Shown: positions 1 through 56,718 of the stretch, one piece after another
Layout of the letters: each line of letters starts with the position of its first letter
Numbering within the stretch: the stretch's first letter is position 1
Origin: an uncultured Chthonomonadaceae bacterium
GTDB taxonomy: Bacteria; Armatimonadota; Chthonomonadetes; Chthonomonadales; Chthonomonadaceae
DNA length: 56,718 bases
NCBI GenBank assembly: GCA_963835065.1
Contig: CAWIEK010000005.1
Location: 1-56,718 of the forward strand
Direction of reading: 5' to 3'
Made by a program: the position numbers and the translations under genes
The notes under the pieces: generated by a model
Database searches by the model: none
What the model was told of the DNA's origin: nothing
What the model saw: only the letters and a program-made list of their open reading frames with translations

Positions 1-540
1 CGTCATTTGTTTCTTCCCGGTTAAAAGAGGTTTACAACCCGAAGGCCTTCCTCCCTCACGCGGCGTCGCTGTGTCAGGGTTGCCCCCATTGCACAAGATT
101 CCTAATTGCTGCCCCCCGTAGGAGTCTGGGCCGTATCTCAGTCCCAGTCCGGCTGACCATCCTCTCAGACCAGCTACCCGTCGAAGACTTGGTAGGCCGT
201 TACCCCACCAACTATCTGATAGGCCGCAAGCCCCTCCAAAAGCCGCCACATCCACAGGCATTAGGCATTAGGCAAGAAACATTAGAAAAGAACAAGTCCT
301 TCTAATGCCTGGTGCCTGATGCCTAATGCCTGTTTTTTGCGCGCTTTACTCACCTCCCCATGCAAGGAAGTGGGCACATCCGGTATTAGCACCCCTTTCG
401 GAGTGTTGTCCCGGTCTTTCGGGCAGGTTGCTTACGTGTTACGCGACCGTTCGCCGCTAGGGATTGCTCCCCCGCTCGACTTGCATTTCTTAGGCACGCC
501 GCAAGCGTTCGTCCTGAGCCAGGATCAAACTCTCCATCAA
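1..540 (-). rRNA. rrs: 16S rRNA gene, 5' part (runs off window start)
   Basis: Reverse complement of AGAGTTTGATCCTGGCTCAG at 514..533, ACTCCTACGGG motif at ~115..125, and V1-V3 layout. Confidence 0.99.
254..333. repeat. Heptamer (AGGCATT/AATGCCT) palindromic insert in 16S helix 10
   Basis: ACAGGCATTAGGCATTAGGCA...TGCCTGATGCCTAATGCCTGT inverted arms. Confidence 0.9.
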
Positions 541-793
541 GTAAACCTGATGTAATAACTGACTGCCGAAACAATCAGATTGTGAACTGTTTTTGTTCGA
601 CCCGCCCGAAAGCGGATCAAACGAATCCTTGCTCGTTTCATTCCGCAGATGACCTTTCAGTCAACTGCAATTTCCGAAGTCACTATGGTACGTCAAGACG
701 CTTACACTCAAAGTCCACACAAAACGTCAAACGTGATTGTAAAGGTTCGTTTTGTTGTCGCGCTCACTTTGGAGTTCGTCGCGGCAACAATAT

Positions 794-822
794 AGTATGC
801 CACACTTCATTCCGTTTGTCAA
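794..822 (-). promoter_or_regulatory. rrn proximal sigma70-type promoter
   Basis: TTGACA(822..817)-17 nt-CATACT(799..794) upstream of 16S; boxA-like AACCTTTACAAT at 747..736. Confidence 0.65.
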
Positions 823-933
823 GGACGATTTTTGTCAGTATTTATCGCGCCCTGCTTTGCGAAACGGCTGTCTTTTGGGAAGTGGAAGACTGTCGGTTGA
901 CTGTTTTCGGCGTTCCTTCGTAGCAGCAGGATT

Positions 934-962
934 AATATACACCCTTGACTTTGATTTGTCAA
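934..962 (-). promoter_or_regulatory. rrn distal sigma70-type promoter
   Basis: TTGACA(962..957)-17 nt-TATATT(939..934). Confidence 0.65.
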
Positions 963-1021
963 GGGTGTATTCCAAACTTTTTGAATCGGCTTGCGGACTC
1001 ATCAAATCCGCTTCCATTTGG

Positions 1022-1588
1022 CTATTGGATGGTGATCTGAATGGTGTTGGCGGAAAGGTCGCGGCTGACCTGCGCGGAAACCGTTACGCCGTTAATTTGC
1101 GTGGCGCGCAGTTGCGCGTCCACGTTGTACGTGCCGGATTTGGCCTGTGCCCCGGTTTGCAGGTTCATCTGATTCCAGGTTTCCGTAAAGGTTTTGGTTT
1201 CCCCTGCCGCAAACGTCAGCACCTGCGCGGTATTGCCGCTTCCGTTCTGCGCGCTCCACGCCGCCGTGCCGCCCTGCGCGATTTGCACGAAATCCGGGCC
1301 GTCTGTGGTGTAGGTGACGCTGATCGGGCTTGTGCTGACGTTCTTCACGGCGAACGTAATGTTTGCGGGCGTGTTGCGGGCGTAAACGGTACGATCCGCC
1401 GACAGGGTGAATTGCAGATTGTTGGTAGTGCGCGGCGCGGAAGTCACCGGGTTGTTATTGAGGGGCGTGGACGAAGAACCGCTTCCCCCACATCCCGCAA
1501 GCGCGCCGAGGGCAAGCAGCGCGCCCGCAGCGCCGAGCAGGGAACGGCGCGTGAAACTGAAGCGAGTATAACCTTGGTTGCTGCGCAT
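1022..1588 (-). CDS. Lipoprotein with Ig-like (BsuPI-like) domain
   Basis: RR motif, hydrophobic stretch, LAGC lipobox, Ser/Asn linker, beta-rich domain with ETWNQ motif. Confidence 0.7.
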   Translation of the reverse strand: MRSNQGYTRFSFTRRSLLGAAGALLALGALAGCGGSGSSSTPLNNNPVTSAPRTTNNLQFTLSADRTVYARNTPANITFAVKNVSTSPISVTYTTDGPDFVQIAQGGTAAWSAQNGSGNTAQVLTFAAGETKTFTETWNQMNLQTGAQAKSGTYNVDAQLRATQINGVTVSAQVSRDLSANTIQITIQ

Positions 1589-1670
1589 GAATGTCTCCTT
1601 TTGCCTGTCCCGAATATGCGAACCCTTATGGGCGCGGGCAGGCTTTCCTAGAAATCTAACATCGTAGTTA

Positions 1671-1711
1671 GTGACGGCTCCCCAGGCGTAAACGCCGGGG
1701 CTTCTCTCCGG
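1671..1711 (-). mobile_element. IS200/IS605 right end (omegaRNA 3' scaffold)
   Basis: GAAGCCCCGGCGTTTACGCCTGGGGAG hairpin followed by terminal GTCAC just after the tnpB stop. Confidence 0.8.
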
Positions 1712-2830
1712 TCAAGCCGGAACGGTGTGCCGCCCCACACCGATGTTGAGGATGTTCTTTGCCGCGTTCACATCACGTTGCAGCACAAGGCCACAGCACG
1801 AACAAACATGAACGCGCTCCCCAAGTTTCTTTTGGGCGCGATTTCCACATTCCGAGCAGTCTTGGGAGGTGTATGCGGGGTTGACGGCGATCACTTTCCG
1901 GTCGGCTCTTTCAGCCTTACTTTCAAGGACAGCGCGGAACATACGCCAACTGGCATCGGCAATGGACTTGGCAAGGCAATGGTTGTGGACCATACCTTTG
2001 ATGTGGAGGGCTTCTACGGCAATCAGGCCGAAGCGGTTGACCAACTTACAAGCGGTCTGGTGAACAAAATCATGGCGGCGGTTGCGGATGCGCTCATGGA
2101 TACATGACACAACGCGCCGCGCTTTGCGCAGGCTCGTCTTGCGCTGTTGTGTGCGGCAGGCTTTGAGACGTTGCACTTTGCGTTGCGCTTTTGCAAGGGC
2201 TTTTTCGTCCTTGCGGAAGAAACGAGGGTTGCTAATGAACTCGCCCTCACTTGTCGCAGCAAAGTGTTCCAGTCCGACATCCAGGCCAATCTGTTCTGCG
2301 CTTTCAGGCAACGGTTCTTGTTCCACTTCACAGGTGAGGCAGGCAAACCACTTTCCGGCCTGTACTCTTATCGTGCAGGTTTTGGCAACACCCGGCAGGG
2401 AGCGATGAAGAATGGCCTTGACCGTGCCTATTTTGGAAATCCGCAAGGCTTTGTCTTGCACGGCAAAGCCATTTGTTTGTGTGTAGGTAAGGCTGTCGTA
2501 CTGCCCCTGTCCTTTGAAGCGCGGATAGCCCGGTGTTTCGCCGTTCTTGACGCGCCGGAAGAAGGCGGCAAAGGCAAGGTCCACGCGCTTTACCACATTC
2601 TGCAGCACTTGGCTGTGGAGGAGGCGCAGTTCAGGATGCGTCGGTTTCCACAGCGGCAACACGTTCTGCTGTTGCAGGTAAGTTGGGCTTGTGCCGTGTA
2701 CTTCATAGTCGTGCTTGCGCCAGCCCACCATGCTGTTGTACACGTCGCGGGCAGTCGCAAGCATCTGGCGCAGGGTGGTTTGCTGCGCGGCACTAGGCAG
2801 TAGTCTGTATTTGACGGTAAGCCGGAACAT
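1712..2830 (-). CDS. tnpB: IS200/IS605 RNA-guided endonuclease TnpB
   Basis: N-terminal HTH (KYRLLP), GYPRFK, RuvC-I GLDVG, RuvC-II AVEAL, zinc finger CSECG/CSCCG, RuvC-III RDVNAA. Confidence 0.95.
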   Translation of the reverse strand: MFRLTVKYRLLPSAAQQTTLRQMLATARDVYNSMVGWRKHDYEVHGTSPTYLQQQNVLPLWKPTHPELRLLHSQVLQNVVKRVDLAFAAFFRRVKNGETPGYPRFKGQGQYDSLTYTQTNGFAVQDKALRISKIGTVKAILHRSLPGVAKTCTIRVQAGKWFACLTCEVEQEPLPESAEQIGLDVGLEHFAATSEGEFISNPRFFRKDEKALAKAQRKVQRLKACRTQQRKTSLRKARRVVSCIHERIRNRRHDFVHQTACKLVNRFGLIAVEALHIKGMVHNHCLAKSIADASWRMFRAVLESKAERADRKVIAVNPAYTSQDCSECGNRAQKKLGERVHVCSCCGLVLQRDVNAAKNILNIGVGRHTVPA

Positions 2831-2836
2831 ACCGCG

Positions 2837-2866
2837 ATTTTACCGGGCAAACGTGCAGTGTGTCAA
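2837..2866 (-). promoter_or_regulatory. tnpB promoter, probably leaderless
   Basis: TTGACA-18 nt-TAAAT-type -10 (TAAAAT) ending 6 nt before ATG; no SD. Confidence 0.6.
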
Positions 2867-3098
2867 GACAATGATCGCAAAGCAAGCCGAAGATTGCCAA
2901 GCCTTGTGCTGAGGCAAAAGTTTCGCAACAGGAAATCGCTGTATCCGGGCGTCCACCCGCAGGGAAGGACATTCATAAATCAAGGGGTATTAGCGATTTG
3001 AACTCGTTAAAACGAACGTATTATGACGAAATAGCAGCGGCATTGTCAAGGCAATACCACATCTAAATGCCGCTGAATTTCAAAAGTGTCGCCACAAA

Positions 3099-3911
3099 CT
3101 ATTCAAAACGGAACACGCCCTCTTGAGCCGCCTGCTCGTAGGCTACGCGGGGTATCTGCGTCGCCAGTTTGCCGCCGCTGATGTCTATCAGCGTACCCGT
3201 GATATAGCCCGCCGGATCCGAAGCCAGAAAGCAGATAAGACGGGCAATGTCTTCCTTTTCGCCCCATCGCCGCAGCGAGAGCGTATCCAGCAATCGTTCC
3301 TGACGCGCGGGCGCGGCTTCGGCAAAATGGTTCATCTGCGTGGGGATCATGCCGGGCGCGTAGCAGTTGGCCGTAATGTTCCACGGCCCGACTTCGCCTG
3401 CCAGAACGCGCGTAAACGCCACCACGCCCGCTTTGGAAGCGGCATACGCGGCGCCGCCAATGGAAGGCACAATCGCGGCAAAGGAAGCGGCGTTGATTAT
3501 CCGGCCCTGCATCTGCCGCTTCATTATGGGAATGACAGCGCGGCACATCAAAAACACGCCGGTCAGGTTGGTGTCAATGTTCAAATCCCAATCCGCCGGT
3601 TCCTGCTTATCAATGGGGTTGGAGAGGGCAACGCCCGCATTGTTGACCAGAATATCAATGCGCCCATAAGTCTGAACCACAGAGTCTATGAGCGCGGCAA
3701 CAGCCTTCGGGTCGCGTACATCGCAAACGCGCGTATCCCCTTTCCAGCCCTGTTCGGCAAACGCCTGCGCCAATGTTTCCAGTCCCCCGGCCTCCAAATC
3801 CATGCCGACTGTCGTTACGCCCTCTTCGGCCAGCGTCAGCGCAATGGTTTTGCCGATACCCCGCCCCGCGCCCGTCACCAGCGCCACTTTGCCGTTCAAG
3901 TCAATCTGCAT
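3099..3911 (-). CDS. SDR family NAD(P)-dependent oxidoreductase
   Basis: TGAGRGIG, NNAG and YAASK motifs; start at MQIDL. Confidence 0.92.
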   Translation of the reverse strand: MQIDLNGKVALVTGAGRGIGKTIALTLAEEGVTTVGMDLEAGGLETLAQAFAEQGWKGDTRVCDVRDPKAVAALIDSVVQTYGRIDILVNNAGVALSNPIDKQEPADWDLNIDTNLTGVFLMCRAVIPIMKRQMQGRIINAASFAAIVPSIGGAAYAASKAGVVAFTRVLAGEVGPWNITANCYAPGMIPTQMNHFAEAAPARQERLLDTLSLRRWGEKEDIARLICFLASDPAGYITGTLIDISGGKLATQIPRVAYEQAAQEGVFRFE

Positions 3912-4635
3912 TGCCGTTCGCCTTTCCCGGCGCATCCGCGCTGTTGTCCGGGCTGCCGTCTTGCACATTGTCCCGCTTTGCGTTTTGTTCAGACGGCTTC
4001 TGTTCTTTCGGTTTGTTTGCGGTCGGCGGCTTTGCAGTAGAAGTTTTCTCAGTGGAGGACTTTTCTGTGGGCTTTTCGCCGATATTGAACCGGTTCATAG
4101 CCATATCAAAGCCTTCTTTAACGGCGCACTCTACCGCGTCGGCAGCAAGTTCATACGCTTCCTGAATAATGGGCAGTTCTTCCTTGCGGAAGCGCGACAG
4201 CACATGCCCGCGCATATCGCCGGGGGGAGCGCCGCCAACTCCAATCCGTATGCGCGGCACTTCCTGCGTGTTCAAATGCCGAATCACATTGTCCAGCCCG
4301 TTTTGCCCGCCCGCCGAGCCTTTGAACCGCAGCCTCAATCGTCCCACCGGCAGGGCCATATCATCCAGAACAATGAGAATGTCCGCCGTCTCAATCTTAT
4401 AAAAATGCGCAATTGCGCCCACCGCTTCGCCCGACAAGTTCATAAACGTCATCGGACGCGCCAGCAAAATCTTCTCATTCCCAATCACGCCCTCGCCATA
4501 AACCGCCTTAAAATTGCGCTTGGTAACGGCGACACCATGCCGCTTCGCCAGCACGTCCACCACTTCAAACCCGACATTATGCCGCGTTCCCGCATACTCC
4601 GCCCCCGGATTGCCCAAGCCCACGATCAATTTCAT
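3901..4635 (-). CDS. pth: Peptidyl-tRNA hydrolase with low-complexity C-terminal tail
   Basis: MKLIVGLGNPG, TRHNVGF, FMNLSG, GGQNG, RIRIGVG. Confidence 0.95.
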   Translation of the reverse strand: MKLIVGLGNPGAEYAGTRHNVGFEVVDVLAKRHGVAVTKRNFKAVYGEGVIGNEKILLARPMTFMNLSGEAVGAIAHFYKIETADILIVLDDMALPVGRLRLRFKGSAGGQNGLDNVIRHLNTQEVPRIRIGVGGAPPGDMRGHVLSRFRKEELPIIQEAYELAADAVECAVKEGFDMAMNRFNIGEKPTEKSSTEKTSTAKPPTANKPKEQKPSEQNAKRDNVQDGSPDNSADAPGKANGNAD

Positions 4636-4678
4636 AAACATCACAAATCCAGCAAAGAAAACAGAAAAGGAGAGTTAG

Positions 4679-4852
4679 AAACCGCGAAACACACGAAAAT
4701 AAACGAAAAGAAGACGAAAAAACAAGGGCAAATCCGCAGATGCTGTCGCATGTTCAGAACAAACAGGCTCTCTCATTCTTCGGATCCATTAATCCTGTCT
4801 ATTTTCCTCCTGTTCTTTTCCCTTTTCGTCTTGGTTCGTGTGTTTCGCGGTT
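4679..4852. repeat. Palindromic element with AACCGCGAAACACACGAA arms
   Basis: Inverted arms at 4679..4697 and 4835..4852. Confidence 0.8.
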
Positions 4853-4889
4853 CCTTTCTTCTTTTCTTCTTTTCTTCTTTTCTTCCCTG

Positions 4890-6224
4890 CTATCCCTTGT
4901 ATGCCGGCAAATGCCAGGGCTTGCGATACTCGCGGGCGTAGTAAATCGAATTGCGGCCCGCTTTGCCGACCAGGTCCATTTTGTCCTTGCTCCAATGTAC
5001 GGTTTCACCCGCCAGCAGGGACACGTTGATTAGGTGGCAGGTGATTGTGGTTTGCGCCATCGAAGCCAGATTAGAGCGGGGCGGTTCGCGGGTTTTTACG
5101 CAGTCCACCCAATTCTGCCAGTGGTCGTTGGTGGCCGTAACGCGCTCTTTGGGCATCTGCTCGCCTTTTTGATCCAGAATCTCCCAGCCGCCGCGCCACA
5201 CGCGCACGGTTCTGCCGTCCGCGCCCACCCATTCCGTGCCGTGATCGGGACGGCCCGGATAATCGCGCCCCGTCTGCCAGTGCAGCACAAAATCAGGGTC
5301 TTTGAAGCGCATAATGGCCTGCACGTTGTCAGGGGCTTCGCGGTCATCGTCCGTGAAAAAGTATTTGCCGCCGAACGCGGTCACTTCGGTGGGCATGACA
5401 AGATCGGTGTCCTTGCTCATGCCGAGCAGGGCGATGTCAATCATGTGAACACCCCAATCCCCCGTTTTGCCCGTGCCCGTGTTGAAGAACCAGCGCCAGT
5501 TGTTATGAACTTTGTTCGATTGGTAGGGGAACATGGCGGCAGGCCCGACCCACATATCAAAATCCAGCGTGGAGGGGGGCGTTGTCGGCGTGGCCTTGCC
5601 CGCGCCCCGCTCCTCATACTTCCACGCCCGCGCAAGAACCACCTTGCCCAATTTGCCCGAACGCACGTATTCTACCGCGCTGTGGAACTCGCTGCGGCTG
5701 CGCTGCCACGTTCCTACCTGCACGATTTTGTTATAATGCTTCACCGCCGCGTCCATCGCTTTGGCTTCCGTGATGTCGTGCGAAATCGGTTTTTCGCAGT
5801 AGGCGTCCTTGCCCGCTTCGACGGTGTGGATCAGGTTCAGGGCGTGCCAGTGGTCAGGTGAGCCGACAATAATGCCGTCAATGTCCTTGCGCTCCAGCAT
5901 CTTGCGGTAATCGGAAAACAGTTCCGGCGACTTGTTGTACTGTTTGGTCACATCGGCAATGTCTTTAGTCATCCGGGCGCTGTCCACGTCGCACAGCGCG
6001 GCAATCTGCACTTCCGGCTTGCCCATCAGTTCGCGCATGTCGTTTGCGCCCATGCCGCCGCACCCGATCAAGCCCAGCACAAGTTTGTCGTTCGCGCCCA
6101 CTTTGCGCGGGCGGCTGACCGTCTCGGCATGAACCGGCAAAATCCCCGCCGCCCAACTGACGCCCACCGTGCCTGCGGTTCCGAGCAGTTGCCGACGCGA
6201 CACATCTCTGGTTTCTTCGCTCAT
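4890..6224 (-). CDS. Gfo/Idh/MocA oxidoreductase with Tat signal
   Basis: SRRQLL signal, GLIGCGGMG, PDHWH, YCEKP. Confidence 0.92.
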   Translation of the reverse strand: MSEETRDVSRRQLLGTAGTVGVSWAAGILPVHAETVSRPRKVGANDKLVLGLIGCGGMGANDMRELMGKPEVQIAALCDVDSARMTKDIADVTKQYNKSPELFSDYRKMLERKDIDGIIVGSPDHWHALNLIHTVEAGKDAYCEKPISHDITEAKAMDAAVKHYNKIVQVGTWQRSRSEFHSAVEYVRSGKLGKVVLARAWKYEERGAGKATPTTPPSTLDFDMWVGPAAMFPYQSNKVHNNWRWFFNTGTGKTGDWGVHMIDIALLGMSKDTDLVMPTEVTAFGGKYFFTDDDREAPDNVQAIMRFKDPDFVLHWQTGRDYPGRPDHGTEWVGADGRTVRVWRGGWEILDQKGEQMPKERVTATNDHWQNWVDCVKTREPPRSNLASMAQTTITCHLINVSLLAGETVHWSKDKMDLVGKAGRNSIYYAREYRKPWHLPAYKG

Positions 6225-6248
6225 CTCAATCCGCTCCCTTCTTCAATA

Positions 6249-6368
6249 CAGGTTTCAGGTTTCAGGTTTCAGGTTTCAGGTTAGAATTGCCTGATTACTT
6301 TCTCCTGCTTCAAAGCACATTAAAGAAGAAATGCGTTCCTGACACCTGAAACCTGAAACCTGAAACCT
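6249..6368. repeat. Heptamer (CAGGTTT/AAACCTG) palindromic element
   Basis: About 5 units, spacer, about 4 inverted units; intergenic. Confidence 0.9.
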
Positions 6369-6377
6369 CTTTCCTGC

Positions 6378-7565
6378 CTATTTCGCCGCAATCGGCGGTT
6401 TCACCTTCCCATTATCCTCTATTAACGCCCTCATTCGTTCGCGGAGCGCGTCAATCGGCAAAAATTCGCTGGTAAGCGGATGGCGGTAGTGCCAGTGTTC
6501 CCAGCCGTTGCAGGAAGGTTTGTTCAGGCAGCGCGCGGCCACGCTGTGGATACTGCCCCGTTCGCCGCCGCAGGCAATCGTCGCGTCATCTAAAATCGTC
6601 GCTTCCCACTCGGTTCTGCCCAACCGGAGGGTATCGCCGGGGGACAGCAGGCCGTGTTCCAGCAGCATGGCGAACGGTATTTTGCGCTTGGGCGTGTCTA
6701 AGGGCGGCGGCGTCATTTCATCCGGCACGAGGGGCGGCACGATCTGCGCTATTCGCTTTTCCGCCAACTCCACATACGCGGCTTCACGCTCGATCCCGAT
6801 CCAGTTCCGGCGCAGGCGAGCGGCAACCGCGCCCGTCGTTCCCGTTCCGAAAAATGGGTCCAGCACTACATCGCCGGGATGCGAACAGGCGCGAATAATA
6901 CGGTGCAGCAGGGCTTCCGGTTTTTGGGTGGCGTGGGCTTTGTGGCCGTTCGTTTTCAAGCGCTCATCGCCGCTGCAAAGCGGAATGTGCCAATCGCTGC
7001 GCATTTGAACATCGTCGTTACCGGCTTTCAGCGCTTTATAGTTGAAGGTATACTTTCCCTGCTTTTCCGATTTTTTCGCCCACAGCAGCGTTTCATGCGC
7101 GTTGCAAAACCGCGTTCCCCTGAAGTTGGGCATGGGATTTTTTTTGGACCAGCATATGTCGTTTAGCAGCCAGTAGCCCAAATCCTGCAAAATCGTTCCG
7201 ACGCGGTAGATATTATGGTAGGAGCCGCATACCCATATCGTGCCCGTATCTTTCAGAAGAGACTGACAGGCGGACAGCCATTCGCGCGTGAAACGGTCAT
7301 AGTCTGCAAAACTGCCGAACTTGTCCCACGCATCGTCAACCGCGTCTACGTGGGTCAGGTTGGGCCGCCAGAGTTCGTGCTTCAATTGCAGGTTGTACGG
7401 CGGGTCAGCAAATATTAGGTCAACGGACTTGGGCGGCAAGGTCGCCAATAATTCGCGGCAGTCGCCATGCAGCACTTTATTGATGGGCAGCAGCTGGCTG
7501 ACGGGCAAATCAGGCTCAGGTTGTAAACGGACTCGTGAAGATTTCTTAGAATCGGGTTTGGACAT
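6378..7565 (-). CDS. Beta-class adenine DNA methyltransferase, CcrM/M.HinfI-like
   Basis: DPPYNLQL, NPMPNFRGTRFCNAHETLLWA, QMRSDW, TQKPEALL, DPFFGTGTT, C-terminal CNGWEHW domain. Confidence 0.9.
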   Translation of the reverse strand: MSKPDSKKSSRVRLQPEPDLPVSQLLPINKVLHGDCRELLATLPPKSVDLIFADPPYNLQLKHELWRPNLTHVDAVDDAWDKFGSFADYDRFTREWLSACQSLLKDTGTIWVCGSYHNIYRVGTILQDLGYWLLNDICWSKKNPMPNFRGTRFCNAHETLLWAKKSEKQGKYTFNYKALKAGNDDVQMRSDWHIPLCSGDERLKTNGHKAHATQKPEALLHRIIRACSHPGDVVLDPFFGTGTTGAVAARLRRNWIGIEREAAYVELAEKRIAQIVPPLVPDEMTPPPLDTPKRKIPFAMLLEHGLLSPGDTLRLGRTEWEATILDDATIACGGERGSIHSVAARCLNKPSCNGWEHWHYRHPLTSEFLPIDALRERMRALIEDNGKVKPPIAAK

Positions 7566-8120
7566 ACAGGACTCGTGCCTGAAACCGCCGCGCAGCAGGC
7601 ACAGGACGGCAACAGGCAAGGGACATTAAAGCTTAAGGAAGTGCAGCAGGAATACACCATCATTCCGAGGTTGCTGGAACGAGGTTCTGGTATAATTACT
7701 GTGTTCTGGAATCAATTGGGAACCACGAGTTGCCGGATGGTAGCCGGAAAAAGTGATTCCGGCGCGTATTTCTGCATACCTGATTCTTATTCCTCCTATT
7801 CATTCATAAATTTTTTACATTTAACTGGTAAATAGTGAGTCCAACTGAGTTCCAAGTGAGTTTAACGTTGCCCGAATCGCCGTTGCCATGAAACTTCCTG
7901 TACGAAGTTCCGTCTAAATATCGTCTCTATACTGAAGCATATCCACTTTCTTTCAGTTAGCCGAAAATAGCGATTGAACCTTGCGATTTGATGCCCCGCA
8001 ACATCTGCTGTATGAATCGGGCAGGCTGTGCCATAATGAAGAATATATCCGCGCTTGAACGGAAAATGGTTGATTCAAGATTTACCTCGGCATTGTTGAT
8101 TTTTGCAGGAGCGCCGCGCG

Positions 8121-9039
8121 ATGAAGAAGTCCGTGAAAAGTTCCGTTTGGATTGACCGCGAAGAATACCCGTTTGAGTCCCAGTACCAGAAGGTCAAGGG
8201 CGGGCGGATGCACTATGTGGATGTGGGACGCGGGCAGCCGCTTGTACTGGTACACGGCAGCCCGACATGGTCGTTCGCCTACCGCCATCTTATAAAGCAG
8301 TTGTCCGGCGAGTTCCGCTGCATCGCGCCGGATCATTTAGGCTTCGGGCTGTCGGACAAGTTGCAAAAGTTTTCGTACAAGCCGGACGCCCATGCGGAAA
8401 ACCTGGAATGTCTCATCCACGAACTGAACCTGAAAAACATCGTTCTGGTCGTGCATGATTACGGCGGGCCGATTGGCCTGAACTACGCCATTCACAACCC
8501 GCATAACATCAGCCGCCTTGTGGTCATGAACACATGGATGTGGTCCCTCAAAGGCGACCCGACCCTGGAAAAATCCAACCGCTTCCTGAACCAAAAAATC
8601 GGCACATGGCTCTACCGTAAGATGAATTTTCAGGCGCGGTTTATGCTTCAGCAGGCGGTGGAAAATAAAGCCAACCTGCCCAAAAACATTCAGGCGCAGT
8701 ACATCAATGCCTTCCCTACCCCCGATTCGCGCAAGGGCATGCTGACGGCGGCGCGGGAACTCATCGGTTCGAGCGATTGGTTTGAAAGCCTGTGGCGATC
8801 CCGCGAAGTTTTGCAGGACATTCCCACCCTCCTGCTTGTGGGGGATGCAGGACCCGTTCATTGATCTGAATTCGCTGGACAGGTGGCATCAACTGTTCAC
8901 TCGGCAGCGCATGGTGCGTCTGGCGGGCGCGGGCCACTTGCTGATGGAAGACAACAAGTACGACCTGCACACCTTCATACGCGACTTTTTGCAGGATCAC
9001 GAAGTAGAAGAATTGGGTCGGGAAAAGCAGTTGGCGTAA
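8121..9039 (+). CDS. Alpha/beta hydrolase (haloalkane dehalogenase-like); apparent +1 frameshift near 8836
   Basis: HGSPTW, GFGLSDK, HDYGG; LWGMQD...AGH continues in the next frame. Confidence 0.85.
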
Positions 9040-9155
9040 GGGCGCGGTGTTCAGGTATTTGGGTGTTCAGGTGTTTGGTGTTCAGGCAATGCAAAATTTC
9101 TATGGGATGGAAGTATTTCCTGCTTCTGGATGGCTGTTTTGAAAAATTAACGGGC

Positions 9156-9224
9156 TTTGTGCTATTTTTTTAGCACAAAACCTTGACAATTCTTTCGCAA
9201 GGTGCTATATTTTTAGCACCTTGC
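9156..9224 (+). promoter_or_regulatory. blaI promoter with two GTGCTA-N6-TAGCAC operators
   Basis: Palindromes at 9156..9179 and 9197..9224 flank TTGACA (9183) and overlap TATATT. Confidence 0.75.
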
Positions 9225-9314
9225 TTTTGTTTGTGTCTGATTTGGCTTTTCGGCCTGCTTTCGGACTTGAACCGCTCTTTGATTGGCCTATTTCTGGAAA
9301 GGATAACGATTGCT

Positions 9315-9794
9315 ATGTCTGCCGCGAAACTCAGCCGACGGGAACGCCAGATTATGGATGTGCTTTACCGGCAGGGCAAAGCGTCGGTTGGGGAGGTGCA
9401 GGAAGCGCTGCCCGAACCGCCTGCGTATTCCACCGTCCGCGCCCTGTTGCGCATCATGGTTGACAAGGGATTGGTTGCCTATGAGGACGATGGTACCCGC
9501 TACCTGTACGCGCCCACGCAGCCCCGCCAGAACGCCGCTGTGTCCGCATTGCGGCAGGTGGTGCAAACCTTCTTCGGCGGCAGCGCGGAGCAGGCCGTCG
9601 CTACCCTCCTGTCCGAGTCGGAAGTGAATATCACCGATGAGGAATTGCAGCGCCTTGCTTTATTGATTGAGGAAGCGCAGCACAGGGAAGCCAGGCCTGC
9701 TTCTCAGGAAAACAAACCCGATTCGCATGAAGCCAAATCTGTTTCCGGCGAAGCCAATTTAACTTCTAAGCGGCGGGGTACTGAAAGTTCGTAG
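9315..9794 (+). CDS. BlaI/MecI/CopY family repressor
   Basis: LSRRERQIMDVL, AYSTVRALL, FFGGS. Confidence 0.92.
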   Translation: MSAAKLSRRERQIMDVLYRQGKASVGEVQEALPEPPAYSTVRALLRIMVDKGLVAYEDDGTRYLYAPTQPRQNAAVSALRQVVQTFFGGSAEQAVATLLSESEVNITDEELQRLALLIEEAQHREARPASQENKPDSHEAKSVSGEANLTSKRRGTESS

Positions 9795-9904
9795 TTCCTG
9801 CCTTGCTATCAACTACGAACTATCAACTATCAACTGCTTAACACTCCCCCTCATTTGACGACACTGCCTGCTGCCGCCAATGCGGAAGAAGGGAAAACAG
9901 CGCT

Positions 9905-11844
9905 ATGAACGTTATTGCCAACCTGAGTCTTTTGCATACCTTGCTGCTGAACGCGCTTGTCAGAACCACACTGCTGTTGCTGCTTGCGTGGATTGCTTCG
10001 CGCTGCTTCCCCCGCATCGGCGCGGCGCGACAGCATTTTCTCTGGCTGTTCGCGCTTGTCGGCGTTGTTTACGTCACCGGCGTTTCGCTGCTCGTATCAG
10101 CCGGAAGCGCGTTCCGCGTGACTTCGGTTCCCACCCTTCCGCTGCGGGTGTGGCATGCCCCCGATGTAAAGCGCGTCCCCTTTACGCCGACGATGAGCCG
10201 GGAGGTTGCGGTCACGGCTTCCTCCGCCACCCTTCCGGCCACGCTTCCCACAACCGCCATCGTTCAGCGCGGCATTGGATTCAACGACAACAGCAAGGGT
10301 ATGTTGTGGATAGCGGTGTTGTGGCTGCTCGGATCGCTGGCAATGCTGGTCCGCATGGCGCGTTCCCGGCGCGCGGTGCAGAAGTTGAAGCGGGACAGTC
10401 GCCCGCTGGAAAACACGGCCATTCAAGCGATGCTGGCACAGGTGGCGGCGCGTTTGGGCGTGACCCGCCTGCCCATCCTATTGACGCTGCAATCCGAAAA
10501 AGGCGCGTTTTCTCCGCTGACATGGGGTTGGCGATCCACATTCCTGCTGTTTCCCGCCGATGTGGAAACATGGGCAAACGAGCGCATTGAGGCTGTACTG
10601 CTGCACGAACTGGCGCACATTCAGCGCCGGGACTGGCTAACGCAGCGTATAACCGACGCCGTTTGCGCCCTCTACTGGTTCCATCCGCTTGTCTGGATGG
10701 CGGCGAAGAACCTGCGCGCCTGCGCCGAACGCGCCTGTGACGACATGGCGCTGACCAACGGCATAGCCCCTGATGCGTATGCGCGTCAACTGCTCGACCT
10801 TGCCCAAACCCTGCGTTCCCACTCGCTTGCGCCTCAAACAACCCTGCCGTTCCTGCGCGGTTCACAACTGGAAACACGCCTGCGGGCTATTCTCGACGGC
10901 ACGATTTCACGCCGCGCGTTTTCACGGGCAGGCCGACGCGCTCTGTTAGGGATGGGCGCGCTGTGCCTGATGCCCCTCGCGCTCGCCCTACCCGTAACCA
11001 CGCAAACCGTCAACTTTGTATCCGCCGAAGCAGCTCCGGCGGCAAACGGCAAAGTTACTCTGCCCGGCGGCGTGACGGTAGAACTGTTGGGTATCACAAA
11101 TTTGATAGGAGTACAAAATCCAAACCGCAGGTTTGGTGGAAGCCAGACGGTACGCCACTTGCGGCTCCACTCTACACGCCAACCGTTGCAGAAAAGGTTT
11201 TCAAGCGCGGTAAGTCAAGCCTTTTGGGTCCCATACTCACCTTCAGTTTGAAGGTATCCGGCATAACCGACACTCAGCCAAGTTTGACACAAGCTTTCAT
11301 AACTGATTCACTGATGACCGGGGGCACAATCAACAAATTCGTTCCGCATGATGCGTCTTACATTCTCTACGAAGTTCAAGTGGATTTCACAAAACTTCCC
11401 TCCACTACATCGCTTCGATTGAAAATTGCTCAGAAACCCTGGCAAACGATAGCGACAGCGGCAACACTGCCTGCGACAGTTCACGCGACAGATGGAATTT
11501 CCTTCCACTTTGGCAAACCGGATAAGATAGAAGCCGGTATCGTCAAAATTAACGGCTACAAGAAATTCTCAGAAGCAGCCGTCATTGTCAGGGCCACAAA
11601 CAACCAGCCTGTCAGCGACGCAGCGCGTCGTGTCGCAATTATTGACAATCAGGACAAAACCATTCCGCTCGACAGTTCCATGCAGCTTTCTTACACCCGC
11701 GAACAGAAAGGACAGGAAGAACTGCACATACTTCTCGCCGTGCCGGAAACCCTGCGCGGGCACATTCGCCAATATCAGTTACAAACGCGCCCCTACCAGT
11801 ACGCGGACTTTCCGAACATTCACCTGAAGCCAATCAAGCCGTAG
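9905..11844 (+). CDS. M56 (BlaR1-like) metallopeptidase sensor; apparent frameshift near 11122
   Basis: TM segments, HELAH, WFHPLVW, ERACDD; one missing A joins the C-terminal domain. Confidence 0.85.
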
Positions 11845-11868
11845 ACTGCTCATGTTAAAAGTCGTATC

Positions 11869-11931
11869 TGCGTCCTCAGGACGCTTGTACTTTCCTGCCG
11901 GGTACTTTCAGTAACCGGCAGATAGGGATAG
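11869..11931. repeat. Two-hairpin REP-like repeat
   Basis: GCGTCC..GGACGC plus CCGGGTACTTTCAGTAACCGG; inverted near-copy at 31232..31294. Confidence 0.75.
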
Positions 11932-12000
11932 GCCCGAAGCAAGCGCCCCGCCCCGTTCTCTACACAACGCCAGCAGCAACCATCCAGCAAAAAAAGCTAG

Positions 12001-12296
12001 AAAAAAGAGCAAAATAACGCGAAACAAACGAACCCTTTGCCCCACACAGCCGTCTAAAGACTAGTACAAACGTCTACTATACAGACACGAAGGCTGAACG
12101 TTCGTAGTTCCTATCAACTATCAACTAGAACCCTAAAACCCTAACCCAGAAGGGAGGTGCAAAGTCCTATGTTTCACCCCTCCCGCTCGCCCTGACGCTT
12201 CCGAGGTCACGATGCCTCTCTTCTACAACCAGACACAACGAGACAGCGGGCTGGAAGCGCTGCATTGCCAAGATTTCGACGCTGCCTCTACATACC
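12001..12296 (+). other. Dispersed promoter + micro-ORF + conserved RNA cassette, copy 1
   Basis: Aligns with 44468..44695 (-); GAACC-17-GTCTAA, GGAGG, MFHPSRSP* at 12169..12195. Confidence 0.8.
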
Positions 12297-12528
12297 CTTT
12301 TTTCTGCCTACCCGTTTCCCAACGCTTCCGGCACTGCTGTTTCCCGGCATACTCCAGGACTTCATGTTGGCAAAAGGCGGGTTTCCCGTTGGTTCGGAAA
12401 ATTATACATTTACGAACCCTAAACTGGGCATTGCCATTTATCAGGAGGAAATTGGAGACGTTGGCGCGAATTTTTGGGACTGTGTCCGGTTACGAATTTG
12501 AGTGAAGTGGAGTGGGTGAAGAAACGCC

Positions 12529-13272
12529 ATGAAGATACAGGCAGATCGGGCGGAATACAAAGAGGTTGCGGCGCTGCGAGAACTCTTTCGGCAGGAAGCC
12601 AATTGCCAGTTCATCCACGATTCGGCGTTGGCGCGGAGTATCGCCGATGCCTACCTTCTTGTCGTGGACGGGCGGATTGGAGGATACGGGGCAGTCTGGA
12701 ACAAGTACGAAAAGGACCGGCTGACGGAGTTTTATGCCCTGCCGCACTTGCGCGGCCATGCGCTGCCGATGTTTCGGGAACTCCTCGCGGTCAGCGGGGC
12801 AACGCATATCGAAGCCCAGACCAACATTCCCTGGATGCTGACTCTCCTATACGACTGCGCCGACGACATCAAAGCAGAAAGCATCCTCTTTCACGATGCG
12901 TTTACAACACATCTGGCCTGTCCCAACGGAACATTTCGACGCGCCACGCCGCTCGACACAGCCGAGGTTTTCACACACCATTCGGAACCTGTTGGCGAGT
13001 GGCTGATGGAAGTTGAGGGCGCGGTTGTGGCGACGGCAGGGTTTCTTTGCCACTACAATCCACCCTACGGCGACATCTTTATGGAAGTTGCGGAACCCGC
13101 GCGGCGGCAGGGAGTGGGCAGCTATCTGGTTCAGGAAGTGAAGCGCGTTTGTTACGAGGCGGGCAAGAAACCTGCGGCCCGGTGCAATCCCGACAATAGC
13201 GCTTCGCGCCGGACATTGCAAAAAGCGGGACTGCTCCCGTGCGGGCGGCTTTTGGCGGGCAAAGCAAAGTAG
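12529..13272 (+). CDS. GNAT family N-acetyltransferase
   Basis: C-terminal RRQGVG acetyl-CoA motif and N..S.R.LQKAG. Confidence 0.85.
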   Translation: MKIQADRAEYKEVAALRELFRQEANCQFIHDSALARSIADAYLLVVDGRIGGYGAVWNKYEKDRLTEFYALPHLRGHALPMFRELLAVSGATHIEAQTNIPWMLTLLYDCADDIKAESILFHDAFTTHLACPNGTFRRATPLDTAEVFTHHSEPVGEWLMEVEGAVVATAGFLCHYNPPYGDIFMEVAEPARRQGVGSYLVQEVKRVCYEAGKKPAARCNPDNSASRRTLQKAGLLPCGRLLAGKAK

Positions 13273-13312
13273 ATAAACCCCAACAACATGTGAACTCGAA
13301 AGGAATTGAATT

Positions 13313-14194
13313 ATGACTATCGCAATCACTGCGCCTACGGGCAACATCGGCAGCCATCTGGTAAAGCATTTGCTGGAGGCCAACGCTGACCTGACGCTGC
13401 TCGTCCGCAACCCGGACAAACTCGCGCCCGACGTTCGCAGCCGCGTCAACGCGCAGCAGGGCGAATTGCAGGACGCCGCTTTTGTCCAAAAGGCGACACA
13501 GGGCGCGGAAGCGTTGTTCTTTCTCGTGCCGCCCAATTTCGCCGCGCCCGATGTGCGGGCGTATTACCAGAGTTTGAGTGATGCGGCCGTTCAAGCGATT
13601 CAGGCCAACAACATTGCCCATGTCGTGTTCATTTCCAGCGTTGGGGGCGACAGTACCAACGCCGGCCTGGTCACGGAAACGTTCCGAATAGAAGACGCGC
13701 TCAACGCTACGGACGCCAACGTCCTGAGTCTGCGCTGCGGCTTCTTCATGGAAAACTTTCTCAACTATCTGCCCACCCTGCGCGAACAGGGGGCGTTTTA
13801 CAGTCTGAACCGCCCGGACTTGCCCATGCCTATGGTCGCTACCCACGACATTGCCCACGTCGCCGCCCACAAACTGCTGGACAGGTCATGGCAAGGCAAA
13901 TCCACGCTGGCGGTGCAGGGCGCGGCAGACATTACTCCCGATCAGGCCGCGCAGATTATCACCGAAGCGACGGGCAAACCCATTCGTTACGTGCAGGTTC
14001 CCCCGGAGCAGGTACGGCAAACGTTCCTGCAAATGGGAGCCTCACCCGATTTTGCCGCCCATTACGTGCAGATGCTTACGGCGTTTGATTCAGGCATTTA
14101 TGCGGCTGAACCGCGCACACCGGAAACTACGACGCCGACAACCCTGCTGCAATGGGCAACGGAAACGCTCAAGCCCCTCTTGAACCCGGCCTGA
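13313..14194 (+). CDS. NmrA-family NAD(P)H-binding protein
   Basis: TAPTGNIG Rossmann start, GFFMEN, VATHDIA. Confidence 0.88.
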   Translation: MTIAITAPTGNIGSHLVKHLLEANADLTLLVRNPDKLAPDVRSRVNAQQGELQDAAFVQKATQGAEALFFLVPPNFAAPDVRAYYQSLSDAAVQAIQANNIAHVVFISSVGGDSTNAGLVTETFRIEDALNATDANVLSLRCGFFMENFLNYLPTLREQGAFYSLNRPDLPMPMVATHDIAHVAAHKLLDRSWQGKSTLAVQGAADITPDQAAQIITEATGKPIRYVQVPPEQVRQTFLQMGASPDFAAHYVQMLTAFDSGIYAAEPRTPETTTPTTLLQWATETLKPLLNPA

Positions 14195-14338
14195 ATTTGT
14201 CCCTTGCCGCCGTCCTTTGTTCCCGAATTTCCCGACAGGCAGCAAAGCAGGTTATCTATCCATTGGAAATGCGCGCTTATCAAACCCGGCTTTGCTGCGA
14301 TAGAGAAGAGAAACAAGACAACGGAAAGGAGGCCGAAG

Positions 14339-14900
14339 ATGAGTACTCCCGCATAATCCGACCCGGTTGGGCGAGCAATGGAACCCGGAGCGGCTTGCCA
14401 TCATGCAGGCGGAAATAGAAGCCATGAAGGCATACGTCACGCTTTCGGGCGGGTGGGCGTGGCACTACATGACCCCGGCAGGCCACGTCGAATACAAACA
14501 CGCCCATGACCACAAGGACGCGGATTTGTTCGTCACGCCGCCGCGCTTTCCTGAACTCGTCGCCCTGCTGAAACAGCGCGGGTATGAGCGGACATGGACG
14601 CGCTTCGACAATCGGGAGGGCGCGGACACGTTCTATCGCTACACCAAAACCGTTGAAGCAGCAGACACGGCGGACAGCGCGCCCGTAAAAGTGATGCTGG
14701 ACGTGTTCGTAGAAATCGTTCCAAGCGTCGAGGCGGGCAGTATGCGCGTGGTGGAACCAGCCTACCTGCTGTCACTCTACGGGCACAAACACACGAGCGA
14801 CCTGTGTTTTGCCGTCCGCATTGCCCGCAGCCTGCTTGCCGAAGGCAAAAACCCGGTTGGTCATCCGGCAATGGCAGACTACCGCGCTTTTCTGAAATAA
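14339..14900 (+). CDS. Putative nucleotidyltransferase-fold protein; apparent frameshift near 14349
   Basis: SD AAGGAGG then ATG at 14339; LSGGWA...HKDADL (GG..DxD). Confidence 0.55.
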
Positions 14901-14997
14901 TCCGGCTTGCCCTAAACCTGGTTACGCAGACTGGCACACTTGGGCGGCTGTTACCGGGTACTTTCAACGCTTGCTGTGAACTAGCGCCCGTGTGGTT

Positions 14998-15116
14998 GTC
15001 AGGGGTTGAAAACCCCTGGCTGGACAAAGCAAACGTCTTGCAGACGCGCTCCTGCTTTCGGGAAGTTGCGTCTGCAAGACGCTTGCCCTTTTCTGCCGGG
15101 TGTTTTCAACACTCGC
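14998..15116. repeat. Inverted doublet of two-hairpin REP-like repeats
   Basis: CGTCTTGCAGACGC / GCGTCTGCAAGACG plus GGGGTTGAAAACCCC-type hairpins. Confidence 0.7.
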
Positions 15117-15161
15117 AACGCTCTTGTCGGTACCCGGCTTCCCATTTCACAGCAAGCGTCT

Positions 15162-16904
15162 TCAGTACCCGATAGTGGCGGCGTCACGGGAACGCGGATC
15201 GGAAGCGCCCATAAGTTTGTGGGTCACAGGGTCAATCAAGATGCCTTCCGCGTCGCCCCAATGCTCGTTCGGCTGACCGGCGTGTTTTGCGAATATGTGC
15301 CCCATTTGTTCCAAAGCGCGCCGGGTTTCGGGCGCTAGGGCGTTGGTTTCGGCGCGGATTTGGTCCGGCAGCCATTGATGGTGCAGGCGCGGGGCGGCGA
15401 TAGCCTGCGCAATGTTCATTTTGTGATCTGTTACGTTGAGAATCACCTGCAACACCGTGTTGATAATTGTCGGTCCGCCCGGACTGCCGATAACCAGAAA
15501 CGGCTTGCCGTCCTTAACCAGAATGGTGGGCGTCATGGAGGAAAGCGGGCGCTTGTGGGGGGCAATCGCGTTCGCTTCGCCCTGTATCAAGCCGAAGCCG
15601 TTGGGAACACCCGGCTTGCTCGTGAAATCGTCCATCTCGTCGTTAAGCAGAAAGCCCGCGCCTTCTACGGTGACGCCGCTGCCATAAGCCATGTTGAGCG
15701 TATACGTGTTGGACACAGCGTTACCCTGGGCGTCCACAACCGAAAAATGCGTGGTTTGCGGCGGCTCGTATCCCGATGGCTGGCCGTGCCTGATTTGCGC
15801 GCTTGGCGTGGCGTGTTGGGGGTCAATGCTGCGGGCAACTTGCGCGGCGTACTTTGGAGAGATTAATCCCTGCACCGGGACGCGGACAAAATCGGGATCG
15901 CCCAAAAATTCCGACCTGTCCGCAAAGGCGCGGCGCATCGCCTCGACTAGCAGGTGATTGGTCAGGGGCGCGTCATGCCCCATGCCTGCCAGATCGTATG
16001 CGCTCAGGATGTTGAGCATTTCCAACAGGGCAATGCCACCCGAACTTGGCGGCGGCATGGTCAGGATGTCAAAGCCCCGGTACGCGCCGCGCAAAGGTTC
16101 GCGCTCAACCGCTTTGTAGCCTTTCAGGTCGTCACGGGTAATCAGCCCGCCATGCGCCTGCATTGCGCTTGCGATCAATTCGGCGGTGCGGCCTGTATAA
16201 AATTCTTGCCCGCCCTGTTCCTGCAAACGCGCCAATGTCGCCCCAAGTTCCGGCTGCTTGAACATCTCGCCCGCTTTGTAGAACGCGCCGTCGCGCAGGA
16301 AAATCCGTCGGCTTTCGGGAAACTGCGCCAGTGATTTTTCCGCCCGCAGGCTCGCTTCCATTGCGGGGCTGACTGCAAAACCATTCGCCGCCAGGCTGCG
16401 CGCTGGCTCAATCACGTCACGCCATTTCAATTTGCCGTACTTTCGCTGCGCCAATTCCAGCCCTGCTACCGTTCCCGGTACGCCCGACGCCCGGTAGCCG
16501 ATCAGCGAAGCATTGGGAATTACATTGCCCGCGCTGTCCTGGTACATGGTTTTCACCGCAGCCGCCGGAGCCGTTTCGCGGTAATCAATGGCAACGGCGC
16601 GGCCATCCGCCATGCGTATCAGCATGAAGCCGCCCCCGCCCAGATTTCCTGCGACCGGGTAGGTGACGGCAAGGGCAAACGCAGTCGCGCAGGCCGCATC
16701 CACCGCGTTGCCGCCCTGCTTGAGTATGTCCACGCCCGCCTGCGATGCCAGCCCGCTTGCCGACGCCACCATGCCATGCGCCGCCTGTACCGGCTGCCCC
16801 GATTGCCTTTGCGCCAATGCAGGAAGGCCGGTAAACTCTGTCCATAAAGCAAACGTTAAAAGCGCCGTAAGGCGCGGGAATTGTCGTTTGAGGTTCATAT
16901 ACAT
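15162..16904 (-). CDS. ggt: Gamma-glutamyltransferase
   Basis: Signal peptide, GGNAVDAA, TTHFSVVD nucleophile, PLSSMTP, GSPGG. Confidence 0.95.
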   Translation of the reverse strand: MYMNLKRQFPRLTALLTFALWTEFTGLPALAQRQSGQPVQAAHGMVASASGLASQAGVDILKQGGNAVDAACATAFALAVTYPVAGNLGGGGFMLIRMADGRAVAIDYRETAPAAAVKTMYQDSAGNVIPNASLIGYRASGVPGTVAGLELAQRKYGKLKWRDVIEPARSLAANGFAVSPAMEASLRAEKSLAQFPESRRIFLRDGAFYKAGEMFKQPELGATLARLQEQGGQEFYTGRTAELIASAMQAHGGLITRDDLKGYKAVEREPLRGAYRGFDILTMPPPSSGGIALLEMLNILSAYDLAGMGHDAPLTNHLLVEAMRRAFADRSEFLGDPDFVRVPVQGLISPKYAAQVARSIDPQHATPSAQIRHGQPSGYEPPQTTHFSVVDAQGNAVSNTYTLNMAYGSGVTVEGAGFLLNDEMDDFTSKPGVPNGFGLIQGEANAIAPHKRPLSSMTPTILVKDGKPFLVIGSPGGPTIINTVLQVILNVTDHKMNIAQAIAAPRLHHQWLPDQIRAETNALAPETRRALEQMGHIFAKHAGQPNEHWGDAEGILIDPVTHKLMGASDPRSRDAATIGY

Positions 16905-16916
16905 CTTTCTTGCGTT

Positions 16917-17017
16917 TTGTCTGAACCATGATTTATGTGATTATTGTGATTACCATGATTGAATAGGCGCGTACCTCATGGTAATCATCAAAATTCTATA
17001 AATCATGGTTCAGACAA
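16917..17017. repeat. ~100-bp palindromic element TTGTCTGAACCATGATT...AATCATGGTTCAGACAA
   Basis: Terminal inverted repeats; second copy at 30334..30435. Confidence 0.9.
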
Positions 17018-17120
17018 TCTTCAGCCGTCGTTTGAATAATGAGAAGAATAATACCCGCAATTTGATTGTGATGTCCGAAAATGGCGAGACAGAATGTGCG
17101 CCGTCCTGTATACTGTCGGC

Positions 17121-18731
17121 ATGGAACCCAATCGAACACTGTCCCGAAGATTAGACAGCGCGGCGTGTTATCAAGCGCTGCTTACGCACGATGCGCGTTT
17201 TGACGGCGTTTTCTTTGTCGGCGTGGCGACTACGGGCATTTACTGCCGTACCATTTGTCCCGCGCGAACGCCGAAACAGGAAAACTGCGCCTTTTACCCG
17301 AGCGCGGCGGCTGCGGAAAAGGCGGGATTTCGGCCCTGTCTGCGCTGCCGCCCCGAACGCGCGCCGGGAAATGCGGGCGTGGACGCTACAAGCCGCCTTG
17401 CCACCGCTATTGCCGGACGCATCGAAGACGGCGCATTGACCGAGGGGGGTGTGGAAACGCTGGCTTCGGAAATCGGCATCAGTTCTCGGCACTTGCGGCG
17501 CGTAATCGAAAGCGAATTTGGCGTATCTCCCATTATGCTGGCGCAAACGCAGCGTCTTCTGCTCGCCAAACGCCTGCTGACCGAAACCGGCCTGCCGATT
17601 GTAGACGTGGCGCTTGCCAGTGGCTTTTCCAGCCTCCGCCGCTTCAACGCTTTATTCAAAGAACGCTACCGCCTGAATCCCACTGAACTGCGCCGGGAAG
17701 AGAAAGAAGAAAAGGAGAAAAGGAGAAAAGGAGAAAAGGAGATGGAGGAGGAAAAAAGTGACGCGGCGCAATCGTCAATCGTTAATCGTCAATCGCCAAT
17801 TTCGTTGACGTGCGAATTGGCGTATCGCCCGCCGCTGGATTGGGAGGCGCTGCTGGCGTTTCTGGTCGGGCGGTCTTCGAGCGGCGTGGAAGCGGTTGAG
17901 GAGGGGCGTTATCTGCGCGCGGTAGGGATGGGCAAGCATCGGGGCTGGATCGCGGTTTCGCCTGTGCTGGAAAAACCTGCCCTGCGCGTGGAACTGTCGG
18001 CGTCACTGGCCCCGGTTCTCCTGCCTACTTTGGCGCGAGTCAAGAAGTTGTTCGATCTGGAAGCCGCGCCACAATTGATTGGCGACCATCTCGGCCCGAT
18101 TGCCCAAGCGAGGCCCGGACTGCGCGTTCCGGGCGCGTTCGATGGCTTTGAAATGGCAGCCCGCGCGATTTTGGGACAGCAGATCAGCGTTCGCGCGGCC
18201 ACCACGCTTTCGGGGCGATTTGCGGGCGCGTTTGGCGAGAAAGTGGAAACGCCGTTTGCCCGCCTGACTCACCTACCGCCGACTGCGGAGCGCGTTGCCC
18301 AAGCGGAAGCCTCGGAGTTGATTGCGCTTGGCATCATCACAACTCGCGCCAACTCCATTCTCACCCTTGCCCGCGCCGTCAATGAAGGCAGCATCAGCCT
18401 CCTTCCGGGGGCGGACGTGGAACAGACTATAACGCTGCTCAAAGCAGTTCCCGGCATCGGCGAATGGACGGCGCAGATGATTGCCATGCGCGCCCTTGCC
18501 TGGCCGGACGCTTTTCCGCATACGGATTTGGGCATTTACAAGGCGTTGGGCGAAACGAACCCGAAAAAGGTGCTGGCGCAAGCTGAAGCGTGGCGACCCT
18601 GGCGCGCATACGCCACCATGCACCTGTGGAAATCCCTGGAAAGCCCGCAAACACCCACGAACCGTTCGGAACCCGTAGCGAACAATTCCGCGACAACCAA
18701 TCCCGCGAAAACATTGGAGGCACAGCCATGA
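17121..18731 (+). CDS. alkA: Ada-AlkA fusion (Ada Zn domain, AraC HTH, 3-methyladenine glycosylase II)
   Basis: TTGIYCRTICP, FRPCLRCRP, AraC HTH, GIGEWTA HhH, WRPWRAYA. Confidence 0.92.
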   Translation: MEPNRTLSRRLDSAACYQALLTHDARFDGVFFVGVATTGIYCRTICPARTPKQENCAFYPSAAAAEKAGFRPCLRCRPERAPGNAGVDATSRLATAIAGRIEDGALTEGGVETLASEIGISSRHLRRVIESEFGVSPIMLAQTQRLLLAKRLLTETGLPIVDVALASGFSSLRRFNALFKERYRLNPTELRREEKEEKEKRRKGEKEMEEEKSDAAQSSIVNRQSPISLTCELAYRPPLDWEALLAFLVGRSSSGVEAVEEGRYLRAVGMGKHRGWIAVSPVLEKPALRVELSASLAPVLLPTLARVKKLFDLEAAPQLIGDHLGPIAQARPGLRVPGAFDGFEMAARAILGQQISVRAATTLSGRFAGAFGEKVETPFARLTHLPPTAERVAQAEASELIALGIITTRANSILTLARAVNEGSISLLPGADVEQTITLLKAVPGIGEWTAQMIAMRALAWPDAFPHTDLGIYKALGETNPKKVLAQAEAWRPWRAYATMHLWKSLESPQTPTNRSEPVANNSATTNPAKTLEAQP

Positions 18732-19309
18732 CGACGCGCGCCACAATTTACTACACCATTTGGGAAAGTCCGCTGCAGCTGATTATAATGACTTCCGATG
18801 GCGAAGCGCTGACCGGCTTGTATCTGTCCGAACAAGCGCAGGCGGAAATCAAGCGGCAGGCGGAAAACACTTCGCAAGCTGCTGCGCAAAATGCTGTACA
18901 ACCCTCTTCACCCAACTCTACGCAATGGATACGCAGCGACGAAGCCGCGCCGTTCGCCGACGTGAAACGCCAATTGACCGCGTACTTTGCAGGCCGGCAA
19001 ACCACCTTCGACGTGCCTTTGAAGCCGCAAGGAACGCCGTTTCAGCAACAGGTATGGGAGGAACTGCGCCGGATACCCTTCGGCGCGACAATCTCCTATG
19101 GCGAACTGGCGCGGCGTATCGGCAATCCAAACGCTTCGCGGGCTGTCGGCCTTGCGAATGGGCGCAACCCCGTTTCCATTCTCGTACCCTGCCACCGCGT
19201 TATAGGGACCAACGGCAAACTGACAGGCTACAGCGGCGGCCTGTCCCGCAAAGAAACCCTGCTCGCGTTGGAACGCAAAATTCTGGAAAATCTTTCCGCC
19301 CTAAAGTGA
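18728..19309 (+). CDS. ogt: Methylated-DNA-protein-cysteine methyltransferase
   Basis: GTPFQ, RAVG, PCHRV; ATGA overlap with alkA. Confidence 0.93.
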   Translation: MTTRATIYYTIWESPLQLIIMTSDGEALTGLYLSEQAQAEIKRQAENTSQAAAQNAVQPSSPNSTQWIRSDEAAPFADVKRQLTAYFAGRQTTFDVPLKPQGTPFQQQVWEELRRIPFGATISYGELARRIGNPNASRAVGLANGRNPVSILVPCHRVIGTNGKLTGYSGGLSRKETLLALERKILENLSALK

Positions 19310-19447
19310 AAAGCAGGAGGAGATTGCCCGGCTCACGGCGAATGTTCCCGTCCGGTAGAACCGTATCGGTTGTAAGTCTCTCAATTATAAGTCTCGCAGG
19401 CACAGGACAAATAGCGCGTCCTGTGCCTTGTTGCGCGTGGGAAGGGC

Positions 19448-19566
19448 AAGGATGAAGGATGAAGGATGAAGGATGAAAACGGATTGTCAATCGCTATTTC
19501 CTTCAAGAAGGCAGTGTCCTATATGCCATACTCCATGACTATCTTCATCCTTCATCCTTCATCCTT
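19448..19566. repeat. Heptamer (AAGGATG/CATCCTT) palindromic element
   Basis: 4 units, spacer, 3 inverted units. Confidence 0.9.
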
Positions 19567-19582
19567 GCCTTCAGGAGCCTTC

Positions 19583-20569
19583 ATGCCGCAAATTGTCGTG
19601 GAAAACTTGCGCAAGACGTTTCAGGTTGCGGAACGGCAGGCGGGGATGTGGGGCGCGATTCGAGGGCTGGCGGCGCGGAAATATCGTACCGTAACCGCCT
19701 TGAATGACATTTCCTTTGCTTTGGACGCGGGAGAACTCGTCGGCTACATCGGGCCCAACGGCGCGGGCAAAAGCACGACGGTTAAGGCGCTGTCGGGCAT
19801 TCTCGTGCCGGATAGCGGGCGCTGCGAAGTATTGGGGTACGTTCCCTGGCGTGACCGGCGCGAATATGTCGCCCACATCGGCGTGGTTTTCGGGCAGCGA
19901 ACGCAGTTGTGGTGGGACTTGCCCGTTGTCGAGTCGTTCGATCTGTTGCGCGACATTTACCGGGTTCCCGCGCCGCAATACCGGCAGACGCGAGACGAAC
20001 TGATTGCATTGCTGTCACTTGCGCCGTTTCTGGACACGCCCGTGCGCCAACTCAGTTTGGGACAACGGATGCGCTGCGATCTGGCGGCGGCATTGATTCA
20101 CGCGCCGCCCCTGCTGTTTCTGGACGAGCCGACGATTGGATTAGACGCGGTTTCCAAATTGGCCGCGCGCGACTTCATCAAAAAACTCAACCGCGAGCGG
20201 GGCGTGACCGTGATTTTGACCACGCACGACATGGACGACATCGAAGCCCTGTGTACCCGCGTGATCGTCATCGGCAGTGGGCAAATTTTGTCGGACGGCA
20301 GCCTGGAGCATCTGCGGCAGCGCGTCACGCGGGAACGCTGGCTGATCGTTGACCTGGAAGAAGAACACGCCGCCATTACCGACCCGGACGCTACGGTACT
20401 GCGGCAGGAAGGGCGGCAAGTGTGCCTGCGCTTCGACCCGCAGCGCGTGTCCACCGCCGCCCTGATCGCCCGCATCACCTCGGTCTACAGCGTGAAAGAC
20501 TTGTTCGTTCAGAACCCGCCGATTGAGGAAATCATTGCGCGGCTGTACACACAGGGGAATGGTGAATGA
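19583..20569 (+). CDS. ABC transporter ATP-binding protein
   Basis: GPNGAGKST, LSLGQ, LDEPT, TTH. Confidence 0.93.
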   Translation: MPQIVVENLRKTFQVAERQAGMWGAIRGLAARKYRTVTALNDISFALDAGELVGYIGPNGAGKSTTVKALSGILVPDSGRCEVLGYVPWRDRREYVAHIGVVFGQRTQLWWDLPVVESFDLLRDIYRVPAPQYRQTRDELIALLSLAPFLDTPVRQLSLGQRMRCDLAAALIHAPPLLFLDEPTIGLDAVSKLAARDFIKKLNRERGVTVILTTHDMDDIEALCTRVIVIGSGQILSDGSLEHLRQRVTRERWLIVDLEEEHAAITDPDATVLRQEGRQVCLRFDPQRVSTAALIARITSVYSVKDLFVQNPPIEEIIARLYTQGNGE

Positions 20570-20620
20570 TGAATGATGAGTAATGAGTAGAATTCCATTC
20601 ATCATTCATCATTCATCATT
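20557..20620. repeat. Heptamer (GAATGAT/ATCATTC) palindromic element
   Basis: Inverted tandem units that supply the stop codon of the ABC ATPase. Confidence 0.85.
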
Positions 20621-20633
20621 TTGGAGTGCTAAC

Positions 20634-21437
20634 GTGCCTACCGTCCTGCGCCCTTACATTTCCGTTGCCGCCGCGCGGTTTCGCGCCATGCTGCAATACC
20701 GGGCGGCGGCCATTGCAGGCTTTGGAACGCAGTTGTTCTGGGGCTTGATTCGCGTCGCCATTTTTACGGCGTTTTACCATTCCACCTCGCAGCCGCAGCC
20801 GCTTTCCCTGCCGGATATGATCAGTTATTTATGGCTTACGCAGGCGATGTTCGCGCTGGCGATGTGGAACGTGGATGCAGACGTCAGGAGTATGATTCGT
20901 TCGGGTACGGTTGCGTATGAGATGTTGCGGCCATTGGATTTGTACGGCCTGTGGTACAGCCGCGCCCTGGCTGCCCGTATCGCGCCCACTCTTTTACGCG
21001 CCATTCCGATGTTCATTGTCGCCATGCTGTTTCTCGGCCTGCGCCTGCCGCCTACAGTGGGCGCGTTTTTCGCGTGGGCGATTGCGACATGCGGAGCCTT
21101 TGCCCTTGCCGCCGCCTTTTCCGCCCTGATGACGATTTCGCTGCTGTACACAGTATCAGGGGATGGCCTGACCCGGCTGGCTCCAACGATCATGTACGTG
21201 TTTTCCGGCCTGCTCATCCCCGTGCCATTGATGCCCGCATGGGCGCAGCCGGTTGTGAACTTTCTGCCGTTTCGCGCGATTATGGACACGCCGTTCCGCC
21301 TGTACACGGGCAACATTCCCGTCGCGCATCTGCCCGCCGTGCTGCTGCATCAAACCGCGTGGATGCTGGTTCTGGTCATGTCAGGCCGTTTGCTGTTGCG
21401 CAACGCTACGCGCCGCCTCGTCGTTCAGGGAGGATAA
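20634..21437 (+). CDS. ABC-2 family permease
   Basis: QYRAA start, G.VAYEMLRP, 6 TM, ends VVQGG. Confidence 0.88.
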   Translation: MPTVLRPYISVAAARFRAMLQYRAAAIAGFGTQLFWGLIRVAIFTAFYHSTSQPQPLSLPDMISYLWLTQAMFALAMWNVDADVRSMIRSGTVAYEMLRPLDLYGLWYSRALAARIAPTLLRAIPMFIVAMLFLGLRLPPTVGAFFAWAIATCGAFALAAAFSALMTISLLYTVSGDGLTRLAPTIMYVFSGLLIPVPLMPAWAQPVVNFLPFRAIMDTPFRLYTGNIPVAHLPAVLLHQTAWMLVLVMSGRLLLRNATRRLVVQGG

Positions 21438-21442
21438 AATCA

Positions 21443-22270
21443 ATGGGTGTTCGGGAAGAACTGCGGGATGGATGGCGACTGTATTGGCGGTACGCGGGTA
21501 TTTCAATGCGCGGGCAGTTGCAGTACCGCGCTTCCTTCGTGATGCTGGCGTTCGGCAACTTATTTGCGACCATTATTGAGTTTGTGGGAATTTGGGCGCT
21601 GTTTGCGCGGTTTGGGAGTTTGAAGGGCTGGCATTTGCCGGAAATCGCGCTGTTTTACGGCATGGTAGGCATGGCGTTTGCCGTTGCGGAAGCGCTTGGC
21701 CGGGGATTTGATACATTCGGCAACGTTGTCAAAGCGGGCGATTTTGATAGATTGCTGCTGCGTCCGCGCAGTACGGCTTTTCAGGTGGCCGCGCAGGAAT
21801 TGCAGTTGATGCGCTTCGGGCGATTTTTGCAGGCATCGGTTGTGCTGATGTGGGCGATTACGCAATTGCGCTCCACGCAAACGCCCGCCAATTTGCTGCT
21901 GATTGCCCTTTCCATTATCGGAGGCGTATGTTTGTTTTACGGCCTGCTGGTGCTTCAGGCAACGCTTTCCTTCTGGACGGTGGAGGGCCTGGAGATTATG
22001 AACACGGTCACGTATGGCGGCACGGAAACCGCGCAGTACCCCCTCAGCATTTACAATCGCTGGTTCCGTAACTTCTTTACGTTTGTGATTCCCCTCGCCT
22101 GTATCAACTACCTGCCGTCGCGCGTCCTGCTGCATCATGCGGGCCTTGCGCCCAACGCGGCTTCGGTTCTGGTCGCGTGGATATCCCCCTTTGTCGGCGT
22201 CCTGTTCCTGCTAATTGCGTTGCGCGTCTGGAACTTCGGCGTCCGCCACTACCGCTCCACCGGCAGCTAA
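21443..22270 (+). CDS. ABC-2 family permease
   Basis: QYRASF, GDFDRLLLRP, YPLSIY, ends YRSTGS. Confidence 0.88.
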   Translation: MGVREELRDGWRLYWRYAGISMRGQLQYRASFVMLAFGNLFATIIEFVGIWALFARFGSLKGWHLPEIALFYGMVGMAFAVAEALGRGFDTFGNVVKAGDFDRLLLRPRSTAFQVAAQELQLMRFGRFLQASVVLMWAITQLRSTQTPANLLLIALSIIGGVCLFYGLLVLQATLSFWTVEGLEIMNTVTYGGTETAQYPLSIYNRWFRNFFTFVIPLACINYLPSRVLLHHAGLAPNAASVLVAWISPFVGVLFLLIALRVWNFGVRHYRSTGS

Positions 22271-22598
22271 CTTTTCCTCTGCATCTTCCTCATAAGGAAA
22301 CGCATCCCATACTTTCAGACTTAAAGATTGCCAGTCCGCCAGTTCCTCTACCAAAGCCGCATTCATCGGCGCATCGGTTAGTTGAATAAATTGATTGCCC
22401 GCTGTAGTCAGATTTGCCATTGTCCTCACCGCCATTACAGCCCTTATGTTCCATTCCAGCTTCTCCATAATACCCTATCGAATAGGGTAACTCAGACGAA
22501 GAAACGTACTCACATTTCAGAATGCCTCGTAGGATAATGGCGACAAAGTGTTAAATCTTGTCTTCACGACAGTTTGATTTTGTGATAAGGGGGCAACA

Positions 22599-23897
22599 AT
22601 GACGTTACAGCCGGAGAAAACGGATGGCGACACGGGTTGGTTTACGCATGACCGCTTTGGGATGTTTATCCACTGGGGATTGTACGCCCTGCCCGCCCGC
22701 CACGAATGGGTGAAAAGCTACGAGAAAATCTCCACGGAAGATTACGAGCAATACTTTCGGCGCTTCGACCCCGATTTGTACGACCCGGATTTGTGGGCGC
22801 AGGCGGCGAGCAACGCAGGCATGAAATACTTTGTCGTAACCACCAAGCACCATGAGGGATTTTGCCTGTGGGACAGTGACCTGACCGCCTACAAAGCGCC
22901 TAATACGCCCGCCAGGCGCGACCTGCTGCGCCCCATGGTGGATGCGTTCCGCCGTCATAATATGCGCGTGGGATTTTACCACTCCCTGCTCGACTGGCAT
23001 CATCCCGATTATACCGCCGATCAGCACCACCCGATGCGCGACAATGACGCCTACCTCGCGGACGATCCAAATCGCGATCTGAACCGCTATGCCGAGTATC
23101 TGCACGGCCAAACCCGCGAACTGCTCACGCGCTACGGCGACATTGACGTGCTGTGGTTCGACTTTTCCGTGGCGCAGTCGGCAAAGTTCTCCGGTAAAGG
23201 CAAGGACATCTGGCAAAGCGAGAAGCTGATCCAATTAGTGCGCGAACTACAGCCGCGTATCATCCTGAATGACCGCCTGCAAATAGATCAGGACGTGAAA
23301 ACCCCGGAGCAGTACCAGCCGCGCGACTGGCTGCGGGTCAATGGCAAGCCGGTCGTGTGGGAAGCGTGTCAGACGTTTTCGGGTTCGTGGGGCTATCACC
23401 GCGACGAGGAAAGCTGGAAAAGCGTGGATTTGCTGGTCAAAATGCTGATTGACAGCGTGAGCAAGGGCGGCAATCTACTGCTCAATGTCGGGCCGACGGG
23501 AAGGGGCGAGTTCGATCAACGCGCGCTGGACCGGCTGGCAGGCATGGGCGAGTGGATGAAGCGGCACAACCGCAGCATTTACGGCTGTACGCAGGCTCCC
23601 GCCGACATTCCCGTTCCGCAGGACTGCCGCCTGACGTACAATCCGGCTAAAAACCGCTTATATGTCCATGTGTTTAGCTGGCCGTTCCGCCATCTGCATC
23701 TGGAAGGGTTGGGCAATCGCGTGGAATATGCGCAACTGCTTAACGACGCTTCAGAAGTGAAGCGCTTAAATCGCGTACCGGAAGAAAGCTACGGAGCGGG
23801 TAACGCTACCGCCCGTCCCGAAACCCTGTTGACACTGGAATTGCCCGTCAAAAAGCCGAACGTGACAGTTCCGGTCATCGAATTGTTCTTGAAATGA
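22599..23897 (+). CDS. Alpha-L-fucosidase (GH29)
   Basis: RFGMFIHWG, TKHHEGF, LWFD, GNLLLNVGP. Confidence 0.93.
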   Translation: MTLQPEKTDGDTGWFTHDRFGMFIHWGLYALPARHEWVKSYEKISTEDYEQYFRRFDPDLYDPDLWAQAASNAGMKYFVVTTKHHEGFCLWDSDLTAYKAPNTPARRDLLRPMVDAFRRHNMRVGFYHSLLDWHHPDYTADQHHPMRDNDAYLADDPNRDLNRYAEYLHGQTRELLTRYGDIDVLWFDFSVAQSAKFSGKGKDIWQSEKLIQLVRELQPRIILNDRLQIDQDVKTPEQYQPRDWLRVNGKPVVWEACQTFSGSWGYHRDEESWKSVDLLVKMLIDSVSKGGNLLLNVGPTGRGEFDQRALDRLAGMGEWMKRHNRSIYGCTQAPADIPVPQDCRLTYNPAKNRLYVHVFSWPFRHLHLEGLGNRVEYAQLLNDASEVKRLNRVPEESYGAGNATARPETLLTLELPVKKPNVTVPVIELFLK

Positions 23898-24198
23898 TTG
23901 TTCTTGAAATAACCGCCTGATGCGGATGCGCGTTCAGAGTATTGGCGTTAGGATGCGGCGCGGCGTTCAGGCGGGAATACGCCGCGCCTGTCAGCGCCAC
24001 AATGAACAGCGCTTTGCGCAGCCAGACGCGCGCCGTTTGAAACCGGGTTGGAACAGGGAGGGAACCGTCCGCTAAATCATCGCATGGGTACTGCATGGCA
24101 CAACTCCTGAGCAAAACAACGAACCAGAACAACAAATCCAGCAAAAATACTGGTATTACCGCGGCTTCGACGTTCCAGAATACAGAGTTGTTCCACAA
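23875..24198 (-). CDS. Small hypothetical membrane protein
   Basis: 107-aa ORF with two hydrophobic segments. Confidence 0.4.
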   Translation of the reverse strand: MWNNSVFWNVEAAVIPVFLLDLLFWFVVLLRSCAMQYPCDDLADGSLPVPTRFQTARVWLRKALFIVALTGAAYSRLNAAPHPNANTLNAHPHQAVISRTIISRTIR

Positions 24199-24216
24199 AT
24201 GGAGCCAAACATCACA

Positions 24217-26452
24217 TTATGGTTTTGGGGTGGTACGCTCTTTTGATGGCATGGGCAGGGTACGGACAAACGCCTCATCGTACTGACGCTGCGCCAATCC
24301 CAAATCTGCGCTTGCGCCGGTTTTGGACTGCGGCGCGGTGAGCGATTTATGTAGCGTTTCCCGCGCTTCGTTCCAGCGTCCCTGCCGATAGTACAAACCG
24401 CCAAGCTGCGACAGTCGGTACGAGTCCGCAAACCGGGCGATCTGCGCTTTGAGTACGGCTTCCTCTTCGCCATACAAGCCCGCATGGTCGCAGGCATACG
24501 CCAGCCAATCCCCGATGATTTGATCGGCGGGATTGACAACCAGCGAAGCGCGGTAATCCCCCGCCGCTTCCGCCCACCTGCCCAATGATTGGTACACGGC
24601 TCCCCGCGCCTGCAGGGTGTTGGACAGGTAGGGGATGTTGTTGTAGCGCAGGCTGCTGCCACTCGCGGCGCGGCGCGGCCAGTCGGGGGCGCGTCCCGCC
24701 CGCGCGATTTCCTCCGGCGTATGCGCTTCGGGAACCATTTGCCGCAGCATCTTGTTGTAACTTTCCAGCGCTTTGTCGTACTGGCCGCGCCCGTTAAACA
24801 CGTATGCTTCCCCACCCCGGGCGGGCGTAAAGTTCGGGTCGGCATGCATTTCCGCGTACATCAGCGCCATATCGTCGCGCCATTGCGGTATGTCGCCACG
24901 AGTGACAACGACAAATCGGACGCAGAACCCAACAAACACAAGCAGCAGCAGGCAAAATCCTGCCGGCACAAGCGGCGAATCTGCTGGCACGAGCGGCGAA
25001 GCGGAAGAATGTTTCCACGCCCACAGCCGCTCCAGACAACATGCGAACCCCGCGCCGAGCAGTCCGCACACGCCCACGAGCGGAATTGCCGCCCGGTAGG
25101 GCGCGACGAACTGCGATGGCACGGGAATGATGTTCAGGCACGGCAGCAATGTCAGCAACAGCCACAACATACAGAAACGGCAGGCGGCATTGCGCCAAAC
25201 CCGCGCAAGCAGCCACAAGGCAAACCCAAGCGCCAGATAGCCGCCTACCGCCACCCAAATCGGCGGCGGGGCAGGCAAATCCGCAGGCAGATTGCGGCCC
25301 AACGGCCCCACCGCCGCCCAATCCCACGGGCCAAGCGTGGACGCATGCATGTGGTCTACCGTCGGCCACAAAAACGAGCCGACAAAGTACCAGCACGTCC
25401 GCCCGATCATCTGAATATGCAGCGGGAAACTCCACAACGATGCCGAGAAGAACGAGCGCGTCGGATCATGCGCCATCTCCGTCAGCGAAACCCGCCGCGC
25501 CAGAAACAGATACGCGCCTATGGGGACCGCATACAAACTCAGCCACGACAGCCTGCGCCAATTCGTAAGCGGATGATGCATCATCAGCAGCAAAGGAGCC
25601 ATGAACACCATCAGCAAACATTGCTCTTTGGTAAAAATCGCCGCCGCAAACCCGCACAGCGACAAGAGAAACCAGAGAAAGGATGAAGGATGAAGGATAG
25701 AAGGATGAATCAGGAGTTGAGAGGGCATCCTCTTCTTCTGTCTCCTCTTCTCCTCCTCTCCTCTTCTCCCCCTCTTCCTTATCCCTTTCTCCTATTTTCA
25801 GCAGGCCGATAGCGAACAGGGCGAGGAAGATGAGCGCCATGTTGTCGGTACGGCCACCAATGAAAGTGGTGACGGGAACATGGAGGGGGTGCAGGGCGAA
25901 CAACGCGCCGCCAATGGCAGCGGGCAGATCGCGCCGGAACAGCAGGCGCAGCAGCCAGAAGACCAACAGCACCACGATGCCATGCTGAACCAGATTTTCC
26001 ACATGGAAGGGAAACGACTCGTCATGCCCGCTTTGCGGCGACACATGAAACCAGCGCTTGCCGAACACGAAACTGATGCCAAGCAGAGGCCGGTAATAAT
26101 ACAGCATCTGCGGGTGCTTGAAGCAGTCCCAGGCGTTCTCGCCGCAGCCGCGCGTTTGCGGGTCGTGCAGCCAGCCATGATCGTCAATGACCGCTTCCCC
26201 CTTCACCCCATCCGCCTGCAGCGCCATCGAAACCAGCGTCATCAGCAAGGCAAACAGATAGTAGAAGGTTGAGGGAGCAGAAAGTGATGAGTGATGAGTG
26301 ATGAGTGATGAATGGGATTCTAATTCATCACTCATCACTCCGCGTTCAGCATTGTCTTCTGTTCCCTGTTCCCTGTTCCCTGTTCCCTGCTCTCCCCTCT
26401 CCTCTTCTTCCTGTTCCCTGTTCCCTGTTCCCTGTTCCCTTTCTATGCTCAT
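24217..26452 (-). CDS. TMTC-like multi-TM glycosyltransferase with C-terminal TPRs; apparent frameshift at 25699
   Basis: DD motif, YYRPL, FALHPLH, GGRTD, KE, TPR helices; SD and ATGA overlap at 26452. Confidence 0.75.
26282..26440. repeat. Composite GGGAACA / TGATGAG heptamer arrays
   Basis: Tandem units at the 5' end of the TMTC-like CDS. Confidence 0.9.
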
Positions 26453-26892
26453 TTCCGGCCTCCTTTCGCGCCGGGCAGGGGCAGGGCGGACGGCTTGGGG
26501 GCGGCGAGAGGAAGCGTTGTTGGCGAAGGCGTTGGAGACGGTTGGAGAGGAACGCGGTAGGCGCGGAACAGGCGTATACTGAGCATCAACGCGCCGACGA
26601 CGAAGGGCAGCAGGGCAAGGCTGGCGATCCAAAAGCCGGGCGTTAGATCACCGGCGCGGGAACGCGCCCATTCCACAATCAGGCCGCCCCAGACAACCGC
26701 GAGCAGGCGCGTCATATCGGCGCGGGCGGCGTAATCCGGGTGGGAACGGGAGGTGCGGCGCAGGCGCGCGAACAATCCGAGCAGCAGTAGCGTCAGGCAG
26801 GCAAGAAGAACAAGGCGCGGGTCGAAATGCGCCGCAGATGGCGGCTGCGGCATTCCGGCAAGCAGCGGGTCGTGGAGTTTATCTGGTTTCAT
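26449..26892 (-). CDS. Hypothetical membrane protein (3 TM)
   Basis: Hydrophobic segments; coupled to the downstream gene. Confidence 0.6.
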   Translation of the reverse strand: MKPDKLHDPLLAGMPQPPSAAHFDPRLVLLACLTLLLLGLFARLRRTSRSHPDYAARADMTRLLAVVWGGLIVEWARSRAGDLTPGFWIASLALLPFVVGALMLSIRLFRAYRVPLQPSPTPSPTTLPLAAPKPSALPLPGAKGGRK

Positions 26893-26900
26893 ATTTTTGG

Positions 26901-27119
26901 AATTAGCCGCGAATGAACGCGAATGAACGCGAATACAGGGATAATCTGCATACAAAGCAGAGCAGTGGAAAATGGCTGTTTGCCGTCAGCTTTCTGCTTC
27001 TATCTTACCGCTTAAATCGGTCACACCGAAGTGTCACGTTTGTATGTGCGTATTGTACGCCACTGGAAGCGTATTCTCCTTGCTAATTCGCGTTCATTCG
27101 CGTTCATTCGCGGCTAATT
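26901..27119. repeat. Inverted 10-mer (AACGCGAATG) arms
   Basis: AATTAGCCGCGAATGAACGCGAATGAACGCGAAT and its reverse complement. Confidence 0.9.
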
Positions 27120-27147
27120 TGCATTATTCCGTGGAGAAAAGACAGCT

Positions 27148-27789
27148 ATGCGCGTGTTGATACTTGCCAATGGTGATCCGCCTTCACCCGAATTGGCGCA
27201 GCATGTTGCGCGGGAAGCCCATTTACGAATTGTTACGGATGGGGCCGCGCACAAAGCGGCGCCGCTTGGCATCGTGCCGGATGTGCTGTGCGGCGACTTT
27301 GATTCCGTTGATTTGGAAGCCGCGCAAAGGGCGTTTCCCAATGTTACTGTTGTTCCCACGCCCGACCAGGAATTTGCCGATCTGGAAAAAGCGATCCTTG
27401 TAGCGCGGGAACGGGGCGCGACTTCCATTGCTATTTTAGGCGCGTTGGGGGGGCGCATGGATCATACGTTGAGCAGTTTCGCGCTTGTGCAGCAGTACGC
27501 GCTGGTTTTGCCTGTGCGCCTGTTGGATGAGCGGGGCGTGACATGGGCTATGATAGGCAAATGTCGGCAGTCCATCGCTGCTAATCCCGGTGACACCATC
27601 TCGCTGGTAACATTCACGAGCGCAACCGTCAGCATTGAAGGCGTTCAGTGGCCGCTTGACCACTTTGCGCTGCGTCCCGGTACACACGGCGTCAGCAACA
27701 TTGCCGCGCAAACGCAGGTTGTTGTCACAGTAGAAACCGGCGGCGTGTTCGTTACGCATTTGTCTTCTGCGCCAAAAGGTTTTCTATAG
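27148..27789 (+). CDS. thiN: Thiamine diphosphokinase
   Basis: DGAA, GDFDS, DQEFADLEKA, GALGGRMDH, GVSN. Confidence 0.9.
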   Translation: MRVLILANGDPPSPELAQHVAREAHLRIVTDGAAHKAAPLGIVPDVLCGDFDSVDLEAAQRAFPNVTVVPTPDQEFADLEKAILVARERGATSIAILGALGGRMDHTLSSFALVQQYALVLPVRLLDERGVTWAMIGKCRQSIAANPGDTISLVTFTSATVSIEGVQWPLDHFALRPGTHGVSNIAAQTQVVVTVETGGVFVTHLSSAPKGFL

Positions 27790-27884
27790 TGACAGGATTT
27801 ACGCGGTCAACGGCGAATTTACACCTGAAGTTTTCTTTCTGTCTGCCCGTCATCCTTCCGAAGTTCGCGCTTCGAGCGTAGTAA

Positions 27885-30332
<2,448 letters not shown>

Positions 30333-30333
30333 G

Positions 30334-30435
30334 TTGTCTGAACCATGATTTTGCATGATTTTGGTGATTACCATGATTGTGAAGTTACATCATCATGGTA
30401 ATCATTATAATCATGCAAAATCATGGTTCAGACAA
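30334..30435. repeat. Second copy of the TTGTCTGAACCATGATT palindromic element
   Basis: Same termini and near-identical length as 16917..17017. Confidence 0.9.
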
Positions 30436-30446
30436 AGGCGCTGCTG

Positions 30447-31082
30447 TCAATCAGGAAGGGCGGTCTGACTGATTTTGCGCTTCACGCGCTGGAGGGCGTT
30501 GTCTACGGCTTTAGTCTGACAGCGCAGTTCCGAGGACATTTCGCGGTACGACTTGCCCTGTAGGTAGTAATCCAGAACTTGAATTTCAAGCGGGGACAGC
30601 GTGGCGCGGATGGCGTCCAGGCGTCCACTGCTTTCGCGCTGCATGAGCAGGGTTTGTTGAGGGTCGAGAGCGCGGCGGTCGGGCAGACTTTCCAGCAGAA
30701 TGCTGTCGCCCTCGCCGTCCGCGCTGAAAGTGTGGTTGAGGGAGATGCAGGCAGTCAGCATGTTGTGCTTCTGGCGCGTGGCGGTTTTCACGGCGGAAAT
30801 GATCTGGCGGGTGACGCACAGGTCGGCGAATGCGCGAAAGTGGGCAAGGCGATCCATGCGAAAATCGCGGATCGCTTTGTACAAGCCGATCATGCCTTCC
30901 TGAACCACATCGTCGTGGTCTGCGCCTAAGAGAAAATAAGCGCGGGCTTTGCTTTCCACGAGCGGACGGTAGCGTGACAGCAGCAGTTCTGTGGCGTGAC
31001 GACTGCCGGTGACGGCGCGGCGCGCAAGTTCCTCATCACTCGGCAAAGCATAGGGCGTGGAGTGGGGGCAAGCCATGACCAT
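30447..31082 (-). CDS. sigH: SigH-like RNA polymerase sigma factor
   Basis: YFLLGADHDDVVQEGMIGLYKAIRDF, TATRQKH, KAVDNALQRVKRK. Confidence 0.88.
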   Translation of the reverse strand: MVMACPHSTPYALPSDEELARRAVTGSRHATELLLSRYRPLVESKARAYFLLGADHDDVVQEGMIGLYKAIRDFRMDRLAHFRAFADLCVTRQIISAVKTATRQKHNMLTACISLNHTFSADGEGDSILLESLPDRRALDPQQTLLMQRESSGRLDAIRATLSPLEIQVLDYYLQGKSYREMSSELRCQTKAVDNALQRVKRKISQTALPD

Positions 31083-31231
31083 GGGCGGAGCCTTTCCCTG
31101 CGCGCCGACAAACAAGGCCGGGCGCGCTGCAAATGCGCTGTAGCTCCCGCGCGGGAGTACCAAAGCCGGAACCAAAACGCTCAAACGGGCGAGCGTTTGT
31201 TTGATGGATTGAAAAGAATAACCGTAAGCGC

Positions 31232-31294
31232 TTATCCCAATTGGCCGGGTACTGAAAGTACCCGGCAGGAAAGGTCAAGCGTCCTGCGGACGCA
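31232..31294. repeat. Two-hairpin REP-like repeat
   Basis: Reverse-complement near-copy of 11869..11931. Confidence 0.75.
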
Positions 31295-31467
31295 AATGCC
31301 GCGCCAATTAGGAGAGGTTTTAAGCCGCATGTCGTAAAGGCCGCGAACCTATAATCACAGTGTAGAGCAACCTTGCGATTCTGTCAAGGGGTTGCGGCAA
31401 TAATTTCTCAGGTTTGTTTCCTATCTCCCCTTCTCCTAACTCTGTGAGAAGGGATTGGGGTTGAGGG

Positions 31468-32316
31468 CTACTCCCAGCGGTCTATGCCGAGGAGTTTGCG
31501 TCCGAGCGGGGTCAGTTTTGCGGTTGTGCCGAAACGCTCTTCCTGCTTGCGCGGGTCGCCGGGAAAGACCGAGCCGCCGGGCGGCAGGCGGTGCTGCCAG
31601 CAAAAGGCGCGGATTTTGCGCGCTTCGTCGCTGAGTTGGGAAGCGGGGAACATGGTGATGTACTGCGAGTAGCGGGGGCGCGTAGAAACGTTGTGACCGT
31701 TGCCGTGCGCCAGAGTGTTGTTCCAGATAATCAGGTCGCCGGTTTTGGCGGCAATGGGCGTCACCTTCATGCCGTCAGGCAGACGGGACAGATCGGGCAT
31801 ACGGGGGTTGCGATCCGCAGGCTGTTCGGCAATCCACGCGCCTAAATTTTTGTGAAAGCCGGGAATGCACTGGAAGCCGCCCATATCCTCGTCCGTATCC
31901 GACAGGCACAAAACCGCCTGTACGCCCAGGCGGGTCGGCAGTTTCGATGTATCCACATCCCAATGCGTAAACCCTTTGTGGTCGTATTCGGGATGGTCGG
32001 GATGCCGGGGCAATTTCATGCCCACGCGGTCAATACTGACAGCCAGATGCGGCGTACCTAAAATCTCGGCAAACGCTTCGTACAATTTCGGGTACTGGCG
32101 GTTGTCCCATTCCGCCGGATGCTGGTACATTTCGATCATGCCGCCGGGTTTCAGGGGTTCGCGGTAACTGTCATTGATATTGTTCCGGTCCAGCCCCAAA
32201 AACTCCCAGAGGCTGTCAATCACACGGTCACAATTCTCTTTCGGAACCACTTCCCGCGCAACCACATAGCCCTGCTCGTCAAAAAACCGGCGATCTTCTT
32301 CCGACAAAATAGCCAT
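31468..32316 (-). CDS. Phytanoyl-CoA dioxygenase family protein
   Basis: F.EQGY start, HWD and LAHG Fe/2OG ligands. Confidence 0.85.
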   Translation of the reverse strand: MAILSEEDRRFFDEQGYVVAREVVPKENCDRVIDSLWEFLGLDRNNINDSYREPLKPGGMIEMYQHPAEWDNRQYPKLYEAFAEILGTPHLAVSIDRVGMKLPRHPDHPEYDHKGFTHWDVDTSKLPTRLGVQAVLCLSDTDEDMGGFQCIPGFHKNLGAWIAEQPADRNPRMPDLSRLPDGMKVTPIAAKTGDLIIWNNTLAHGNGHNVSTRPRYSQYITMFPASQLSDEARKIRAFCWQHRLPPGGSVFPGDPRKQEERFGTTAKLTPLGRKLLGIDRWE

Positions 32317-32454
32317 AGCCCAACGTTCTCCTTGCTTCAAGAGATGGATAATCTACTCGCTATTTTGCGACACCGCCGCGCTTATTTCCTGCCTGTCCAC
32401 ACTTCTTCTGTATTCCATCTTCCCACATTCCTATATTCTCACATTCCCCTATTC

Positions 32455-33081
32455 CTATATTCCATCTTCTTCCTCTTCCTCTTCCTCCGCGAAAATGGTG
32501 TCCACGCTCAGATTCAGTCCCGACAACACATGCGACACAATCACGTCGCCACTCCCATAAAGCCCGGAACGCGCGTATTGCCCATTTTCCAGCCGCAGCA
32601 CTTCTACGGTTTGCGCCGGTGTACGAACCGCCCATATTTCCGGTACGCTGATAAGGGCGTAATCATCCAGTTTGCTTTGATACTTGCGCCCGACCTCATC
32701 AGGAGATAACACCTCTACCACCAGCTCAGGCGTTACCTCAATAACCTGTTGATTGAGCAGTTGCCTGCGCCCCGCGATGCCGGTACGCGCCCGGCTGAGA
32801 AACAATATATCCGGCTGCCGCGTTTTCACGCGCGGCTGTCGCGCAATGACTACATCCACAGGCGCATTGAGAACGACGCCTAATCTGTTGCGGCGCACAT
32901 ACTCTTCTACCGGCTTGTAAATCCCGCCCGAAATCCATTGATGGTCGAGTATGGGGGCAGGACACATAAACACCACTCCGTCAATAATTTCGTAAGGCCG
33001 ATTGGTTTCCGGCGTACACAGGTATTCCTCATAGGAAATCGGCCTGCCCGAACGCGCGGCGGCTTCAATGGTCAATCGCAT
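32455..33081 (-). CDS. Uma2 (DUF820) family endonuclease
   Basis: EIIDG, HQ, QPDI, PELVVEVLSP, K..DY, EIW. Confidence 0.88.
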   Translation of the reverse strand: MRLTIEAAARSGRPISYEEYLCTPETNRPYEIIDGVVFMCPAPILDHQWISGGIYKPVEEYVRRNRLGVVLNAPVDVVIARQPRVKTRQPDILFLSRARTGIAGRRQLLNQQVIEVTPELVVEVLSPDEVGRKYQSKLDDYALISVPEIWAVRTPAQTVEVLRLENGQYARSGLYGSGDVIVSHVLSGLNLSVDTIFAEEEEEEEDGI

Positions 33082-33128
33082 GGCTTTACTCCTTCGATTT
33101 TGCACGGACATTGCGGCAATCAAAGGCG

Positions 33129-33743
33129 CTACTCTTTTGCGCCTGCCGCTTCCAGCAAGTCAATTAAAGCACCCGAGCCGTGCCTGCGAGCGACAGACAG
33201 GGGCGTTGTTATGCCATCGGGACACGGACGATTGACATGCGCGCCATGTGCCAGCAACGCACGAACCACAGCCAGATTGTTTCGAGGACTCGCGCCTGGG
33301 TAAACGGGAGATTCAATGTATCCCACCTCGACAGCCTCTACGAGCGCAGTATCTTGCCCATGTTCAATATCCAAACTGTTCGGGTTCACGCCTGAGTCGA
33401 GCAACATACTGACTGCATGTGCATCATTGCGCCGGATGGCCTCAAACAACGCTGTTTTGGCAGGCGATTGCGAACGGATTTGCAAGTTGAGCAGTTGGTT
33501 TTGCGTTGCCGCCAAGCGGGTTCGTGTTGTCGCCAGGTCCGTCCGGGTTTGCTGAAGTTGCTGCTGCGTGAGCGTCAGTTCGCGCGCCAGATAGCCGTTG
33601 GTGCGCTGAAAGCCGTTGGCGCGTTGTTTCCACTGTCCCAACAGGCCGACGCTGTGCATCGTCAGAAACCCGCAAAGCACCGTCCAGACACCCAGCATCG
33701 CCCAAATCGGCGTTGACATTTTCGGTAATCGCTGCATTGTCAA
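33129..33743 (-). CDS. Membrane-anchored coiled-coil ankyrin-repeat protein
   Basis: N-terminal TM, Gln-rich coil, LLDSGVNPN and LLAHGAHVN ankyrin units. Confidence 0.75.
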   Translation of the reverse strand: MTMQRLPKMSTPIWAMLGVWTVLCGFLTMHSVGLLGQWKQRANGFQRTNGYLARELTLTQQQLQQTRTDLATTRTRLAATQNQLLNLQIRSQSPAKTALFEAIRRNDAHAVSMLLDSGVNPNSLDIEHGQDTALVEAVEVGYIESPVYPGASPRNNLAVVRALLAHGAHVNRPCPDGITTPLSVARRHGSGALIDLLEAAGAKE

Positions 33744-33773
33744 ACTTTTCCTTTCTGAATTCCATCAACACAG

Positions 33774-33825
33774 GCTCCGGGAATAAATTCCTCGGCTGTG
33801 GTAACGAAGCCCACCTGCGCGGACT
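33774..33825. repeat. Two-hairpin REP-like repeat
   Basis: CCGGGAATAAATTCCTCGG plus AGCCCACCTGCGCGGACT. Confidence 0.6.
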
Positions 33826-33850
33826 GGAACAGATATTTTCGTGAACGTTC

Positions 33851-34537
33851 TTAAGAGGGCTTGCGACACGCTTCCAGCGCCCATTGCGCCTGACGCCGAA
33901 CGACAGGATTAGCGTTCGTGAGGCGCGTTTCCAACTCCTTGCGAAGCGCGGGCGAGTTTACCTTTCGCGCCAGACGGCAGTACGCGCGAAATTCTCGTCT
34001 GCTATCGGCTTTGTCAATCACCATAAGCGCCACCTGCCGCAAGCGTTGCGCGTATTCATCGGGAAGGGACAAGCGATTTATCAGGCGAATTACATCCGCT
34101 TTAACATAGCCGGAACCAAACACCCAAGGATCATTTTCTAAAAAGCGCACCGGCATTTCCAGCGCCCCTACATCTCCGCGCTGCAACTGTAAAAACGCCC
34201 GCCGAAATGCTTTCGGATAGGCTGCGTCAAACTGCCCCTTATCCGCGAGAGATTTCGCAAAGCGTTGCGGTTCTGCCGCTTTGCACGCCTTGTCGTATGC
34301 TTCCATAGCGCTGTCGTAGGTCGCGAATGCGGCATCATCATAGGGATTCGCCACGCAATCGGCCCAACAATCATTACAGCGTCTTCCCGCCGCTATCATC
34401 GCGGCCTGCGCTTGTTCACGCTGCAAAGCGGCTTCCGCAGTATCGTGAGTTGTAGATATAGGACGCGAAGAAGCGCCCGAAGTTTGCTGTTTCGGCTGTT
34501 TACGGGACTGTGGAGTTTTTCGTGAAAACGTTTTCAT
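33851..34537 (-). CDS. Hypothetical helical protein with C-terminal HEAT-like motif
   Basis: Open ORF ending NPVVRRQAQWAL. Confidence 0.6.
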   Translation of the reverse strand: MKTFSRKTPQSRKQPKQQTSGASSRPISTTHDTAEAALQREQAQAAMIAAGRRCNDCWADCVANPYDDAAFATYDSAMEAYDKACKAAEPQRFAKSLADKGQFDAAYPKAFRRAFLQLQRGDVGALEMPVRFLENDPWVFGSGYVKADVIRLINRLSLPDEYAQRLRQVALMVIDKADSRREFRAYCRLARKVNSPALRKELETRLTNANPVVRRQAQWALEACRKPS

Positions 34538-34586
34538 CCTTTTTGCTAAGGGCAGTGCGTAAGGAATTACGAAATGGATAAGGATG

Positions 34587-36336
34587 TTAAAAACCGGCGG
34601 CGTGTCCATCTGTGCGCGGGTCGGAACCGCCCAAATACGCGCCGGTTTGCGGGTCAACGGCAATCAGTTGGTACGAACTGCTGTGTCCCCACGCGGGCAG
34701 CCAGTCTACGGCATGGCCGCGCGCTTCCAACTCCTCGCGTACCCCGGTTTCCATCCGCGCCTCCATCGCCAGCACTTCGCGCCCCGCCTCATCTTCAGCA
34801 TCCCCATCCCCATTTGTCACCACTTCGCCATGCTGCCAACGCGCCGCTTCAATCGCTTCCTGCGGGTTCATCTTATAATCAATGACGTTACAAATCACCT
34901 GCAAGTTGCTCTGAACCTGCACATCCGCGCCGGGAGTGCCGCCGAGGAAGGCTAAGGATGAAGGATGAAGGATGAAGGATAAATCAGGAGTTGATAGGTG
35001 ATAGGTGATAGGTGATAGGGCATCCGCTTCTGTTCCCTGTTCCCTGTTTCCTGTTCCCTGCTCTTCCGTCTTTCCTTCATCCTTCATCCTTCCGCCTTCA
35101 TCCTTTGTCACAATGTACGCATTCAGCGTATGCGCGGTGCGCTTGCCGGGAGCGAGGACGTTGGGATCATTCGGGTTGAGGGAAAAGCCGGTCATGCGGT
35201 TGTTGAACAGGATGCCGGTTTGGGGAACGATTACGCCGCTGCCCCACACGTAAAAGACGCTTTGTATGAAGCTGATGGCGTTGCCCTGCGCGTCGGCGAT
35301 GCAGAAGTACGTGGTGTCGTGGTGAATGTCGCCGGGGCGGGCGCGATTGGCGGCGTGGCGCAGGTCTATTTCTTTGCGGCGCTGGTCGGCGTAAGGTTTG
35401 GACAGCAGGGTTTCCATTGGCACGGACACGAAATTCGGGTCGCCTAAATACGCGGCGCGATCCGCAAAGGCCAGTTTTTTGGCTTCCACCTGTACGTGAA
35501 TGGCGTCCGCGCTGTTGTGGCCCATGCCGGCCAGATCGAAGCCTTCCACAAGGTTGAGTTCCTGAAGCAGAATATGCCCCTGCGACACGGGCGGCTGCCC
35601 ATGTATGGTGTAGCCGCGATAATCAGTACGGATTGGCTCCGAAATTTGGGTTTGATGATTGGCAAAATCCGCGGGCGCGAACAAGCCGCCGTTCGCGTCA
35701 CTGTATTCCAGACACGCGCCGGGTAATTTCGCCGTTGTAAAAAGCGTCGCGTCCGTTTTGGGCAATCTGGTTCAGCGTCCACGCGAGTTCGGGCTGGCGA
35801 ATGGTTTGGCCGGGCAGGGGCGGGGTATCATCCGGCAGCCAGATACGCGCGCTGTCGGGAAACGGGCGCAGGGTGGGCGCGGACAGGTGGCAGGTTCGCG
35901 CCATGCGGTAACTGAGCGGAAACCCCTCTTCGGCATAGCCAATGGCAGGCGCAAGCAAGTCGGCTACCGGCAGTTTGCCCCACTTCTCATGCAGCGCGAA
36001 CCACGTATCCACCAAACCGGGAACGCTCGCCGCTGCCAATCCACGCAGGGGGATGCCGTCCCCGAAATGTTCCAGCGTGGCGCGTTGGGGCGCGGCTCCG
36101 CTGCCGTTGAGCGCGGTTGTCTGCCCGGTTGTGGCGTCGTAAACGATCACGAACGCATCCCCGCCGATGTGACTGGCCGAGGGTTCCACAACCGCCAATG
36201 TTGCCGAGGTTGCCAGCGCCGCATCCACAAACGTGCCGCCGCGCATCAAGACGTTCAAGCCCGCCGAAACCGCAAGCGGCTGCGACGCCGCCGCCATGCC
36301 CTGCTTTGCCACCACCACGCCCCGATGCTGTGTCAT
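34587..36336 (-). CDS. Gamma-glutamyltransferase family protein (no signal peptide); apparent frameshift near 35711
   Basis: GGTFVDAA, IGGDAF, DTTYF nucleophile, GTPG, GSDPR. Confidence 0.85.
34954..35105. repeat. In-frame composite heptamer element in the second GGT gene
   Basis: (GGATGAA)n-(GGGAACA)n-(CTATCAC)n-(TTCATCC)n on the sense strand. Confidence 0.92.
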
Positions 36337-36408
36337 GCCTGCCTCCAATGCCTATGCGAAATGAACCGCGAAAGAAACGAAAGAAACGAAAAAGAACATA
36401 AAATAAAG

Positions 36409-36648
36409 TTACTCGTCTTCCGCCGTAACCTCGGAGTTGTCACCGCCAAGCAGGTTACGCGCCTGCTGCAATCGTTGTGTGGTCGCGTCGCCGCCCGCTT
36501 TCAATTTCTCGATTTCTGTGAGCGACAGGTACACTTTGGTCGCGCCTTCGATATCCGCGCCCTTCAAGTCCAGCACAATCCAGCCGTCCGGGTCGGTTTT
36601 GCCCTGAAAGGTGCTGGTGAATTTCAGTCGGTTTTTCGGGAAAAGCAT
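36409..36648 (-). CDS. Small hypothetical protein
   Basis: 79-aa ORF from MLFPK with GGAG SD. Confidence 0.55.
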   Translation of the reverse strand: MLFPKNRLKFTSTFQGKTDPDGWIVLDLKGADIEGATKVYLSLTEIEKLKAGGDATTQRLQQARNLLGGDNSEVTAEDE

Positions 36649-36657
36649 AGTGGCTCC

Positions 36658-36715
36658 GAGTGATGAGTGATGAATGATGAGTGATGAGTAAGAAATCCGT
36701 TCATCACTCATCATT
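36658..36715. repeat. Heptamer (GAGTGAT/ATCACTC) palindromic element
   Basis: Inverted tandem units at a gene junction. Confidence 0.85.
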
Positions 36716-37273
36716 TGTAATGATCCGCGCCAGCGAAAACACCGTGCCCAGACACCAGCGGACGGCGTCTATGAGACGGTGGCGCGTGATGGTTTTTTGT
36801 TCGATGAAGTCGCCGTAGAACGGGTTTTGGTCTGCGTAACCGCCGAACTCAATCAGCGCGTCGGCAAAGACGGGCGGAACGCCCACGCCCAACGCAGTTA
36901 AAACGCGGGCAAAGAAGTCCAGCGCGTTGGCGATGATTTTGCGCTCGTCTACCGATTGCGATTGCAGCAGGAACAAAGTCTGCGAGATGTCAATCAGATA
37001 GACATTTCTAAGCGACAGTTCCCGAAATTCTGCCGCAATGTTCGCCGCGTTCAAAGCCGTTTGCGCAAGGCGGATGTCGGTGAACAAAATCACCTGTCCA
37101 TCGGCAATCAGGGGCAACATTTGCCCGTCCTGTTCAATCAGAAAGGTGAAAAAGTCGGGGCGGTCGCGCCTGCCGTCCAGTCGTAAGCCGGTCAGGAAGA
37201 ACGTGGCTCCGCCTGCCGTTGTTCCGCTGCCGGTTTCGGCAAAGGAAGGATTTTCGTGTTCGTCGTTGTGCAT
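36704..37273 (-). CDS. Hypothetical protein
   Basis: 189-aa ORF; stop codon supplied by the repeat. Confidence 0.6.
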   Translation of the reverse strand: MHNDEHENPSFAETGSGTTAGGATFFLTGLRLDGRRDRPDFFTFLIEQDGQMLPLIADGQVILFTDIRLAQTALNAANIAAEFRELSLRNVYLIDISQTLFLLQSQSVDERKIIANALDFFARVLTALGVGVPPVFADALIEFGGYADQNPFYGDFIEQKTITRHRLIDAVRWCLGTVFSLARIITNDE

Positions 37274-37371
37274 GGGATTATTCCTGAGCGTTTTACGGTT
37301 CTATTCGTGTTATATTCCTGACGGTTCGGGCGTAAACAAGGGTAAATGGCCGTCAGGCGGGAGCGATTGCG

Positions 37372-37401
37372 TTGACAAAGGCTTGCGCGGTGCGTTATAC
37401 T
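37372..37401 (+). promoter_or_regulatory. Sigma70-type promoter
   Basis: TTGACA-18 nt-TATACT upstream of the aminotransferase. Confidence 0.6.
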
Positions 37402-37489
37402 AATTTCGCAGTTCACCGAAAGTTCGGCTTTGCCGCGCGTTCCCTCGTAATTCTACCTTTGGAAGCGCTTGAGAGAAACATAGAAATTT

Positions 37490-38857
37490 ATGACGCCGCC
37501 GCGCCGCCCGCTTAATCATACCATTACACAGTGCCCGCCTTCAGGCATCCGCCGCTTTTTCGACATCGCGCAGCAGATGGAAAACGTCATCTCGCTTGGC
37601 GTCGGTGAGCCGGACTTTGTCACGCCCCTGCGCATCCGCGAAGCCGGTATTCACGCTTTGGAGCGGGGCGTTACCACGTATACGTCCAACAGTGGCCTGC
37701 CCCTCCTTCGTCAGCGCATTTGCGAGATGCTCGCCCTGCGCTACGACGCCCATTACGACCCCCAAACGGAATGTTTGATTACGGTTGGCGTGTCGGAAGG
37801 CCTGGATTTGGCGCTGCGGGTGCTGATTAATCCCGGCGACGAGATTCTGGTTCCCGAACCGTGCTATGTATCCTACGTGCCCTGCATCCAGTTTGCGGGC
37901 GGCGTTCCCGTTCTGGTTCCCACCGACGCTGCGGATGGCTTCCGGCTCCATGCCGAGCGCGTTGCCGAACGCATTACGCCCCGCACCAAAGCCCTGCTGC
38001 TCGGTTCCCCTGCCAACCCGACCGGCGCAACCCAATCCCGCGAAGACTTGCAGCAATTAGTTTCCCTTGCCGAACAGCACGATTTTTATCTGCTTTCTGA
38101 CGAAATTTATGACCGCCTGACGTATGTGGGACAGCATACCTGTTTGGGTTCCCTGCCCGGCGCGCGGGAACGTACCGTCGTCTTTAACGGCTTTTCCAAA
38201 GCGTATGCCATGACGGGCTGGCGTATCGGCTATGTGTGCGCTCCCGAACCCCTGACGACGTTGATGACGCGGGTACACCAGTATACGATGCTGTGCGCCC
38301 CGCATGTCGCGCAAATCGCCGCGATTGAAGCGCTGGAACATGCCGAGCCGGATGTGACGCAAATGGTAGCCGATTACGACAAGCGCCGCCGCGTGTTCGT
38401 GGACGGACTGAACGCCCTGGGACTGGACTGCCCCGTTCCGCAGGGCGCGTTTTATGCGTTTCCCTCCGTGCGGCGTTTCGGCCTGAGCAGCGAAGAGTTT
38501 GCCGAGCGTTTATTGATGGAAGAGCGCGTTGCCGTCGTGCCGGGAACCGCCTTCGGACCGAGCGGAACGGGCCACGTGCGCTGCTCTTACGCCACCGCCC
38601 TGAGCCAACTGGAAGAAGCCTTAGCGCGAATCGGGCGTTTCCTGAACCGATTGCAGGCGGGAAACGAACAAGCGTCTCCTGTCGCCGCGTCCTTAGCGTC
38701 AGAAAAGACGGCTGTATCCGCCGCAAATGGCAAACACGCCGGGGGCGATACCATCAGCGAAGCAGACGCCGCGCCCGCGTCCCGGACTTCCCCTTCCAAT
38801 CTGCAGTCCGGGGAAACCGCGCCGGAAGAAGCGCCCCGAAAGGCTGTGGCACCATGA
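37490..38857 (+). CDS. Class I/II PLP-dependent aminotransferase
   Basis: GEPDF, NPTG, SDEIY, SKAYAMTGWRIG. Confidence 0.93.
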   Translation: MTPPRRPLNHTITQCPPSGIRRFFDIAQQMENVISLGVGEPDFVTPLRIREAGIHALERGVTTYTSNSGLPLLRQRICEMLALRYDAHYDPQTECLITVGVSEGLDLALRVLINPGDEILVPEPCYVSYVPCIQFAGGVPVLVPTDAADGFRLHAERVAERITPRTKALLLGSPANPTGATQSREDLQQLVSLAEQHDFYLLSDEIYDRLTYVGQHTCLGSLPGARERTVVFNGFSKAYAMTGWRIGYVCAPEPLTTLMTRVHQYTMLCAPHVAQIAAIEALEHAEPDVTQMVADYDKRRRVFVDGLNALGLDCPVPQGAFYAFPSVRRFGLSSEEFAERLLMEERVAVVPGTAFGPSGTGHVRCSYATALSQLEEALARIGRFLNRLQAGNEQASPVAASLASEKTAVSAANGKHAGGDTISEADAAPASRTSPSNLQSGETAPEEAPRKAVAP

Positions 38858-39492
38858 GGCGACCGTCTGCGTATGCAATACTACCATCGCTTGTCGTCAT
38901 GCTGTTGGGAATGGCGCAAGCGGTTCGCGCCGACCGCATCGTGCTTGGCCCGGACGGCGCGACGCTGGACCCGAAAGCGCTCAAAGCGGAGTTTGCGTTC
39001 ACGCCGTACCGCACGGAGCGCAATCTGAGCTGGCTGCAATACGCGCTGCCGCAGGGCATCGAAATTGAAACGCAGTTCAGCGACATCGCCAACAACAAGC
39101 GCACAGTCGGCGGGCTGGACGTGCAGTATCCGATCTTTTCCGAGTTCGGGCAGGTTCCGGCGATTTCCGTCGGAGTCCGCGATTTGTTCGGAACGGGAAA
39201 CGAACATCATTCGTTGTATGCCGCCGTCGCCAAATCGTTTCCTTTATCCGTTGACCAGTTGAAGTTCGCGCATGATTTTCACCTGACGCTGGGGTACGGC
39301 ACGGAGCGCCTGGATGGTTTTTTTGTCGGCGTTCATTCGCATTTGAAAGCCGGTTTGTTCGTAGACGCCGAAATCTACCGGCGGCGTCCCAATATCAGCA
39401 TCGCCCTGCCCCTCGTCCGCAACATGCGGGCGCGGGCTTACAGCCTTGACGGCAATATCTTTTATGGATTTTCGTATACCTTAGTGAGATAG
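38854..39492 (+). CDS. Exported protein, probable outer-membrane beta-barrel (YjbH-like)
   Basis: Signal peptide, PAISVGVRDL, alternating beta pattern, aromatic C-terminus. Confidence 0.55.
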   Translation: MRRPSAYAILPSLVVMLLGMAQAVRADRIVLGPDGATLDPKALKAEFAFTPYRTERNLSWLQYALPQGIEIETQFSDIANNKRTVGGLDVQYPIFSEFGQVPAISVGVRDLFGTGNEHHSLYAAVAKSFPLSVDQLKFAHDFHLTLGYGTERLDGFFVGVHSHLKAGLFVDAEIYRRRPNISIALPLVRNMRARAYSLDGNIFYGFSYTLVR

Positions 39493-39610
39493 TAGTCAGT
39501 AGTCAGTAGTCAGTAGTCAGTAGAACATCTATCTTGATTGCTTTGTTGCGCTTTGCAGGCAAGTAGGGAGTGGGTTTTCTACTGACTACTGACTACTGAC
39601 TACTGACTAC
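39490..39610. repeat. Heptamer (CAGTAGT/ACTACTG) palindromic element
   Basis: 4-5 units per arm. Confidence 0.9.
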
Positions 39611-39617
39611 TTCCAAG

Positions 39618-40820
39618 ATGGAAGCAACCATGACGATGCACTCTCAGAATGATCCCCGGCGCGTGGCGCTTATCAAGAGCCTGTCGACCAAAAACCGCTT
39701 TTACGCGCTTGTAGACCCAAGTCGCGGTATCCGTAATGCCGATACGGTCGAGAACATTCCCGCCGACTTGCTGCTGGGCATCGCCTATCCCTGCCTGGAG
39801 GATGGGCTGAACGACTTCGCCGTGATCCGCACCACGTTTGAAACCCTTGATCTGTTTCCCGAAGACGATCCGATTCGGGAAGAGATGATGGAAATTGTCA
39901 ACGACGCGCGCAGCAATCTGTTACGCCGCTTGAACGAACTGCGCGACAAGATACACGACAACCGCGCCCACTTTTTAGGAACCGATTACAACGAGTTCAA
40001 AAGCTACTCGATGGATATGGTTAAACGGGGCTACCCGCGCCGCAATCTCGACAGCATGATGAAACTCAACGTGTTCAGTTCCGTCGCCGAAGCCGAAGGC
40101 TATACGGACAGCAACGAACTGCTGTACCACTATCAGTTCATTGCCACAACGGATGTTGAGGCTGTAGCCGCATTGCCTGCCCGCGAGTTCATCGTCGAAT
40201 TGTTCAATGATGTGCTGACCAGCGTTCAGGATGACAACAACTACAAAAGCAAGTATTTGTTCGACCGCAACGTGTTTCAAAAGTTTATCGCCGTGATGTT
40301 CGTCAATTACGCCACCACCGACCCGATGTTTTATGGCATCAATCGCGCCGATTACGCCGTATCGGGCGAAAAGGACATGGACAACACTCCTCTGTACGTG
40401 GCGATACGCAAAGAATTGACCGAAATCGAGCAGCGCCAGAAGCTGGAAAGTCAGGGCTTGTTCCTGCCGCCAATTCTGCCCGGTGAAACGCCGTTGGGCC
40501 TGGAAGCGCCGGACTTCGGGACGGACACTGCCGAGTTCGACATGCCGGACTTTACGCAGGCTACGGAAGCCGGCCACCTGGAACAGCTTTCCGCCGAGCA
40601 TGTGGCGTCACGCTTGCCCGTCGTTCTCGTCAATGAAGAAGTGTTGCTGGGGCCGATTCATTCCCTGTGTTCTGCCGCCCTGGTGCTGCGACGGCAGGGC
40701 GACGCGGAAACCCAGCGCTTCGCGCGGGTGATTCTCGCTGATGCGTGTCGCCTCGTGGATGAACTCAAGCGGCTCAACATCATTTCGCCGCTTTCCAATA
40801 ATCCGGGGCAGTGTGATTGA
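39618..40820 (+). CDS. Hypothetical protein
   Basis: 400-aa ORF with typical codon usage; no motif recognised. Confidence 0.75.
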   Translation: MEATMTMHSQNDPRRVALIKSLSTKNRFYALVDPSRGIRNADTVENIPADLLLGIAYPCLEDGLNDFAVIRTTFETLDLFPEDDPIREEMMEIVNDARSNLLRRLNELRDKIHDNRAHFLGTDYNEFKSYSMDMVKRGYPRRNLDSMMKLNVFSSVAEAEGYTDSNELLYHYQFIATTDVEAVAALPAREFIVELFNDVLTSVQDDNNYKSKYLFDRNVFQKFIAVMFVNYATTDPMFYGINRADYAVSGEKDMDNTPLYVAIRKELTEIEQRQKLESQGLFLPPILPGETPLGLEAPDFGTDTAEFDMPDFTQATEAGHLEQLSAEHVASRLPVVLVNEEVLLGPIHSLCSAALVLRRQGDAETQRFARVILADACRLVDELKRLNIISPLSNNPGQCD

Positions 40821-40825
40821 GAGGA

Positions 40826-40942
40826 AGTAGTCAGTAGCCAGTAGTCAGTAGTCAGTAGAATTGCCTGCTTACTCTTCACTTATGCGACCTAATCAGTTTA
40901 CAAGGAACTTCTACTGACTACTGACTACTGGCTACTGACTAC
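40826..40942. repeat. Heptamer (CAGTAGT/ACTACTG) palindromic element
   Basis: Same unit as 39490..39610. Confidence 0.9.
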
Positions 40943-41325
40943 TTTTTTGCACTTTCCCCTTCCAACATATTGACTTAATCTTCTTTACAAGGCTACAATA
41001 GACAAGCCTCGCCCCGGCTGTTATCATTAGGCAGACATTTTGTGCTGAAGTGCATCTTCCGCGTGTACTCACCCATCCTAAACAAGTGAAGAATACGTCA
41101 CACTGATGAAAGAGGCTGTGGCACAGCCTGAAAACGTTTGCCGCAGGCGATTCGCCTGTGGAAAAACGACGCGCTTCCCGAACGCAATCCCCCTGAATGT
41201 TGTTGCGTTGTGTGGAAGCCAAAGCCGAACTTTATTCGGACGGTGAATAGTTGAAGACGAGAGCAGAAAATACCAAGCCCGGTTCTTTCGGCCAGGCCAC
41301 ACAATCTCTATCCCAAAACCACGCA

Positions 41326-43425
41326 ATGGTCACTTCCTCCCATGCAGAGGCTTCTTCTTCCCGCCCCCGAACGCTTTCCACGACAACTGCAAACGTCGCG
41401 GCAGTCCATGCGTTTGTTGCCGAGAATGTTTCCCTGGAAGCCGTGCGCCATGCCATTGTGGGAGCGCAGCACTATCTGCTGGACGGACAGGAAGCCGAAG
41501 GGTACTGGGTCGCGGAACTGGAAGGCGACACGATTCTGGAAAGCGAGTACATCCTGCTGCTGCAATTCCTGGATCGGCGCAACGAGGAAAAATTTCGCAA
41601 ACTCGCCAAATATATTCGCAGCAAGCAAAATGCGGATGGCTCGTGGTCTATTTTCCCCGGCGGCCCGCCGGATGTCAGCGCCAGCGTGAAAGCGTATTTC
41701 GCCTGCAAACTGGCCGGGCACAAGGAAAACGAGCCGTTTATGCGCCGCGCCCGCAACGCCATTCTCAAAGAAGGTGGCGTGACGCAGTGCAACACGTTCA
41801 CGAAATTGTACCTTTCCATGTTCGGGCAGTACGATTGGCGCGGCGTACCGACTATCCCGCCCGAAGCCGTCCTAATGCCCAAGTGGTTTTACTTCAACAT
41901 CTATAATATGTCGTCGTGGTCGCGGGCGATTTTGGTTCCCCTGGCCGTGATGAACGCCACGCGCCCGCAGCGTCCCATTCCTGAAAATACCGACATACAG
42001 GAGCTTTTTGTGGGCGGGCGTGACCGCAAGCGCATGACCCTGGCCTGGGATCGCAAACCCCTGACCTGGCGCAACGTGTTTCTGGTGATGGACAAAATCC
42101 TCAAATTGTACGATGCCAGTCCCGTGAAGCCGTTCCGCAAATTGGCCTTGAAGCGCTCGCTGGAATGGCTGCTGGAGCGCGAAGAGAAAAGCGGCGGATT
42201 GGGCGCGATTTTCCCCGCGATGGCGCACGCGATTATGGCCTACAAGTGCATGGGCTATCCCGACAACCACTGGGCGATTACCAAAGAACTGGCGGAACTG
42301 GCGGCGTTTGAGATCGAAGAAAACGACATGATACGGATGCAGCCGTGCGTGTCGCCCATCTGGGACACGGCGATTGTCATCAACTCGCTGATTGACAGCG
42401 GGTACGCGCCCGACAGCGAAGCCGTGCAAAAAGCGGCGGACTGGCTGCTGTCCAAGCAGACCACGCGCAAGGGCGATTGGGCGGTGAAGTGCCCCGATGT
42501 GGAACCCGGCGGGTGGTACTTCGAGATGGAAAACGAGTATTACCCCGATGTGGACGATACCATCATGGTGCTGATGGGTTTGTACAAAGCCTATTGTTCC
42601 AATGGCACGGATTGTATTCATTGGGAAGAAGCGCCGCCACACGTCCGCGAGTCTATGCGCAAGGGCCTGAACTGGGTGTTTGCCATGCAGAACAAGGACG
42701 GCGGTTGGGGCAGTTTCGACAAGGACAACAACAAGACGCTGCTGCAATACGTGCCGTATGCCGACCATAATGCGATGCTTGACCCGTCTTCCGCAGACAT
42801 TACCGCCCGAACGCTGGAAATGGTCAGTTACTTCGGTATCAAGCAGTCGCATCCGACATGGGGCCGGCATGTGGAGCGCGCGCTGGGTTATCTATACCGC
42901 GAACAGGAAGCGGACGGCAGCTGGTTCGGCAGGTGGGGCGTGAATTATCTGTATGGCACGTGGCAGGTATTGCGCGGGCTGGCGCGGTTCGGCGAGGATA
43001 TGCGGTCCGAGCGCATACAGCGCGCGGTGAAATGGCTGCACAGCGTTCAAAACGAGGATGGGGGTTGGGGCGAAACGTGCGAGTCCTACGATCCCGAACA
43101 CCCCAAAGCGAATGGGCCAAGTACGCCCTCGCAAACAGCCTGGGCGCTGATGGGCCTGATGAACGCGGGGGATTTGGACAGCCACGCAACGCAGGCGGGC
43201 ATGGCCTACCTGCTGCGCAATCAGGACGAGCATGGAACGTGGGAAGAAAAATGGTTCACGGGAACCGGCTTCCCCCGCGTGTTCTACCTGCGCTACCACT
43301 ACTACCGGCACTATTTTCCCCTTTGGGCGCTGGCGCAGTACCATACGTTTGTCACGGGCGAACCCTGCGACGGGCCGGCCAACACCAAAGCGCATGGCGG
43401 GCGGTTTGCTAATTTGGAAGTTTAG
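41326..43425 (+). CDS. shc: Squalene-hopene cyclase
   Basis: YPDVDDT (DxDD), multiple QW motifs, TGTGFPRVFYL; start uncertain. Confidence 0.96.
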   Translation: MVTSSHAEASSSRPRTLSTTTANVAAVHAFVAENVSLEAVRHAIVGAQHYLLDGQEAEGYWVAELEGDTILESEYILLLQFLDRRNEEKFRKLAKYIRSKQNADGSWSIFPGGPPDVSASVKAYFACKLAGHKENEPFMRRARNAILKEGGVTQCNTFTKLYLSMFGQYDWRGVPTIPPEAVLMPKWFYFNIYNMSSWSRAILVPLAVMNATRPQRPIPENTDIQELFVGGRDRKRMTLAWDRKPLTWRNVFLVMDKILKLYDASPVKPFRKLALKRSLEWLLEREEKSGGLGAIFPAMAHAIMAYKCMGYPDNHWAITKELAELAAFEIEENDMIRMQPCVSPIWDTAIVINSLIDSGYAPDSEAVQKAADWLLSKQTTRKGDWAVKCPDVEPGGWYFEMENEYYPDVDDTIMVLMGLYKAYCSNGTDCIHWEEAPPHVRESMRKGLNWVFAMQNKDGGWGSFDKDNNKTLLQYVPYADHNAMLDPSSADITARTLEMVSYFGIKQSHPTWGRHVERALGYLYREQEADGSWFGRWGVNYLYGTWQVLRGLARFGEDMRSERIQRAVKWLHSVQNEDGGWGETCESYDPEHPKANGPSTPSQTAWALMGLMNAGDLDSHATQAGMAYLLRNQDEHGTWEEKWFTGTGFPRVFYLRYHYYRHYFPLWALAQYHTFVTGEPCDGPANTKAHGGRFANLEV

Positions 43426-43506
43426 GGGAGGGTGTTAGGTATTGGGTGTTGGGACAAGTCCTCCTACCCTCTCTCCATTTTGGAACTTCATGCCGACAAT
43501 GGACTT

Positions 43507-44451
43507 ATGATTTCTATTATTCTGCCTGTTTATAACGCCGCGCGATTCCTCAACATCACGGTACAAACCGTTTTAGCGCAGACATATCAGGATTGGGAAC
43601 TGATTGCCGTTGACGATGGCTCTACGGACGGTACGCCCGCCTTGCTGCAAGCCTTTGCGCGGAAGGACGCGCGTATAAAGGTTGTCACGCAGGCAAATGG
43701 CGGCTGCGCGGTGGCGCGTAATACGGGCGTAGACCATGTTGCCCCCGACGCCAAATACGTTATTTTCTTCGATCACGACGATTTGTGGGAACCGGACGCG
43801 CTGCAAACCCTGCTCGAAACGATCTGCGCCCGCCCCCAATCCGTCGCCGCTATCGGCGGCGTTGCCAAACTTGACGATGCGGATGTTGACGCCAAGTTTC
43901 GCGCTTTACAGGAGAAAGCTGCCCTGCTGCGCCAATCGCCTGCCGACACAACTCCACCGGTTTCCGGCTTGAAAGAATCGGACTTGAAAGAGGTTGTTTT
44001 CGCGGATACGGCGGTTTTCTGCTGCGCGGTGACAATGGGACAGGTGCTGATTCGGCGTGACGCGCTGCGTAAGGTCGGCAGCCTGAATCTGGAGTGCGTT
44101 CCCTGCGACGATTGGGAACTGTATTTGCGCCTTGCCATGCTCGGCCCAATGACCAAAACGGCTAAAAATGTAATTTACTGGCGCTCCCACGCGACCAATA
44201 CTTCCAAAAACCAGAAGCGCATGTACAACGCGGAAATGCGGGTTCGGCAGTGCCTGTTAAAACGCGCGGACTTGACGCCGGAACAAAGCAGTCAGGTGCG
44301 CGACGGCTTTCAAATCGCCAAAAAGCAGCTTGCCATTCAGCAATGCGGCTACGCGAAGGAAAACCTACAGCGCCGGCAGGTTGGAGAAGCCTTTCGGCAG
44401 TTGCGCTACGCCCTGCGCAACTACGCCCGCTCCTACCAGTCTGTTCGTTAG
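43507..44451 (+). CDS. Glycosyltransferase family 2
   Basis: ISIILPVYN, DDGSTD, ARN.G, FDHDD, DDW. Confidence 0.9.
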   Translation: MISIILPVYNAARFLNITVQTVLAQTYQDWELIAVDDGSTDGTPALLQAFARKDARIKVVTQANGGCAVARNTGVDHVAPDAKYVIFFDHDDLWEPDALQTLLETICARPQSVAAIGGVAKLDDADVDAKFRALQEKAALLRQSPADTTPPVSGLKESDLKEVVFADTAVFCCAVTMGQVLIRRDALRKVGSLNLECVPCDDWELYLRLAMLGPMTKTAKNVIYWRSHATNTSKNQKRMYNAEMRVRQCLLKRADLTPEQSSQVRDGFQIAKKQLAIQQCGYAKENLQRRQVGEAFRQLRYALRNYARSYQSVR

Positions 44452-44467
44452 GGCAAGTAAAGAGACC

Positions 44468-44695
44468 GGTATGTAGAGTCATCGTCGAAATCTTGGCAAT
44501 ACAGCGCTTCCAGCCCGATGTCTCGTTGTGTCAGGTTGTAGGAGAGAGGCGTCGTGACCTCGAAAGCGTCAGGGCGAACGGGAGGGGTGGGACATGGGCC
44601 TGTACCTCCTTTGCTATGTAGTAGACACTTGTACTGTTTAGACAGCGGGAATGGGGCAAAGGTTCGTTTTTTTCGCGTTGTTTGGCTTTTTTTTT
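44468..44695 (-). other. Dispersed promoter + micro-ORF + conserved RNA cassette, copy 2
   Basis: GAACC-17-GTCTAA, AGGAGG, MSHPSRSP* at 44595..44569; 117/128 identical to copy 1 from the ATG. Confidence 0.8.
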
Positions 44696-44715
44696 ATCTT
44701 TTTTACAGACCCGAA

Positions 44716-44918
44716 GTTTCTACCCTCATCCGGGCTTCGCCCACCTTCTCCCTGCAAGGGAGAAGGCTAAATTGTTCAATGGGCGGTTGAACGATAGATG
44801 GGAACCACACAGGCAATTTTTACGTATTTACAAAATCCATAATTAACGCACCCGACTGCCGCACTAGCCTTCTCCCTTGCAGGGAGAAGGTGGGCGAAGC
44901 CCGGATGAGGGTAGAAAC
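44716..44918. repeat. REPIN/MITE-like element with 54-bp perfect inverted repeats
   Basis: 44716..44769 is the exact reverse complement of 44865..44918. Confidence 0.9.
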
Positions 44919-45150
44919 CCCCATTTTTGATTTGCAAACCCCTCTTTCCTCCGAAAAACCACTGCATTTTGCCTGTTTGTAAGGTATACTCCCTGTGATA
45001 AATTCTTTTTAAGGCAGGGACGACGTTGTTTTATCTCGTAACAACCGTCATTAAGCCCTGTTTCCCGCACACGCAACAGTCAATTTTTTACAACCCCCCG
45101 GCCTTGCGCTGCAAATTGTAGTTCGGTTGGTGAAGGAGATTTAACACGCA

Positions 45151-46155
45151 ATGCGATATCCTATAGGCTTTACGATGGCGCAGGGGCGGCATCGCATGAA
45201 AATGGAACGTTCCGGGCACACGCGCTACCCGACGGTTCTGATGCTGGAACCCCTGTATACCTGCAACCTGGCCTGCCTGGGCTGCTCCGTCGAGCGCCAC
45301 ACGGGCAAGCTCAAGGATCGCATGTCGCTGGAAACCTGCTTTCAGGCGGTGGAAGACTGCGGCGCCCCGATTGTCAATATCTGCGGCGGCGAACCCACCC
45401 TGTACCCCGAACTCAAGGAATTGATCTCCGGCCTGATTGCGCGCGGACGCTACATCATCATGTGTACGAACGCGCTGAAGCTGGATACCAAAGTATTCGA
45501 CGTGGTTCCGCCAAGCGACCATTTCTTCCTGATGATCCACCTGGACGGCATGCGCCAAACGCACGATTATGTGTGCAACCGCGAGGGCGTGTTCGACAAA
45601 GCCGTAGAGATGATTAAGAAGGCGCGGGAGCGGGGCTACAACGTTTACATCAACACGACGGTTTTTAAGGAAACGTCGGTTGAGGAAGTGGAAGACCTGT
45701 GCCGCCTGGTAGACGAACTGAAGGCAAAGGGTATTCTGATTTCGCCCGGCTACGAGTACGAAAGCGTGGAGCGCGACATCTTCCTGACCAAAGACCAGAT
45801 TCACGATAAGTTCAAGCAGATTCGCGCGTTTGCGCCCAAGTACAAGGTGAGCGCTACGCCCGTCTTCCTGGAATTCGCGGCGGGGATGCGCGAATTGTCC
45901 TGCGCGCCCTGGTCCACCGTCAACTACACGCCCAACGGCTGGAAAGCGCCCTGCTACCTTGTCGAAGGCGAAGGCTTCCATGAAAACTGGAGCGACTTCT
46001 GGGATAAGACCGATTGGGCGTACTGGGAATCCCGGCAAGACCCGCGCTGCCAGAACTGCAAAATGCACAGCGGCTTTGAACACAGCGCGGTCACGGAAGC
46101 CATGAAAACCATCGGCGGCACGATGAAACTGGCGGCCTGGTCGCTGGCGAAGTGA
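45151..46155 (+). CDS. hpnH: Adenosyl-hopene transferase (radical SAM)
   Basis: P.VLMLEPL..CNLACLGC, GGEP, ISPGY, C.NC.MHSGFE. Confidence 0.92.
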   Translation: MRYPIGFTMAQGRHRMKMERSGHTRYPTVLMLEPLYTCNLACLGCSVERHTGKLKDRMSLETCFQAVEDCGAPIVNICGGEPTLYPELKELISGLIARGRYIIMCTNALKLDTKVFDVVPPSDHFFLMIHLDGMRQTHDYVCNREGVFDKAVEMIKKARERGYNVYINTTVFKETSVEEVEDLCRLVDELKAKGILISPGYEYESVERDIFLTKDQIHDKFKQIRAFAPKYKVSATPVFLEFAAGMRELSCAPWSTVNYTPNGWKAPCYLVEGEGFHENWSDFWDKTDWAYWESRQDPRCQNCKMHSGFEHSAVTEAMKTIGGTMKLAAWSLAK

Positions 46156-46161
46156 GAAATT

Positions 46162-46312
46162 TTCACCACAGAGGCACAGAGACACAGAGGGGTCACAGAG
46201 AAGAAGGGAAGAGAAGAGAACAGGTAGATGAGGAGAACACGCTATTTCGCGGTTTCTCTGCCTCTGGAATTCTCTCTGTGAAACCTCTGTGTCTCTGTGC
46301 CTCTGTGGTGAA
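46162..46312. repeat. Palindromic element TTCACCACAGAGGCACAGAGACACAGAG...
   Basis: 8-mer tandem arms in inverted orientation, 151 bp. Confidence 0.9.
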
Positions 46313-46342
46313 CGATTGCTTTTGAGCATGTAAGGACTGGCG

Positions 46343-47341
46343 TTGGCTTCATTGGTGACGGGCGCAACCGGGTTTGTCGGGTTTCATGTCGCGCAGCAGC
46401 TTGTGGCGCGGGGGGAGCAGGTTCGGGTGTTGGCGCGTCCGAACAGCCGGCGGGACAACATCGCCGCGCTTGGCACGGTGAATGTGGAAACGGTAGACGG
46501 CGACCTTACGGACGGCGATTCGCTGCGCCGAGCCGTGCAGGGATGTGATACACTGTATCATGTGGCGGCGGACTATCGGCTATGGGCGAAAGACCCGCAA
46601 GAACTTTATCGCGCCAATGTAGACGGGACGCGGCGGCTGCTGGAAATTGCGAAAGCCGCCGGTTTGCGCAAAATCGTGTATACCAGCACGGTGGGCGCGT
46701 TGGGAATCCCGCATGATGGCACATCCGGCAATGAAGATACGCCCGTTACCGTGTCCAACATGATCGGGCATTATAAACGGTCGAAGTTTCTGGCCGAAGA
46801 AGCGGTACGGCAGTTTGCGCTTGAAGGTTTGCCGGTTGTGATTGTGAATCCGAGTACGCCGATTGGCGAGCGGGACATCAAGCCGACGCCGACGGGACAG
46901 ATCATCGTAGATTTTCTGAACCGCAAAATGCCCGCGTATGTGGATACCGGCCTGAATTTGATTGATGTTCGGGATTGCGCGGCGGGAATACTGCTGGCAG
47001 CCGAGCGGGGCCGCATCGGCGAGCGCTACATCTTGGGCAATCGCAACACCAGTATGCAGGAAATGCTGCAAATGCTGGCCGCGATTACCAATTTGCCCGC
47101 GCCCAAAGTGAAAATGCCTTATGCGCTGGCGTGGCTGGCAGTCGGCGCGGAAAACATCGTGATGGATCGCCTTTTGAACCGCGTGCCCGCGCACCCGTTT
47201 GAAGGCGTGAAGATGGCGCGTCACAAAATGTTTTTCGATGCGTCCAAAGCGGTCAGGGAACTCGGATTGCCGCAGTCGCCCGTCGAGGACGCCCTGAAAC
47301 GCGCCGTAGAATGGTTCCGCGCCAACGGTTATGTAAAATAG
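46343..47341 (+). CDS. hpnA: Hopanoid-associated sugar epimerase
   Basis: TGATGFVG, HVAADYRLW, YKRSK, DIKPTPTG. Confidence 0.9.
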   Translation: MASLVTGATGFVGFHVAQQLVARGEQVRVLARPNSRRDNIAALGTVNVETVDGDLTDGDSLRRAVQGCDTLYHVAADYRLWAKDPQELYRANVDGTRRLLEIAKAAGLRKIVYTSTVGALGIPHDGTSGNEDTPVTVSNMIGHYKRSKFLAEEAVRQFALEGLPVVIVNPSTPIGERDIKPTPTGQIIVDFLNRKMPAYVDTGLNLIDVRDCAAGILLAAERGRIGERYILGNRNTSMQEMLQMLAAITNLPAPKVKMPYALAWLAVGAENIVMDRLLNRVPAHPFEGVKMARHKMFFDASKAVRELGLPQSPVEDALKRAVEWFRANGYVK

Positions 47342-47494
47342 TTCACCACCAAGACACCAAGTACACCAAGAAACTAGGGAGAAGAAAAAGAAAAGAAGAC
47401 AATATAGTTATAGCAGTGAAAGGGTGCTGCACCTTACAAGTATGTTCTCGTTTTCTTTTGTTTTCCTTGGTGTACTTGGTGTCTTGGTGGTGAA
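47342..47494. repeat. Palindromic element TTCACCACCAAGACACCAAG...
   Basis: 8/9-mer tandem arms in inverted orientation, 153 bp. Confidence 0.9.
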
Positions 47495-47497
47495 AAA

Positions 47498-48448
47498 TTG
47501 ATTGAGGAGCAGGAAGTGGATATACAGCCCAAACGTACCGTGCTGATGGCTAAGGAAGTCGGGTTTTGCTTTGGCGTGAAGCGGGCGATCAACCTGACGA
47601 AGCAGGCGCTGGAAGAGCGCGGCGACGTGTTTATTCTGGGCGATCTGGTGCATAACAAGCGCGTCACGGACGAACTGGAAGGCCGGGGCCTGCGCAAAGT
47701 GGACGATTACACGCAGGAAGACAGCGGCACGACAATGGTGATTCGCGCGCACGGCCTGCCCAAAGTGAAAATTCAGGAAGCGCGGGATCGCGGCCTTGAG
47801 GTTGTGGACGCAACCTGCCCGATCGTTCTGCGGGCGCAGGAAGCGGCGCAAACGCTGGAGCGCGACGGCTATCAGGTCGTGATTATCGGCGACAAAAACC
47901 ATGCGGAAGTCAAGGGTATCATCGGCGCGTTGGAAGAGCCGGTGCTGGTCATTGCGACGGTGGAGGAACTGCATCATGCGCGGGCGGAATACAAACTGCT
48001 GCGCAAGGTGGGCGTGTTGTTCCAAACCACGCTGGCCCTGGAAATGTGCTTCCCGGTCGCCAATGAACTGATGGCGATGTGCAAGGAAGTGCGGATTATC
48101 AACACGATTTGCCGTCCCGTGCAGAACCGGCAGGACGATGCCATTGAAATCGCCGCCAAAGTGGATTTGATGATCGTGGTCGGGTCACGGACAAGCGCGA
48201 ACACGGTAGAACTGGCCGGCCTGTGCAAGCATTACAATGCAAACACCGTCCATGTTCAGAACGCCGAGGAACTGCTGTATGAAGCGTTCCGGGACGCCAA
48301 AACGGTCGGCATCGCGTCCGGCCTGTCCACGCCGGAAGATTTGGTTGAGGCCGTTCGCGTCAAAGTGCTGACTGAAGACGCCGATGTTGCGCCTGAGTCG
48401 GAAGTGAAAATTACATTGCATGTTGCGCCGCAACTGGCGGCGGTATAG
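47498..48448 (+). CDS. ispH: 4-hydroxy-3-methylbut-2-enyl diphosphate reductase
   Basis: GFCFGV, VHN, RAHG, DATCP, HAEV, NTIC, SANT. Confidence 0.93.
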   Translation: MIEEQEVDIQPKRTVLMAKEVGFCFGVKRAINLTKQALEERGDVFILGDLVHNKRVTDELEGRGLRKVDDYTQEDSGTTMVIRAHGLPKVKIQEARDRGLEVVDATCPIVLRAQEAAQTLERDGYQVVIIGDKNHAEVKGIIGALEEPVLVIATVEELHHARAEYKLLRKVGVLFQTTLALEMCFPVANELMAMCKEVRIINTICRPVQNRQDDAIEIAAKVDLMIVVGSRTSANTVELAGLCKHYNANTVHVQNAEELLYEAFRDAKTVGIASGLSTPEDLVEAVRVKVLTEDADVAPESEVKITLHVAPQLAAV

Positions 48449-48450
48449 AC

Positions 48451-49188
48451 ATGTCCGGGCAAACGGCTTCACCGGGGCAGGTAGCGATTTTGTTTGCGCT
48501 GCCGGAAGAACAAAAGCCTTTTGAGCGCGTCAATCCCGACGCGCGCATGTTTCGCAGCAGCAGTTCCGGGGCAGGCGCGAAAAACTCCCGTCATTCTGCG
48601 GCGCTGTTGCTTGGTAAAGTGGAACCGGCGCGAAATTCGGGATGTCGGGCGTTGTTGATTTGCGGGTTTGCGGGCGGGTTGGTAGATGGACTGACGCCCG
48701 GAACGCTTGTCATCGGCGACAGCGTGACCGATAGTCAGGTACGAGTATTGACGGCGGACTCCCGGTTGCTTGCAATCGCGGAGTCCGTTCGCTTGCCGGG
48801 TTGTGTCGCTATGCGGGGCACGATTTATACGGATAACAAGGTATTGACGCGCCGCGTGGAGAAACAAGGATTGGCGCAAAACCATGACGTGATTGCCGTA
48901 GATATGGAAACGTTTGCCGCCGCTGAAGTGGCGCAGGAAGCGGGCGTACCCTGGCTGGCAATCCGCGCGGTCACGGACGGCGCGACAGACGATATGCCCT
49001 TCGACTTCAACGCCATGACGGATGCGAATGGCAACGTCAGCAAAGGCCGCGTGATCGCTTCCGCCCTGACGCATCCCCGCCAGATTCCCGCCTTGATTCG
49101 CCTGGGCGCGCGCTCATCTTTGGCGGCAAAGAACCTGGCGCGGTTTTTGGAAGCGTACTTACAGGCATTGCCGGATGTAAACGGATGA
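48451..49188 (+). CDS. hpnG: Hopanoid-associated phosphorylase
   Basis: GFAGGL, VDME, RAVTD; cluster context. Confidence 0.8.
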   Translation: MSGQTASPGQVAILFALPEEQKPFERVNPDARMFRSSSSGAGAKNSRHSAALLLGKVEPARNSGCRALLICGFAGGLVDGLTPGTLVIGDSVTDSQVRVLTADSRLLAIAESVRLPGCVAMRGTIYTDNKVLTRRVEKQGLAQNHDVIAVDMETFAAAEVAQEAGVPWLAIRAVTDGATDDMPFDFNAMTDANGNVSKGRVIASALTHPRQIPALIRLGARSSLAAKNLARFLEAYLQALPDVNG

Positions 49189-49246
49189 ACAAGGGAACAG
49201 GAAACAGGGAACAGGGAACAGGGCAAAGAGGCGAGATGAGCGACGT

Positions 49247-50777
49247 TTGCGGCGTTCGGCAAAGTTTCGCGCGGCGCGGTGTCAAACGGATATTGGCGCG
49301 GCGCGACGGGCTGAACCCCTTCGCTGTATGGCCTGCGGCCCAGTGTCCTTCGGACACAACCTGTTGCTCAAAAAGTATTCTGTCCGAAGGACAGTCGGCA
49401 GAACGCCCTACAGCGAAGGGGTTCAGCCCGTCGCGCCTGCCAATATCCGTACTGCGACTCTCTTTATCTCTTATCTCTTATCTCTTATCTGTCTGTGGTG
49501 GATAGGGCCTCTTTGTCCCTGTCAGGCGCAGGAGAAGCCGTTGTCGCAGGCGGAAGCCGTGATGCTGGCGGTGCAGCACAGTCCGCAGGCGCGGGCGGCA
49601 AAAGCGGCGCGAGACGCGGCGCAGGCGCAGGCAGATCGGGATAAACCCGCCGCGCGCCCAACGCTGACGGCAACGGCTTCGGGAACGGCGCAGGGACCGC
49701 GCGTTGTCTTCCCGCGCCCCGATTACACGCCCGCAACCGTGCTGCCGGAAGGCGCGGCGCGGCTGGATTTGGTGTTGGAACAAATGGTTTACCGGGCGGG
49801 CATTGGGGCGGCAAAGCAGCGCTATGCGGCACAATCGGCATTGGTCACGGAAGATTATCGCAAAACCCTGTCGGATTTGGCGCTGACCGTTCGTAAAGCC
49901 ATTATGGATGTGCTGCGGGCGCAATCCGGGGTACGAACGGCGCAGGACGGATTGGACGCGGCCCTGCGGTATCAGCAAACGGTGGACGCGCAGATACGCG
50001 CCGGGGTCGCCAAGCCCGTAGACGCTGAAACCGTGATAGCGCAGGTGGCGGAAGCGCAGGAGGGCGTGGAAACCGCGCAGGGCGGGTTAAGCCTGGCGCA
50101 ATTCGCGTTCAACAAGGCCGTCGGGCGCTCACATCAATACGCCGGTTGCGCTGGAACCGTTGGGCGAATTGCCCGTTGTTCCCGCGACGCCCGATGCGGC
50201 GATTGCGTATGCGCTGCAAAACCGCCCGGAACTGATTTCTTTGGAATTGAATTTGCAGGCGGCAAGAGCGGGCGTCTCGCTGGCGCGTTTGCAGTCACAG
50301 CCCGTCGTTAATGCGCGGGGACAGTTTACGGAGCAGACGCCTACCGCTTTTCAGCACGAACACTATTATGGCGCAACGCTGGAACTGCGCTGGAACTTGC
50401 TGGACGGCGGCAAAGTTCAGCAGGACACGCGGGAAGCCAAAGCGCAGGTGGAGCGTTTGGAGGCACTGCGCGAAGACGCGCGGCAGGGCATCGCGCTCGA
50501 TGTAACGCAAGCCTGGCAGAAGATGCGCGATGCCAAAGCGCAAATCGGCCTTGCCCAAATTCGCGTTGCCGGAACGCAGGCGGTTGCCACCGTTGCGGAA
50601 ACTGCCTACACCGTCGGACGCGGTACGGCTCTAGAAGTGCAGGCCGCGCAGCGCGAAGTCCGTACCGCGCGGGAACGGGAACTGCAAGCCACGACCCAAC
50701 TCTATTCCGCTGCCATTGACTTCGCCCACGCGCAGGGCCGCGACATTCACGAGTTGGATGCGGTGATAAAGAAGTGA
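49247..50777 (+). CDS. TolC family outer-membrane efflux protein; start uncertain, apparent frameshift near 50131
   Basis: LSQAEAV.LA..HSP, ALQNRPE, WNLLDGG, two OEP halves. Confidence 0.75.
49300..49437. repeat. Inverted doublet of two-hairpin REP-like repeats
   Basis: GGCGCGACGGGCTGAACCCCTTCGCTGTA and its reverse complement; inner GTCCTTCGGAC/GTCCGAAGGAC. Confidence 0.85.
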
Positions 50778-50830
50778 TAAGTGGTAAGTGGGAAGTGGGA
50801 AGCGTTGAGGGTTGAGGGTTGAGCGTTCAG
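50772..50830. repeat. Heptamer array with drifting unit
   Basis: AAGTGAT AAGTGGT AAGTGGG AAGTGGG AAGCGTT GAGGGTT GAGGGTT GAGCGTT. Confidence 0.8.
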
Positions 50831-50865
50831 TACAAAGCGTTGAGAAGGATGCGCAGGTGGCACAG

Positions 50866-52198
50866 GTGAAAACAACACGCCTCTTCGCCAGCGGAACAGC
50901 CCTGGTCGCTGTTGCCGCCGCGTCCTACTTCCTGCTTCGCCCTCAACAGCAGGGGACAGGGAACAGGGAACAGGGAACAGCAGGAGAGAAGACAGGAGAC
51001 AGAAGACAGAAGGCAGAAGCCTCCACATCGAAAATCGAAAATCGAAAATCGAAAATCGAAAATTTCTCACCCCTCAACCTACTCGGCACGGTTCTGCCGG
51101 GTACGCAGGCGCAATTATCGGCGCGGCAGCCGGCGCGGATTACAGGCGTGTATGTAAAAGAGGGGCAGGCGGTGCAGGCGGGACAGCTTCTGGTGCAATT
51201 GGATGCGGCGGAAGCGCGGGCAGGCGAAGCAACGGCGCTGACGGCGGTTCGGACGGCGCAGGCGCAGGAAGCAAAAGCCCGCAGTGGACGCGTCGCGCAA
51301 TTGGTCAAGGCGGACGCGGATATAAAGAACCGCGCAGGCAGGTTTGGCGCAGGCGCAGGCGAAGCGGGGGCAGGCGCAATTGGGCGTACAGGCGGCGAAG
51401 GCAAGCGACCAGGCCGACCTGCAAACCGCGCAGGCTGCCGTTCGCAAGGCCGAAGAAGGCGTCAAAACCGCGCAAACGCAATTGCGCAGCCTGGAAGAAC
51501 TGGCGAAAGTGGGCGGCGTGGCGCGTAACGATCTGGAAGGGGCGCGAACACAGGCGCAAATCTCGCAAACCGATCTGGAAAGCGCGCGGGAAGCCGTTCG
51601 CCGCGTACAGGCCGGCCCGCCCGATCAGCCGGGAGTTTCGTTTCGAGTTGCCAACGCGCTTCAGGAGGCCAATCAAGCGCAAATCGGCGTCGCGCAGGCG
51701 CTCGCAGGCGTAAAAACCGCCCGTGACGCCCGCGCGCAAATCCTGAGTATCGCGGACGCCGACATCCGCATTGCGGAAGCGGCAACCGAACAGGCGCGCT
51801 CCGGGCTGGCAAGCGCAAGCATCGGGCAAACCATGTCCCGGCTTATCAGTCCCATCAACGGAATTGCGTCAAACGTCAATGCCCATGTCGGCGAAACCGC
51901 GCAGCCCGGACAGCCCTTGTTGACAATCTTATCGCCTTCCGGGGCGCGCGTGGAAGCGCTGGTTCCCGCCCGTCAACTCGCATTGCTGCGCGTCGGCCAA
52001 TCCGCCCGCGTCACGCTCGACACCCGGCCCAATCAGTCCTTGCCCGCTATCGTCTATTCCATCGCCGGTGTCGCGGAACCGGACGGGCGCGCGTTTCGCG
52101 TCACATTTCATTTTACATCGCCGCCCTCCGGCCTGCGCCTGGGACAGACGGCGCGCATAGCAATTAGGGAACAGGGAACAGGGAACAGGAAACAGTAA
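50866..52198 (+). CDS. Efflux RND periplasmic adaptor (MFP); apparent frameshift near 51327
   Basis: TM anchor, VKEGQAVQAGQLL lipoyl half, long coiled coil, SPINGI. Confidence 0.85.
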
Positions 52199-52283
52199 TC
52201 AGTTGTTGCGTGATGCTAAAGCGCATACAAGATGTAAGAGTACAGTTTCCTTTCTGTTCCCTGTTCCCTGTTCCCTGTTCCCT
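52166..52283. repeat. Heptamer (GGGAACA/TGTTCCC) palindromic element
   Basis: Arms span the MFP stop and end just before the RND start. Confidence 0.9.
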
Positions 52284-52286
52284 ATC

Positions 52287-55200
52287 ATGTGGTTCACCCG
52301 ACTAGCCATTGCCCGCCCGATACTTATCTGGATGGTCCTGCTCGCGATTGCGATCCTGGGACTGCTGGCGTATTTTCGCCTGCCTGCCGAACTCAACCCC
52401 CGCGTTGACATTCCTACCTTAACGATTACAACCGTCTATCCGGGAGCCGGTCCGCCCGAAGTGGAAACGCAGTTGAGTAAGCCGCTGGAAGAAGTAGTCG
52501 GGGCAGTGCCGGGCGTTCGGGACGTGTATTCCAGTTCGCAGGCCAATGTGTCGCTGATCAGCATGAACTTGCAGGTGGGCACGAATCTGGATGTCGCTTC
52601 AGCGAACGCGCGCGGGCGGATTGAAACGGTTCGGGCGCAGTTGCCGCCGGGCGCAAACGCCCCGGTTGTCGCCAAACTGGACCTCAACGCGCAGCCGATT
52701 TTATATTACGGCCTGACCGCTCCCTCTCAATCCGTGCAGCAGTTGCGCGTTCTGGCTGATGACACCCTGCGCCCCCGTTTGGAGCGCGTACCCGGCGTGG
52801 CAAGCGTACAGGTGTTGGGCGGCAGGAAGCGCGAAATCCACGTAGACGTAGATTCCCTGCGTCTGACTGCCAACCACCTGACAATGGAAGATGTGGTCAA
52901 CGCCCTCAAAGCGTCCGGGCGCGATGTTCCCGGCGGTGTCGTGTCGCAGGGCAACCGCGACACCGACGTGCGCCTGTCCGCTTCCTTCACCTCCCTCGAC
53001 ACGATCCGAAATACGCAGATTTTAGGGAACAGGGGACAGGGAACAGGGAACAGTCTCCCCCCAACACCCAACACCCAATACCCAATACCCACCCCTCCCC
53101 TGACAATTGCCGATGTTGCCGACGTGACCGACGCTCTGGCCGAGCCTGCCAGCGTGAACCGGATTAACGGGCAGGCGGGGGTTAGTTTGGTGCTGCTGAA
53201 ATCGCCGGATTCCAGTACGGTGACGGTGGTAAACGCGGTCAAGCAGGAACTGGCTTTGCTCACGCCGGACTTGCCGAAGGACTTGAAACTGGTTGTCCTG
53301 CGCGACGATGGGGCAACCGTCAGCGAAGCCCTGAGCGATGTGGATACCAGCCTGGTGTTGGGCGCGCTGCTCGCCATTGTCGTGATTTTGCTGTTTCTGC
53401 ACAATCTGCGTGGCACGTTTATTGTCTCGCTTGCTATTCCCGCCTGCATGGTGGCGACGTTTCTGGTGATGTATCTGGCGGATTTTACCCTCAATCAAAT
53501 GACGCTGCTGGCGTTGTCGCTGTCGGTCGGGATTCTGGTGGATGACAGCATTGTGGTGCTGGAAAGCATTACGCGGCATTTGAATGAGGGCGAGTCGCCC
53601 CAGGAAGCGGCCATTAATGGACGGGCGGAAATCGGGTTCGCGGACATTACGACGACACTGGTAGATGTCGTTGTCTATGTGCCGATTGCGTTCATGGGCG
53701 GCATTGTGGGCGGGTTCTTCAAGCAGTTCGGGTTGTGCATCGCCACCGCAACCCTGTTTTCGCTTGTCGTTTCGTTTTCACTGACGCCGATGCTGGCGGC
53801 GCGCTGGTACAAGAAGGGCGAAAATCTGGAGAAAAAGCGCGGCCTGTACGCGCTTCTCGACAGGCTGTTTCTGGCCCTGCAAACCCGTTATCGCCGCGTG
53901 ATTGGCTGGGCCTTGCGCCGCCGCTGGATTGTGCTGCTCGTGAGCGTACTGGCGCTTGGCGGGATATTTGCGATTGCCTTTACGCATTTGGGGTTTGAAT
54001 TCCTGCCCGGCTCGGATCAGGGGCAGATCGCCATCAGCATCGAAATGCCGCCCGGAACCGGTTTGGATGCGACCACGCAGGCGGCGCAGAAGGTGGAGCA
54101 GGCGATAGGACAGCGCCCGGATGTACTGGCGTCCGTAACAAACGTGGGGCAGATTTTGGGTGGGTTCGGTTCCATTCCGCAGCAGGGAGCGCAGTACGCG
54201 CAAATCAACCTGCGGCTTGTGGACAAGACAACCCTTCTTGATCGATTCCGCCATTCCAGTCAGCGATTGCGCAGTCAAACCGATCAGGAGATTACCACGC
54301 AGTTGCGCAAGCAGTTGAAGCCGCTGGAGCGAACATTGGGCGGCAAGGTGAGCGTGTCTTCGGTGCGTTCGGTGACGGGCATTTCGCTGCCGGTCAACAT
54401 TCAAATGCGCGGCGCGGACGTCAACCAACTGACCCATTTTGCCGAACAGGTGCGCGACGAGCTGCAAGCCATGCCGGAACTGCTCGACCCGGACGTGTCC
54501 ACGCGCAGCGGCAAGCCGGAAGTGCGCGCGCAGATAGACCCGGTTCGCGCGGCGCAATTGAACGTTCCCCCGTCCTTTGCGGGCGCGATTGTGCGTGACG
54601 CCATTGCGGGCAACACGGACGCCGTTTATCGAGATACCAGTCAGGGTAACGAGTTTCCCATTCGGGTGCGGCTGGCGGATGTGGATCGGAACGACCCCGC
54701 AGACGTGGGAAACGTGGTTGTGAGTTATGATACGGGCGGCAACCCCATCGCCCTTGCGGACGTGGCCGACATAGAAACCGAAAGCGGGCCGAGCGCCATT
54801 GAGCGCAACAACGGACAGCGCATGGTCACGGTCACGGCCAATCTCGCGCCGGGTATTCCTCTGGGCAACGCGCAGCAGCTCATTCAGCGCAACGTTTTGG
54901 ACAAACTGCCCCACCCCAACATCAATATCCACTGGAGCGGCGAAACTGAAACCCTCAACGAAAACGCCATACCGTTCGCAACCGCGCTGATTTTGGCGGG
55001 CATACTCGTGTACATTGTAATGGCATCTCTGTTCAACAACTTGGGAACGCCGTTCGTGATTATGTTCGCGCTCCCGATGGCTTTAGTGGGCGCGTTGGGC
55101 GCGTTGGTAATCACGGGCGAAACCATGTCGCTGATCGCGGCAATCGGCATTATCATGCTCGTCGGCCTGATGGGACGCAACGGCATTCTGCTGCTCGACT

Positions 55201-55481
55201 ACGCCAATACCCTGCGCGCGCGCGGCATGGAACGCAACGCAGCCTTGATAGAAGCCGGGGCCACCCGCCTGCGCCCCATTTTAATGACCACAACCGCTAC
55301 CATTGTCGGCATGATGCCCGTCGCCCTGCGCATCGGCAAAGCCAGCGAAGTGCGCGCACCGATGGCGATTGTCGTGATTGGCGGCCTGCTCGTGTCCACC
55401 GTCCTGACCCTCGTTCTCATCCCCGTCCTCTACTCTCTCTACGACGACCTGACCGGCAAAAAGCCAACGGTCAAGGGGTGA
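52287..55481 (+). CDS. Efflux RND permease (AcrB family)
   Basis: YPGAGP.EVE, GILVDDSIVVLE, RLRPILMTT. Confidence 0.95.
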   Translation: MWFTRLAIARPILIWMVLLAIAILGLLAYFRLPAELNPRVDIPTLTITTVYPGAGPPEVETQLSKPLEEVVGAVPGVRDVYSSSQANVSLISMNLQVGTNLDVASANARGRIETVRAQLPPGANAPVVAKLDLNAQPILYYGLTAPSQSVQQLRVLADDTLRPRLERVPGVASVQVLGGRKREIHVDVDSLRLTANHLTMEDVVNALKASGRDVPGGVVSQGNRDTDVRLSASFTSLDTIRNTQILGNRGQGTGNSLPPTPNTQYPIPTPPLTIADVADVTDALAEPASVNRINGQAGVSLVLLKSPDSSTVTVVNAVKQELALLTPDLPKDLKLVVLRDDGATVSEALSDVDTSLVLGALLAIVVILLFLHNLRGTFIVSLAIPACMVATFLVMYLADFTLNQMTLLALSLSVGILVDDSIVVLESITRHLNEGESPQEAAINGRAEIGFADITTTLVDVVVYVPIAFMGGIVGGFFKQFGLCIATATLFSLVVSFSLTPMLAARWYKKGENLEKKRGLYALLDRLFLALQTRYRRVIGWALRRRWIVLLVSVLALGGIFAIAFTHLGFEFLPGSDQGQIAISIEMPPGTGLDATTQAAQKVEQAIGQRPDVLASVTNVGQILGGFGSIPQQGAQYAQINLRLVDKTTLLDRFRHSSQRLRSQTDQEITTQLRKQLKPLERTLGGKVSVSSVRSVTGISLPVNIQMRGADVNQLTHFAEQVRDELQAMPELLDPDVSTRSGKPEVRAQIDPVRAAQLNVPPSFAGAIVRDAIAGNTDAVYRDTSQGNEFPIRVRLADVDRNDPADVGNVVVSYDTGGNPIALADVADIETESGPSAIERNNGQRMVTVTANLAPGIPLGNAQQLIQRNVLDKLPHPNINIHWSGETETLNENAIPFATALILAGILVYIVMASLFNNLGTPFVIMFALPMALVGALGALVITGETMSLIAAIGIIMLVGLMGRNGILLLDYANTLRARGMERNAALIEAGATRLRPILMTTTATIVGMMPVALRIGKASEVRAPMAIVVIGGLLVSTVLTLVLIPVLYSLYDDLTGKKPTVKG

Positions 55482-55491
55482 GGCGGTGATA

Positions 55492-55520
55492 TTGACCGGA
55501 GGCAACTTGTGCGCTATAAT
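55492..55520 (+). promoter_or_regulatory. Promoter of the TA module
   Basis: TTGACC-17 nt-TATAAT. Confidence 0.6.
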
Positions 55521-55553
55521 GAACAAAGAACGCGGTAATGGAGGATTAGAATT

Positions 55554-55802
55554 ATGGTAGTTGTCAACATTTCCCTTCCCGACCAGATGAAGCAGTACAT
55601 AGATACGCAACTCAATGAGGGCGGCTACAACGACACCAGCGCGTTTATTTATGATCTGATTTCAGCAGATCAAAAACGACGGGCGCAGGAGCGTTTAGAA
55701 ATGCTGCTTCAGGAGGGGCTTGACAGTGGAGAGCCGATTGAACTGACCGACGTAACTGTTCAGCAGATGCGTCGAGAGTTGATAGAGCTAATCAAGTTTT
55801 AA
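55554..55802 (+). CDS. ParD-family (RHH) antitoxin
   Basis: NISLP..MK.YID....GGY...S, LL.EGLDSG. Confidence 0.8.
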   Translation: MVVVNISLPDQMKQYIDTQLNEGGYNDTSAFIYDLISADQKRRAQERLEMLLQEGLDSGEPIELTDVTVQQMRRELIELIKF

Positions 55803-55914
55803 TAAATACCTGATTTTCTACCGCGAAACACCAACAGGTATTGAAATCATCCGGGTGCTGCACGGAGCCAGAGACATTGACCGTATTCTGGAACGGGAGA
55901 GCGGAAGCGAATAA
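55798..55914 (+). pseudogene. C-terminal remnant of a ParE/RelE toxin
   Basis: KYLIFYRE...IEIIRVLHGARDI with no start or N-terminal half. Confidence 0.75.
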
Positions 55915-55953
55915 AGATGGCTTTGGTAGAATGGAACAGAAGGACACAAAATT

Positions 55954-56247
55954 ATGGAGACAGTAAACGTTCCCCTGACACCGGAACTCGCGGAACTGGT
56001 CAATGCAAAAGTGGCGAACGGCCTGTACCCTTCGGCCACAGAAGTAATTCGCGCAGGATTGCGCCTGCTTCAAGAACAGGATGAAATCCGCCGTTTACGG
56101 CTGGAAGAACTGCGCCGAGAGATTGAGCGCGGCGAAGCAAGTCTGGCGCGAGGCGAGTCGCGCGTCTTCCACTCCGGCGAAGAACTGGCGGCGCACATCG
56201 AAGCTGAAGGGCGGAAACTTCTAGCAGAGCGAAAGGCAATCAAGTGA
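55954..56247 (+). CDS. parD: ParD-family antitoxin
   Basis: NVPLTPEL, GLYPSATEVIRAGLRLL. Confidence 0.85.
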   Translation: METVNVPLTPELAELVNAKVANGLYPSATEVIRAGLRLLQEQDEIRRLRLEELRREIERGEASLARGESRVFHSGEELAAHIEAEGRKLLAERKAIK

Positions 56248-56573
56248 TCCGCAGACTGGTAATTTCGCGTGACGCAGAAACAGACTTGACGCTCATTTGG
56301 GTCTACTATGCAGAACGAAGCGAACGCGCTGCAAAGCGCATCCGCTACGAAATTTCTTCCAACTATGATCTTCTGCTGCAATTTCCGAGCATGGGACGGA
56401 GGCGGGAAGAGTTACGCAAAGGGTTGCGCAGCTTCCCTGTTGATGATTACGTGATCTTCTATCGTGAACTCACGGATGGCATCGAAGTGCTGCGTGTATT
56501 ACATGGCGCACAAGATGTTGCCGGCGTGTTTTCGTTTGAGGAAGACACCGAGGAATTGCCACCCATTGAATAG
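56244..56573 (+). CDS. parE: ParE/RelE family toxin
   Basis: A..DL..I..Y, FPSMGRRR, YVIFYR, VLRVLHG; GTGA overlap with the antitoxin. Confidence 0.88.
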   Translation: MIRRLVISRDAETDLTLIWVYYAERSERAAKRIRYEISSNYDLLLQFPSMGRRREELRKGLRSFPVDDYVIFYRELTDGIEVLRVLHGAQDVAGVFSFEEDTEELPPIE

Positions 56574-56600
56574 TTGACCGACATTGCACCGATGTAGAAG

Positions 56601-56718
56601 CCTATTGCCTTGCGCATCGGCAAAGCCAGTGAAGTGCGCACGCCAATGGCGATTGTCGTGATCGGCGGCCTGCTCGTTTCCACCGTCCTGACCCTCGTTC
56701 TCATCCCCGTCCTCTACT
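56601..56718 (+). repeat. Diverged direct copy of the RND gene 3' end (runs off window)
   Basis: 108/118 identical to 55317..55434. Confidence 0.92.

Follow-up and report, generated by a model that had tools for sequence, protein, structure and literature searches.

Described heptamer repeats and hairpin inserts

Cyanobacterial STRRs are heptameric. In Xanthomonas, heptamers of the unit GGGAATC occur as inverted pairs, and Nostoc has GGGGA(C/T)T repeats (Rehm et al. 2015, PMC4692102); both resemble the arrays reported here in their period of 7, dispersal, many convergent inverted pairs and mostly intergenic, transcribed locations. In the available text of that report each genome has one unit, read as a G-quadruplex motif, with no link to a mobile gene. 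By contrast, the genome under study (G000; 8.0 Mb, assembly 92% complete) has 33 unit families, most without G runs, and follows a five-core rule, with elements replaced at fixed sites. We rejected membership in the G4 heptamer class because the most abundant G000 units (AGTTGAT, AGGCATT, AGTAGTC and AAGGATG) lack GGG; a GGG run occurs in some families only.

Geobacter metallireducens has paired "global regulator binding sites" (Aklujkar et al. 2009, PMC2700814). Class 3 consists of paired sets of five tandem heptamers on opposite strands, like the arms of G000, while classes 1 and 2 have four octamers or three repeats. A different sequence fills the proBA gap in a sister species, again as in G000. 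The Geobacter sites number in the dozens and are read as sites for IHF/HU-type regulators, with no link to PF05635 or GxxExxY proteins stated in the available part of the paper.

The intervening sequences of rRNA are long hairpins that replace 16S and 23S helix tips sporadically, as here, and some carry an S23p/PF05635 ORF in the hairpin loop, the same protein family as in our cassettes (Warrier et al. 2016, PMC4990558). Unlike those S23p-bearing inserts, the five in G000 are gene-less, their family has >1,000 loci, mostly in mRNA, and the cassettes lie in operons. REPIN/RAYT systems share inverted doublets, poorly conserved spacers, several families per genome and a rare gene that has its own repeats on both sides (Bertels and Rainey 2011, PMC3116915). 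They differ from G000, where arms are tandem arrays borne by no HUH transposase, many lie in genes or rRNA, and replacement is at fixed sites. Ssn nucleases have a small gene flanked by its own NTS/SRM hairpin repeat, which occurs hundreds of times, and serve as a model for GxxExxY; Ssn has a GIY-YIG fold, no tandem arms and no pentamer partner in the published account, whereas the G000 nuclease is of PD-(D/E)XK type (Chenal et al. 2025, PMC11893778). Finally, Avd shares its fold with PF05635; it is a basic, non-catalytic pentamer, which binds a stem-loop and allows a partner enzyme to work (bioRxiv 10.1101/2023.10.23.563531). Paired heptamers and S23p-bearing rRNA inserts have been published separately, and our literature search found no paper uniting them.

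Period-7 arrays form paired, polar arms

The window, the whole 56,718-nt stretch analysed, contains 37 period-7 arrays in 18 unit classes. A preliminary description had listed about 20 loci with at least 12 different units; at 19 of these 20 TRF detected a period-7 array, and the remaining one, at 43430, is a degenerate arm visible in the sequence. Across G000, where array density is ~1 per 3 kb, perfect arrays of at least three copies number 1,330 at period 7, 32 at period 6 and 123 at period 8; neither of two local trinucleotide shuffles yielded any at period 7. Inverted array pairs ≤200 nt apart number 570 (mean 52.7, maximum 71 in 50 label permutations). Both excesses over controls were ones that the preliminary description had proposed to look for.

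Polarity is strong: of 1,380 loci assembled from 33 unit classes, 544 run from left arm to right arm and 2 the reverse. The elements are dispersed hairpins of ~120 bases with two mirror-image arms, mostly of five purine cores at 7-base spacing. They combine terminal inverted repeats, as in MITEs, with an inverted doublet and variable spacer forming a hairpin, as in REPIN/RAYT, and with dispersed period-7 arrays above chance, as in the heptameric SSR/STRR class. The target-site duplication of a MITE was absent, direct flank matches of 331 elements equalling those in swapped-flank controls.

Conserved cores and arm length

The 33 unit families contain 2,432 of the 2,758 arrays in G000. A purine core, mostly AG, is retained across units; in AG-phased families variation is 1.4% at A and 0.4% at G, against 3.3–6.7% at the remaining positions. 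In other genomes the cores alone are kept within an arm, among the matches listed. These figures, and the tracking of protein subfamily by the unit (see below), do not fit the earlier label of a hypervariable unit. Mirrored variant units are also frequent (140 observed, ~3 expected).

Arm length is 30–33 nt, four units plus a fifth core, in 1,213 of 2,266 arms, and exactly five cores are present in 978 of 1,682 runs of AG cores. In the period-8 AGAAAAGG family the commonest arm length is 35 nt, again equal to five cores, both in G000 and in its congener G002. Counting against a five-core rule, period-8 AG runs in G000 are less sharp, with four cores in 101 and five in 108. Of the proposed fixed period and conserved geometry, the geometry holds; strict period 7 does not, since period-8 arms and three-copy arms of period 8–10 share both geometry and sites.

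Most spacers in G000 are unique, and they do not derive from cassette interiors. In the AGTAGTC family one pair of spacers is identical at 53 of 54 positions with different flanks, which argues for whole-element copying, and further pairs are 85–87% identical. Shared spacer ancestry was found in that family only, one of five tested, a point against the account favoured here.

Elements occupy gene junctions, coding loops and rRNA helix tips

Among 355 simple intergenic elements, 266 start within −15 to +10 nt of a stop codon, and 314 lie between co-directional genes, spanning from the stop codon to 9–20 nt before the next start. About a quarter of arms (541 of 2,170) are inside called genes, even in DNA ligase; left-right loci in genes are chimeric in 79 cases and complementary in 14. 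Five elements are in rRNA genes, two in 16S and three in 23S. The preference for stop/start junctions, coding sequences and rRNA suggested earlier is thereby borne out. The rRNA inserts are long hairpins that replace helix tips and are sporadic among relatives, as intervening sequences are, and none of the five holds a PF05635 ORF. Host selection filters the elements: arms in genes are stop-free, intergenic placement runs from stop codon to RBS, and rRNA inserts are at helix tips.

Elements of the window are given in Table 1. The insert at 254..333 lengthens the distance between anchors to 218 nt, compared with 126–136 nt in 13 more distant relatives; its counterpart in G002 is an AGATATT-type element in the same register.

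Table 1. Hairpin elements and single arms in the window, with the state of the site in relatives where noted
Position	Strand	Element	Context and relatives
254..333	.	AGGCATT-type hairpin	in 16S rRNA gene (16S on minus strand, 1-540)
6249..6368	.	AGGTTTC-type, 55-nt spacer	DNA methylase gene stop / oxidoreductase gene start
9046..9086	+	period-8 single arm GGTGTTCA	after stop codon
9786..9835	.	CTATCAA right arm, degenerate left arm	BlaI-like gene end
12100..12144	+	CTATCAA and period-8 right arms	within another dispersed repeat; missing from G002
17703..17800	+	period-8 left arm, CAATCGT right arm; in-frame chimera	in Ada/AlkA
19448..19566	.	AAGGATG-type	upstream of ABC ATPase gene
20557..20620	.	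AATGATG-type, short spacer	overlaps ABC ATPase stop codon
25679..25775	.	compound	in frameshifted membrane/TPR gene; other arms at site in G002
26283..26440	.	compound: AGTGATG pair, two CTGTTCC arms	minus-strand frame open; other arms in G002
26908..27112	.	three-copy period-10, GxxExxY type	
28566..28722	.	in-frame compound	in NAD-dependent DNA ligase; ~20 nt left in G002, frame broken there
34954..35105	.	in-frame four-arm compound	in gamma-glutamyltranspeptidase; other arms in G002; G001 111 nt shorter
36658..36716	.	AGTGATG-type, short right arm	at stop codon
39491..39611	.	AGTAGTC-type, five cores per arm, 55-nt spacer	RNA fold z = -10.2; AGGGAGT-type in G002
40826..40943	.	AGTAGTC-type, mirrored variant unit in both arms	
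43430..43478	+	degenerate GGGTGTT-type arm	after squalene-hopene cyclase stop codon; missed by TRF
46163..46311	.	three-copy CACAGAGR, GxxExxY type	CACCAAG type in G002
47344..47492	.	three-copy CACCAAG	CACAGAGR type in G002; G001 empty
49187..49490	.	AGGGAAC left arm, TCTCTTA right arm	RAYT-type palindrome pair in between
50771..50827	+	two left arms, GAAGTGG and GTTGAGG	at stop codon
50950..51063	+	in-frame chimera AGGGAAC, AGAAGAC, ATCGAAA	after hydrophobic N-terminal segment; other arms in G002
52166..52283	.	AGGGAAC-type	before AcrB-family gene; AGGGAGT type in G002, AGAAAGG type in G001
53024..53091	+	in-frame non-complementary chimera AGGGAAC + CCCAACA	in AcrB-family gene; AGGGGTC + CTATCAA in G002

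Sites persist while occupants are replaced

Relatives were compared as contigs of ~95% identity. Of 177 orthologous sites in G002, 115 have an array, compared with 7 of 81 control junctions. It is a 7-mer array at 100 of the 177, with the same unit at 11 and a different one at 73, and spacers at shared sites were related in 0 of 26 comparisons. Different units and unrelated spacers at shared sites indicate that sites persist and occupants are replaced. Cassette sites of one species likewise hold gene-less or other elements in another. Empty alleles, which the preliminary description had hoped to find, do exist: in G002, 42 of the 177 sites lack an array and are shorter by 40 nt or more, though some may be deletions or long-read hairpin artefacts. 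One empty site (C30:45645) is a tiny palindrome at the stem base. In G001 arrays are fewer and decayed (52 per Mb, of which 3% are perfect, compared with 344 per Mb and 38%), and we found no PF05635 gene in that genome.

Genes enclosed by the arms

A gene family repeatedly enclosed by arms had been proposed as something to seek, with four-helix-bundle genes named as candidates for the enzyme. The lead was right. G000 has three PF05635 genes, on contigs C8, C25 and C33, all in operons outside the window and all enclosed by arms; the three proteins exceed the curated cut-off for PF05635 / TIGR02436 four helix bundle protein. The enzyme role does not follow. We know of no catalytic activity or site in PF05635 proteins, which makes the protein a candidate binder rather than the enzyme. 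A model of the C8 protein matches the five-chain Xcc0516 (E 9e-8, TM 0.85), its monomer model matches the five-chain 2gsc and 2rld, and the match to Avd is weak. Xcc0516 is a toroidal homopentamer, in the available part of PMC4990558. The PF05635 protein, predicted to be a pentamer, likely binds one core per subunit.

Paired arms surround PF05635 genes at 20 of 22 loci in the bacterial order to which G000 belongs and at 34 of 74 loci in other phyla (8.6 in a swapped-flank control for the latter), and the arms flanking distant PF05635 genes have 3 to 15 copies with a mode of 5. Unit distance climbs with protein distance, from 1.68 to 3.66 mismatches; units within two mismatches of AGTAGTC accompany 41 of 54 C8-type homologues and 3 of 17 others. 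This co-variation could be plain co-descent. Counting against a cassette model, 33 abundant unit families stand against three PF05635 genes in G000, and no cassette cognate to the abundant AGGCATT or AGTTGAT family is present in the 92% complete assembly.

Identity to Avd is 10%, and the three genes have no adjacent RT, template or variable repeat; their scores against NF033474 (27–33 bits, cut-off 80) and the location of RTs on other contigs led us to reject identity with DGR Avd. The two reverse transcriptases of G000, a Cas1-adjacent group II-like RT and a retron-like RT, are beside no cassette. Enclosed ORFs, scanned without a Pfam run, comprised PF05635, GxxExxY and a few unrelated genes, with no transposase recognised that could be a MITE's cognate. 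Flanks of the four PF01797 matches have other palindromes or longer tandem repeats and no heptamer arms; with no HUH Y1 transposase flanked by the heptamer repeat found, REPIN/RAYT membership was rejected. The arm-flanked nuclease belongs to TIGR04256 GxxExxY / PF13366, a PD-(D/E)XK family, with D75, E85 and K87 conserved, so an Ssn-type GIY-YIG nuclease was rejected too.

We surveyed 160 genomes of the phylum, scoring high load as at least ten five-core matches with a pattern that detects some unit classes only. Load was high in 32 of the 39 genomes that have both genes, in 11 of 28 with PF05635 only, 2 of 16 with GxxExxY only and 5 of 77 with neither. The association persists within families (permutation, 0/20,000) and within size classes. 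Exceptions are 24 of 67 PF05635-positive genomes with fewer than ten matches and 7 of 93 negatives above that, two with hundreds or dozens. The surveyed genomes are related, and both genes would also occur together in a generally permissive host.

Probable selfish hairpins and alternative explanations

The heptamer hairpins are likely selfish elements, their spread aided by a small protein whose gene sits between arms, and a trans-acting copying mechanism may lie behind them. On balance we lean towards mutually replacing hairpins that would be gene-less, non-autonomous relatives of pentamer-encoding PF05635 cassettes. More likely than not, the predicted pentamer would recognise an arm. A nuclease would cut, and the element or a single arm would be pasted over the resident element without target duplication; we give this step an even chance. 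The cutting nuclease may, tentatively, be the co-occurring GxxExxY PD-(D/E)XK protein acting in trans, and RNase III would putatively cut out rRNA and mRNA copies. The fuller claim of an undescribed, widespread two-protein selfish DNA, in which five purine cores spaced 7–8 bases apart are read by an Avd-like pentamer that, together with a GxxExxY nuclease supplied in trans, overwrites the hairpins resident at operon junctions, in coding loops and in rRNA helices, is doubtful. If true, the bacterial heptamer excess would have its source here, as would many rRNA intervening sequences and such low-complexity peptides as QGTGNRE and SSFILHP. Two old puzzles, bacterial heptamer over-representation and the role of S23p/four-helix-bundle proteins, would merge. 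With its array density, translated arms and five rRNA inserts, G000 is an extreme case that shows how operon junctions, rRNA and the loops of proteins are reshaped. A replacement system that is programmable and duplication-free would interest tool builders.

The arms could instead form a host regulon, binding a domesticated RNA-binding pentamer or other host factor to control the coupling of translation, or the processing of mRNA, at operon junctions; function would keep the sites and ectopic gene conversion refresh their sequence, with no selfish spread. Site reuse far above chance, placement between co-directional genes, the presence of an RNase III gene in G000 and the regulatory roles proposed for TAACTGA repeats (PMC4679880, available part) and the Geobacter paired sites all suit this account. 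It is nonetheless unlikely, given the non-pairing chimeras in coding loops, the five rRNA positions, and PF05635 cassettes that are at different sites in congeners and absent from G001. Sense-strand mismatches moreover favour A-C over G-U (102 vs 66, p = 0.007), the reverse of what selection for an mRNA helix would leave. Less probable again is the lack of any dedicated factor, with slippage making arrays, template switching mirroring arms, selection retaining what is tolerated, and PF05635 and GxxExxY hitch-hiking. Template switching would account for mirrored variants and absent target duplication, and the C30:45645 palindrome and mostly unique spacers agree with it; yet a sharp length of five cores at two periods is not what slippage produces, and conserved cores with mixed units, whole-element in-register replacement, identical spacers at unrelated sites and units that follow protein subfamily across phyla all speak against it. 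We think it slightly more improbable still that the elements are retro-elements, in which a hairpin cut from a transcript would be loaded by the pentamer on an RT, as by Avd, and its cDNA pasted at transcribed junctions. The shared fold, the binding of an RNA stem-loop by all five Avd protomers (bioRxiv 10.1101/2023.10.23.563531, available part), the strong bias to transcribed junctions and rRNA and the two RTs point that way, whereas neither RT adjoins a cassette, asymmetric spacers are 50:50 relative to transcription, and the phylum survey, which scored PF05635 and GxxExxY genes, points to a nuclease.

Three-copy arms

A second family, with three-copy arms of period 8–10, lies around GxxExxY nuclease genes and uses the same sites. 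This family had escaped the preliminary description.

A dispersed family of heptamer hairpins

The preliminary description listed 20 loci of 7-nt period; TRF found a period-7 array at 19 of them, and the other, 43430, is a degenerate arm recognized by eye. The window holds 37 arrays, roughly double the genome average, and these fall into 18 unit classes. Throughout the source assembly (G000; 8.0 Mb, 71 contigs, 92% complete) there were 1,330 perfect period-7 arrays of at least three copies, vs none in either of two local trinucleotide shuffles; perfect arrays at the neighboring periods 6 and 8 numbered 32 and 123. Inverted pairing was in excess as well, with 570 pairs at most 200 nt apart vs 52.7 in label permutations. 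The observation of period-7 elements is confirmed, and the interpretation put on them, a conserved geometry with hypervariable units, is supported in part. Units are indeed many (153 among 2,758 period-7 arrays by TRF), but they do not vary freely: 33 families account for 2,432 of those arrays, and a purine core, mostly AG, is kept.

An arm catalogue built with 33 left-arm units, picked largely from the inverted pairs, comprises 2,170 arms at 1,380 loci. Arm order was left-right at 544 loci and right-left at 2. Single arms (699) divided into 404 truly solo, 174 with a degenerate partner and 121 with another array on the inner side.

Five cores per arm

Of 2,266 arms, 1,213 were 30–33 nt long, and side peaks lay one unit below and one unit above; the typical arm is four units plus a fifth core, so placed that a core stands at both ends. 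Among 1,682 period-7 tandem-like AG runs, 978 had five cores, 413 four and 206 six. The period is less fixed than had been described: period-7 arrays dominate, but there is a five-core family of period 8, AGAAAAGG, and a second family of elements has arms with three copies of period 8–10. Lengths in AGAAAAGG peak at 35 nt in G000 (20 of 65) and at 35–36 nt in the congener G002 (20 of 42). Because these period-8 arms again hold five cores, what is conserved is the number of cores and not the length. When all period-8 AG runs are taken together, four vs five cores counted 101 vs 108 in G000, a weaker peak, and 17 vs 45 in G002.

AG is the informative core, found in 23 of the 33 left units vs 1 of 33 reverse complements. 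YRR was rejected as core motif; it occurs in 31 of the 33, yet also in 77% of random heptamers. Over 15 AG-phased families, variation was 1.4% at the A, 0.4% at the G and 3.3–6.7% at the remaining five positions. Left arms are rich in G and poor in C, and spacer length peaks at 50–65 nt. Departures from the unit were mirrored by a complementary change in the partner arm in 140 columns of 328 elements (∼3 expected) and were one-sided in 263.

Placement at junctions, in genes and in rRNA

Genes were called with a hexamer model made for the analysis (5,995 in G000). Of 355 simple intergenic elements, 314 are flanked by co-directional genes, vs 3,103 of 4,407 background gaps. The claimed preference for stop/start junctions is clear, 266 of the 355 beginning −15 to +10 nt from a stop codon; 3.8% of arm-free intergenic bases lie up to 10 nt after a stop, a window not identical to that of the elements.

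Tolerated insertion had been described for coding sequences and rRNA, and both were found. Called genes contain 541 arms, and 523 of these are built from a unit without stop codons when read in sense; the left-right loci within genes comprise 79 non-complementary chimeras and 14 true hairpins. In the window, in-frame inserts occur in DNA ligase, gamma-glutamyltranspeptidase, Ada/AlkA and an AcrB-family protein. To judge by the in-gene arm counts, the orientation kept in genes would usually be that encoding a hydrophilic peptide.

Five elements of four unit types lie in rRNA, two in 16S and three in 23S; the context of one 23S element is presumably helix 45. The 16S helix-44 tip is occupied in G002 by a period-8 element. 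A copy of this tip on contig C37 is short and full of single-base deletions; since it is so indel-ridden and could reflect a hairpin artefact of long reads (or a deletion), we set this allele aside as evidence.

Filled, empty and replaced sites

We compared 1.8 Mb of G002 (total 7.5 Mb) and 0.6 Mb of a second congener, G001 (total 6.6 Mb). The 177 orthologous sites in G002 carried a 7-mer array (100), a period 8–10 array (15) or none (62). Empty alleles thus exist in relatives, as anticipated, and 42 of the 62 are at least 40 nt shorter; some retain a relic of another arm and so can be deletions. As a control, 7 of 81 array-free G000 junctions had an array in G002. At the 100 shared 7-mer sites the unit was the same in 11, had one mismatch in 16 and was different in 73. 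At the 26 sites where each species has a full element, spacer similarity did not exceed that of random spacers (median −0.32 vs −0.26, none above 0.2), and start register was nearly equal between species. The three-copy types at 46163 and 47344 were exchanged between G000 and G002. Within genes, the filled/empty length difference was divisible by three in 8 of 10 cases. No target-site duplication above control was found for 331 elements.

Whole-element copying was seen, but is sparse. Most of the 14 near-identical spacer pairs listed were rejected as element copies: 11 have one or both flanks in common and represent segmental duplications, and three have unrelated flanks. Common spacer ancestry was detectable in one of five families tested. 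Most compound loci are mosaics in which recurring linkers join unpaired arms, and in one cassette (gene between arms) of the nuclease family GxxExxY the left arm alone was replaced; from these two observations, single arms are exchanged too. Contigs of ∼95%-identical relatives end at the elements.

PF05635 and GxxExxY cassettes

Four-helix-bundle genes had been proposed as candidates, and a gene family repeatedly enclosed by arms was found: all three PF05635 (four-helix-bundle) and all three GxxExxY genes of G000 lie between inverted arms by eye, or 3/3 and 1/3 by score threshold. There are no additional PF05635 copies or fragments in G000. In the order Chthonomonadales, paired arms surround 20 of 22 PF05635 loci (14 of period 7, six of period 8) and 11 of 16 GxxExxY loci, mostly with period 8–10. 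Further afield, where 80 loci of each were fetched, paired arms were present at 34 of the 74 usable PF05635 loci and at 38 of the 65 usable GxxExxY loci, against 8.6 and 2.9, respectively, in swapped-flank controls; these distant PF05635 arms have period 7 and modal copy number five, the GxxExxY arms period 8–10 and three copies. A unit could be read at 76 of 106 PF05635 loci; there, the distance between units increased from 1.68 to 3.66 mismatches with decreasing protein identity, also without the C8 subfamily.

PF05635 cassettes move. Where G002 has one of its PF05635 genes, G000 has a gene-less three-copy element; at a second such site it has an AGGCATT arm with other cargo; and the C8 PF05635 site of G000 corresponds to a short relic in G001. 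An origin of spacers by internal deletion of the cassette was rejected, similarity between the two being not above shuffles. The C8 protein model (pLDDT 93.6) matches the solved proteins Xcc0516 and BT_0352, of five chains each, and more weakly Avd, the accessory pentamer of diversity-generating retroelements (DGR). Invariant residues include R41, R42, K63 and R65. Viral contigs hold few PF05635 relatives (5, 0 and 1 loci).

We surveyed 160 genomes of the phylum with completeness of at least 90%, taking as load the sum of four count columns of the five-core pattern; reversed-pattern control counts were included, and the reversed pattern picks up TGA/CGA-core families. Genomes carrying both genes had at least 10 matches in 32 of 39 cases, those with PF05635 alone in 11 of 28, those with GxxExxY alone in 2 of 16 and those lacking both in 5 of 77; at least 50 were present in 19, 2, 1 and 2, respectively. 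The link of PF05635 to load survives within-family permutation (0 of 20,000). Having both genes also has its effect in each of three genome size classes, with an interaction t of 2.9 that is not corrected for kinship. G001, a single genome, has six GxxExxY matches, no PF05635 match, and fewer, decayed arrays. There are exceptions to the pattern, such as G041, which has 286 five-core matches without either gene.

Mechanism and alternatives

We somewhat favor a REPIN-like system with different enzymology, in which a pentamer reads five-core hairpins that are pasted over resident elements. The predicted PF05635 pentamer would recognize a gene-less five-core hairpin, one core per subunit; the hairpin, through a DNA or RNA intermediate, would be pasted onto the resident element, either entire or one arm at a time, with no duplication; and host selection would then filter the products. 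The best candidate for making the cut, tentatively, is the GxxExxY nuclease acting in trans. Against such a pentamer system stand the 33 unit families vs three cassettes and the scarcity of copying evidence, and a permissive host could also give the gene co-occurrence.

That the elements form a host regulon is unlikely: sense-strand mismatches were A-C in 102 cases and G-U in 66, so that G-U is not favored, and selection for an mRNA helix was rejected. Slippage with template switching we consider improbable, and a reverse transcriptase (RT) route slightly more so; the RTs are situated at other loci, outside any cassette, and were rejected as movers, as were Y1/RAYT transposases, which are flanked otherwise and at other loci.

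Relation to known systems

Paired heptamers have been published for Xanthomonas (PMC4692102) and Geobacter, pairs of five included (PMC2700814), and TAACTGA repeats for Beggiatoaceae (PMC4679880); the accessible portion of the last paper contains neither "helix bundle" nor "intervening". S23p has been found in rRNA inserts (PMC4990558). RAYT (PMC3116915) and Ssn (PMC11893778) are systems of a gene plus its own repeat, and Avd is a basic, non-catalytic pentamer, all five protomers of which touch one RNA stem-loop (bioRxiv 10.1101/2023.10.23.563531). The heptamer elements resemble REPIN/RAYT and Ssn/NTS in working mode, but do not belong to REPIN, MITE or DGR. We found no publication tying flanking tandem arms to PF05635 or GxxExxY, though subscription papers and supplements could hold one. 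G000 adds the scale of the family, a rule of five cores that holds at periods 7 and 8, counts of site replacement, protein-level selection on chimeric arms and five rRNA inserts; the phylum survey adds the two-gene co-occurrence pattern.

Other repeats and genes

Locations of selected elements, other repeats and genes in the window and in contigs (C) of G000
Location	Feature	Remark
Window 26908, 46167, 47347	Three-copy elements	Examples
C51:114802-121113, C49:338082-341304	rRNA heptamer elements besides window 254-333	16S helix-44 tip and three 23S places, each with its own unit
C59:31863-32657	Three-copy arms around other cargo	Presumably a PemK/MazF-like ORF
C70:4879-5638	Three-copy arms around other cargo	Presumably a nucleotidyltransferase-like ORF
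C49:681456-683452, C50:52482-53912	Group II-like RT adjoining Cas1-like gene; retron-like RT	Neither in a cassette
C49:523763	RAYT-like Y1 gene between tandem 17-18-base repeats	Further pairing of gene and tandem arms
Window 49302-49433	Palindrome pair between two heptamer arms	Resembles flanks of C51 RAYT-type Y1 gene
Window 12050-12240, 44470-44690	Copies of another high-copy dispersed repeat	
Window 16921-17015, 30338-30435	Palindromic CATGATT/CAGGATT elements	Arms 9-10-base periodic; 162 pattern matches in genome
Window 11865-11930, 14930-14990, 31240-31300	Another short REP-like palindrome family	At gene ends
Window 44725-44920	Inverted pair of ∼45-nt palindromic repeats	5' of radical SAM gene; unrelated to heptamer arms
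Window 1712-2764	Lone TnpB (Cas12f-like) gene, IS200/IS605 family	Just upstream of 16S region
Window 8103-9039, 9905-11844, 24217-26632, 49247-50777, 50812-52198	Genes split by apparent frameshifts	
Window 41326-49188	Hopanoid cluster: squalene-hopene cyclase, radical SAM DUF3463, epimerase, LytB/IspH, phosphorylase	Four junctions hold an element
Window 55554-56573	Two neighboring antitoxin-toxin modules, which we take to be ParD/ParE-like	

The palindrome pair between two heptamer arms is a classical REPIN nested in the heptamer family. Several copies of the high-copy dispersed repeat hold heptamer arms genome-wide; the arms are absent in its G002 counterpart. Elements of the CATGATT/CAGGATT type flank a GxxExxY gene in G001 (L110). 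The frameshifts that split window genes are probably long-read indels; ligA of G002 is likewise out of frame at its element site. A duplicate of the AcrB-family gene end lies 3' of the antitoxin-toxin modules, at the contig tip.
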